Counted from the stretch's first letter, positions 1-64,000 are shown. The stretch is 64,000 nucleotides of DNA from Okamejei kenojei (GCA_035221665.1 CM069162.1:25544001-25608000), one strand, 5' to 3'. Notes: a model not told the origin generated them from the sequence alone. Program-made: numbers and translations.

Positions 1-621
1 CTGAATAGTTTCTTCCGAAGCTTATTCAGTATCTTTGGCTGGGGGTGTTAGGTACTTCCCCACCCCCCTCTGGTGAATGCTATGTACTTAACTCTTCTGT
101 TTCTCTCCTGAGTGCAGGCCCCGTGGCTGGGAGTCAGGAATCAAGGGGTTAAGGGCTCCTGTACCCGATTGGCCAAGCTGTGTCAGGTGACGGGTGACTC
201 ATCGGAAGCTTAAATACCAGAAGCTCCCAGAATTCTCCCTCTCTTCGTCGACCCTGACTCATGAACAGACTGTGGTTTGAACTGCAGGAGGCCTGGCCAC
301 ATGGCATAGAACTTTGTGTATTATTACCTACATTTGTCAATTAATATTAAATTGGGACGGATAAGGGCTGACCTGAGGGTTTTCGTGTATTTTGTTTCAG
401 GGTTATTTCCATTTAGGCAGGTTAGAGACTCTAGTTCGACGGCCCATTGCGAGGCTGGCTGGAGCACTGTTATCTTTGTTTATTAGTTTATTCTTGCCCT
501 TGATTGGGTTGTTTGAATCAGGTTTGGGTTTTAACTAAATAAAATACTTTTTTCTTGAACTTGAGCCTGGTTTTTGACTATGTTACGTGGCTCTGAAGTA
601 TCTGCATTCGGGAGTTGTAAC
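1..621 (+). mobile_element. Possible 3' part of a solo LTR (LTR retrotransposon/ERV)
   Basis: TATA-like cttaaata at ~209, AATAAA at ~538, ends in ...gttgtaaCA at 621. The 5' end lies outside the window, so the TG...CA pair and TSD cannot be checked. Confidence 0.35.
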
Positions 622-3600
622 AATCGCAGCCTGGGGAAGGTTGACAATAATCAATAAATGTTTTCCGTGACTCAGGCATGGTTTCTATCTACACCTACCC
701 ACAGACAATAGAAAGTAGATTCTTGTACATTCCTCAACATGGAATCATTACTGTGCATACAACACATACGTCAAACAATTAGCTTCTGGTTTTGCTTCTG
801 TATCTAGGACTAAACAACTGTAGGAAAGGCTTGACGAAACTTAAAAACATGTTCCACTTGCAACATCCTGGTCATTTATGTCTGTACTTAGCAGGTAAAT
901 TATTGTTAAAATCAACTCCTCATCCATTTGTATATTATAAATGAAAATATTCTGTCATATTTAAGTTCGCTATGAGAACTGTTTATTGGTTTCTAAGTAC
1001 TGAGGCCTTATTGCAATAGTTCTTTAGAATTAGGTCTTACGCATAATACCTTTGAATGACAGTCACTGGATTAAGAACATTGTTATCACTTGGCTTTGCC
1101 CACACTCTTGGTATTTTTCAACCACACCTAGATTTAGAAGATAATTTGGAAGGTATCCAGTTTTATTTAGTCATGACCCAGAAATTACACTGCAGAATAG
1201 CTCTGGTTAAATCAAGTGACTGTAGAACCTGTGTGGGTACAACCGGTACAGACCAGACTGGTAGAGTCAGCTCAGCTTCTTGCCTTCAGCTACACTGCCC
1301 AGTTATACTTGGAGCACGAACAAAAAGGAAGCCCCAGGCAAAAGGTTAGAATCGATCACATTCAGTTTCTGTCTGTCGTGTGATACGACAAGGAAGGGAT
1401 ATTATCAATCATGCAAGCCACCTATATCAGATTGACCATCCACACAGGCATGAGGGAGGGACAGCTATCAATGGGGAATCATAGGTCCAAGTTCACCTGC
1501 TTGTTCCTCCAAAGACCACATGTGTCTTAAACCATTTCACAAGATGTTATTTTCTGGATGATACAATGATCCCCATGATCACAATAAATGGCGGTGCTGG
1601 CTCGAAGGGCCTCCTCCTGCACCTATTTTCTATGTTTCTATGTTTCTAAAGCAATCTCATTTCTATTTGAATAAATCCCTCCTAATTGCTTCCACCTCCT
1701 CCCTTGACTCGTTATCGCTCATCCTTAATTGAAATATTGATTCTGCAGGTTACCTCCAGACCACGACCAACAGCTTCCAGTGTTGGAAAGAGTGTTTGTC
1801 TGCTTTATACATGTTGAAACTGCTTGCTGTGTCCTTGGGTAAGTATGGAAGAAATCAGCTGACCCGAACTGACAGCTACTCTATGTGTATATCACATCAA
1901 AACAGGTTTAAGATTAACATACACATACAGACAATTAATAAATTAAAACAAAAATGTGCCAACTTCTGGTTTGAAAGTGTCAGTGACAAATATTGGCTGC
2001 CTCAGAGCAGAGAGATGACGGAGGAAGTACTTAGTAGAGATATTCAATTATGGATTTGGATAAAATGAATAACGTGCAGTGTGGTCGGTAACGGAGAATG
2101 TAGATTAGAAATGACTGAAGGAAGAATTGGAGCGGATATGAGCAGAAGTTTATTTCTGCAGCAAATTGGAATGTATAGCATGGCCTGGCACAGGTAGCCT
2201 GACTTGGTATGTACAGCCTAAATGAGTGCTGGATGCAGATTCAACAGCATCTTTGGAAAGAGAATTAGATAAATAACTGAAAGGAAAATAAAATGCAGAT
2301 AATGGGTAAAGGGCACGGGAGTCAAATTAAATTGACCAGTACTTTCCAAAGAGCCAATATGGATTTGAATGGCTGTCGTCTGTGCAGGAAATTATTTGAT
2401 CCCACACCCTTCTTTCTTTCCCCTTGTTTTGCTTTCTACCATTCCCGACTCTTCAGATCACTGCCTTAACCCACTCCGTCCATTGCTGTAGGTCCAAGGT
2501 TCTGACTTGCACAGCTCCTTAGCCTCTCTACCCCATCGCTATCTCTCCCACAGCAGCAAGCCAAACCATCTTTCCTCCCCTTCTTGGGGAACGCCTGGCC
2601 TATCTCTTTTACCCAACAGTCTCTCTGTATTTCCCCGAATACTAAACATTACAGGATGACTTGATGACAGGATAGAGTTGTCTAATATGATGAGTGGTTG
2701 AAGTATATTACGAGAAACCTTTTATTCAGGAGGGGCGAATCTTTGAGAGTGATGACAGGGGGAAGTATTTCTTCATAAGGATTATACCAACCTGGATCTC
2801 CCTTTGAAAAGTGTGAAGCTGGCTGCTCACTGAAGGGCAGCAAAGAATTAAAACGAACCTTAGCAACTATGAACTTTTATGGATTGTGTTTGGCTGCACT
2901 ACAGACTGGGTTTTTTTTTTGTACTAGTATTATGGTTATTCATTTATTGAATTGTTTGATTATATTTATCTGTGTGAATTGCATCAATGTGCCTGTTGAG
3001 CTGCTGTAAGTGAGAATTTCATAGTTCTGTTGTTAGTACATATGACAATTAAACACTTTTCACTCAAAATTGACAGATTTTTAGGGATGTAATTAAGGGG
3101 TACAATAAGACCAAGTGAATGCAGTTCAGATATAGTTTTGATCATATGAATGGCGGAATATGTTCAAAGGGCAAATCTCTTCAGACCCCATGTTCTCTGC
3201 ATTCAATTAAAACAGACAATTTGCTTTTCCAAAGCTAATTCCTGGGCCATTGATGAACGCAGATGGTTTTGTTTCAACTGTAAGTTGAATCAGCAAATCC
3301 ACCGCTTCCCCAGCCACACAAAAATATAGATGGTGAAAGGCCCAGATTTATTGTGATGGGTGGTGGAGTCAGGTGTAACTTGTTGGGCTGGGTAAAAGAT
3401 GTTTGCAAAAACAATGAGATGGAACATGGATAAGGTGCAAGATGTGCAACAGAGATGATTAAGAAAGAACTGCAGATCACACTTCCGGCGGCGTCAATGG
3501 TGGGGTGAGAGACGCTCCTGTTTTGCTCTGCTCCCGAAAGAATGTTTTAATGTGCTAAAATACGAGCTGGAAGACGGGGTGTTCTAAAATATACCACCGG

Positions 3601-3664
3601 AGCTGCTATTTAATTGTGTGTTATCTGAAACTCTGCTGAATACAGGGAATAACAGCAGTTTTAA

Positions 3665-4697
3665 ATGAAAAAAGGGAATCCTCGCCAGAAGCCTGTAAAA
3701 CCTGCTTCAAGACCTGCCACAAGAGACTAGAAAAAACTTGGAAAGACTCCTCAATCCCCTCAAGCATCAGCTGGAAGCTCAGAAGAAGAAGCTGACTTTC
3801 GAAATCTTTCTACAGAAATTACCTCCTGGAGGAACAAATTGGAATAATTGGAAAAGTCAGTATTAACTTCAGTCACTGAAGTTAATTCTAAAGTGATACA
3901 AGATGGGAATGTCGCGCTGGACAAAAGCCTCTCTGAAAAAATTAAACAAGGTAATGATACGCTGATGGGGAAAATTGATGACTTAACCAAACGTGTGATT
4001 GAATTGAGGAGGATTTAAACAAAAAAATTAAGCGGGTTGATAAGGACTGTAATAAAAAGCTGGACGCAATGTTAGTCTACTGAGGCGGCTATGGAAGGAA
4101 TGGATAATACGATAACTGAGATGGCTAAGGAGATAAAGAGACTAAAAAAGGAACAAGAAAGCACTGGGAGGGAGCTTGCTAAAATGAAGCATAAATGTAT
4201 GGACTTGGAAGCAAGAAGACAAAATCTGAGGATAGTTGGAGTAAAAGAAGGAAAGGTGAGTGGGCAAAACTTTCAGGAGTTTGCTGCCAACTTAAAAAGA
4301 AAACTGCTTAAGCTGCCTGAAGCCCCGAGAACAGATATGGCTCACCGGGTCCGACGTAAGGTTCAAGCAAGTCCAACTGTCCCCCCCAAGACAGATTATT
4401 CTGAAATTCTATGAAATTTCAACCCTGGAAGGAATTATGAAAAAAATTCCATATGGTGTGAATTTGATGTTTGCAGAAGACAAACTAAGATTCTTCCGTG
4501 ATTTTCCAACTGAAGTCATGGAAAAGAGGGACAAGTTTACAAACACGAGAAGGATATTGAAAGAGGTCTCGGGAGTAAGATATGGGATAGTATATCCCGC
4601 AAAATTGAGAATTACTTATAATCATGTTGAACGTGCATTCACGGATCCAGAAGAGGCATTTAATTATGCACAAAGTATCACAAAGGAGGACTACTGA
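3665..4697 (+). pseudogene. L1 ORF1p (coiled coil + RRM + CTD), frameshifted
   Basis: Coiled-coil region followed by RRQNLRIVGVKEG, RFFRDF and YPAKLRI, motifs typical of L1 ORF1. Split into ORFs 4091-4414 and 4437-4697. Confidence 0.85.
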
Positions 4698-5769
4698 TCA
4701 TGAGAAACTACAAAGAAAGAACTGTGTTTCTTTTTTTTAACATACAAAAAATACTGCTCTGGTTAAGATGGAGAACTTTCCTCGAGGCGTTGTCTAGCCA
4801 TTTTATCTTTGGAATGTTAACTCAAGGTCAGATTTTATATTTCACTTCAACAAAGGATTGACAAAGAAGAAAAATTGTGGCGGGAAAAATAACTTGAGAA
4901 ATATTATCAGTGGACTTGTATATAGAAAATATTGGAAAAATATTATCAGTGGACTTGTATATAGAAATTTATGATTTAAGAAACACACAATTACATACTA
5001 ACATAAAATATAATTAATAAAATTGTGTAATATTAAGGCATAGCTTAATAATGGCTGATGTTTATTTCATGATGTTAATTACTTGCTAAATATAAGAATA
5101 ACAAGTTAAATATGATTAATAAGTACTAATAACATACTAACACATTTTATGGATATAGTAGATTTAGTCTAAATTGCGCGCAAAGAGGGGGCAGGAGACA
5201 GACGCTTGGAAGTTACCCAAGGGTCTGAATCTGGTTAACCCCTTGGAACCTGTTGGTGTCTGATACAAAAGTTTGAGACTTAATTCTAATAGAGCTAGGC
5301 ATGTCAATAGATATGGATATATAATTAACATAATTACTGTTATATCTAAATATATACTCGGAAACTCTTTTTTACTTTGTTTTTTCTCTTTGAAGATATA
5401 TTTCTAATCAATCTATTGGAGTGTGTTTTATTTTATATATACATTTCTGAACTTTGTATCGCTCTCTCTTCCAATTAATAATAACTGGTCAAGGGAGCAG
5501 AGCGAAACATATAAAAATTTTATATAAGAATTTTTCTACCACCTGTTGGTCGTCTGTTTTTAATTATAATATCTTTATTTTTGGATATTATAATATCACT
5601 TTTTGTTTGTTAAGTATCTTTTCACGACTCTACACTTTCTGGTCTTTTTCAAGGTCTATTCTGAAGGGGAGATGCCAACAAAACTTAACAGCTGGGGATG
5701 ACCATCCTCCACCTAGATATGAGGTTCTTGGTTGCACCATATGAAGTAAAGGTATTAACATGATTCATA

Positions 5770-6591
5770 ATGCAAGACGATAAACAAAAGAAAACTAGAG
5801 GAATCACATTCTGTAGTTGGAATATAAGGGGCGCTAATGAACCAATTAAAAGGGGTAAGATCTTTGCCCAATTAAAAGCCTTAAACAGTGACATCATTTT
5901 CTTACAAGAGACGCATTTGAAATATCAAACACAGATAAGATAGAAGGTAGTGTTAAAGAAGGAACTGCAGATGCTGGAGAATCGAGGGTACACAAAAGGC
6001 TGGAGAAACTCAGCGGGTGCAGCAGCACCTAAGGAGCAGAATCAAGCAATTTAATATCTTACTTATATAATACAATTCTAAATATAGAAACACCAACGAC
6101 AGAGGCAATTAGAAGAGACTGGGAACAAGAGTTATTGATAATAATTCCGAATGATAGATGGGATAAAAATTTATTATATGTAAATAAATGTTCAATTAAT
6201 GTAAGACATAACCTAATTCAATTTAAAATTTTACATAGACTATTATTCAAAAACTAGATTGAATGAAATATTTTCAAATGTTTCTCCCATCTGTGACAAA
6301 TATTTAACTTAAAATGCCACTATAGCACATTCCTTTGTCTCTTGTATAAAACTGATTATCTTTGGATCAATGGAAGAGGGAAGTAAATTAACTATATTCC
6401 AAGAAGCTTTTCTTAATTATGGTCTAATAACAGCAAAAAAACTTATACTCAAATTTTGGAAAAACGCTACCACGCCAACATTCAAAATGTGGATCTCAAA
6501 CATATCTCACCTTGAAGAAATGAGATTCCTCCTACTAAGTAAAGTAGACCTATTCTTAAAGACTTGGTCTCCTTTTATCAACTTTTTATAA
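5770..6591 (+). pseudogene. L1 ORF2 remnant: APE N-terminus joined to the C-terminal region
   Basis: MQDDKQKKTRGITFCSWNIRGANEPIKRGKIFAQLKALNSDIIFLQETHL, then a jump to the C-terminal region (QFKILHR...AKKLILKFWK). About 2.8 kb is missing relative to copy 2. Confidence 0.85.
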
Positions 6592-9261
6592 GCAGATGGT
6601 GCAACATAAGAAATTAAATGGTTTAGAACCGGGTGACAGATGGGCAAAAATACAAAATAGGCAGATGTCTCCTAATCTCTCTTTCCTTTACTTTCTCCTT
6701 TTCTTTCAATCTTTTTAGCTTCTTATCTCGGTTCTGCATTTCTTTGGCTATCTGTTTCTACTCGCTTGTCTATCTATTCCGACACTCTTTATTTATTTTT
6801 TCTATCACTGTTCTTTTATTATTAAATCAAAAGTACGAAGTTGTACAAGAATGGAAATATGTATGTATTAGGTACTTAAGTACCACACTACTGTGCTTCT
6901 AACAAAAATAAACAAAAAAAAAAGAAAGAACTGCAGATGCTGGAAAAATGAAGGTAGACAAAAATGCTGGACCCGAAACATCACCTATTCCTTCGCTGCA
7001 TAGATGCTGCCTCACCCGCTGAGTTTCTCCAGCATTTTTGTCTGCCACAGAGATGAGATCTGTTACCATATTGCATGCTCCAGCAGACCATTATAATTCA
7101 GGAAAACCATTAAAAACGTCACTAACAAAAATATCTAACTCACGGACCATGCAACATCCGAGATCAATGTTTGTGGACCAGTCTAAACTTTCAAAGCCAC
7201 AATGGTCCGAACAGGGGGCCATCAATTTATGTTTCTGGGCAAGAGGAACACCAATAGTTTTGAGGGTTAACATCTTGCCGAGGTTAAACAAAACTCTGGT
7301 CTAATGAAGAAAGTAAATATGCCAGGAGCTCCTTGAGCAATAAACAAATTATTTAATGTTTATCTATGATGGCTAATATGATTAGAAGCCAGATCAACAC
7401 CATTATATATCCACTGCAGATAAACATGCAAATCTAACATGAGATGGCAGACCAGAACTTAAAATCAGATTTAATCAAATTGATTTTGTCATAAGCAATA
7501 AATCACAATTCAGCCTCTTCAAAGTTTGACAGAGTTAAAAGTGTCAGTGGGGAATGAAATCACCTCCTAATCGACAGTGACTTACCTTTAATGCCAACAG
7601 ATATTTTTCATTCTTGTGGAAAATAGCCTTCATTAATGTGTTAACTGCTATAATGGGTTCTCCCTGATCATTGAAACATATCATTCTAAATGGCAGTTTT
7701 TCCACTCCTTGTGTCAGACCCACAAGCCTTTTGATTTCAAATACCAAAGTCTACACCCAGTTTTGAATCAGATCAGAGCCACTTTGGAGCTTTTATTTCT
7801 AAACCCAGATATTTTGTAAATGTTTCATTCATAGAACACAAAAGAGTACACCACAGGAACAGGCCATTCAGCCCACAATGCCTTAGCTGAACACGATGCC
7901 AAAACAAACTTTTATCTGCCTGCAGATAATCCATATATGTCCATTCCCTGCATATCCATGTGCCTATCCGAAAGTCTCTTAAATGGCACTATTGTATCTG
8001 CCTCCAACACTACCCTGGCAGCATGTTCCAGACACTCGCCACCCACCGTGCATTTAATATTTCCATCCTGTGGAAAAAGCATTTGACTACCCTATACATA
8101 CATACCCCATCCTATGCCTCTTCAAAAAGGTTAGTCATATTAGGGAGAGAGATACTGTGCATTATAGGCAGATAGGGAGAGTACACTAGAAGCGAATGCA
8201 GAAAATCTCCCCTCCACTCCAACCAAATGCAAGGTAGAACCACTTGTCATTATCCACACAAATTTGTCACTCTGCCACTCTCTAGTTGATGCCAGGTGGG
8301 GGGGGAGGGGGGGGGGGGTAATTTTGTTTTGACTAGCTCAGTGTGACAAATCGTTAGTTTCCTTGTTGAAATCCATACACACGTTAATTCACTTACTTCA
8401 CTGATGACTCATTATTAAAGAATTCAATCACGTTTCTCAGACAAGAACTTCCCTTAACAAACCTATGCTGACTGTTCCCTAATGCCTCTATAAATAAAGG
8501 GTATTACTATCCCTTAGCATAGAGCCCAATAATTTAATCAGTATCAAAGTTAAATGAACTCACCTGGAATAATATGATTAAACATTAGACATATGGAACT
8601 GCAGATGCTGGAGACTTGAGTGAAAAAACACAATGTGCTGGAGTAACTCAGCAGGACAGGCAGCATCTGTGGAGAACATGGCTAGGTGACGTTTCAGTTC
8701 TGGACTCTTCTTTACATTTAAAGTTAAAACGTTTGAAAGTTTAAAGACTTAACGTTTAAAACATCAGCAGCTCCCTAGATTCCTGGCATCACTCCTGGAG
8801 CAAAAATGAATTGAAATCCTTGAAGCCTGCCAAACACTCCCAGGTCAGGGGAAGCTACATTTACTTCCAAGGTTATGCTGCCTTTACACTGGCCACTCAA
8901 ACATTTCATACAATGAAATTCCACGTGATTATTTTATCTCAGATTCCTACAACCGAATTGCTCTTTCACAAAACATGACATTGTCTGCATAGTTTAGTCT
9001 CCTCGAGTATGGAACAATGTAATGGTAAACTTTATTCTATCTTATCTGAGTGAAACTCAACGCCTTCAACATAATCTTAGTATACAAGAGAAAATAAATT
9101 AAGCAGGCAGCAGAGATCTCATGGCAGAATTTCAAGATTGTAAATCAAATTGTGTTTGGATCCCAGTAACAGCTGTGAAATGATTTAATGTATAAAGTCA
9201 GAGATTCAGAAAGCACGTAGTAAAGGCAAGGCGAGTATGACAGTGACTATCAACTTGATAT

Positions 9262-9742
9262 TCGGCAACTTGAGCGCCCAGTAGCAGAAAAGACTACAAA
9301 AAGTAGTAAACACTGCCCAGTCCATCATCGGCTCTGACCTCCCTACCATCGAGGGGATCTATCGCAGTCGCTGCCTCAAAAAGGCTGGCAGCATCATCAA
9401 GGACCCACACCATCCTGGCCACACACTCAGCTCCCCGCTACCTTCAGGTAGAAGGTTCAGGAGCCTGAAGACTTCAACGTCCAGGTTCAGGGATAGCTAC
9501 TTCCCCACAGCCATCAGGCTATCAAACTCACCTCAAACAAAACTCTGAACATTAATAGCCCATTATCTGTTTATTTGCACTTTATCTGTTTATTTATTAA
9601 TGTGTGTATATATTTATATAATGGTATATGGACACACTGATCTATTCTGTATTCATGCCTTCCATATTCTGTCGTGCTGAAGCAAAGCAAGAATTTCATT
9701 GTCCTATCTGGGACACATGACAATAAACCATCTTGAATCTTG
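9262..9742 (+). mobile_element. Rex1/Babar-like LINE 3' fragment
   Basis: Translates to RLQKVVNTAQSIIGSDLPTIEGIYRSRCLKKAGSIIKDPHHPGH...LPSGRRFRSL...SRFRDSYFPTAIRL, characteristic of the Rex1/Babar RT C-terminus. Ends with AATAAA and a (tcttgaa)n tail. Confidence 0.8.
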
Positions 9743-10649
9743 ATCGTTCTGCAAAGGAGCTGTGTGGTTACTTGATCAAGTGCAACCAAACGGGGACGCA
9801 AGCACTTTGCAGCCAAACCACTGCCGTCAAATGCCTCATCATTACTCGTGTAGAGGATGTTGTGCCAATGAAGACAATCGGGTTGTTCGAGATATGGAAT
9901 CTACAGATGAATCGTGAGATCCGCTCCATGATGAAGGTCAAATTGGTTGATCCCGACCTACACAAAGAATGTCCAGAAATGCTGCCTGACCGTTGAATTG
10001 TGTTTCCTCTACTCCAGCACTTTGTGTTTTTTGGTCTAGTTTGCCCATTGGGTTTCACAAACTATTTTCAGTTGGAAATAAACTGCGTCGCGCTTAAAAC
10101 ATGTGCAACGATAATACATTTCTGGAATGTTTCGCAACGGTTTCCTCTCGAAATTTAATAGGCAAACGCTAAGAAAATACTTGCATTTGTTATCAGGGGC
10201 CCAAAACCATGAAACATAAATACACGGTTGCATCACTGAAATCAAAAATGTTTACGAAGCAACAAGAATAGCCTGCACTCACGGGACTTCCATGCGCTCC
10301 TGAAAGTAACGGGCAGAGGGACCTGTGCAGACCAGCCACAGAATCCTACGCCGGGCCCGAAGCCACTCGAGACATGTAACAGCGTCTACATTACAAGTGC
10401 TTTGTGTAAGGAGTTCTGATGAAAGCTGTGTCTCCCCCACCACTCTCCCCCTCTCCCCATTATAAAAATTCGAGGACACCTGCCTGACCATCCGCACGTG
10501 GTCTCACTCTGTCCTCAAGCAAACCTTCTCAGGGCGTCATTCCAACACCTAGGTGGTTGAAGTTCCCTTTCACGGCTCCCTTGGGATCTGTCTCTCCTCG
10601 TTGCTAAATCACGATTTAATTATGTCTTCGTTTCCTTCTATTTATATAT

Positions 10650-10942
10650 GGTTATACTGTATGGAAAGAGGCCCTTCGGCCCACGAATCCACGCCGACCA
10701 TCGATCACACTCGTTCTATCTTATATCACTTTTACATTCACTCCCTACAACCGAGGGCCAAGTGGCCGATTAACCTACTATCCCGCGTGTCTATGTGATG
10801 TGGGAAGAAACCGGAGCACCCGGGGGAAACCCCACACGGTCATATGGAGAACCTGCAAACTCCACACAGACAGCAATCGAGGTCTGGTTGGGACCCGGTT
10901 CTCTGGCGCTGTGAGGCAGCGGCTCCACCATTGTGCTGCGCT
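10650..10942 (-). mobile_element. tRNA-derived SINE (HE1/V-SINE-like)
   Basis: Minus strand reads gcgcagcacaatggtggagc...cctcacagcgccagagaaccgggt...gtgggtttcccccgggtgctccggtttcttcccac and ends in a CR1-like tail (gggccgaagggcct...). Homologous to 20388-20700. Confidence 0.75.
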
Positions 10943-11518
10943 TGGACCTTTCTTACTTTGGGATATTACCCAAACCGTTTGAGTCCTATGCGCCCAGAAC
11001 TTGTGCTTCTTTTCTCCTTTGCGTTAAATCCATTCAGTTCTCATTTTCTTCTTAAACTTTTTGTCCAGATTATTTGCCTTATTACTCAGTGATCCGTCTG
11101 TCCATGGTGCGGTGTACCAGCTCATCCTTTCCCCTCTTGCTTTCAACAAACTTGGAACAGATTTATCACTTGCATTTGTTTTTTTTGTTTTTTTAGCAGA
11201 TCTTCCATCTAGTCCACCATGCCTCTTGTAGCCGCATCACTCTGGGTTCGGGGTGAAACCTGTGAACACATAAGTGACAATTATTGAACGCGGGGAATAG
11301 TGGGGCGGTGTGTTATGAATGCGTTCCCACCTCTGAGCAAAACGTGGGAATACTTGGAGTTCTCAGCAGGTCAGAAAGCACCTGCAGAGAAAGAACCTGT
11401 TAATGTTTCGCTTCTGGTGAGGTGTGCTTGAAGTCAAACGTTCAGGTTGCAATCAATGCTCGTCATTTGTGCTCCATGTGGACGTACATATTGCCTTATT
11501 TCACAATTGCACGAGTTA

Positions 11519-11995
11519 CAGGAGTAGAATTAGGCCATTCGGCCCATCGAGTCTACTCCACCATTCAATCATGGCTGATCTCTGCCTCCTAATCCCATTT
11601 TCCTGCCTTCTTCCCATAACCACTGACACCCGTTCTAATCAAGATTTTTTGTCTTTCTCTGCCTTACAAATAGCCACTGACTTGGGCTCCGCAGGTGGCA
11701 ATGTGTTCCACGGATTAACTACCCTCTGACTAAAGAAGTTCCTCCTCACCTCCTTTCTAAAAGGGCGCCCTTTAATTCTGAGGCTATGACCTCTGGCCCT
11801 AGACTGTCCCACCAGCAGAAACACCCCTTTCACATCCACTCTATCTGCGCCTTTTATTATACTGTAAGTTTCAATGAGGTCCCCCCTCAACCTTCTAAAC
11901 TCCAGCGAGTGTCAAACACTCATCATATGCTAACCCACCCATTCCAGGAATCATTCATGTAAACCTCCTCTGGACCCTGTCCGGAGCCAGCACGT
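11519..11995 (-). mobile_element. CR1 LINE 3' fragment
   Basis: RGDLIETY...RARGHSLRIKGRPF...FFSQRVVNPWNTLP plus a CR1 3' UTR. Confidence 0.85.
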
Positions 11996-12059
11996 TGTTT
12001 GGTTGCTGAGAACAGAGGCAGCAACTGACCACTAAGCCTGGAGTCTGCTCCATCATGTA

Positions 12060-12422
12060 GAGTAGAGGTTTATGAAATGATGAAGGGCAGAGATAAGATG
12101 AATGGTCTTTTTCTCAGGGCAGGAAAATCTAGAACTTAGAGGACATAGATTTATGGTGATATGGGAAAGATTTAATAGGAACCTGAGGGACAACTGTTTC
12201 GCACAGCGGGTGGAGGGATCGAACGAGCTGCCGGGGGAAGTAGTTGAGGCAGGTACGATAGGAATATTTAATATACATTGGGTTCGGTTTATGGATATGA
12301 AACGTTCAGAGAGGGATAGGCAAAATGCTGAAAAACGGGATTAGCGCAGATAGGCATCTTGGTCGGCATGGACTAGTTGGGCCGAAGGGCTTGTTTCCAT
12401 ATTGTATAACTATGAATCTATG
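12060..12422 (+). mobile_element. CR1 LINE 3' fragment
   Basis: RGHRF...FAQRV...NELPGEVVEAG, then 3' UTR ttgggccgaagggcttgtttcc with a short (ctatgaa) tail. Confidence 0.8.
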
Positions 12423-12839
12423 AACATTTTATCTTTCCGCTGATTTAATAAAAAGAGGACGCTGAAAAACACTTGTTGGAAACTATTTTCGATATAAACA
12501 TTCACAACAAAGACTCGGTGAAATGCATCAAACACACCAAGCCGATAACGTTTAAACCCAGTGTTGGTACCGATATACATGGCCCGTAAGTAAGTCCCTT
12601 GAAAACCGCATCCGCCACTTGGTTTAAAGCCAGGGACCCAGTTAATGAATGTGAATTCTCCTTCATTCTAAGTCAGAGGCACAAATATCAACCCTTTAAG
12701 TTAAATGCATATATTTACTTGTTGACTCAGTGTTACCAAGTTAAGAGCTGCGTATCCAGAGGATACGCTTGTCCAGGGTGGGACCAAGCGAAACTCCCTC
12801 ATTCAATCAGGTCCATTGACTGTGCCAACCTGGTGCCAA

Positions 12840-13930
12840 ATCCCAGCGCCAGCCTCACACCCAGAAAGGTTCCGGAGTCCGAGCAAAGACGCAAGACACA
12901 CGCTGCTCGCGAAAAACCAGGAACACTTTCCGCAATTTAACCAGAGACCGAGCCCAGCGGCGCGAGTTTGGAAGAAAGGTCGGATTTGCTATTGTGTCAA
13001 CGCAGTTAGGATTGTGTGATTCACGCGGTCTATTCGGAAATCGCCGGAATCCTGTCCCTCTGAGCGAGAGGTGCCCATGGCTTGAGGACAATTTGACAAT
13101 TCGACACCATGAGGTACAAAGTGCACAAAGCCCTCCGGGCAGGAACGGGATGGAGAGTTAGAACTTTAATCCCTCTCCTCATTCTGATCGTACAACCACC
13201 TCATTCCACAGGTAAACCACTGGTCGGCGTTTCTGTTCTATTTGAGTGCGCGTTCTGGGACAAGTGAAAGTTTGACTGGACAGCGACTCCTTAGAGACCG
13301 CTGGGGGGATGTATGTTTTTCCTCATGTAATTTCACAGCGTTTAAACAGTTTAGACTAAGCACGCTTGAAGAGGAACTTTAATGGAAAACGTTGCCAGGA
13401 CGTGTGCTTTAAAAGAAAATATATAGTGCAGCAGGAAAAAAAAAGATCGCGAGCCGAGATTTATATTCAATCATATAGTTGCAAAGAATTATTGTAGCTA
13501 CATCAACGAGTCGTGGATGTCCGCTGATTATGTTGTTGTTACTCTTCTGTGGGGAGGGGGAGGGGTTACTTAGAGTCAGACCTTTCAGCTGCCGTGGGGC
13601 AGAGGTTTGTTGCGGTAGTAATGACCTCGCTGGGACCTCCGGCAGTGTTTGGCCGGACCTACAAGGCATGAGCCCGGCCCCCAAAACCAATCTAAACCCC
13701 AGGGAGTACTGAACAACAAGAGGCAGGGCAACTTCCCGATCTCGCACTAATCGGACCGTTCGATCTGAAACCGATGCCATGGATCCCCAGGAAAAAGCGG
13801 GAGCGGAGCCTTGGCGTCTTGTGAATGCAGACGGCGAATGCGCTGCTCACTTGTGTAGGAGCCGTTACTTGGCAACCCCGGTGCGAAGCCGAGCGAACCC
13901 CCCTGGACTCGCCTCATGGCCTATGATGTC
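12840..13930 (+). promoter_or_regulatory. CpG-rich promoter/first-exon region of the mucin-domain gene
   Basis: Locally high CpG density in non-repetitive sequence against a CpG-poor background; surrounds the signal-peptide exon. Judged by eye, not computed. Confidence 0.55.
13109..13211 (+). CDS. First coding exon (signal peptide) of a secreted or membrane mucin-like glycoprotein
   Basis: Kozak context acaccATGa. Encodes MRYKVHKALRAGTGWRVRTLIPLLILIVQPPHST+g (basic n-region, hydrophobic h-region). Donor CAG|GTAAAC is phase 1, matching the phase-1 acceptor at 48426. Confidence 0.72.
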
Positions 13931-16863
13931 CATCCAATTCCAATGACCACTTTAGGATTCACTGAGCTCACCAGCTAATCATGTTAAAGTTCCCCTTCAA
14001 ATCCCTCCCTGTTCTTACACCTCCCAGTTTCAGTTACTTTTTGCAAACCCACTAGAGGACTTTGTGTTCCTGACTTTTTCCACCCCACCGTTGTTGGGTG
14101 TGCAAAAAAAAACTCTGAAACTTCCTCCGTCTACTTCCCACTCCTCACTCCTCAAACACTATCGCTTTAACCAAACTTTGGTTAAATGTACTTTCATAAC
14201 AAATCAGATACCACTCCTGTTTAGCCCTTCAGGGATGTATTATGATGTGAAATGAGAAGGATCTGGACCAGAGGAATCTGAGCAAGTGTGACTTTTCCTG
14301 TCTGGGAGACCTTTCCGAGAACGGTCAGACAATCGCGTCTATCTCAACAATGCGTCTCCCTTGCTGAAGGTGCCATGGGTTTCCAGCGCCCAGCAGAAAA
14401 CACACTCTGAACCCTCAGCAAATGGACTTGAATCCATGCCCTAAAGCTCTAAACTGACCGAGGTAACATTTTCCATTCGAGGAAGTTGACTTTCTGATTT
14501 CCATCTCCTCCAAATCAGAGAATTTGGGAAATGTTCTCCAGCACATTGATTTCTGAGACTCTAATATCAGACTTTTATAAAGCTGCTTGGTTTTTCAGAG
14601 CATTAATGTTAATGACATAAAAATCCAATAGATCTGCCAAAGAGCAAGGCAGACTTACCTAATGCCTTTCATTCCAAAGCACAATCTAATCAAGTTAACA
14701 ATTTTTAATTGTAGCCCCTGGTGTACTGTAGGATATAAGATGGTGTGGGAGACAGTTGTGTACAGCAAACATCCACAAAATGTAATTAGATAAATCGCTA
14801 AATAATAAATAGTTTGAGGAATTGATGCTGAGCAGGACTCTGAAAATCTTGTACATTTCTTCAAGAAAGCAACTTGGGATCTTCTACACTTCCCACAACC
14901 CGAGAGGGCACTTGGTGTAATCTCATTTAGAGTATAACACTAAAGACAGATGAGGACTTCCTCAGCATTGCACAGAATTCCCAGTCAGCTCTATAGATAG
15001 ACAGATGTTTGTGGGTTCAGTCAGAGTGCACCCACAAACATAGGACTTTGTCCATTTGAGCCAGACGAACAGTGCTGGGGGTGTAAGGGGTTTGAAAGAA
15101 TCACCAGCCTATTCCCAACATGGATAGGAAAGGTTTAGAGGGACAAGGCCAAATGCAAGTCAATGGGATTAGCTTAGACAAGGCATCTTGGTCAGCATGG
15201 ACAAGTTGGAGCCAAAAGGCCTGTTTCCGCGCTGTACGACTATGACACTAACAAAGAAAATCTTTCTCATTATCTTGCAAATGATATGTACCTTGGGAAA
15301 GGGCAATCTTTCTTTGGGATGATTATATGTCAGCTGTGATACTGAATTTCCTGCTGAAATACAGTAAAAACTATCAGTAGTTTGCTGTTTGTTTATATTT
15401 TGAATGGGGCAAGTTTTAAACTCCATTAACATTGATAAATAACAACAAAGTTTCCATTCAGAACAGTCTCCAATGTTACGCATGACTGTTTCAGATGATA
15501 AATTAGCCACATTTCTGAACAATGACTGAACTACCATTTTCCATACTGAAGTCACAGTTTCATAGTTATACATTGGACAAAGTTCAGCCATTATTGCTAA
15601 ACAGTTTTACCTTTGGCAAGAATCAGGCAAGGAATGATTTATGAAAGTATAGTTTGTTGCTGGATAACAAATAATTGTTATTGTCTGATAGAGTCTAGCA
15701 TTATTGGACATTTCATACTTTGAAATTCCAAAGTACTGTGGCATCTGCGTTGCCTTCCATGCTGAACTCACAGATAGAGCTACTGCACATCAGGGGCAAC
15801 ATATCAACAACAATTATCTTCAGCTAGCCTGCAGTCTAAATTGCTCCTTTTTACACCATAGATCTTGGTGTATTCTGTTGGGCTGCCAGTAATTGTGGGT
15901 AAACTCTATCCCTCACCATATCTTCTGGTTATGCAGGGGTGTCCACTGAAATCGTAGAAAGATTCTGATTCCAGGTGGAGTGGTGGAAATGAAACCTTGA
16001 GAATTGCTCACAATATGGCTCAATGAAATTAGCTTCAACTGGGGAGTAAGAATATGGCGGGGTGGTAATGGGGCAAGTTTGGTATGGAGATGGGGATAGA
16101 TGTGTTTTGAGATCTGAAAATATGATTGGAATTGAGTAGGTTTTGCCACAGTCTATGTTTGATGTGGAGGATGCTGTTGGTTGATGATTGTCACGGCCAC
16201 CAAGATACAGTGAAAAACTTTGTTTTGTGTACTATCCAGGGAAATCATACCATTTATAAGTACAATCATACTCGCTACATTAGTACAACAGGCAGCGTGA
16301 AAAAAAAGGAAATAAAGAGAGAGCAGAATAGTGTTAGAGCTACAGAGAAAATGCATATAAAAAAAATAATTCAAGGACCACTCTAAGATGGATTGGGAGG
16401 TCGGGAGTACATCCTTAGCACACGGGAGGTCCATCTGTTTCTCCCTATTCTACTTCTAAATTGCAGATTGCTTATGCTGATACTGTGACTCCTGGTTCAG
16501 GATTCAGCTTGGTGGTGGTGGGGTGGGGAATTTGGTTAACATTGCTCATATAGTTGCAAAGAATTAAGTGAAGACAAAAGCCAACCTAAAAAATAAATGT
16601 TTTTCACATTTCTGCTTCCTCCTGGAACATTGATGTTAAAACCATCCTGAGGGTTCTCAGCTGTCCCTTTTATGTAGGGTTAGGGGTTTGCAATTAGGCT
16701 GTCCCCACCTCCAGATCCTTCCGAATATGAAATTTAGTCAATCTCTTAACCTTTTAAAACAAATTGTGTTCTTCTGGTCATTCAACCGAATGAGATCATT
16801 TCACCCTTACTTCACTGAACCTATATCACTTCTTGCTTCGTCACCCGAACAATCAACATCCCT

Positions 16864-17206
16864 TAGATAGACACAAAAAGCTGGAGTAGCTCAGCGGGTC
16901 AGGCAGCATTTCTGGAGAAAAGGAATGTGATGTTTTGGGTCGAGACCCTTCTTCAGACTCAGTGGAAAGGGAAATTAGAGATATAGAAGGTAAATAGAAC
17001 AAATGAACGAAACATATGCAAAAAGCTGCGATGATCAAGGAATGGTGGAGCCCACAATGATCCATTGCTGGCCGTGGGATAGGTGAAAACGAGTTATACA
17101 GTGAAACTCAACAGGACGACGGTGAAACGAGTACAATGACTAGGGTGGGGGAGGGACGCAGAGAGAGGGGATGCAAAGGTTACTTGAAGTCAGAGACATC
17201 AATATT
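16864..17206 (-). repeat. Penelope-like element 3' terminal remnant
   Basis: Homologous to 25680-25980 (ORF end ...NIDFSNFK*). Carries the ctgaagaagggtctcgacccaaaac motif. Confidence 0.6.
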
Positions 17207-17664
17207 GTACTTTGCAGACTAATGCCAGATGATTGGCCTTTTGCTTTCCATTTTTGTTTCTTCCTTCTTTTTTGGTGTGGTGGGAGTATCATTTGTTAGC
17301 TTCCAATCATTGGATTCATTCTAAATTCAAGAGAATTCTGTAATCATTACTGAAACTACTTACTTTTAAATCCTAAGGCTTGGCATCTCAAATCTGAAGA
17401 ATTTATCAGCTATTTGGTTTGACTCATTTCTCCAGTATTAAATTAAATTTAAGTTCCTCATTCTCTTTTTTTTAATCACATTTTGAGTATCTTTCCCGAA
17501 TGTCAAGTTACTGCAATATTTATTTCCCAAATTTTGTCATCCTGTGTCAAGTAGTCCCATCCTTGTTATGGTTACTTGAGCCAACTCTTTTATCTTCAAA
17601 TGCACATCAAGAAATAGAACTTCCATATTTAAGAGAGACACAAGCAACAACAAATTAGACAGTA

Positions 17665-18468
17665 GACAATAAACAATGGGTGCAGCAGTAGACCATTCTG
17701 CCCCTCAAGCCAGCACCGCCATTCAATGTGATCACGGCTGATCACCCACAATCAGTACCCCGTTCCTGCCTTCTTCCCATATCCCTTGATTCCGCTACCT
17801 TTAAGAGCTCTGTCTAGCTCTCTCTTAAAAGCATCTAGAGAACCAGCTTTTACCGCCCTCTTTGGCAGAGAATTCCACAGACTCACAACTCTCTGTGTGA
17901 AAAAGATTTTCCTCATCTCTGTTCTAAATGGCTTACCCCTTATTCTTAAACTGTGGCCCCTGGTTCTGGACTCCCCCAACATCGGGAACATGTTTCCTGC
18001 CTCTAGTGTGTCCAAACCCTTAATAATCTTATATGTTTCAATAATATATCCTCTCATCCTTCTAAATTCCAGAGTATATAAGCCCAGCCGCTCCATTCTA
18101 TCAACATATGACAGTCCCGCCAAGCCGGGAATTAACCTGGTGAACCTGCGCTGCACTCCCTCAATAGCAAGAGCATCCTTCCTCAAATTGCGAGACCAAA
18201 TCTGCACACAACACTCCGAGTGTGGTCTCACTAGGGCCCTGAACAACTGCAGAAGGACCTCTTTGCTCCTATACTCAACTCCTCTAGTCATGAAGGCCAG
18301 CATGCCATTTGCTTTCTTTACTGCCTGCTGTACCTGCATGCTTACTTTTATTGACTGATGAACAAGGATCCCCAGATCCCGTTGTACTTCCCCTTTGTCC
18401 AACTTGATTCCATTTAGATAATAAGCAGCCTTCCTGTTTTTGCCACCAAAGTGGATAACCTCACATTT
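17665..18468 (-). mobile_element. CR1 LINE 3' fragment (RT C-terminal region)
   Basis: ORF 17752-18402: RDLGILV...KKANGML...LVRPHSECCVQIW...VQRRFTRLIP...TRGHSL...WNSLP, followed by a 3' UTR and (ttgtcta)-type tail. Confidence 0.9.
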
Positions 18469-18495
18469 ATTTTTCTATTTCATATTTATAATTAA

Positions 18496-19227
18496 CTCGA
18501 CCAGTGTGGTCCCATTGGGCCCGGTCTCCCAAGGCAATATTCCACCACTGACCCATAGGCACCAACTGCGCAGGTGCGGCTGACGGGTTCTTGTTGTGAC
18601 GCCAGAGATCCCCGTTGAGACACAAGTCACAGCAACCCTCCCCCAACTGCACAGATGCGGCCGCAAGTGGAAGCGCGATTGCGACGATTTTAAAATTCAA
18701 AATGGCAATAACCTGTAAAATATAAGATCAATGTGAATGCATCTCTTTCTCCCTCTTCAGTCCCCTATTCCCGTCCTCCATGATCCTCCATCCCCACCCT
18801 CCACTGCTTTCTCCCCTCACCCCTCCCTCCATTCCATTTCCCCTCCGTTCCCCAGAACTCCCTCCCCCTCCTCTTCACCCTCCCTCTTCTTTCCCCTCTC
18901 CTCCTCCACTCCCTCCCTCACCTCTCTCTCCCTCTCCTTTCCCCTACCCTCAGTCACTCCCTCCCTCCATAACCCCTCTCCCCTTCCTGTCCCCCTGCTC
19001 CCCCTCTCCTCACCTCCCCCTATCCCATCCCATACTCTCCCTTCCCACCATCCCCACTCCCGCTTCCTCTCCCATTATCCCCCCTCCTCCCCCACACTCC
19101 TCACCTCCCCCACTTTCTCCTCCCTCTCCCTCCCTACCCCCTCCTCTCCGTGTACTGTTTTGGCGGAGTTTCAGGATCACGCATACAAACAAACAAACAA
19201 GATGAGAATTTTGGTAATATATATAGA
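18496..19227 (-). mobile_element. Probable non-autonomous Helitron with an internal C-rich low-complexity tract
   Basis: Minus strand starts a|TCTATATATATT, has a (TTTG)n microsatellite near the 5' end, an imperfect subterminal hairpin (ggcccaatgggacc), and ends CGAG|t (one mismatch from CTAG). No TSD. Confidence 0.55.
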
Positions 19228-20387
19228 TTTCACCAATGTTGCCTTGATAGCTAAAGTCACTTCAACTACATCAAATTCTTTGACCACTATTTGATTTTAA
19301 AACCATTGCTCCGCTGTACTCTGGTCTCTTTTCTTTAGCTCGGGAATCAGTAACCAGGAATCACCAATTTAAATCTGCCATTGAATGAGGGTAAAGATTA
19401 GGGGAAGGTTGTTTATGCAAAGCTGTTGGAATACGAAATATTTTGTCATAAAAATGGCCGAGGCAAAGATGAATGGGACATTAGGACATATTTGAAGTGT
19501 TAGAAGATGAAAGTTAATGGAAAGAGAACAGAGCAGTAGGGTTAGGTCAGTATGAAGCCCCTAGCTGAAAAGTTATCTGTCCATTCCCTCCACAGATGCT
19601 GCTGGATCCAGAGTTCCTCCAGTACTTTGTGTTTTTCCCATGATTCCAGCAGCTGTAATTTCATGTGTCTCCAGGGTTAGTTTTCGATTGTTCTTCTGAA
19701 GATTTGAAAGAGAGATGAGGAGCTCAATGGTTTTCTCCTGTGTGATAAATTTAAATGACTCTGTGAGCTTAATTTTGACTTTGGGCAAGTATACTACAAT
19801 CAGGGGAACCAAAGCAAAGCCATTTGATTCCAATGTTCAACACTCAATGGTTCTGTTGTTCAGCGGTCACCTGGATTTTAACGCTAACGTCAGAAAGACC
19901 GATAATGAGTTTGGAAATAAACATGAAACTTGGCCCAGTAATAACAGTTGCAATGACAAAGACTGATATCTCTATACACTAGGTAATGTAAGTAAACAAG
20001 TTTGCACCCTTTACAAGCATAAGAAATTCAAGATAAGTCTGAGTCTGATATATCTCCAGCCTTAATTGGTGCTACTCCCTGTGCATTACTTATAGTTGAT
20101 CTCTCACAATGCATTTCTCAGTCTATCAATTTGAAATATATATTAAGAAGCAATGGTACAGATATAAGCAACTAACTAAGGAGAGATTGAACAGTTACTC
20201 TGCCCCTTCAATTCACCTCTCTGTTGCTGTAGTACGGGCTGGCGGCTCTTCATTACTTCACCATGATATTTCACCCAGCAATCCCGAAGTTCATACGAAT
20301 GCAATTTGCAACTTCTCGTTGGACAGAGGTCAGGAGACATTTTTGTATTGTTCACACAGAGATCTCATTACCTTATTACTTCTTCAC

Positions 20388-20700
20388 TGGGGCAGCACAG
20401 TGGCACGATTGGTAGACCTGTTGCCTCACAGTGCCAAAGACCCGGGTTCAATCCTGACCTCAGGTGTTGAATTTGCCCATATGGAATTTGCATATTCTCC
20501 CTGTGACAGTGTGGGTTTCCTCCGGGAGCTCTGGTCTCCTTCCACATCCCGCATGTCAGTTTGCTGGTTAATTGGCCTCTGTAAATTGCCCCTATTGTGT
20601 AGGGAGTGGGAAGGTGGGAAAACATTGAACTAGCGTGATCGATGGTTAGTGTGGACGCAGTGGGCCGAAATACCTAGTTCCATGCTGTATCTCTAAACAA
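20388..20700 (+). mobile_element. tRNA-derived SINE (HE1/V-SINE-like)
   Basis: A box (gtggcacgattgg), B box (gggttcaatcc), central gtgggtttcctccgggagctctggt, and a CR1-like tail tgggccgaa...tccatgctgtatctct. Confidence 0.8.
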
Positions 20701-21349
20701 AAAAACTTGACATCATCTAAATCACTGCAAATCTGGCAGCATCCTGCTCCAGGATCTTCAGTACTCTGTTTTATACAGATTCCTTTAAAGAAAAACACTT
20801 TTGATCAAGATGGAAGGCACGCTGAAATGCAGCAAAATACCAAAACCTTCTACTGTTTGGAAAGGCTTGACCTGGATATTTGGTAGGAAAGAGTTGGGAG
20901 AAGGTTGATCTCATTAACAAAGTGATTACTGTAATTCCAAACCTCTCCAGGAGAGGCGCAGAGTTAGTGAGAGGTTGCACCATCAGCAGAGCAGGGCTCC
21001 ATGGGTTCATGGGAGGACAAAAGGGGCAAGCTGGCCCATAATCCCTGTAGTGGATCTCCGAGCAGGAAGCAGGGAGAATTGGATGTCTCTCTCAATGTAC
21101 TGGAGTAATTTGGTTCTTATGATATGTAGTCTATTCTTTTTTTATTGGATAGACTGTACATTCCAGTTCATGCACATATGCTACATAAAAATACTTCCTT
21201 TTGTAATCTATAGGTTTTCTGTCAAATAACTTAAATCTGTGACCTCCTGTGGTTACTGACATTTCCAGCACATTTCTAAAGCGGATACCAAGATTTGGAA
21301 ACAATATTCCAGCTGCTTTAATTTCCAGGAAGGAAATTAAACCAAAACC

Positions 21350-21529
21350 AGACACAAAAGCTGGTGGAACTCAGCGGGTCGAACAGCATCTCTGGAGAAA
21401 AGGAATAGGTGACATTTCGGGTCGAGACAGTTCTTCAGACTGAAGAAGGATCTCGACCTGAAATGTCACCCATTCCTTTTCTCCAGAGATGCTGTCTGAC
21501 CTGCTGAGTTACTCCAGCTTTTTGTGTCT
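21350..21529. repeat. ~180-bp imperfect palindrome of Penelope-derived terminal repeat
   Basis: Arms agacacaaaagctgg...ttcttcag and ctgaagaa...ccagctttttgtgtct are reverse complements around ~21439. Confidence 0.8.
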
Positions 21530-23119
21530 ACCTTTGATATAATTTCTGCTGGATAGAGGGCCATTGTTTCAAAGGAGCATTCATATCCAGTTGCAGCACT
21601 GTTTATACTACTTTTATTTCCTCTTCTATTCATTCCCTCCGCTGAAGGTGCTGACTCTCCCTGGGGTCTGGACCCCACCCCTGAAGGTGCTGAATTTCAC
21701 TGCAATCCATTGTAAGGCTGATAAATGTGAGCATCAGACTACAACAGGAGATTCCATTCAGCACGGGCACACTACTTGCATCAGAGGAGTGTGAGGTGAT
21801 AGATTTGTCCACTAAAGACTGTGATTCTTTTCTAAAATATATGAGGTATTCTGGTTAGAATGAAGGCATGCACTTTCATTCCTTCCAGGATGTAGAAGCT
21901 GTAAAAGGCCAATTTCCATTTTTACAGTCCACTCCTGCTGAGGCCATTGTTCATGCGAATGAACAATACAAAGTGAACCATCTAATATGTCAGTAAACGT
22001 TTCCCAGTTTGCCCTTAGTCAGCAGCTGGCTATGAAATATTCTGCATGTCTTTCACTGGGAAACCAATGAAAACAGCAAGTAAATATACTGCCGCCTACA
22101 GTGTACTTAGTTAGAAAGAGGGAAGAGATGAAATGGAGGACGTTTTGTCCAACAACTGGGTGTGTTTTAAAATTCTTCAGTTTCATGGAGGTATGGAAAT
22201 GGTTTGGGTTGAAGAGTGATAACTACAACAGCTCTCAAATGCAATTCACCCCTCCCCCTCCCCACACACACCTTCACCTGTGCAAAGAGATGAAATGAAC
22301 CAAGTAGCAAATTAGCCTCAGACAGTTAAAAACATAAAAATGAAGAAAATTAAGTAATGTTTTCTATAACCATTCCTTGCCTGTCTACTTTGGTGTAATG
22401 TGGAGGGGGGGGGGGGGGGGGGGTAGATGCAAAACACATTCTCAAAATTCCCTTAACAAAGATTTCAATGGAACCCGAGGGGCACCTTTTTCACACAGTG
22501 GGCGATGCATATATGGAACAAGCTGCCACAGGAGGTGGTTAAGGCAGGTACCATAACAGCATTTAAAATGCAGGACATTTGGACAGGTACATGGATAGGA
22601 AAGATTTAGAGGGATATGAGCCAAAAGCAGGCAGGTGGGACTAGCTGAGATGGGACATTTCGGTCAACTGGGGGGTGTTGAGCAAAAGACCTGTTTCCAT
22701 GCTCTGTGACTCCAGGAGAACGACTACGGAAGTGTAAGAGAGGAGTATGGAGGGGTTTACAAACTAATTTTATAAAGTACACAATGCTTGCTGCTTCATT
22801 TGCTGAGCATGTATTGAGCCAGTGGAGAAAGGTGAATGAGTAGCTGCAGGATATTTGGATAACCAGAAAATATTCTTTGAACTGCCACAGAGCAGGTATA
22901 TAGCAATCTACTATGCTCATGGTGACACACATGCCTGGAGATGCTGCAATCTTAATCATAAAACAAACATCTGGAAGAACTCAGCAGATCAGGTGACATT
23001 TGTGGAGAGAATGGGCAGATGATGTTTCAGGTCAGGACTGATCCAATTGAATGGATTACATGTATTGTAGCCAAGTTTTCTGATTGTACAAAGGAAGCAA
23101 TAAAGACAGTTGTGAGGAG

Positions 23120-24210
23120 AATCTTACAACCCAATGGTATGAACATTGAATTCTACAATTTTAGGTAAACAAACCCCCCCCCCCCTTTCACCCCACCCTC
23201 CCCCCGTTTTATTTTCCGCCCCTCTCCTGTACTCTACCTAGACTCTTACCAATTTCTCCCCTTCCATTCCATCAACATTCCTAGCTTTATAATTCGCAAC
23301 ACCTTTTGTATTTTCATCTCTGACCTTTATCCATTCTGTCTACGAACCCCCCTCCACAACCTCACCTGTATCTGCCTATCACCTATCTATGTTCTCCAGA
23401 GATACTGCCTGACCCGCTGAGTTACTCCAGCATTTTCTGTCTTTTGTTTAAACCAGCACTTGGTTTCTTCATTTGCTCTCACTCGTTCATCTCTGGTTCT
23501 TCCCTTTTACACATTCAGTTGCATAGCCTCCTTCTCCAGTGTGAGGCCACTCGACACACCTTCCCCTCCCATCCTCTTTCACCAATCCAATGGGATCATT
23601 CACTCTGAGCCAAGCTGGTCCACTTGTCAATGATCCCAACACCCTCTTTCCTTCCTGACCTATTATGGTATGTACATGCAGGAGATGAAACACCTGTTTC
23701 ACCTTCTACTTTGCATTGCCAAGGGCCCAAACACTTCTTCCAGGAGAAACTGTGATTTACTTCTTGTATTTGCAAGTTGGAATACCATATGCTCTTCTTA
23801 TGGTACAATCATAACACATGTAGGATGACAAGTGCACACTTGTGACCTCTAGGTTCTGGTCATGCGTCACTTTAATCTTCTGCTCACTTCAACTCCAGTT
23901 CTCCTGCAGGGTTCCAATGAAGCTCAACATAAACTTTCAATAAAACCTTCTGGGTTCAACACTGAGTTTGAGAGTGATTCTGCTATTTCCACTTCCATCC
24001 CTTCAAGACTCGCTCTTACCTTGTTACTGATTCTGCTACCATTCCTTTGCCTTGCATCATCATCCCTGTTATCATTTATTGTTTTGCCCCTTTCACAGGC
24101 TTTGATCTTGTCTTCCCATCACACTTGCACATCACTAACAAGTTCAACGTTTCTCTGTACTGCCATTGCCTGATCTGCTGAGCATTTCTGCCATTCTATG
24201 TTTTTATGTC
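23120..24210 (+). mobile_element. Degenerate Penelope-like (GIY-YIG) remnants
   Basis: ORF-end motifs QPNGMNIEFYNF (~23128) and KPSGFNTEF (~23943), with upstream PKHFFQ and HFN fragments. Each is followed by the same terminal repeat. Confidence 0.55.
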
Positions 24211-25989
24211 AAAAATAGCTATTGATTTTCAGCTGTTAGTAAGTAAGTAAGTTTATTGGCCAAGTATTCACATACAAGGAATTTGCCTTGGTGATTGCTG
24301 TTATCTGAAGAAGGGATTAAGATTTAAACGTTTTTAATCTATTGCATGCTATGTTTATTTCAGTTCTGTTTCCTCTTAAGACTTACTGATTTACGTCAAT
24401 AAAGTTACTAAATTCTGAAGCTGCTGCTGCGTTATGTGCTTAGTCTTTTGATGTACTGATACTGTATTCCTTTTAATTGTTTTAGTAACTATTACTTTGA
24501 AAGTTATTTTTGAATGTATTTTTCCTGTGTATTGTGGTAAATGATTTGTGTCTGAAAGAAATATTCAGCTGGTTTGAGATGTAGAATTTAGTGATCATTT
24601 GTTCACCACACTGGGGATGTGATTGCTCAGAGGATGGTGCATAAGAGATTCACCCGGATGTTGCCTGAGATGGAATGATTTAGCCATGAGAAGGACTGGA
24701 TAGACTGGGCTTGTTTTCTATTATATATTTTTTACAGATTAGTATGAACAAGGGTCCCACCAGAAAACATAATCTGTCCATTCCTTTTACACATGCTGCC
24801 TGACCTGCTAAGTTCTTCAGCACTTTGCGTTTTGATCAAGATTTCAGCATCTGCAGTTCCTTGTGTCTCCTCTTTTGTTTTCCTTCGAGAAGGTTGAAAG
24901 GACACATGATCAAATATGAGGATGGATCATGAGAATCCTTTTACTTTAGTAGGAACCAGAAGGCAGCGGGAAGAGCTAAGAGAATGAGAGAGTATTTTTT
25001 CTCCCCGAGGGTGATTGAAATCTGGAAAGTACTAACTGTGGTGATGGTGGAGGCTGGTACTCTCACCTTATTTAAAAGATGAGCAAAGAGGACCATAGAC
25101 CAAGTGCTGGGAAATTGGATTAGTATTGCTCGCTGGGCCAAACAGCCTGTTTCCATATTGTATGACTCTATACCTGACAGACTTTGATGAAAGGTGCAGC
25201 TTCAAATGGAATTTTTATCAACACAGACTGTTAAAGTGGAACTATCTATCAGCAAAATCTCTTATCAGCAAATGGATTAGCTCCTTCAGAGAGGAGAAGC
25301 GTGACATGCTGATTTTAAGAGTATTTGATGGCTATGTTAAGGACAGGTCATTCACCCCTCTCACAATTCACCTCAGGCATGGTCACCCACTTTCAACCTC
25401 TGTTTTATAATTCCTACCATTATCATTTTAGTTATAATGTCAGAGTATTCAGCATGGAAACAGGCCCTTCGGAGCAGCTTGCCCATGCCAACCAAAGTGC
25501 CTCAGCTACATTAGTCCCACCTGCACGCTTTTGGCCCATGTTCCTCTAAATCATTCTTATCCATAATCAAATGTCTTTTAAATGTTATTATAGTTTCTGC
25601 CTCAACTATTTCCTCTGGCCGCTCATTACATGTATCCACCACCCTCTGTGTGAAAAGGTTGCTGATTAGATTCCGCTTACAACTCAGCGGTATGAATATT
25701 GATTTCTCTAACTTCAAGTAACACTTGCTTTCCCTCTCTCTCTGTCCCTCTCTCACCCTAGTTCTTTGACTAGTTTCACTGTCCTTCTGATTAATTTTAC
25801 TGATTGTATGCCTCGTTGTCACCTTCCCCTCATCTAACTGAATCATTCTACATTTCCTTATTTTGTCTGCTTTGATCTGTTGTTTCACACCTTACCCTTC
25901 CATATCTGTAGTCTCGACCCAAAATGTCACCCATTCCTTCTCTCCAGAGATGCTGCCTGTCCCGCTGAGTTACTCCAGCATTAAGATCT

Positions 25990-26457
25990 TATGTAACTTT
26001 GATAACCACTTTTATTATCGACAATACGCTCCACTATGCGCTATCATCTGGAAACTTACTAATCCTGCCTTGTACGTTCTCATGCAAATCGTTGATATAA
26101 ACCACAAAAAGCAATGGGCACAGCACTGATCCTTGAGGCACTCCTCTAGTCACAGGCCTCCAGTCTGAAAAACAACCTTCTACCATCAACCTCTGCTGCA
26201 TTCCATGAAGCCAATTTTCTAGCCAGTCGGCTAGCTCACGCTGGATCCCATTTGATGTAATCTTCCAAAGCAGCTTACCACACGGTACCTTGTCCAATGC
26301 TTTGCTGAAATCCATATAGACAATATGTACATCTCTGCCGTCATCAACTTTATGATAATATATTCAAAAAACTCATTCAGATTCGTGAGACATGATCTCC
26401 CATCTACAAAATTGTGGTGACTATCCCTAATCAGTCCTAGTCTATCTAAATGCATGC
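25990..26457 (-). mobile_element. CR1 RT fragment, left part of the host split by the L1 insertion
   Basis: MHLDRLGLIRDSHH..GRSCLTNL; DFSKALDKVP; GVPQGSVLCPLLFVVYINDL; SKFPDD. Confidence 0.85.
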
Positions 26458-26809
26458 ATTTCTTTTTTTGTTTGTTTATTTTTGTTAGAAGTAATTACAA
26501 TAGTCTGGTACTTAAGTACCTAATACATAAATACATATTTTCATTCTTGTACAACTTCATACTTTTGGTTCAATAATAAAAGAACAGTGAGAGAAAAAAT
26601 AAATAAAGAGTGTCGGAATAGATAGACAAGCGAGTAGAAACAGAAAGTAAAAGAAATAAAGGACAGAGATGAGAAGTTAAAAGATTGAAAGAAAAGGAAA
26701 AAGTAAAGAAAAGAGAGATTAGGAGAGATCTACCTATCTCATATTTTTGCCCATCCGTCACCCAGTTCTAAACCATTTAATTTCTAAGGTTATATTATGT
26801 TGCACCATA

Positions 26810-29800
26810 TGCTTGTAAAAAGTTGATAAAAGGAGACCAAATCTTTAAGAATTGGTCTACTTTGCCTAGTAGGAGGAATCTCATTTATTCAATATGTAGC
26901 GTTTCAGACATGTTTGAGATCCACATTTTGAATGTTTTTCCAAAATTTAAGTATGTTTTTTTGCTGTTATTAGACCATAATTAAGAAAAGCTTCTTGGAA
27001 TATAGTTAGTTTATTTCCCTCTTCCATTGATCCAAAGATAATCAATTCTGTATTGGGGTTCAATTTTGTGTTAAATAGTTTTGTAAAAATTCCAAAGATT
27101 TCATTCCAAAATTTATACATTTTTGTACACGAGACAAAGGAATGTACCACAGTGACATTTTGAGTTAGAGATTTGTCGTAGATGGGGGAAACATTTGAAA
27201 ATATTTTATTCAGTCTTGTTTTCGAATAATATAATCTATGTAAAATTTTAAATTGAATTAGGTTATGTCTTACATTCATTGAACATTTGTTTACATATAA
27301 TAAATTTTTATCCCATCTATCATTCGGAATTTTTATCAATAACTCTTGTTCCCAGTCTCTTCTAATTGCCTCTGTCGTTGGTGTTTCTATATTTAGAATT
27401 ATATTATATAAGTAAGATATTCAATTGCTTGATTCTGCCTTTCTATTCATTCCTTCCTCCAATAGATCTGGGGTTAAGGTTTGATATCCTTGTATATACT
27501 TTTTCAAATAATCTTGAATATGAAAGTATTTGAAATAATGATTACTTTTCAAATTATATTTTAGTTGTAGTTGTTAGAATGATAAAAAATTTCCTATTTC
27601 ATACATATCTCCCATCGTTTTAATTCCTATTCTTTCCCAATGGATAAACGGTTTATCAATAATGGATGGTTTGAATGAGGGATTATTAGCTATTGGAGAA
27701 AGGAGCGATAATTTTCTTAATTTTAAAGTTAATTTTATTTGTTTCCAAATTTGTATTATACTATGAATAATTGGACTCTTCTTGTATATTATATTGTTCA
27801 GTTTTATCGGGGAAAGAAGGATCGCTCCTATATTATAAGGGGAACAATCCTCTTTCTCCATTCTTATCCAATCTACCTGTTCGGCAGAACTGTCCAACCA
27901 GTAGATTACATTTTTAATATTCACTGCCCAATAATAATACAATAAGTTAGGGAGTGTCAGTCCCCCTGATTCTTTAGATTTACACAAGTGTTTTTTTTTT
28001 TAAATTCTGTGTGATTTATAATCCCATATGAAGTTTATAATATCAGAATCTAATTTTTTGAAGATTTTATTAGGTAAGTATATTGGTATTGATTGAAGTA
28101 GGTACAATATTTGTGGTAAGAAGATCATTTTTATCGCGTTTATTCTGCCTATTAAAGACATTGGCAGTGTCTTCCAAAATTTAATCAACCCATTTAATTT
28201 AGTTAATAAAGGCATATAGTTTGCGTTGAGTAATGACTTATATTTCCTAGTAATTTGGATACCCAAATACTTAAATTTTTCTGTTGTAATTCTAAAAGGG
28301 AATTTCAACAGATGTGTCGACTCTTGAGGTTATATCGTCATAATTTCGCTTTTGTTCCAATTTATTCTATATCCTGAAAAAGAACCAAATTCCTCTATTA
28401 AATTTAGTATATTTGGTATGCTAATTTGCGAATTTGTATACTTTCAGCTAAAGGCGCGATAACGCGCACCCCTGCCTATTGCCCCTTGCTAATTGGAATT
28501 TCGGGGATAATATATTATTAGTCAGTATTCTAGCCGTCGGCTTATCATATAATAATTTTACCCATGAAATAAAATTATCTCCCATGTTAGATTTTTGCAA
28601 TACTATGAATAAATATTGCCATTCTACTTGATCAAAAGCTTTTTCTGTATCCAATGAAATAATTGCTAGTTCTTCTTCAGTATTATGTGAGTACATTATA
28701 TTAGACAGCCGTCTCAAATTGTTAAATGAGTATCTCTTTGGTATGAACCCAGTTTGGTCCGGATTTATTAGTTTACTAATATATTTACTCAATCTTCTCG
28801 CTAATATTTTTAATATTTTTTGGTCTGTATTTAGGAGTGCAATAGCTCTATATGAGCCTGGGTCTTATAGATCTTTATCCTTTTTTGGTATAAGTGTAAT
28901 AGTTGACTCGGTTAGTGTTTCTGGTAGTTTATTTTCTTTAAAAGTGTATATATATAAATCTTGCAACCGTGGAGAAATTATCTCGTAGAATCTTTTATAG
29001 AATTAATTACTAAAGCCATCTGGTCCTGGCGTTTTGCCACTCTTCAACGAACTAATTGTTTCTTCTATTTCCTGTAGTGTAATCTGAGCTCCTAAAGCCT
29101 CTTGTTCCACCATATTTAATTTTGGAAGATTACACTTATCTAAGAAATTTGTAATTTGAGTATTATTTGCAGAGGTTTTCGATGCATATAAATTTTGATA
29201 AAATTGAGCAAATCTTTTATTAATATCTTTAGGTAGTGTTAATAATTATCCTTTGTCTGATTTAATTTTAGTAATTGTATTTTCTGTTTCCCGTTTTTTC
29301 AGTTGGCGTGCTAAGAGTTTATGAGGTTTATCACCAAATTCAAAATTTTCTTGTTTTGTAATTTGAAATAATCTTATTATTCTGGCCGATAAAATTTTAT
29401 TTAACTTATATTTTAGTATTATTATCTCATTATGTTTATCTATAGTTGTTTCTTTGGCATTTTCTAAATCTAATTGTCTAATTTCTAGTTCTAACTGCAA
29501 TTGTTCAGTATTATTCTTTTTATTTTGAAAGCTTGATATGAGATTATAGTTCCTCTAATAAATGCCTTAAAAGTTTCCCATAATAAGGAGCGTGAAATAT
29601 CTGGTGTATCATTTGTCTCAAAGAAGAATCTCATCTGTTCTTTTAAATATGTGCAACCTTGTGAATTATTTAAAATTTGGGGGTTAAACCTCCAAAACGA
29701 ATTTTTATCAGGCATTCCTTCTAATTTTAAAGAAAAGGTTAATGGGGAATGATCAGAAATAATACTATTATGATATTTAGAATTATATGTATATGGAATT

Positions 29801-30448
29801 AGTTTTGTTTCCACTAAGAAATAATCAATACATGAATATATTTGATGTACTGTTGAATAAAATGAATATTCCCTACCTACTGGGTTAGCGATCCTCCATA
29901 CATCTGTTATATTAGTATTTTTCATGTATGTATTTAGGAGTTCACTCGTTTTAGATTTTATGTTAGTCCTTTTTTGTTTTGCTGATTTATCCAGATATGG
30001 ATCTAAAACACAATTCAAATCTCCGCCTATTATCACATTTTGATGATTATTTCCAAAATTTTACTAAAGAATTGGGGGTTGTCAAAATTAGGAGCATAAA
30101 TATTTATCAAAGTAAGTGGAGTAGAATAAATTTCTACCATGACAATGACGTACCTCCCCTCTTTATCTGCTATAGTATTCTTTAATTTAAATGGTATACC
30201 TTTACGAATGATAATAGCCATGCCTCTAGATTTAGAAGTAAATGAAGTATGTTTGCCCAATCCAATTTGCCTTCAGTCTTATCTGTGTTTGATATTTCAG
30301 ATGCATCTCTTGTAAGAAAATAATATCACTGTTTAAGGCTTTTAATTGGGCAAAGATCTTACCACCTTTTAATTGGTTCATTAGCGCCCCTTATATTCCA
30401 ACTACAAAATGTGATTCCTCCAGTTTTCTTTTGTTTATCATCTTGCAT
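26810..30448 (-). pseudogene. L1 ORF2 (APE endonuclease + reverse transcriptase), disrupted
   Basis: INIYAPN, IIGGDLN, IDYFL, SDH (APE); DQTGF, SLDTEKAFD, RQGC, KYLGIQI (RT). Many frameshifts, and the YADD segment appears deleted near 28440. Confidence 0.9.
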
Positions 30449-30915
30449 TATGAATCATGTTAATACCTTTACTTCATATGGTGCAACCAAGAACCTTATG
30501 ACTCCAGGTGAAGGGTGGTCATCCCCAGCTGTTAAGTTTTGTTGGCATCGCCCCTTCAGAATAAACATTGAAAAAGACCAGAAAGTGTAGAGTCGTGAAA
30601 AGATAATTAACAAACAAAAAGTGATATTATAATATCCAAAAATAAAGATATTATAATTAAAAACAAACCACCAACAGATGGTAGAAAAATAGTAAGATTA
30701 AATGAGAACTTACCAGTTCGAAGTTTGATCTGTATTTTATGAGGAGTTACGATGAGGGATTACGTGAAGACCCCGTCCAGCACGCATGCGCGACATTTCT
30801 TCAAAGCAGCGGTGTGGATTCACAGAAAAACACAACAATTGAAATAAATATAGTAAAGAAAAAATAAGAACTTAATTACCAGTTGATCTGTATAATAGAG
30901 GGTGGGAGCGGAGGG

Positions 30916-31029
30916 CACGTAATCCCTCATCGTAACTCCTCATAAAATACAGATCAAACTTCGAACTGGTAAGTTCTCATTTAATCTTACTATTTTACTT
31001 CGGAGTCACGTGAGTGACTACGTGAAGAC
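30916..31029. repeat. DIRS internal complementary region (ICR)
   Basis: First part is the reverse complement of the left terminus (30686-30766); second part is the reverse complement of the right terminus (35492-35529). The two overlap at ATTTT (30992-30996). Confidence 0.92.
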
Positions 31030-31193
31030 TTCAAAGCTCTGTGAATCCGAACCGTGTACCAGCTCATGCTTTCACTCACTGCCTGAAGACCTTAGAGGGA
31101 GGAAGCATGTTATACAATCAACAATAACCTGTTTGTGAACAAAAAAGGTTTATTAATAACAACAAAAAAACAGAGAGCTCCCCCGGGCTTAAA

Positions 31194-32160
31194 TTAAATA
31201 TTATCTGCAGACTCTAAAATTCTGTCTGCAAATGTAGCAGGCTCCGCCAGCGGCTTATTATAAAACCTTTGGAAAGTTCTTTCCGAGGACCATCCTGCTC
31301 TGGCCAGAATATGGTCCATAGGCACATCCATTCGCCTAGCCGCCGACGTAGATGCAGCCCTGGTGGAATGAGATTTGTACACATTAGTATCGACTCCCGC
31401 GGACTTAAGCACCTGCTTGAGCCACCTTGAAATGGTTTGGCTCGTCACCTGACCATGAGGCTTCTTGTGGCTTATCCATAAGGCTTTTTCTCTCCCTCTT
31501 AAGTTATATGTTGTGTCTATGTAGTTGGCGAGATGGGTCTTGGCACACAACCCGGAACTCCATAACTGGAGGCGTGGTACCTGGTCTAGTTTGTTTGACC
31601 AGTCCCTGAATGTGAAATGTGATACAGTCCAATGACTCTGTCATGCTGTCCAGCCTCAGAAGGTGGAGGGACTGTACCCTTTGAGCTGACACTAGAGCCA
31701 TGAGCATGACTGATTTCAGTGTAAGTTGTTCCAGAGTAAGTGACCTGGGTGGTGGCCATCCCCTAAGGTACGTCAGTACTATGCTGACATCCCAGATCTG
31801 AGTGTACCTAGGCCTAGGGGAATTGGTGTTAAAAATGCCCCTCATGATTTTGACCACTAGTGGATGGGACCCCAAAGTCAGTTGTCCTGCTGCTGGAACC
31901 AAATAAGCTGACAACGCACTCCTGGCTGTATTAATGGCGCTGTAGCTGAGTCCTTCCCGATGTAATCCAACCAGAAACTCCACAACACTGGTGGCTGTAG
32001 CTGTAGTGTAGGTAGTTCCTGTTTTGGAGCAATACCGTTCCCATTTTCTTATGTTGGTCAGGTATTGTCTCCTGGTGGATTCCCGGTGGGATGCGGTCAT
32101 CATGTTGATGGCGTCCTCAGACAGTCCCAGGCCCAGTAGAGGTCTTTTTAGAATCTGCAA
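31194..32160 (-). CDS. DIRS tyrosine recombinase, frameshifted near 31545
   Basis: SAM-like N-terminal part (YSAINTARSALS). Catalytic R (AQRVQSL), HxxR (HSTR), W (AGWS) and Y (FQRFY) are present across ORFs 31504-32160 and 31194-31550. Confidence 0.9.
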
Positions 32161-34190
32161 GTCAGGAGATTGACTCTGTCATGGCACGGGTGACTAATGC
32201 CTGACACTGGGTGGATTAATAACTGTCGACTGCTGGGGAATTCCAACGGTGTTTCAACAGCCATGTCGAAAGCCACTGGGAACCATAGCTGTGTAGGCCA
32301 GTCAGGTATTATCAAGATTCCTGAAGCGGAATCCAATTGAATCTTGCGTAATACCCGACTGATGAGGCAGAAGGGAGGAAAAGCATAAAAGAACATTTTC
32401 CCCCAATGCAGCGAGAATGCATCAACTGCTGCTGCCTCAGGGTCTGGTTCCCAAGCGACATACGTTGGTACCTGGTGATTCAGCCTGGATGCAAATAGAT
32501 CGATATCTGGTGTGCCATATTGCTTTGTAATTTCAGCAAATACTTTGGGATTTAACATCCATTCGATGTTATCATTAAATCTACGTGACCTGGTGTCTGC
32601 CACTGTATTTTGCTTACCTGGTAGGTAAGTTGCTGATAACCAAATATGCCTTTTAACACACCATTGCCAGATTAGGTTGGCCAAATTGTCACACGATATC
32701 GACTTTACACCATCCATGTGATTGATATAAGCCACCACCACCGTGGTATTATCTAGTTGCAACCGGACATGTGCATGATGCGTATTAGATGAATATGCTT
32801 TTAACCCATAAAACGCACCCAACATTTCTAAATAGTTGATACCCCATGTCTGTAGGCAAGATGATTCAAATTTATTCCATCTGCCCCCTGTGCTGGATTG
32901 CATGTTAGTTGCTCCCCAGCCCAAAGCACTGGCATCCGTTTGAATGGTTAATACTGGGTTGGTGATCATTATGGGACTGGAGCTGAGTCTTACGTTCCTT
33001 GCCCACCATTGTAACTCTGGAATGGATTCAGCAGTTAAACTCATAGCTCGGTCAAAGTGACCTGAGTTTTGCTTTAGTGCATGCACTTTAGCTCTTTGCA
33101 AATTTTGATAGTGCAAAGGCCCAAATTGTACGGCTGGAAAAGCTGCTACCATTTTGTCAATAACTCTAGCTACTTCCCGTATGGTTGGCTGATGTTTATT
33201 CATGAGTTCGTTGCATGATAGCGCCAATTCTGATGCTTTCCCCTTCGGCAGAGTTACAATCATGCGAACAGTATCTATCGTAAATCCAAGATAGTCCATG
33301 GCAGTGGATGGTGTAAGATTGGATTTATCTGGATGTATGACAAACCCCAAAGTTTCAAACAAACGTTTGGTGGCTGCTACTGCCAGAATGGCTGTCTCCA
33401 AGGTTTTCCCTACTATTAAAATGTCGTCTAAATACGCCATGACTATATGCTTTTGTTTCCTCAATAATGCCAAGGCAGGTTTTAAGATTTTAGTGAACAA
33501 CCTTGGAGCAGAGGTTAGCCCATTTGCTAAGGCTTTATATTGCCATAGCTGTTTCATCCAGATAAATTTTAAATATTTTCGATGCTCCTTGTGTATGGGT
33601 ACTGAGTAGTAGGCATCTTTTAAATCAATGCTTGCTAGAAAGTACCCTCTAGAAACCAATAGTCTGGCTGTTTCAAAAGTATCCATCTTGAAATGTATAT
33701 ACCTGACAGACTTGTTCAAAGTAGTTAAGTTAATGATGATGCGTCGTCCACCATCTTTTTTGATTTTAGTGAAAATATTAGACACAAATTCCAAAGGTTC
33801 ATGTTTTGTTCTTTCAATGACACCTTTAGCTTATAACCTCATCAGTTCAGCTTGACCCTCTTGTTTCTCCTTGACTGAGAGGGTGAATACCCTTTTGGGC
33901 ATATGCTGAACTGGTGGAAAATTTTTATGGACAAAGTCAATTTTGTAGCCATGAACGCTGCTGAGTATATACTTGTCATTAGTGATGGATTCCCATGCAT
34001 CCAAAAACAAGTGCAATCTCCCCCCTGTTAGTACAGAGCCCCTACTGCACATATGCTGAGAGGAACCAGACCCACCTACCTCCATGGTTATTGGTGCTTC
34101 TTCTGCCTCTTCGCTGGGCGATGAGGCGTCTGCTGGGCTGTAGAGGGTTGATGTTGATCTCGATGTTGTTGGGGGTGGCGCATTTTCCAT
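32148..34190 (-). CDS. DIRS pol: reverse transcriptase, RNase H and Dam-like methyltransferase domain; one in-frame stop at 33831-33833
   Basis: GGRL...W, IDLKDAYY, YLDD (RT); TDAS..GWG, INYLE, DNTT (RNase H); DLFAS...DAF...YAFPPF (MT-like). ORFs 33831-34190 and 32148-33794 share a frame. Confidence 0.92.
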
Positions 34191-35330
34191 GGGGTCCGCT
34201 CTGGGCCCTGGCCTAAAAAAGGCTTACGGGGAATGGTTGCGGACCCCGAGCTTTCACCAGTCCCATAGTGTGGTCGACGACTGGTGGACGCCATGGGGTA
34301 CTGCCGCCTGGGTTTGTTGGGTCTGCTCGGTCCCAAACCTGCCCTCACGAGACCAAAGGTCTTGGATTCTTCTTCCAGGTCTTTCACCTTTTTTGGAAGG
34401 TCTTTCCCAAAGAGCAGAATAGGAGGTTCTGACCCCGGTGTTTTGCAAAGTCCCGCAAATTTAGGGTTGAGGGCAGGCTTGATAATCTCCTTTCGCAAAT
34501 TATTTATTTCATATTGAGTGGTGCACAGCAGAGCTAATGTGTCTTGCTGATTTGTGGAGATGTCCGCACCATCAATGGACCGAGCATAAGATGTTATTCC
34601 TGCAGTCAGGAGTTTAAGGATCTTCTGGAGCTTCAACTCCAGGTTTCTGATGTTCTGCTCCAAATGTCCCCAAATTTGGCTATTGACAGCAGGTACATTC
34701 AAAGATGTACAATTTACTGGGGCTGTATATAGTTGAAGAGCCTCATTGACCACCTGTTCTTGTAGGGGTTTAGAGGACAGGTGGTTAATGCTGGCTGCAA
34801 GTTTCGGCTCTAATGGCCGACCCGCTTGTGGAATGGCCACGTAGCGGTTGACCACACCCAGCAGCTCTTCCTGTTCCTGTACACCCTGCGTACTCCCGAT
34901 ATCTTCAGCCAGTGATCCCTCTTCTTGACCAGCCCAGACCTGGTCGCCAATGCTGCCTTCAAAAGAAGGTGAAGCAATGGCCAGTGCCGTAAAAGGCACT
35001 GCGGGAGTGCCTGAGCTCCCTTGGCGAGTCTGCTGCTGCTCTCTCAGCAGATCTCGCTGGAGTAATTGCTCCATAAGCCGTTCCATGCGGCTTAGGCGGC
35101 TGCCTGTGCCGCTCTTGAGCGGTGAGGCATCTTCATCCGAATCGTCGGACACTACTGCCCGGTTCTGGCTGCAGGTACCTCCAGCCCGCTGCTCAGGCAG
35201 CACTAGCGGTGCTGGGCTCGGCACGGTAGTTATACCCGCCGCCTCTTGCCCCCCCCCCCTCCAAAGAGCATTCCTCAACGGAGGACGAACGGGGGCGAGC
35301 TGCAGACTTCTTTCCTCTGGTCTTGCTCAT
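34088..35330 (-). CDS. DIRS gag-like ORF1 with a +1 frameshift in a G11 run
   Basis: ATG at 35330 (MSKTRGKKSAARPRSSSVEECSLEGGG) joins the 396-aa ORF 34088-35278 if one G is removed. Lies upstream of and overlaps pol, as in DIRS1. Confidence 0.75.
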
Positions 35331-36668
35331 TCTTTCTGGAAAACAAGCAGACCACAGAGAAAAAGATACACGGCCACGGTAAAGCTTACCTGTCGGCCCG
35401 ACTTTTCAAATTGTAGCGGGAGCGCCTTGAACTCCCGTTCGTCGCAGGTGCACTGCATGAACGCTAATGTCGCGCATGCGTGCTGGACGGGGTCTTCACG
35501 TAGTCACTCACGTGACTCCGAAGTAAAATTCTTATTGACTTCCGTAGATGTTTTTATATGTTTCGCTCTGCCCCCTTGACGAATTATTATTAATTGGAAG
35601 AGAGAGCGATACAAAGTTCAAAGTTAAAACGTACTCCAATAGCTAGATTAGAAATGCATCTTCAAAGAGGAAAAACAAAATAAAAAGTAGTTTCCAACAT
35701 TAATTATATACTTAGATATAACAGTAATTATGTTAATTATATATCCATATCTATCAATATGCCTAGATTTATTACAATTAAGTCTGAAACTTTTGTATCA
35801 GACAACAGCAGGTTCCAAGGGGTTAACCAGATTCAGACCCTTGGATAACTTCCAAGTATCTGAGTCTCCTCCCCCCCCCCCCTTTATGTGCAATCTAGAC
35901 TAAGTCTACTATATCCATAAAATGTGTTAATATGTTATTAATACTTATTAATCATATGTAACTCGTTATTCTTATTAGCAAATAATTAACATCATGAAAT
36001 AAACATCAGCTATAGTTAAGCTATGCCTTAATATTACCCAATTTTATTAATTATATTTTATGTTAGTATGTAATTATGTTTCTTAAATCATAAATTTCTA
36101 TATACAAGTCCACTGATAATATTCTATATTACACTATATTCGCAATTTATTTTCCCCGCCACAGTTTCTCTTCTTTGTCAGTCCTTTGTTGAGATGAAAC
36201 ATAAAATCCGACCTTGAATTAACATTCCAAAGTTAAAAAGACTAGACAACGCCTCGAGGAAGTTTCGCCATTTTAACAAGAGCAGTCCATTTTGTATGTT
36301 AAAAAAAAGAGACACAATCCTTTCTTTGTCGTTTCTCCCCGATGTTATTGTAGGAGACCAACTCCTAATGATCAGTAGACCTCCTTTGTGATACTTTGTG
36401 CATATTTAAATTCCTCTTCTGGATCCGTGAATGCACATTCGACATGGTTATAAGAAATTCTCAATTTAGCGGGATATACTATCCCATATCTTACTCCCGA
36501 GACCTCATTCAGTAGTCTTCTCGTGTTTGTAAACTTGTCCCTCTTTTCCATGACTTCAGCTGGAAAATCACGGAAGAATCTTAGTTTGTCTTCTCCAAAC
36601 ATCAAATTCACACCATATGGAATCTTTTTCATAATTCCTTCCAGGGTTGAAATGTCATAGAATTTCTT

Positions 36669-37140
36669 ATACCTCAGAATGCCCTAGTAACTTTGTGACC
36701 ACAGATGTTATGTTCACTGACCCATAATTCCCAGGCTTTTCCTTGCAACCCTTATTAAATAGAGGCCGAACATTTGCCACCCTCCAGTCGACCGACACCC
36801 AACTCATATTTAATCGTGAATGATATCTCAGCCCGGATATCTGCAATTTCTTCTCCAGCTTCCCACAGTGTCCTTGGATATATCTGATCAATCGCGAGTT
36901 GTCTACCTTCATGCACGTTAGGACATTCAGCACCTCGGTCATAATGCTGATTGCCCTCAAGACACTTCCATTGACTGCCCCATGTTCCCTGGTCCTCGTG
37001 TCTTTGTTCTATATCATTCATCAAATCCCCCAATCTCCAAAGTTCCCTGTAGGATTCACTCATTCTCCCCAACCTGATTTTATAGTATCTCAGACAACTC
37101 AACGCATGGAATATTCTATTCTTCAAATAATCAGCGACCG
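36669..37140 (-). mobile_element. CR1 fragment, right part of the host split by the L1 insertion
   Basis: DWRVANVRPLFNKGCKEKPGNY...TSVVTKLL continues directly into the 26457 fragment once the L1 and one TSD are removed. Confidence 0.85.
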
Positions 37141-37261
37141 TTTAACACCAGAACCAGGATCAGGAATGGTAGCTGGTTACATAGCATCAGAGGGAAAGGA
37201 AACAAGATATTCCAGAGGCGGTTCTTTGTAAGAAATTCTACTATTATTTAAAATCCAAACT

Positions 37262-37555
37262 TAATACCAGACAAGAGGACATAGCTTTAAGGTGAGATTG
37301 GCAAAGTTTAAAGGAGATGTGCAGGGCACGTGTTTTGATAGAGGGTGGTCGATGCCTGGAACATGCCGCCAGGTGGTGGTAAAGGTTGATATGTCAGCAG
37401 CATTTAGGGGGCATTTGGATAGGCACATGGATATGCAGAGAATGGAGGTATATGGATCACATGTCGGCAAAGGTGATTAGCTTAACTTGGCATCATGTTC
37501 GTCATGGAAAGTGTGGGCCAAAGGGCTTGTTCCTATGTTGTACAGTTCTATGTTC
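37262..37555 (+). mobile_element. CR1 LINE 3' end fragment
   Basis: TRGHSFKVRLAKFKGDV..., then 3' UTR tgggccaaagggcttgttcc and a (ttctatg) tail. Confidence 0.7.
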
Positions 37556-38037
37556 TCAGACATCAGGCCATGTTCTTTAACTCATACATGTCAGAATACT
37601 GTCCTCTGCATGAGCTAATGAGTCAATATGTATGCCCCTTCTGTCATTTAATTATATCAAGGCAACTTCTTTTTACTGCTCTTCACTTTACTATTTTGTC
37701 ATCTCCCTCAACCAAATTATATTGAATTTAGTTTTAAAATCTCCAGTTCCACTTCAAACTTTTGTGGAAATTAACTCCAGATTATAACTACACTGGCCCC
37801 ATGACAAAGTTCTCTTGCTGTCACCCCTGAACGTATTCTAAGATAATGGCTGTGCATTCTTGGGAAAGTCTTAACCCGCCCTTCTAAATCCGCTTATCAT
37901 TTCAACACAATCATGAAATTAGAATTCCATCTTCAAAATTCAAGGGAACAGAAGGCACGTGCATGGCACCAGCAATTATAAATCAATTATTTATGTCACA
38001 GAAATGACCCCACCCAACACCAGTAATTGTTCCATTA

Positions 38038-38412
38038 AGAGGCCCACTGGAAGAGAAGGAGGGGGAGGAGCGACATCCGACCGGTAAGCTTTAAAATCAA
38101 GCGCGGGGCTTGTTTTTTCAGAGGCCCACAGGAGCCGTTGGAAGAGAAGGAGGGGGAGGAGCAACATCCGACCGGTAAGCTTTAAAATCAAGCGCGGGGC
38201 TTGTTTTTTCAGAGGCCCACAGGAGCCGTTGGAAGAGAAGGAGGGGGAGGAGCGACACCCGACCGGTAAGCTTTAAAATCAAGCGCGGGGCTTGTTTTTA
38301 CCTAAATCCATAACGTTCCATTTGGAGAAGTGAGTTTTTTTTTGAGGAAGCAGCTGATTGGTGGGAAGTGGACTAGGGTAAGTAGCTGATTGGTGGGAAG
38401 TGGACCAGGGTA
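38038..38412 (+). repeat. CR1 5' UTR tandem repeats: nearly 3 x 91 bp, then 2 x ~30 bp
   Basis: ggaagagaagg recurs at 38049, 38140 and 38231; agctgattggtgggaagtggac(t/c)agggtaa occurs twice. Confidence 0.9.
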
Positions 38413-38494
38413 AACAGCTGAATTACAGTCAGATTTCAGCAGTTTGTAGTGATTTTATATTGTGTTGATATTGTATCCTGTGTAAGGGGGGAGT

Positions 38495-39427
38495 ATGAAG
38501 GCCAGGGCAGTGTACTGTTCTGGATGTCAGATGAGGGAGGTCAGGGAATTTGATAGCCCTCCAGACGTCCACATGTGCGCCAGGTGTGTCGAGATGGGGC
38601 TCCTAATGGACTGTGTTAGGAACCTGGAGCAGCAGCTCGATGACCTCCATCTGGTCAGGGAGAGTGAGGAGGTCATAGAGAGGAGCTACAGGGAGGTAGT
38701 CACTCCCAGACCACAGGAGGCAGACAAGTGGGTCACAGTTAGGAAGGGCAAGGGGCAGAGGCAAGGGCTAGAGAGTACCCCTGTGACCGTACACCTGGAA
38801 AATAGGTACTCGGGTTTGAGTACGATTGGAGGGGACAGCCTAGCTGGGGGCAGCAACAGCGGCCGGGCCTCCGGCACAGAGACCGGCCCTGATGCTCAGA
38901 AGGGTAGCAAAAAGAGGAGGGCAATTGTAATACGGGACTTTATAGTTAGGGGGTCGGATAGGCGATTCTGTGGACGCAGTTGGGAGACCTGGATGGTAGT
39001 TTGCCTCCCTGGTGCCAGGGTCTCGCATGTGTCAGAACGTGTCCAAAAGATTCTGATAAGGGAGGGAGAGGAGCCTGATGTTGTGGTACACATAGGTACC
39101 AATGACATAGGCAGAAAAAGTGACGAGGTCCTGAAGGGAGAATTTAGGGAGTTGGGGGGAAAGTTAAGGAGAAGGACCAAAAGGGTAACGATTTCAGGAT
39201 TGCTGCCTGTGCCGCGTGACAGTGAGAGTAGGAATGAAATGAGGTGGAGGATAAATGCGTGGCTGGGGGACTGGTGCAGTGGGCAGGGATTCAAGTTCCT
39301 TGATCACTGGGACCTCTTTTGGAGAAGGCATGATCTGTACACAAAGGACGGGTTGCACTTGAACCCGAGGGGGACCAATATCCTGGCAGGGAGATTTGCA
39401 AAGGCTACTGGGGAGACTTTAAACTAG
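38495..39427 (+). CDS. CR1 ORF1p: Cys-rich finger + coiled coil + SGNH esterase-like domain
   Basis: CSGC...CARC; IVIRDF (degenerate GDS block), CLPGA, HIGTND, DGLHLN. Open 310-aa frame. Confidence 0.88.
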   Translation: MKARAVYCSGCQMREVREFDSPPDVHMCARCVEMGLLMDCVRNLEQQLDDLHLVRESEEVIERSYREVVTPRPQEADKWVTVRKGKGQRQGLESTPVTVHLENRYSGLSTIGGDSLAGGSNSGRASGTETGPDAQKGSKKRRAIVIRDFIVRGSDRRFCGRSWETWMVVCLPGARVSHVSERVQKILIREGEEPDVVVHIGTNDIGRKSDEVLKGEFRELGGKLRRRTKRVTISGLLPVPRDSESRNEMRWRINAWLGDWCSGQGFKFLDHWDLFWRRHDLYTKDGLHLNPRGTNILAGRFAKATGETLN

Positions 39428-39474
39428 AAAGGCTGGGGGGAGGGACTCGGGTAGAGGGGGCTAGGGGTCAGGGT

Positions 39475-42437
39475 GTGGGGCAAGAGGCAGAGAAGGGAAA
39501 CACTCGGACCCAAAATGTAGGTGAGAAAGATGAAAAAGATAATAGACAGAGAATAAGGGATGGTGGGTTTCTAAAATGTGTATATTTTAATGCTAGGAGC
39601 ATTGTAAGTAAGGTGGATGAACTTAGAGCCTGGATTGACACCTGGAAATATGATGTTGTGGCAATCAGTGAAACATGGTTGCAGGAGGGCTGTGATTGGA
39701 AACTAAATATTCCAGGATTTCGTTGATTCAGGTGTGATAGAATTGGAGGGACCAGAGGGGGAGGTGTTGCATTGCTTGTCAGAGAGGATATTACAGCAGT
39801 GCTTTGGCAGGATAGATTAGAGGGCTCGTCTAGGGAGGCTATTTGGGTGGAACTGAGAAGTGGGAATGGTGTAGCAACACTTTTAGGGGTGTACTATAGA
39901 CTGCCAAATGGGGAGCGAAAATTGGAAGAGCAAATATGTAAGGAGATAGCAGATATTAGTAGTAAGCACAAGGTAGTGATTGTGGGAGATTTTAATTTTC
40001 CAAAAATAGACTGGGAAACACATTCTGTAAATGGGCTGGATGGTTTGGAGTTTGTAAAATGTGTGCAGGATAGTTTTTTGCAGCAGTACATAGAGGTATC
40101 GACCAGAGAAGGGGCAGTGCTGGACCTCCTGTTAGGAAATGAGGCAGGTCAGGTGACGGAGGTATGCGTTGGTGAGCACTTCGGGACCAGTGATCACAAT
40201 ACCATTAGTTTCAATATAATTATGGAGAGTGTCAGAACTGGACCTAGGGTGGAGATTTTTGATTGGAGAAAGGCTAACTTTGAGGGAATGCGTAAGGATT
40301 TTAAAGGAGTGAATTGGGACACTTTGTTTCATGGGAAGGATGTAGAAGAGAAATGGAGGACATTTAAAGGGAAAATTGTAAGAGTACAGAATCTTTATGT
40401 CCCTGTTAGATTGAAAGGAAATAGTAAAAAATTGGAAAGAGCCATGGTTTTCAAGGGAAATTGGACACTTGTTTCAAAAAAGAGAGATATCTACAATAAT
40501 TATAGGAGGCATGGAGTAAATGAGGTGCTAGAGGAGTATAAAGAATGTAAAAAGAATCTTAAGAAAGAAATTAGGAAGGCTAAAAGAAGATATGAGGTTG
40601 CTTTGGCAAGAAAGGTGAAAGTAAATCCAAAGGGTTTCTACAGCTATATTAATAGCAAAAGGATAACGAGGGATAAAATTGGACCATTAGAGAACCAGAA
40701 TGGACAGCTATCTGCAGAGCCAAAAGAGATGGGGGAGATATTGAACAATTTCTTTTCTTCGGTATTCACCAAGGAGAAGGATATTGAACTCTGAGGTAAG
40801 GGAAAAAAGTAGAGTAGCTATGGAAACAATGAGATTCAAAGAGGAGGAAGTACTGACACTTTTGAAAAATATAAAAGTGGATAAGTCTCCAGGTCCTGAC
40901 AGGATATTCCCTAGGACACTGAGGGAAGTTAGTGTAGAAATAGCAGGAGCTATGACAGAAATATTTCAAATGTTATTAGAAACGGGAATAGTGCCGGAGG
41001 ATTGGCGTACTGCGCATGTTGTTCCATTGTTTAAAAAGGGTTCAAAGAATAAACCTAGCAATTATAGACCTATTAGTTTGACGTCAGTGGTGGGCAAATT
41101 AATGGAAAGGATACTTAGAGATAATATATATAAGCATCTGGATAAACAGGGTCTGATCAGGAACAGTCAACATGGATTTGTGCCTGAAAGGTCATGTTTG
41201 ACAAACCTTCTTGAATTTTTTGAAGCGGTAACTAGGGAAATTGATGAGGGTTAAAGCAGTGGATGTTGTCTATATGGATTTCAGTAAGGACTTTGACAAG
41301 GTTCCCCATGGAAGGTTGGTTAAGAAGGTTCAATCTTTGGGTGTTAATGGCGGAGTAGCAAGATGGATTCAACAGTGGCTGAATGGAAGATGTCAGAGAG
41401 TAATGGTGGATGGCTGTTTGTCAGGTTGGAAGCCGGTGACCAGTGGGGTGCCTCAGGGATCTGTGTTGGGTCCACTGTTGTTTGTCATGTACATCAATGA
41501 TCTGGATGATGCGGTGGAAAATTGGATAAGTAAGTATGTAGATGATACTAAGATAGGTGGTGTTGTGGATAATGAATTAGATTTTCAAAGTCTACAGAGA
41601 GATTTGGGCCATTTGGAAAAGTGGGCTGAAAGATGGCAGATGGAGTTTAATGCTGTTAAGTGTGAAGTGCTACATCTTGGCAGGACAAATCAAAATAGGA
41701 CGTACACGGTAAATGGTAGGGAATTGAGGAATGCTGTGGAACAGAGGGATCTAGGAATAACTGTTCATAGTTCCCTGAAGGTGGAATCGCATGTAGATAG
41801 GGTGGTAAAGAAAGCCTTTGGTGTGATGGCCTTTATAAATCAGAGCATTGAATATAGGAGTAGGGAAGTAATGTTAAAATTGTACAAGGCATTGGTAAGA
41901 CCAATTCTGGAGTATGGTGTACAATTTTGGTCGCCTAATTATAGGAAGGATGTCAACAAAGTAGAGAGAGTACAGAGGAGATTTACTAGAATGTTGCCAG
42001 GGTTCCAGCAACTATGTTACAGAGAAAGGTTGAACAAGTTAGGTCTTTATTCTTTGGAGCACAGAAGGTTAAGGGGGGACTTGATTGAGGTCTTTAAAAT
42101 GATGAAAGGGATAGACAGAGTTGACGTGGATAAGTTTTTCCCATTGAGGGTAGGGAAGATTCAAACAAGAGGGCATGACATGAGAATTAAGGGACAGAAG
42201 TTTAGGGGTAACGTGAGGGGGAACTTCTTTACTCAGAGGGTGGTGGCTGTGTGGAATGAGCTTCCAGCAGAAGTGGTGGAGGCAGGATTGATTTTAACAT
42301 TTAAAGGTAAAGTGGATAGGTATATGGACGTGAAGGGAATGGAGGGGTATGGTCTGAGTGCAGGTAGATGGGACGAGGGGAAAACAAATGGCCGGCACGG
42401 ACTGGAAGGGCCGAGAGGGCCTGTTTCCGTGCTGTAA
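39475..42437 (+). pseudogene. CR1 ORF2 (APE + RT) with a stop and frameshifts
   Basis: YFNARSI, ISETW, VGDFN, SDH, KSPGPD, NYRPISLTS, GVPQGSVLGP, YVDD. TGA at 39724; frameshifts near 40790 and 41250. Confidence 0.92.
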
Positions 42438-43029
42438 TTGTTATATGGTTATATGGTTATTGTCATAATGACAGCATTCCTCAAGAGGTGAAAGTCACAA
42501 AACTGCTGATGTTGGAAATCTGACAAGAGCCGTCTACCCGAAATATATGGTCTGTTTCTCTTTCCCCACACATTGTCTGGTGTGCTGAGTGTTATCTGTT
42601 TATATTCACAAGTGGGCTGTGGCCCGTGCTCACAGGCACAATGTCTGCTGGATGTAAGCTGGCCAGGGTGGAATAATGTAGATTGCAATGTGCGATGGAA
42701 ATTCTGAATCATGAACTCCATTGTGTTTGTGGTCAGGGAGAAACTTCTCAGCCAATAGCTTTCTCCGTGGTCACCCAGTTCTGCAATGAGATGGAATGAA
42801 TTCATCCCAATGTGAATGATGTCAGATTCTCCAAGAAATACAAGCTCCATGAAACAGGTGCCCTTCATTCCAGGATTACTGAGTCACGTCAGAATGGGTG
42901 GGTCACTCTACCATTTGCCTCGGGTGAGCAGCCAACATAATCACAGTCCACTCACACCCTGGTCATTCTCTCTTCTCCCCTCTCCAATTTGTATAAAGGC
43001 TTGTCAGCACAGTCTACCACATTCAAGAA

Positions 43030-43625
43030 CAGACAATAGACAATAGGTGCAGGAGTAGGCCATTTGGTCCTTCGAGCCAGCACTGCCATTCAATGCGATC
43101 ATGGCTGATCATCCCCAGTCAGTACCCCATTCCTGCCTTCTCCCCATATCCCCTGACATCGCTATTTTTAAGAGCCCTATCTAGCTCTCTATTGAAAGCA
43201 TCCAGAGAACCTGCCTCCACCGCCCTCTGAGGCAGAGAATTCCACAGACTCACCACTCTGTGTGAGAAAAAGTGTTTCCTCGTCTCCATTCTAAATGGCT
43301 TACTCCTTATTCTTAAACTGTGGCCCCTGGTTCTGGGCTCCCCCAACATCGGGAACATGTTTCCTGCCTCCAGCGTGTCCAAGCCCTTAACAATCTTATA
43401 TGTTTCAATGAGATTCCCTCTAATCCTTCTAAACTCCAGAGCATACAAGCCCAGCTGCTTCATTCTCTCAGCATATGACAGTTCCGCCCTCCCGGGAATT
43501 AACCTTGTAAACCTACACTGCACTCCCTCAATAGCAAGAATGTCCTTCCTCAAATTAGGGGATCAAAACTGCACACAATACTCCAGGTGTGGTCTCACTA
43601 GGGCTCTGTACAACTGCAGAAGACT
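43030..43625 (-). mobile_element. CR1 LINE 3' fragment (same subfamily as 17665-18468)
   Basis: ORF 43119-43553 is highly similar to 17752-18402. Confidence 0.88.
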
Positions 43626-45684
43626 TCTTTAAAGACCTCTCATATGTTAAGTTTCCCTGATCTTCTCCCCTACCTCGTTGTAGCACTCCAGTGCTGGAGT
43701 CCAGACAAAAGATTCTGTGGTGGCAATCTGTCTCAATACCTGGAACGTATTGCCTCGGGTAGTGGTTGAGGCAGGTACGATAATGGCATCCCAGAAACTA
43801 TTGGATATGGATGTGCAGGGAATGGAGGGATATGAATTATGTGCAGGTAGATAAGAATTGGTCTTGGCATCATGTTTGGCACAGACATTTTGGGCTGAAG
43901 GGCCTGTTGTGGTGCTGTACTGTTCTATGTTTAGGATGAGACACTAAACCAAGGGCCCCGTTCCCTCTCAAATTCTAGATTCCACAATATTATTGGAAGA
44001 AGATCAAGGTAATTACTTCTCTTGGGTAAAAACCATATTTAAACAACATTAGTAAAAACTAATAATTTGGTCATTTTCAAATCCTGCTTGAGGGATTTTG
44101 CTCTGTGAAAATCTCTAGGTCTGTTTCCTGCATTACAACATAAATGACAATTCAAAAGTGTTGCAATGACCACTTTGGGACTTGCTGCTTTGAAGCATGT
44201 TCTAAAAATGCAAGTAACTCTTTATATCAACTCTCTTCAAACATTTTTGATTAGATCCAAGGTTATAACTTGATCGGTGTCCTTCCCAGAGGAGCAGTCA
44301 CCTGAACTGGGATCACCTGCCAATCAGGCAGGTTCTATCAAACACAGAAAATAATTTGATGTAATAGCAGTACCAGTTGCTAATACAATGAATTATTTAA
44401 ACAGGGCGTTTACATAGAACATTAGGTCATCTAATGAGGTTGGTACAGAGGAGAATGGTGCAGCATATGACTCAGAGCAAACAAAGACAATTTATGGAAA
44501 ATAATGAGTTCACATAGAACAGTGCAAAGAGGGTCTGCAATATCTCCAACGAGAAGGAAATGCAATGAGTTGAGGATAAATTATGTACAATGAGTTCCTC
44601 AGCAGTGTGGGCACCATGACTGCAGTAAAATATAAGCAGGAAATCTGGGCACATTCAATAACCAGGAACATCAGTGGTTCACACCAGTGGCCTTTATTCT
44701 TTACAAATGGAAGTTAAAGACTGATTTTTTTTCAATGTATGGTTCATAATAGAGTCCACAGTAGAAGGGAGAGTGGGGAAGGGTATCCTTTTAAACTTCT
44801 TTTGCTGCACTGTTCAGTGTTTTGAACAGATTCAACCTGTTAGGCATTTTATTCAGTTTCAAACCAAGTTTGAATATTTAGCGGTTTCCCTTCAGGAACC
44901 TGAAATGGTTGTTAGATTTTAATATGCTTACTCAGCTCCAGTGGACTTCCAGCAGTAAGTGTTTGAGCTTTCATGATCCAGTTTACTTACAAGAGCAAAA
45001 CACCTGCTGGAGAAACTCTGCAGGCCAGATGGCGTTTTAAGTTGGGACCCTTCTTCAGACTATCCATTCCCTCCACAGATGCTGCCTGACCCGCTGAGAC
45101 TTTCTAGCATTTTATGTTTTGCTGAAAATTCCAACATCTGCAGTTTTTTATGTCTCCGATAATTTATTGTACATTTATTGTTGTTATTTAGCCTGTAAAG
45201 CAGCAGCAAGTAGGAATTTCATATTTCTGGTTCATAATCATATGGACACAGAAAAAGATCCTTTGGCCCAACTTGTCCATGCCGACCAAGATGCTCCATC
45301 TAAGCTAGTCCCATTTGCCCGTGTTTGGCCTATATTTCTCCAAACCTTTTCTTAAATTTTGTATCCATGTCTTTTAAATGCCATTATAGTACCTGTCTCA
45401 ACTACCTTCTCTGGCTGTTCGTTCCATAGGCCCACCACCCTCTGCATTGATATTCAGTTCATGCGCCAAATAACTAGCAACCTTGATGAACTTACAAATT
45501 CAATGTGCAGGTCTATAACCTGGATATGCTGTGATAACTCAATTCCTTATAAATATCACAACTGATTACTGGGAACATAAAAGTGGATGGTAAAAGGTTC
45601 TACAAACATGTAAAAAGAAAAAAGATTAGTGAAGTCAAATGTAGGTCCCTTACAGACAAAAACAGGAGAAAATATAGAAACAAG

Positions 45685-45875
45685 AAACGGCAGATGCTGG
45701 TTTACAAAATCCCCCACAAAATCCTGGTGTAATTCAGCAGGTCAGGCAGCATCCCTGGAGAACATGGATAGGTGATGATTCGGGTCAGGATCCTTATTCG
45801 GACTGAATCAGTCTGAAGAAGGGCCCTGACCCGAAATGTCCCTGACCCGCTGTGGTACTCCAGCACTTTGTGTCC
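45685..45875. repeat. Second Penelope-derived inverted-repeat pair, within a degraded CR1 ORF2 remnant (~45580-46490)
   Basis: ...tcgggtcaggatccttattcggactga / tcagtctgaagaagggccctgacccgaaatgtc... Flanks resemble CR1 ORF2 (cagtcaacatggattt...tcatgtttg). Confidence 0.6.
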
Positions 45876-47499
45876 TTTTTTCAGGAGAAAACATAACAGG
45901 GAACAGGAAAAATGGCAAAAAGAATAAAATAAGTAGTTAGATTATGTCTTCACAGAGGAGAATACGTTACATTACAGAAATCTTCGAATACAAGAATCTG
46001 ACACTAAAGAAAATTAGGATTTGTAAGTAATGACACTGAATGCTGATAAACACAGAGCATAATAATTTATATTATCCCAGAGGAGAAAAAGTGGATGCAT
46101 TGATTGTCAAATTTCCAGAATTCTATCATTCTCTCAGATGGGAGAGCGACAGGAGGAACTCTACAATAGTAAAAAGAAGGGAGAGAGAATACTGGGAACT
46201 ACACCCTGGTTGGCCTGTATCTTCCCTAACATATATAGTGGAGAAAATGCTTGGAACTATTAACATTTCAATGTGATTAGACAGTCAACATGGATTTCTG
46301 GATGTGAAATCATGTTTGCCAAAGCTATTGCAGTTATTGTAAGATCAAGACTGGAGTACCACTGAATGAGGCTGTTGCTACTAAATGCCAATGTTTTCAA
46401 ATGTAATATTAAAAGTTTGCTGAAGAAACCAAACTTGGTGAGATTGTGAATTGTGAGGAGTCTTCAAGGTGACTGAGACAGGATGGGTATGTGGGCTGTT
46501 GGAGGGATTGCTGTATTCGACCTGCACCCTGAATCTGGCTTTGATATAGGGCCCAGTTCCCCTCTTAATTAGTCCTCAGATCGGGACTGCACACAGAGAA
46601 AATCTTGTAATACAGTGGGGAGTTTCAAAAACATGTCCCTGTAAACATGATGGAAGTTAAAATCCTCCACTACGAAAACACCAACAATCTTATATCTTTC
46701 TAATTTGTCTACATCTCTGCTCTGCTTTCTCTTGTTGAGTTTTATGAGGCCTATGGTATATTTCCATCAAAATAAGTGTCCCATTTTCATTCCTAATCTC
46801 TGCCCTAATGGTCTAATGTGAAGAACCTTCCAGGATATCCTGTCTCAGTACCACGACAATGGATTATTTAATCAATCGTACAAAGCCATCTCTTCTTTTC
46901 CATCTCCCGAACCATTTCATTGACCTCCAACATTGCACCATGAAACCTTGAGTTGACAGTTCTGGCTTTCCTTCAGTCATATTTCGGTGATTCTTCAGCC
47001 AAATTTGTTTAAACCTTTTTCCACTGCAAACCTGACTCCAAAGATCTTGGACTCATTCTGGTTCAATACAATCCATCTAGCTTCTACAGTTTCACCTTCC
47101 CAAGGAACAATCCAGATATCTAATGAACATGCTCCTACACCATTCCTGTTGTGACAAATCATCCCAATTGACCTGATATGAGTTGCTTTCAAGTCCATTC
47201 TATAATGAGCCTCAGATTTTGTTTCTGACTCCACCAGACAAGTACAAAAATCAAGAGCAATTTGTGCAGAAATAACAGTCATTCATTTATCATATAGAAT
47301 TGAAGTGAATTAATATATTGCACTTCTTTCATTTCATTGAAGTTTAAATCAGACACCTAAAATATACATCTGAACAAATTTTCTTCTTCACAAGTAACAT
47401 CATACAAATCCCGTAAAACTGCCCCACTGTGAAGTGAATATTGTTGGCTTTTACCACTATTTCCCTCAAACATTTCAACAGAAATAGGTTCTGAACCTG

Positions 47500-48115
47500 T
47501 GCACAAAGAAGGCAAACGCAATGCTGGCATTTATTTCCAGAGGGCTAGAATACAAAAACGGGGATGTAATGCTGAGCCTCGATAAGGTGCTGGTCAGTCT
47601 GGATTTGGAGTATTGTGAGCAATTTTGGGCACCATATGTAAGGAGGGATGAGCTGGCACTGGAGAGAGTCCAGAGGAGGTTTACAAGAATTATCCCAGGA
47701 ATGAGTGTGTTAAAATATGATGAACATTTGATGGCACTGGGCTTGTACTCGCTGGAGTTTAGAAGAATGAGGGGGGACCTCATTAAAACCGACTGAATAG
47801 TGAAAGGCTTGGATAGAGTGAATGAGGAGAATCTAGGACTAGAAGTCATACCTTACGTACGTTCCTTTAGGAAGGAGATGCGAAGGAATTTCTTTAGTCA
47901 GAGGGTGGTGAGTGTGGATTCTTTTGCCACAGAAGGCTGTGAAGGCCAACAGATATTTTTAAGGCAGTGAGAGATAGATTCTTGATGAGTACTGGTGTCA
48001 GGGGTTAAGGGGAGAAGGGATAGGAGGGAGAGATACATCAGCCATGAGTAAATGGCAGAGTCGACTTGTAGGGCCAAATGGCCTACTTCTGCTCCTATCA
48101 CTTATGACCTTTTAA
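47500..48115 (+). mobile_element. CR1 LINE 3' fragment
   Basis: MLAFISRGLEYK...LEYCEQFWAPY...VQRRFTRIIP...RMRGDLI plus a 3' UTR. Confidence 0.85.
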
Positions 48116-48426
48116 CCTTATGCACGGAGCTCTGTTTCCGCTGAGTCATATGGAGTTGGCAGTGGAGTCCTGTGATTCCACATGACTACTCAGAACCGAC
48201 AGCAGGGCAGAGGTGGCAAAGGACTGAAACACAATTGATTAACTTTAATATTTTTAATTCCTTCCAAATATTACTTCATTCACTAGAGGGCACCTTCGTT
48301 GGCATGGATGAATTGGGTAGAAAGATGTGTTTACATGATTATAACTATGATAATGACTTTAATTTCAACAATATTTTCAACTGTGTCTCCATCAAAAAAT
48401 AATTATAACTCAATTTGCATTGATAG

Positions 48427-51400
48427 CTGAACATCCATCAAGCACAAATGTCACGTCAAGATGGGATTCAACATCAGAAAGCAACCAAACGACAGAAGCA
48501 TCATCAATATCCAAACCTTCAAAAGAAGGAAACTCAGAATCATCTCAAACAGCAGAATCACACACAAGAGACGGCTCCACTCCAGAAACAACTCGAAAAA
48601 CCCAGCATTCATCACAAAACTCAACAAGCACAATACTTAATTCTTCAGAAAATGTGTCCGTTTCAGAACCTCATTTCATGACACAATTATCAGTCACGAC
48701 ACATTCCTCATCGGAATCATATTCCACATCAACAGAACCTTCATCAGAACCACATCCTACAATAGCAGCATCCACGATTGCCACATCCTCTCAGGCAACA
48801 ACTCCAAAAACCCAGCAATCTGCAAGAACTGAACTTTCATCACAATCCAATCCAAGCACAACCTCCACATCGACACAGGTTTCATCAAAAACTGAATCAC
48901 CCTCAGAAATCCATCAGACCACAGAAGTGCATTCAAGCTCCTTGTCCTCATCAAAAACACATCCAACAACATTACACGAATCATCATCAACAGAGCTTCC
49001 AACAACAGCATATCCAGCATTGACAACCGCTTCATCTGTTAGTGTGTCCCCATCTGAAACCCACCTAACAACAACACCACTATCATCGCCAACTCAGTCC
49101 TCAGCAGAGACCTATTCAACAACAGAAACATCCACAAACAAACCTTCATCAGAAACACATCCAACAACAGTGGAATCGCCAAGCACACAGCATACAACTC
49201 AAGCACATCAAAGCTCAACTGAAGTTTCATCAGCCACTGTGTCGCCAGTTGAATCCCACTCCGCAACTTCATCACTTTCATTGGTTACTGAATCCCCATC
49301 AGAAACACGTTCAACATCTGCACAAGCATCAGTGACAACTGAAACGTCATCAGAATCCCATCCAACTACAGAGGCATCACGAATCACAATGACCTCTTCA
49401 GAAAGACAGCCGACAGCACATGAATCATCAAGTACAGAGCAGTCAACACAAACTCATGGAACAACATCAGAAATTCCCTCAGAAAGTGCGTCATCATCAA
49501 AATCCCTCGCAACAGCAACAACGTCACCTTTGGTCACTGAGAGCTCAGCGGTAACTTATTCTCAATCATCGCAAATCACATCCTCCAACAAATCTGCAAT
49601 AGTCTCACATCCAACGACAGAAGAATCATCGATCACCGTCTCCTCACCTGAAGCACATCAGACAAATACACAGGAACCTTATACATCGACTTATCCAAAG
49701 ACAACACAAGCTTCAACAGAAACTATTTTGACAACCGAAACACATTTAACAACACCTATCTCAAAGGAAACGGAGCCTCCATCAGTAACCTACCCACGCA
49801 CAACAGAAGGCTTATCCACAACAGAATTTTCCTCACCAACACCGAATGGTAGACAGGCATCAGCAACCACATTGTCCACAGCTGAAACACGGTCAAAAAT
49901 ACAGGAATCAATAGGAACGGAGCATTCAACACAAACCATTGCAAGCACGACACAGATTTCTTCAGAGAGTGTGTCCGTTTCAGAACCACATTTCACAACG
50001 CAATTTTCAGGCACGACACATTCCTCATCGGAATCATATTCCACATCAGTGAAAGCTTCCTCAACAACAGAACCTTCATCACAATCACATCCTACCGAAG
50101 CAGCATCCACAATTGCCACATCCTCTCTGGAAACAACTCCAAAAACCCAGCAATCTTCAAGAACTGAACTTTCATCACAATCCAATCCAAACACAACCAA
50201 TTATTCGTCAGTCACCGAGTCCTCTTCAGAAACACATTTAACAACATCAAGTTTATCACAGCTAACCGAGTCCTCAACAGAAACATACTCCACATCGACA
50301 CAGGTTTCATCAAAATCTGAATCACCCTCAGAAATCCATCAGACCACAGAAGTGCCTTCAAGCTCCTTGTCCTCATCAAAAACACATCCAACAACATTAC
50401 ACGAATCATCATCAACAGAGCTGACAACAACAGCATATCCAGCATTGACAACCGCTTCATCTGTTAGTGTGTCCCCATCTGAAACCCACCTAACAACAAC
50501 ACCACTATCATCGCCAACTCAGTCCTCAGCAGAGACCTATCCAACAACACAAACATCCACAAACAAACCTTCATCAGAAACACATCCAACAACAGTGGAA
50601 TCGTCAAGCACACAGCATACAAATCAAGCACATCAAAGCTCAACTGTAGTTTCATCAGTCACTGTGTCGCCAGTTGAATCCCACTCCGCAACTTCATCAT
50701 TTTCATTGGTTACTGAATCCCCATCAGAAACACGTTCAACATCTGCACAAGCATCAGGGACAACTGAAACTTCATCGGAATCCCATCCAACTACAGAGGC
50801 ATCACGAATCACAATGTCCTCTTCAGAAAGACAGCCGACAGCACATGAATCATCAAGTACAGAGCAGTCAACACAAACTCATGGAACAACATCAGAAATT
50901 CCCTCAGAAAGTGCGTCATCATCAAAATCCCTCGCAACAGCAACAACGTCACCTTTGGTCACTGAGAGCTCAGCGGTAACTTATTCTCAATCATCGCAAA
51001 TTACATCCTCCAACAAATCTGCAATAGTCTCACATCCAACGACAGAAGAATCATCGATCACCGTCTCCTCACCTGAAGCACATCAGACAAATACACAGGA
51101 ACCTTATACATCGACTTATCCAAAGACAACACAAGCTTCAACAGAAACTATTTTGACAACAGAAACACATTTAACAACACCAATCTCAAAGGAAACGGAG
51201 CCTCCATCAGTAACCTACCCACGCACAACAGAAGGCTTATCCACAACAGAATTTTCCTCACCAACACCGAATGGTAGACAGGCATCAGCAACCACATTGT
51301 CCACAGCTGAAACACGGTCAGAAACGCAGGAATCAATAAGAACGGGAGCATTCAACACAAACCATTGCAAGCACGCCACAGAATTCTTCAGAGAGTGTGT

Positions 51401-54400
51401 CCGTTTCAGAACCACATTTCACAACGCAATTTTCAGGCACGACACATTCCTCATCGGAATCATATTCCACATCAGTGAAAGCTTCCTCAACAACAGAACC
51501 TTCATCACAATCACATCCTACCGAAGCAGCATCCACAATTGCCACATCCTCTCTGGAAACAACTCCAAAAACCCAGCAAACTTCAAGAACTGAACTTTCA
51601 TCACAATCCAATCCAAACACAACCAATTATTCATCAGTCACCGAGTCCTCTTCTGAAACACATTTAACAACATCAAGTTTATCACAGCTAACTGAGTCCT
51701 CAACAGAAACATACTCCACATCGACACAGGTTTCATCAAAAACTGAATCACCCTCAGAAATCCATCAGACCACAGAAGTGCCTTCAAGCTCCTTGTCCTC
51801 ATCAAAAACACATCCAACAACATTACACGAATCATCATCAACAGAGCTTCCAACAACAGCATATCCAGCATTGACAACCGCTTCATCTGTTAGTGTGTCC
51901 CCATCTGAAACCCACCTAACAACAACACCACTATCATCGCCAACTCAGTCCTCAGCAGAGACCTATTCAACAACAGAAACATCCACAAACAAACCTTCAT
52001 CAGAAACACATCCAACAACAGTGGAATCGCCAAGCACACAGCATACAACTCAAGCACATCAAAGCTCAACTGAAGTTTCATCAGCCACTGTGTCGCCAGT
52101 TGAATCCCACTCCGCAACTTCATCACTTTCATTGGTTTACTGAATCCCCATCAGAAACACGTTCAACATCTGCACAAGCATCAGGGACAACTGAAACTTC
52201 ATCGGAATCCCATCCAACTACAGAGGCATCACGAATCACAATGTCCTCTTCAGAAAGACAGCCGACAGCACATGAATCATCAAGTACAGAGCAGTCAACA
52301 CAAACTCATGGAACAACATCAGAAATTCCCTCAGAAAGTGCGTCATCATCAAAATCCCTCGCAACAGCAACAACGTCACCTTTGGTCACTGAGAGCTCAG
52401 CGGTAACTTATTCTCAATCATCGCAAATTACATCCTCCAACAAATCTGCAATAATCTCATATCCAACGACAGAAGAATCATCGATCACCGTCTCCTCACC
52501 TGAAGCACATCAGACAAATACACAGGAACCTTATACATCGACTTATCCAAAGACAACACAAGCTTCAACAGAAACTATTTTGACAACAGAAACACATTTA
52601 ACAACACCAATCTCAAAGGAAACGGAGCCTCCATCAGTAACCTACCCATGCACAACAGAAGGCTTATCCACAACAGAATTTTCCTCACCAACACCGAATG
52701 GTAGACAGGCATCAGCAACCACATTGTCCACAGCTGAAACACGGTCAGAAAACGCAGGAATCAATAAGAACGGAGCATTCAACACAAACCATTGCAAGCA
52801 CGACACAGAATTCTTCAGAGAGTGTGTCCGTTTCAGAACCACATTTCACAACGCAATTTTCAGGCACGACACATTCCTCATCGGAATCATATTCCACATC
52901 AGTGAAAGCTTCCTCAAACAACAGAACCTTCATCACAATCACATCCTACCGAAGCAGCATCCACAATTGCCACATCCTCTCTGGAAACAACTCCAAAAAC
53001 CCAGCAATCTTCAAGAACTGAACTTTCATCACAACCAATCCAAACACAACCAATTATTCATCAGTCACCGAGTCCTCTTCAGAAACACATTTAACAACAT
53101 CAAGTTTATCACAGCTAACTGAGTCCTCAACAGAAACATACTCCACATCGACACAGGTTTCATCAAAAACTGAATCACCCTCAGAAATCCATCAGACCAC
53201 AGAAGTGCCTTCAAGCTCCTTGTCCTCATCAAAAACACATCCAACAACATTACACGAATCATCATCAACAGAGCTTCCAACAACAGCATATCCAGCATTG
53301 ACAACCGCTTCATCTGTTAGTGTGTCCCCATCTGAAACCCACCTAACAACAACACCACTATCATCGCCAACTCAGTCCTCAGCAGAGACCTATTCAACAA
53401 CAGAAACATCCACAAACAAACCTTCATCAGAAACACATCCAACAACAGTGGAATCGCCAAGCACACAGCATACAACTCAAGCACATCAAAGCTCAACTGA
53501 AGTTTCATCAGCCACTGTGTCGCCAGTTGAATCCCACTCCGCAACTTCATCACTTTCATTGGTTACTGAATCCCCATCAGAAACACGTTCAACATCTGCA
53601 CAAGCATCAGGGACAACTGAAACTTCATCGGAATCCCATCCAACTACAGAGGCATCACGAATCACAATGTCCTCTTCAGAAAGACAGCCGACAGCACATG
53701 AATCATCAAGTACAGAGCAGTCAACACAAACTCATGGAACAACATCAGAAATTCCCTCAGAAAGTGCGTCATCATCAAAATCCCCTCGCAACAGCAACAA
53801 CGTCACCTTTGGTCACTGAGAGCTCAGCGGTAACTTATTCTCAATCATCGCAAATTACATCCTCCAACAAATCTGCAATAGTCTCACATCCAACGACAGA
53901 AGAATCATCGATCACCGTCTCCTCACCTGAAGCACATCAGACAAATACACAGGAACCTTATACATCGACTTATCCAAAGACAACACAAGCTTCAACAGAA
54001 ACTATTTTGACAACAGAAACACATTTAACAACACCAATCTCAAAGGAAACGGAGCCTCCATCAGTAACCTACCCACGCACAACAGAAGGCTTATCCACAA
54101 CAGAATTTTCCTCACCAACACCGAATGGTAGACAGGCATCAGCAACCACATTGTCCACAGCTGAAACACGGTCAGAAACGCAGGAATCAATAAGAACGGA
54201 GCATTCAACACAAACCATTGCAAGCACGACACAGAATTCTTCAGAGAGTGTGTCCGTTTCAGAACCACATTTCACAACGCAATTTTCAGGCACGACACAT
54301 TCCTCATCGGAATCATATTTCCACATCAGTGAAAGCTTCCTCAACAACAGAACCTTCATCACAATCACATCCTACCGAAGCAGCATCCACAATTGCCACA

Positions 54401-57400
54401 TCCTCTCTGGAAACAACTCCAAAAACCCAGCAATCTTCAAGAACTGAACTTTCATCACAATCCAATCCAAACACAACCAATTATTCATCAGTCACCGAGT
54501 CCTCTTCAGAAACACATTTAACAACATCAAGTTTATCACAGCTAACTGAGTCCTCAACAGAAACATACTCCACATCGACACAGGTTTCATCAAAAACTGA
54601 ATCACCCTCAGAAATCCATCAGACCACAGAAGTGCCTTCAAGCTCCTTGTCCTCATCAAAAACACATCCAACAACATTACACGAATCATCATCAACAGAG
54701 CTTCCAACAACAGCATATCCAGCATTGACAACCGCTTCATCTGTTAGTGTGTCCCCATCTGAAACCCACCTAACAACAACACCACTATCATCGCCAACTC
54801 AGTCCTCAGCAGAGACCTATTCAACAACAGAAACATCCACAAACAAACCTTCATCAGAAACACATCCAACAACAGTGGAATCGCCAAGCACACAGCATAC
54901 AACTCAAGCACATCAAAGCTCAACTGAAGTTTCATCAGCCACTGTGTCGCCAGTTGAATCCCACTCCGCAACTTCATCACTTTCATTGGTTACTGAATCC
55001 CCATCAGAAACACGTTCAACATCTGCACAAGCATCAGTGACAACTGAAACGTCATCAGAATCCCATCCAACTACAGAGGCATCACGAATCACAATGACCT
55101 CTTCAGAAAGACAGCCGACAGCACATGAATCATCAAGTACAGAGCAGTCAACACAAACTCATGGAACAACATCAGAAATTCCCTCAGAAAGTGCGTCATC
55201 ATCAAAATCCCTCGCAACAGCAACAACGTCACCTTTGGTCACTGAGAGCTCAGCGGTAACTTATTCTCAATCATCGCAAATCACATCCTCCAACAAATCT
55301 GCAATAGTCTCACATCCAACGACAGAAGAATCATCGATCACCGTCTCCTCACCTGAAGCACATCAGACAAATACACAGGAACCTTTATACATCGACTTAT
55401 CCAAAGACAACACAAGCTTCAACAGAAACTATTTTGACAACCGAAACACATTTAACAACACCTATCTCAAAGGAAACGGAGCCTCCATCAGTAACCTACC
55501 CACGCACAACAGAAGGCTTATCCACAACAGAATTTTCCTCACCAACACCGAATGGTAGACAGGCATCAGCAACCACATTGTCCACAGCTGAAACACGGTC
55601 AAAAATACAGGAATCAATAGGAACGGAGCATTCAACACAAACCATTGCAAGCACGACACAGATTTCTTCAGAGAGTGTGTCCGTTTCAGAACCACATTTC
55701 ACAACGCAATTTTCAGGCACGACACATTCCTCATCGGAATCATATTCCACATCAGTGAAAGCTTCCTCAACAACAGAACCTTCATCACAATCACATCCTA
55801 CCGAAGCAGCATCCACAATTGCCACATCCTCTCTGGAAACAACTCCAAAAACCCAGCAATCTTCAAGAAACTGAACTTTCATCACAATCCAATCCAAACA
55901 CAACCAATTATTCATCAGTCACCGAGTCCTCTTCAGAAACACATTTAACAACATCAAGTTTATCACAGCTAACTGAGTCCTCAACAGAAACATACTCCAC
56001 ATCGACACAGGTTTCATCAAAATCTGAATCACCCTCAGAAATCCATCAGACCACAGAAGTGCCTTCAAGCTCCTTGTCCTCATCAAAAACACATCCAACA
56101 ACATTACACGAATCATCATCAACAGAGCTGACAACAACAGCATATCCAGCATTGACAACCGCTTCATCTGTTAGTGTGTCCCCATCTGAAACCCACCTAA
56201 CAACAACACCACTATCATCGCCAACTCAGTCCTCAGCAGAGACCTATCCAACAACACAAACATCCACAAACAAACCTTCATCAGAAACACATCCAACAAC
56301 AGTGGAATCGTCAAGCACACAGCATACAAACTCAAGCACATCAAAGCTCAACTGTAGTTTCATCAGTCACTGTGTCGCCAGTTGAATCCCACTCCGCAAC
56401 TTCATCATTTTCATTGGTTACTGAATCCCCATCAGAAACACGTTCAACATCTGCACAAGCATCAGGGACAACTGAAACTTCATCGGAATCCCATCCAACT
56501 ACAGAGGCATCACGAATCACAATGTCCTCTTCAGAAAGACAGCCGACAGCACGTGAATCATCAAGTACAGAGCAGTCAACACAAACTCATGGAACAACAT
56601 CAGAAATTCCCTCAGAAAGTGCGTCATCATCAAAATCCCTCGCAACAGCAACAACGTCACCTTTGGTCACTGAGAGCTCAGCGGTAACTTATTCTCAATC
56701 ATCGCAAATCACATCCTCCAACAAATCTGCAATAGTCTCACATCCAACAACGGAAGAATCATCGATCACCGTCTCCTCACCTGAAGCACATCAGACAAAT
56801 ACACAGGAACCTTATACATCGACTTATCCAAAGACAACACAAGCTTCAACAGAAACTATTTTGACAACAGAAACACATTTAACAACACCAATCTCAAAGG
56901 AAACGGAGCCTCCATCAGTAACCTACCCACGCACAACAGAAGGCTTATCCACAACAGAATTTTTCCTCACCAACACCGAATGGTAGAACAGGCATCAGCA
57001 ACCACATTGTCCACAGCTGAAACACGGTCAGAAACGCAGGAATCAATAAGAACGGAGCATTCAACACAAACCATTGCAAGCACGACACAGAATTCTTCAG
57101 AGAGTGTGTCCGTTTCAGAACCACATTTCACAACGCAATTTTCAGGCACGACACATTCCTCATCGGAATCATATTCCACATCAGTGAAAGCTTCCTCAAC
57201 AACAGAACCTTCATCACAATCACATCCTACCGAAGCAGCATCCACAATTGCCACATCCTCTCTGGAAACAACTCCAAAAAACCCAGCAAACTTCAAGAAC
57301 TGAACTTTCATCACAATCCAATCCAAACACAACCAATTATTCATCAGTCACCGAGTCCTCTTCAGAAACACATTTAACAACATCAAGTTTATCAAGCTAA

Positions 57401-60400
57401 CTGAGTCCTCAACAGAAACATACTCCACATCGACACAGGTTTCATCAAAAACTGAATCACCCTCAGAAATCCATCAGACCACAGAAGTGCCTTCAAGCTC
57501 CTTGTCCTCATCAAAAAACACATCCAACAACATTACACGAATCATCATCAACAGAGCTTCCAACAACAGCATATCCAGCATTGACAACCGCTTCATCTGT
57601 TAGTGTGTCCCCATCTGAAACCCACCTAACAATAACACCACTATCATCGCCAACTCAGTCCTCAGCAGAGACCTATCCAACAACACAAACATCCACAAAC
57701 AATCCTTCATCAGAAACACATCCAACAACAGTGGAATCGTCAAGCACACAGCATACAACTCAAGCTCATCAAAGCTCAACTGAAGTTTCATCAGTCACTG
57801 TGTCCCCAGTTGAATCCCACTCCACAACCTCATCATTTTCATTGGTTACTGAATCCCCTTCAGAAACACGTTCAACATCTGCACAAGCATCAGTGACAAC
57901 TGAAACTTCATCGCAATCCCATCCAACTACAGAGGCATCACGAATCACAATGTCCTCTTCAGAAAGACAGCCGACAGCACATGAATCATCAAGTACAGAG
58001 CAGTCAACACAAACTCATGGAACAACATCAGAAATTACCTCAGAAAGTGCGTCTTCATTAAAATCCCTCGCAACAGCAACAACGTCACCTTTGGTCACTG
58101 AGAGCTCAGCGGTAACTTATTCTCAATCATCGCAAATCACATCCTCCAACAAGTCTGCAATAGTCTCACATCCAACGACAGAAGAATCATCGATCACCGT
58201 CTCCTCACCTGAAGCACATCAGACAAATACACAGGAACCTTATACATCGACTTACCCAAAGACAACACAAGCTTCAACAGAAACTATTTTGACAACAGAA
58301 ACACATTTAACAACACCAATCTCAAAGGAAACGGAGCCTCCATCAGTAACCTACCCACGCACAACAGAAGGCTTATCCACAACAGAATTTTCCTCACCAA
58401 CACCGAATGGTAGACAGGCATCAGCAACCACATTGTCCACAGCTGAAACACGGTCAGAAACGCAGGAATCAATAAGAACGGAGCATTCAACACAAACCTT
58501 TGCAAGCACGACACAGAATTCTTCAGAGAGTGTGTCCGTTTCAGAACCACATTTCACAACGCAATTTTCAGGCACGACACATTCCTCATCGGAATCATAT
58601 TCCACATCAGTGAAAGCTTCCTCAACAACAGAACCTTCATCACAATCACATCCTACCGAAGCAGCATCCACAATTGCCACATCCTCTCTGGAAACAACTC
58701 CAAAAACCCAGCAATCTTCAAGAACTGAACTTTCATCACAATCCAATCCAAACACAACCAATTATTCATCAGTCACCGAGTCCTCTTCAGAAACACATTT
58801 AACAACATCAAGTTTATCACAGCTAACTGAGTCCTCAACAGAAACATACTCCACATCGACACAGGTTTCATCAAAAACTGAATCACCCTCAGAAATCCAT
58901 CAGACCACAGAAGTGCCTTCAAGCTCCTTGTCCTCATCAAAAACACATCCAACAACATTACACGAATCATCATCAACAGAGCTGACAACAACAGCATATC
59001 CAGCATTGACAACTGCTTCATCTGTTAGTGTGTCCCCATCTGAAACCCACCTAACAATAACACCACTATCATCGCCAACTCAGTCCTCAGCAGAGACTTA
59101 TCCAACAACACAAACATCCACAAACAAACCTTCATCAGAAACACATCCAACAACAGTGGAATCGTCAAGCACACAGCATACAACTCAAGCACATCAAAGC
59201 TCAACTGAAGTTCCATCAGTCACTGTGTCGCCAGTTGAATCCCACTCCGCAACTTCATCATTTTCATTGGTTACTGAATCCCCATCAGAAACACGTTCAA
59301 CATCTGCACAAGCATCAGTGACAACTGAAATGGCATCGGAATCCCATCCAACTACAGAGGCATCACGAATCACAATGTCCTCTTCAGAAAGACAGCCGAC
59401 AGCACATGAATCATCAAGTACAGAGCAGTCAACACAAACTCATGGAACAACATCAGAAATTCCCTCAGAAAGTGCGTCATCATCAAAATCCCTCGCAACA
59501 GCAACAACGTCACCTTTGGTCACTGAGAGCTCAGCGGTAACTTATTCTCAATCATCGCAAATCACATCCTCCAACAAATCTGCAATAGTCTCACATCCAA
59601 CGACAGAAGAATCATCGATCACCGTCTCCTCACCTGAAGCACATCAGACAAATACACAGGAACCTTTTACATCGACTTATCCAAGACGACACAAGCTTCA
59701 ACAGAAACTATTTTGACAACAGAAACACATTTAACAACACCAATCTCAAAGGAAACGGAGCCTCCATCAGTAACCTACCACGCACAACAGAAGGCTTATC
59801 CACAACAGAATTTTCCTCACCAACACCGAATGGTAGACAGGCATCAGCAACCACATTGTCCACAGCTGAAACACGGTCAGAAACGCAGGAATCAATAAGA
59901 ACGGAGCATTCAACACAAACCTTTGCAAGCACGACACAGAATTCTTCAGAGAGTGTGTCCGTTTCAGAACCACATTTCACAACGCAATTTTCAGGCACGA
60001 CACATTCCTCATCGGAATCATATTCCACATCAGTGAAAGCTTCCTCAACAACAGAACCTTCATCAGAATCTCATCCTACAATAGCAGCATCCACAATTGC
60101 CACATCCTCTCTGGAAACAACTCCAAAAACCCAGCAATCTTCAAGAACTGAACTTTCATCACAATCCAATCCAAAACACAACCAATTATTCATCAGTCAC
60201 CGAGTCCTCTTCAGAAACACATTTAACAACATCAAGTTTATCACAGCTAACTGAGTCCTCAACAGAAACATACTCCACATCGACACAGGTTTCATCAAAA
60301 ACTGAATCACCCTCAGAAATCCATCAGACCACAGAAGTGCCTTCAAGCTCCTTGTCCTCATCAAAAACACATCCAACAACATTACACGAATCATCATCAA

Positions 60401-63400
60401 CAGAGCTTCCAACAACAGCATATCCAGCATTGACAACTGCTTCATCTGTTAGTGTGTCCCCATCTGAAACCCACCTAACAATAACACCACTATCATCGCC
60501 AACTCAGTCCTCAGCAGAGACCTATCCAACAACACAAACATCCACAAACAAACCTTCATCAGAAACACATCCAACAACAGTGGAATCGTCAAGCACACAG
60601 CATACAACTCAAGCACATCAAAGCTCAACTGAAGTTCCATCAGTCACTGTGTCGCCAGTTGAATCCCACTCCGCAACTTCATCATTTTCATTGGTTACTG
60701 AATCCCATCAGAAACACGTTCAACATCTGCACAAGCATCAGTGACAACTGAAACGTCATCGGAATCCCATCCAACTACAGAGGCATCACGAATCACAATG
60801 TCCTCTTCAGAAAGACAGCCGACAGCACATGAATCATCAAGTACAGAGCAGTCAACACAAACTCATGGAACAACATCAGAAATTCCCTCAGAAAGTGCGT
60901 CATCATCAAAATCCCTCGCAACAGCAACAACGTCACCTTTGGTCACTGAGAGCTCAGCGGTAACTTATTCTCAATCATCGCAAATCACATCCTCCAACAA
61001 ATCTGCAATAGTCTCACATCCAACGACAGAAGAATCATCGATCACCGTCTCCTCACCTGAAGCACATCAGACAAATACACAGGAACCTTATACATCGACT
61101 TATCCAAAGACGACACAAGCTTCAACAGAAACTATTTTGACAACAGAAACACATTTAACAACACCAATCTCAAAGGAAACGGAGCCTCCATCAGTAACCT
61201 ACCCACGCACAACAGAAGGCTTATCCACAACAGAATTTTCCTCACCAACACCGAATGGTAGACAGGCATCAGCAACCACATTGTCCACAGCTGAAACACG
61301 GTCAGAAACGCAGGAATCAATAAGAACGGAGCATTCAACACAAACCTTTGCAAGCACGACACAGAATTCTTCAGAGAGTGTGTCCGTTTCAGAACCACAT
61401 TTCACAACGCAATTTTCAGGCACGACACATTCCTTATCGGAATCATATTCCACATCAGTGAAAGCTTCCTCAACAACAGAACCTTCATCACAATCACATC
61501 CTACCGAAGCAGCATCCACAATTGCCACATCCTCTCTGGAAACAACTCCAAAAACCCAGCAATCTTCAAGAACTGAACTTTCATCACAATCCAATCCAAA
61601 CACAACCAATTATTCATCAGTCACCGAGTCCTCTTCAGAAACACATTTAACAACATCAAGTTTATCACAGCTAACTGAGTCCTCAACAGAAACATACTCC
61701 ACATCGACACAGGTTTCATCAAAAACTGAATCACCCTCAGAAATCCATCAGACCACAGAAGTGCCTTCAAGCTCCTTGTCCTCATCAAAAACACATCCAA
61801 CAACATTACACGAATCATCATCAACAGAGCTTCCAACAACAGCATATCCAGCATTGACAACCGCTTCATCTGTTAGTGTGTCCCCATCTGAAACCCACCT
61901 AACAACAACACCACTATCATCGCCAACTCAGTCCTCAGCAGAGACCTATCCAACAACACAAAACATCCACAAACAAACCTTCATCAGAAACACATCCAAC
62001 AACAGTGGAATCGTCAAGCACACAGCATACAACTCAAGCACATCAAAGCTCAACTGAAGTTTCATCAGTCACTGTGTCGCCAGTTGAATCCCACTCCACA
62101 ACCTCATCATTTTCATTGGTTACTGAATCCCCTTCAGAAACACGTTCAACATCTGCACAAGCATCAGTGACAACTGAAACTTCATCAGAATCCCATCCAA
62201 CTACAGAGGCATCACGAATCACAATGTCCTCTTCAGAAAGACAGCCGACAGCACATGAATCATCAAGTACAGAGCAGTCAACACAAACTCATGGAACAAC
62301 ATCAGAAATTCCCTCAGAAAGTGCGTCATCATCAAAATCCCTCGCAACAGCAACAACGTCACCTTTGGTCACTGAGAGCTCAGCGGTAACTTATTCTCAA
62401 TCATCGCAAATCACATCCTCCAACAAATCTGCAATAGTCTCACATCCAACGACAGAAGAATCATCGATCACCGTCTCCTCACCTGAAGCACATCAGACAA
62501 ATACACAGGAACCTTTTACATCGACTTATCCAAAGACAACACAAGCTTCAACAGAAACTATTTTGACAACAGAAACACATTTAACAACACCAATCTCAAA
62601 GGAAACGGAGCCTCCATCAGTAACCTACCACGCACAACAGAAGGCTTATCCACAACAGAATTTTCCTCACCAACACCGAATGGTAGACAGGCATCAGCAA
62701 CCACATTGTCCACAGCTGAAACACGGTCAGAAACGCAGGAATCAATAAGAACGGAGCATTCAACACAAACCTTTGCAAGCACGACACAGAATTCTTCAGA
62801 GAGTGTGTCCGTTTCAGAACCACATTTCACAACGCAATTTTCAGGCACGACACATTCCTTATCGGAATCATATTCCACATCAGTGAAAGCTTCCTCAACA
62901 ACAGAACCTTCATCACAATCACATCCTACAATAGCAGCATCCACAATTGCCACATCCTCTCTGGAAACAACTCCAAAAACCCAGCAATCTTCAAGAACTG
63001 AACTTTCATCACAATCCAATCCAAACAAACCAATTATTCATCAGTCACCGAGTCCTCTTCAGAAACACATTTAACAACATCAAGCTTTATCACAGCTAAC
63101 TGAGTACTCAACAGAAACATACTCCACATCGACACAGGTTTCATCAAAAACTGAATCACCCTCAGAAATCCATCAGACCACAGAAGTGCCTTCAAGCTCC
63201 TTGTCCTCATCAAAAACACATCCAACAACATTACACGAATCATCATCAACAGAGCTTCCAACAACAGCATATCCAGCATTGACAACCGCTTCATCTGTTA
63301 GTGCGTCCCCATCTGAAACCCACCTAACAACAACACCACTATCATCGCCAACTCAGTTCTCAGCAGAGACCTATCCAACAACACAAACATCCACAAACAA

Positions 63401-64000
63401 ACCTTCATCAGAAAACACATCCAACAACAGTGGAATCGTCAAGCACACAGCATACAACTCAAGCACATCAAAGCTCAACTGAAGTTTCATCAGTCACTGT
63501 GTCGCCAGTTGAATCCCACTCCACAACCTCATCATTTTCATTGGTTACTGAATCCCCTTCAGAAACACGTTCAACATCTGCACAAGCATCAGTGACAACT
63601 GAAACTTCATCGGAATCCCATCCAACTACAGAGGCATCACGAATCACAATGTCCTCTTCAGAAAGACAGCCGAACAGCACATGAATCATCAAGTACAGCA
63701 GTCAACACAAACTCATGGAACAACATCAGAAATTCCCTCAGAAAGTGCGATATCATCAAAATCCCTCGCAACAGCAACAACGTCACCTTTGGTCACTGAG
63801 AGCTCAGCGGTAACTTATTCTCAATCATCGCAAATCACATCCTCCAACAAATCTGCAGTAGTCTCACATCCAACGACAGAAGAATCATCGATCACCGTTC
63901 CTCACCTGAAGCACAATCAGACAAATACACAGGAACCTTTTACATCGACTTATCCAAAGACGACACAAGCTTCAACAGAACCTATTTTGACAACAGAAAC
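48427..64000 (+). CDS. Giant mucin-type (PTS) exon, >15.5 kb, running off the window; single-base indels from ~51345 onward
   Basis: Acceptor ttgcattgatAG| is phase 1. About 970 uninterrupted codons of S/T/E/P/H-rich sequence, then the same peptide continues in shifting frames. No in-frame stops in the repeat consensus; essentially no Cys. Confidence 0.85.
48654..64000 (+). repeat. Coding tandem array, 1425-bp unit, ~10.8 copies
   Basis: VSVSEPHF starts at about 48654, 49971, 51397, 52824, 54249, 55677, 57105, 58532, 59955, 61380 and 62805. The indel-free period 57581 to 59006 is 1425 bp. Confidence 0.97.

Follow-up and report, generated by a model that had tools for sequence, protein, structure and literature searches.

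A candidate signal-peptide exon for a giant MUC3/12/17-type membrane mucin gene of Okamejei kenojei, probably a paralog of the ACHE-linked cluster

INTRODUCTION

The closest described relatives of the gene examined here are the human membrane mucins MUC3A, MUC3B, MUC12, and MUC17. According to PMC9578598 and PMC13643018, their cluster at 7q22 is placed between ACHE and TRIM56/SERPINE1. MUC17 has the domain order PTS-EGF-SEA-EGF-TM-tail (PMC13643018), the PTS exon of MUC3B, exon 2, measures 39,267 bp (PMC9578598), and human MUC12 alleles encode proteins of up to 23,080 aa (PMC13345508). The MUC3 cluster has been suggested to have arisen in amphibians (PMC9578598), and MUC3, MUC12, and MUC17 have been reported absent in fish (PMC1552070); the available part of PMC4948705 mentions neither MUC3 nor MUC17. 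PMC3680472 presents the sea bream I-Muc as a mucin of the SEA-TM kind that has no clear mammalian ortholog. Our search by title and start of abstract, mostly in journals outside subscription, returned no paper describing a shark or ray mucin of the MUC3/17 type.

Here, we follow up an earlier note on a window of 64,000 nucleotides (C32:25544001-25608000; coordinates above 64000 continue the window numbering), which had pointed to a hidden signal-peptide exon far upstream of a mucin-like exon. In our view, 13109-13211 is likely to be the first exon, coding for the signal peptide, of a MUC3/12/17-type gene that has 10 exons and a predicted protein of ~14,900 residues.

RESULTS

Domain architecture and family identity

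The giant exon starts within the window, and the exons that follow it were read in three loci beyond the window end (L003, L005, and L006):

48427-48862, + strand: start of the PTS exon, with a phase-1 acceptor and a unique Ser/Thr-rich lead-in
48863 to ~91497, + strand: tandem array of 1425-bp (475-aa) units, 29 full copies plus 1263 bp
End of exon 2, to 92063, + strand: EGF-like domain 1, with six Cys, weak Pfam EGF matches, and a urokinase EGF match
92530-92651, + strand: SEA exon, phase 1>0
107884-107948, + strand: SEA exon, phase 0>2
109208-109404, + strand: SEA exon, phase 2>1
109876-110038, + strand: EGF-like 2 exon, phase 1>2
111103-111264, + strand: transmembrane exon, phase 2>2, mean hydropathy 3.44 over 21 aa
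113064-113134, + strand: tail exon, phase 2>1
114166-114317, + strand: tail exon, phase 1>0
114425-114469, + strand: last tail exon, ending in TGA

When joined, the last part of exon 2 and exons 3 to 10 encode 376 aa with no internal stop, with the second Cys-rich module (EGF-like 2) spread over exons 6 and 7. A HMMER search with one downstream exon returned nine proteins, six of which are fish mucin-like; the remaining three (P0002, P0006, and P0007) were dropped as unrelated repeat proteins. Identity over the 376-aa part is 68% to a sawfish “mucin-17” (P0001; Pristis pectinata XP_051895312.1), 62% to a hypothetical catshark protein (P0013; Scyliorhinus torazame scyTo_0020580), 58% to a hypothetical bamboo shark protein (P0004; Chiloscyllium punctatum GCC35035.1), and 49% to a chimaera “mucin-3A/4-like” protein (P0011; Callorhinchus milii XP_007896060). 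The closest of them being the sawfish protein, a ray-like fish is indicated. The best matches outside the cartilaginous fishes are three teleost proteins (P0003, P0005, and P0009; 34 to 41%); in P0005 and P0009, one of the Cys pairs that follow the SEA domain is missing. In the ESM Atlas, the top clusters for P0001 are of the “mucin-12” and “mucin-3A” types, the former perhaps being P0001’s own.

The SEA domain is assigned here because of the 62% identity to the catshark protein, in which the stretch 571-646 scores above the Pfam SEA cutoff. P0003 also exceeds this cutoff and P0004 and P0008 fall below it, and Pfam SEA gave no match on P0001, P0005, or P0009, on the single exons of this gene, or at this locus. 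A PDB search with the family profile retrieved the EGF module only and no SEA structure, and a protein search with the EGF-like 2 exon alone yielded no candidate. The predicted SEA cleavage site reads G-S-I-I-I, with G-S-I invariant in all eight homologs. A class I PDZ-binding end takes the form S/T-x-hydrophobic; the protein predicted here ends in PVEQ, and none of seven homologs has such an end.

All the cartilaginous-fish models share the EGF-SEA-EGF-TM-tail order and a GSI[IVL] motif with this gene, and by this likeness the sawfish, shark, and chimaera models are very likely its orthologs. Their first residues fall within the PTS region or at, or shortly beyond, EGF-like domain 1, without a signal peptide, and an N terminus is absent from every database model of relatives examined; the present locus complements these models with a candidate for the 5' end and with a size for the repeat exon. 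Judged by its predicted domains, the gene is a membrane mucin of the MUC3/12/17 type and hence a known kind of gene. Like human MUC3A, MUC3B, MUC12, and MUC17, it combines a giant PTS exon, a SEA domain between two EGF-like domains, one membrane pass, and a short tail. Differences are that EGF-like domain 1 is fused to the PTS exon, unlike in the human cluster genes, that there are 10 exons rather than the 12 of MUC3A/B, and that the SEA site is GSIII rather than the GS[V/I]VV of the MUC3/12/17 type. By its description, I-Muc of sea bream may belong to the same lineage.

The earlier note had likened the locus to podocalyxin/CD34-type sialomucins and held its identity to be not determinable. 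The sequence downstream of the window supplies that identity. In podocalyxin and CD34, a mucin exon does come after the signal exon, and this layout, with its long intron, is what a podocalyxin/CD34/endoglycan-type reading has in its favor; with downstream exons that encode EGF-SEA-EGF-TM, and with all four genome matches of Pfam CD34_antigen (PF06365) lying on C16 and C21 and none at this locus, such a reading is scarcely credible. MUC13 has two EGF domains after SEA, compared with one here. It adjoins HEG1 (PMC1552070), a gene that we did not locate in the genome and that is not among the nearest neighbors found at this locus.

A predicted giant PTS exon built of 475-residue repeats

As assembled, the PTS exon (48427-92063) measures 43,637 nt and ends with EGF-like domain 1 and a phase-1 donor. 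The array, an uninterrupted run of ~30 units of 1425 bp, places the PTS domain on a single exon, with a frame predicted to stay open past assembly indels; with uniform 1425-bp units, the exon would measure 43,590 nt and the predicted protein ~14,890 aa. Tandem Repeats Finder, limited to periods of 500, is blind to this repeat. The 475-aa consensus consists of 26% Ser, 23% Thr, and 7% Pro (56% S/T/P) and 10% Glu, with neither Cys nor stops. Its unit is far from the 17 aa of MUC3 and the ~68 aa of MUC17 (4073 aa, 60 repeats). The exon is large yet sets no record, given the length of the human MUC12 alleles. By eye, the unit at 48863-50287 and the PTS region of the catshark protein P0013 have similar Ser/Thr/Glu motifs, a hint that the repeat may be older than the shark-ray split.

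The first open frame from the start of the PTS exon stops at 51593, and we count 104 indels in the 30 copies, three positions of which are seen again in at least three copies, as might be expected of a decaying pseudogene with real frameshifts. This reading is nevertheless very improbable. Most of the indels are of 1 bp (97) and of homopolymer type by our own rule (72), and they are most frequent in copies 11 to 14 and lacking in copies 1, 25, 27, and 30. None of the 101 distinct substitutions creates a stop, against 4.1 expected, which is mild evidence for coding constraint on the array. Exons 3 to 10 are intact, and a gap-free circular contig of 1425 bp was obtained independently in each of four public runs (X1-X4; one study, probably of DNA, two of the runs being flagged as such). 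Compared with copy 1, these circular contigs carry the array consensus at 20 of the 30 differences listed, and the other 10 create no stop. The array frameshifts look like assembly errors.

A candidate first exon in a CpG-rich stretch

The 5' part of the locus and its neighbors comprise the following features, with negative positions lying upstream of the window:

-85 and -81 kb (L029:4909-5088 and 8786-8875), + strand: exons of an SGPP-like PAP2 gene (Pfam PAP2; SGPP is our own reading)
-23.9 kb (L023:233-550), + strand: last exon of MRPS16 (Pfam S16)
12000-14000, no strand: CpG-rich, non-repeated stretch, likely promoter (o/e and GC in 500-bp bins)
13109-13211, + strand: probable first coding exon, encoding a predicted signal peptide in 34 codons plus 1 nt, phase-1 donor
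131.7 kb (L007:7675-7788), + strand: exon of the ODAD1/CCDC63 family, downstream neighbor

The ATG at 13109, the length of 103 nt, the phase-1 donor CAG/GTAAAC, and the signal-like translation that had been described for the exon are all present. The translation follows a heuristic n/h/c pattern with a basic n-region of 19 aa, a hydrophobic core of ~10 aa, and a polar c-region. The frame cannot begin further 5' because of an in-frame TGA at 13094-13096, 15 nt upstream of the ATG. Of the good Kozak context claimed for this ATG, the A at -3 holds, yet +4 is also A. A two-codon upstream ORF, out of frame at 13077-13085 and 32 nt 5' of the ATG, could lower translation from it. The exon is non-repeated, with one match in the genome. 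The CpG-rich island reported around it is real as a CpG-rich stretch but modest as an island (o/e 0.71 to 0.95 and GC 42 to 55% in 500-bp bins over 12.0 to 14.0 kb); together with a second block at ~10.0 to 11.5 kb, it is the only one from -21.5 kb to 35 kb.

Between -81 kb and 13.1 kb, 248 ORFs lie outside repeats; of the 150 longest, which we scanned, four had Pfam matches, to S16, SCAN, zf-CCHC, and, below threshold, Lge1. Neither these ORFs nor exon scans, which short exons may escape, revealed a competing coding gene between MRPS16 and the mucin, and the same kinds of scan found no minus-strand gene starting from the CpG-rich block. The obvious candidate promoter is therefore this block, with the mucin as the sole coding gene that we found behind it. 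The SCAN and zinc-knuckle frames (L021:8089-9142, + strand), just 5' of the window, are probably part of an LTR retroelement. Another exon-like frame (L015:6132-6464, minus strand) has no Pfam match; we take it to resemble a Gfo/Idh/MocA oxidoreductase.

To place exon 1 among its possible competitors, we scanned ~123 kb of the + strand (-75 kb to 48.4 kb) for open candidates running from an ATG to a phase-1 GT, using rough home-made splice and hydropathy scores with thresholds chosen after exon 1 was known. Two of 1352 candidates pass, compared with 0 of 1239 in the minus-strand control; one is exon 1, and the other is repeat-masked and has a poor Kozak context. Within a looser list of 41 candidates, six phase-1 entries lie downstream of MRPS16, and exon 1 is the sole unmasked one. 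A very loose scan of 36 to 48.4 kb with GC donors included produced nine entries, seven in a CR1/L2-like element and two weak ones with GC donors, none better than exon 1. Exon 1 is the best signal-exon candidate in the 123 kb.

At loose thresholds, 27 hydrophobic candidates on the + strand face 18 on the minus strand, which is chance level, and hydrophobicity alone is therefore no evidence. Such counts would suit a chance signal-like frame, or part of an unrecognized, perhaps noncoding, transcript from the CpG promoter, with the true first exon of the mucin elsewhere. The CpG-rich block indeed has several further donor-like sites, signal exons lie 2 to 3 kb from the PTS exon in relatives, and exon 1 has no homolog in our searches: with its flanking codons, it gave one candidate in the protein database and none at E<=1, and the ESM Atlas query gave no usable match. 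We regard this alternative as unlikely, since no better candidate exists near 48427, even with GC donors, since Met is missing from the PTS frame ahead of residue 106, and since the distance can be explained by an intron swollen with retroelements.

The predicted junction and putative intron 1

13212-48426, + strand: putative intron 1, 35.2 kb, 38% self-repeat-masked
26947-30060, minus strand: broken L1-like LINE inside intron 1, Pfam domains
31194-35326, minus strand: DIRS-like retroelement in intron 1, bearing long frames of gag-like, reverse-transcriptase, and tyrosine-recombinase type
38486-42437, + strand: CR1/L2-like LINE with esterase-type ORF1 inside intron 1, Pfam domains

Across the proposed join, the final G of exon 1 and the CT at 48427 form an Ala codon in the long frame rich in Ser and Thr, as the earlier note had proposed and as the joined sequence verifies. 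The joined peptide reads S-T-A and then E-H-P; cleavage sites of signal peptidase are described by the (-3,-1) rule, which this predicted junction fits. The acceptor at 48427 is pyrimidine-poor (score, -2.1) and ends an AG-free zone of 102 nt; among the intron's 2319 AG gaps, 7 are at least this long, the present one included.

Reverse-transcriptase, endonuclease, and tyrosine-recombinase frames from at least three retroelements, the class names of which are our own reading of Pfam domains, occupy parts of intron 1. The 35-kb distance from signal to PTS exon would be explained because these elements swelled the intron. By comparison, human MUC3B has its N-terminal part within just 2,187 bp 5' of the PTS exon (PMC9578598); a paralog on C42 has its signal-like candidate ~3 kb ahead of the PTS frame. 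The public runs X1-X4 cover the repeat unit and leave 48409-48812 uncovered, and they are therefore uninformative on the 13211-48427 junction. Two other runs, X5 and X6, with their small shares, provide no evidence.

That further exons might intervene had been allowed for from the start, and an unmasked, weak candidate at 24486-24536 (scores 2.2/2.2) upholds that reservation. In human MUC17, the PTS exon is exon 3 (PMC9578598), so that the same gene could here, too, have at least one small phase-1 exon between 13211 and 48427, and any exon with an acceptor as weak as that at 48427 would escape our scan. This version of the gene is quite unlikely, given that just four candidates came up, three of them in retroelements and the fourth not Ser/Thr-rich, and that the direct 13211-48427 join already provides a good cleavage site. 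By the direct join, exon 1 and the mucin exon likely pair in one gene through a predicted splice. The corresponding claim of the earlier note holds as a probable one, by the best-candidate scan, the lack of a competing coding gene from MRPS16 to the mucin, and the similar exon of the C42 paralog.

A second set of mucin genes beside ACHE

The SGPP-like, MRPS16, and ODAD1-like neighbors of this gene are ones that we presume to lie on different human chromosomes. ACHE is located on C42 and not at this locus, and in the 390 kb beside it (C42:12.97-13.36 Mb; L041-L079) we observe six mucin-type transmembrane exons together with PTS, EGF, and SEA exons, hence a cluster of at least six membrane mucin genes, which lies ~80 kb from the ACHE T-peptide exon. 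Two of these genes show the phases of the present one (SEA 1>0, 0>2, and 2>1; TM 2>2; tail 2>1), and one has a phase-1 signal-like exon ~3 kb 5' of its PTS frame. They differ in that EGF-like domain 1 occupies a separate exon and in that sequence similarity to this gene is faint. In one cluster gene, the third SEA exon (C42:13090945, minus strand) reads G-C-I-I-V, with Cys at the expected autocleavage Ser. None of the 80 matches listed on C42 is a serpin, leaving the SERPINE1 flank unconfirmed.

Judging from these exons and their position, C42 probably holds the true MUC3/12/17 cluster. The gene at our locus, unlike the human cluster, is not beside ACHE, was found as a single copy (the chimaera protein has four matches in the genome, all at this locus), and ends without a class I PDZ motif. 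From its position and tail, we regard it as a probable paralog, and not an ortholog, of the ACHE-linked cluster: it sits between MRPS16 and the ODAD1-like gene and lacks a PDZ tail, while the C42 cluster adjoins ACHE.

DISCUSSION

In the model that we propose, the transcript would be spliced from 13211 to 48427, the array would be read as one open frame across the assembly indels, and the signal peptide would be cleaved after the junction Ala. From knowledge of the family (PMC13643018), the protein would then be imported into the ER, its repeat densely O-glycosylated, and its SEA domain self-cleaved between G and S into two non-covalently held chains, and it would be displayed on the epithelial surface as an apical bottle-brush glycocalyx that can be shed under force. 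Lacking a PDZ end, it would be retained at the membrane by means other than those of MUC17. If it scales as MUC17 does (4073 aa, up to 1 µm), its extended length would be ~3.5 µm.

On balance, we lean toward viewing this gene as a nearly complete model of a second, unnamed MUC3/17-type lineage, one retained outside the ACHE locus by rays, sharks, chimaera, and teleosts, mislabeled “mucin-17/3A,” and characterized here by a repeat of 475 residues and a promoter in a CpG island. The locus provides a candidate 5' end and a scale for a gene whose models in four cartilaginous fishes begin mid-protein, and it suggests that the database label “mucin-17” hides a paralog. If the second-lineage reading is true, the six-gene cluster on the ACHE side would date the MUC3 cluster to the first jawed vertebrates rather than to amphibians. 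Likewise, if C42 carries the true cluster, the mucins of the gut glycocalyx would have had their cluster since the ancestor of jawed vertebrates rather than since amphibians.
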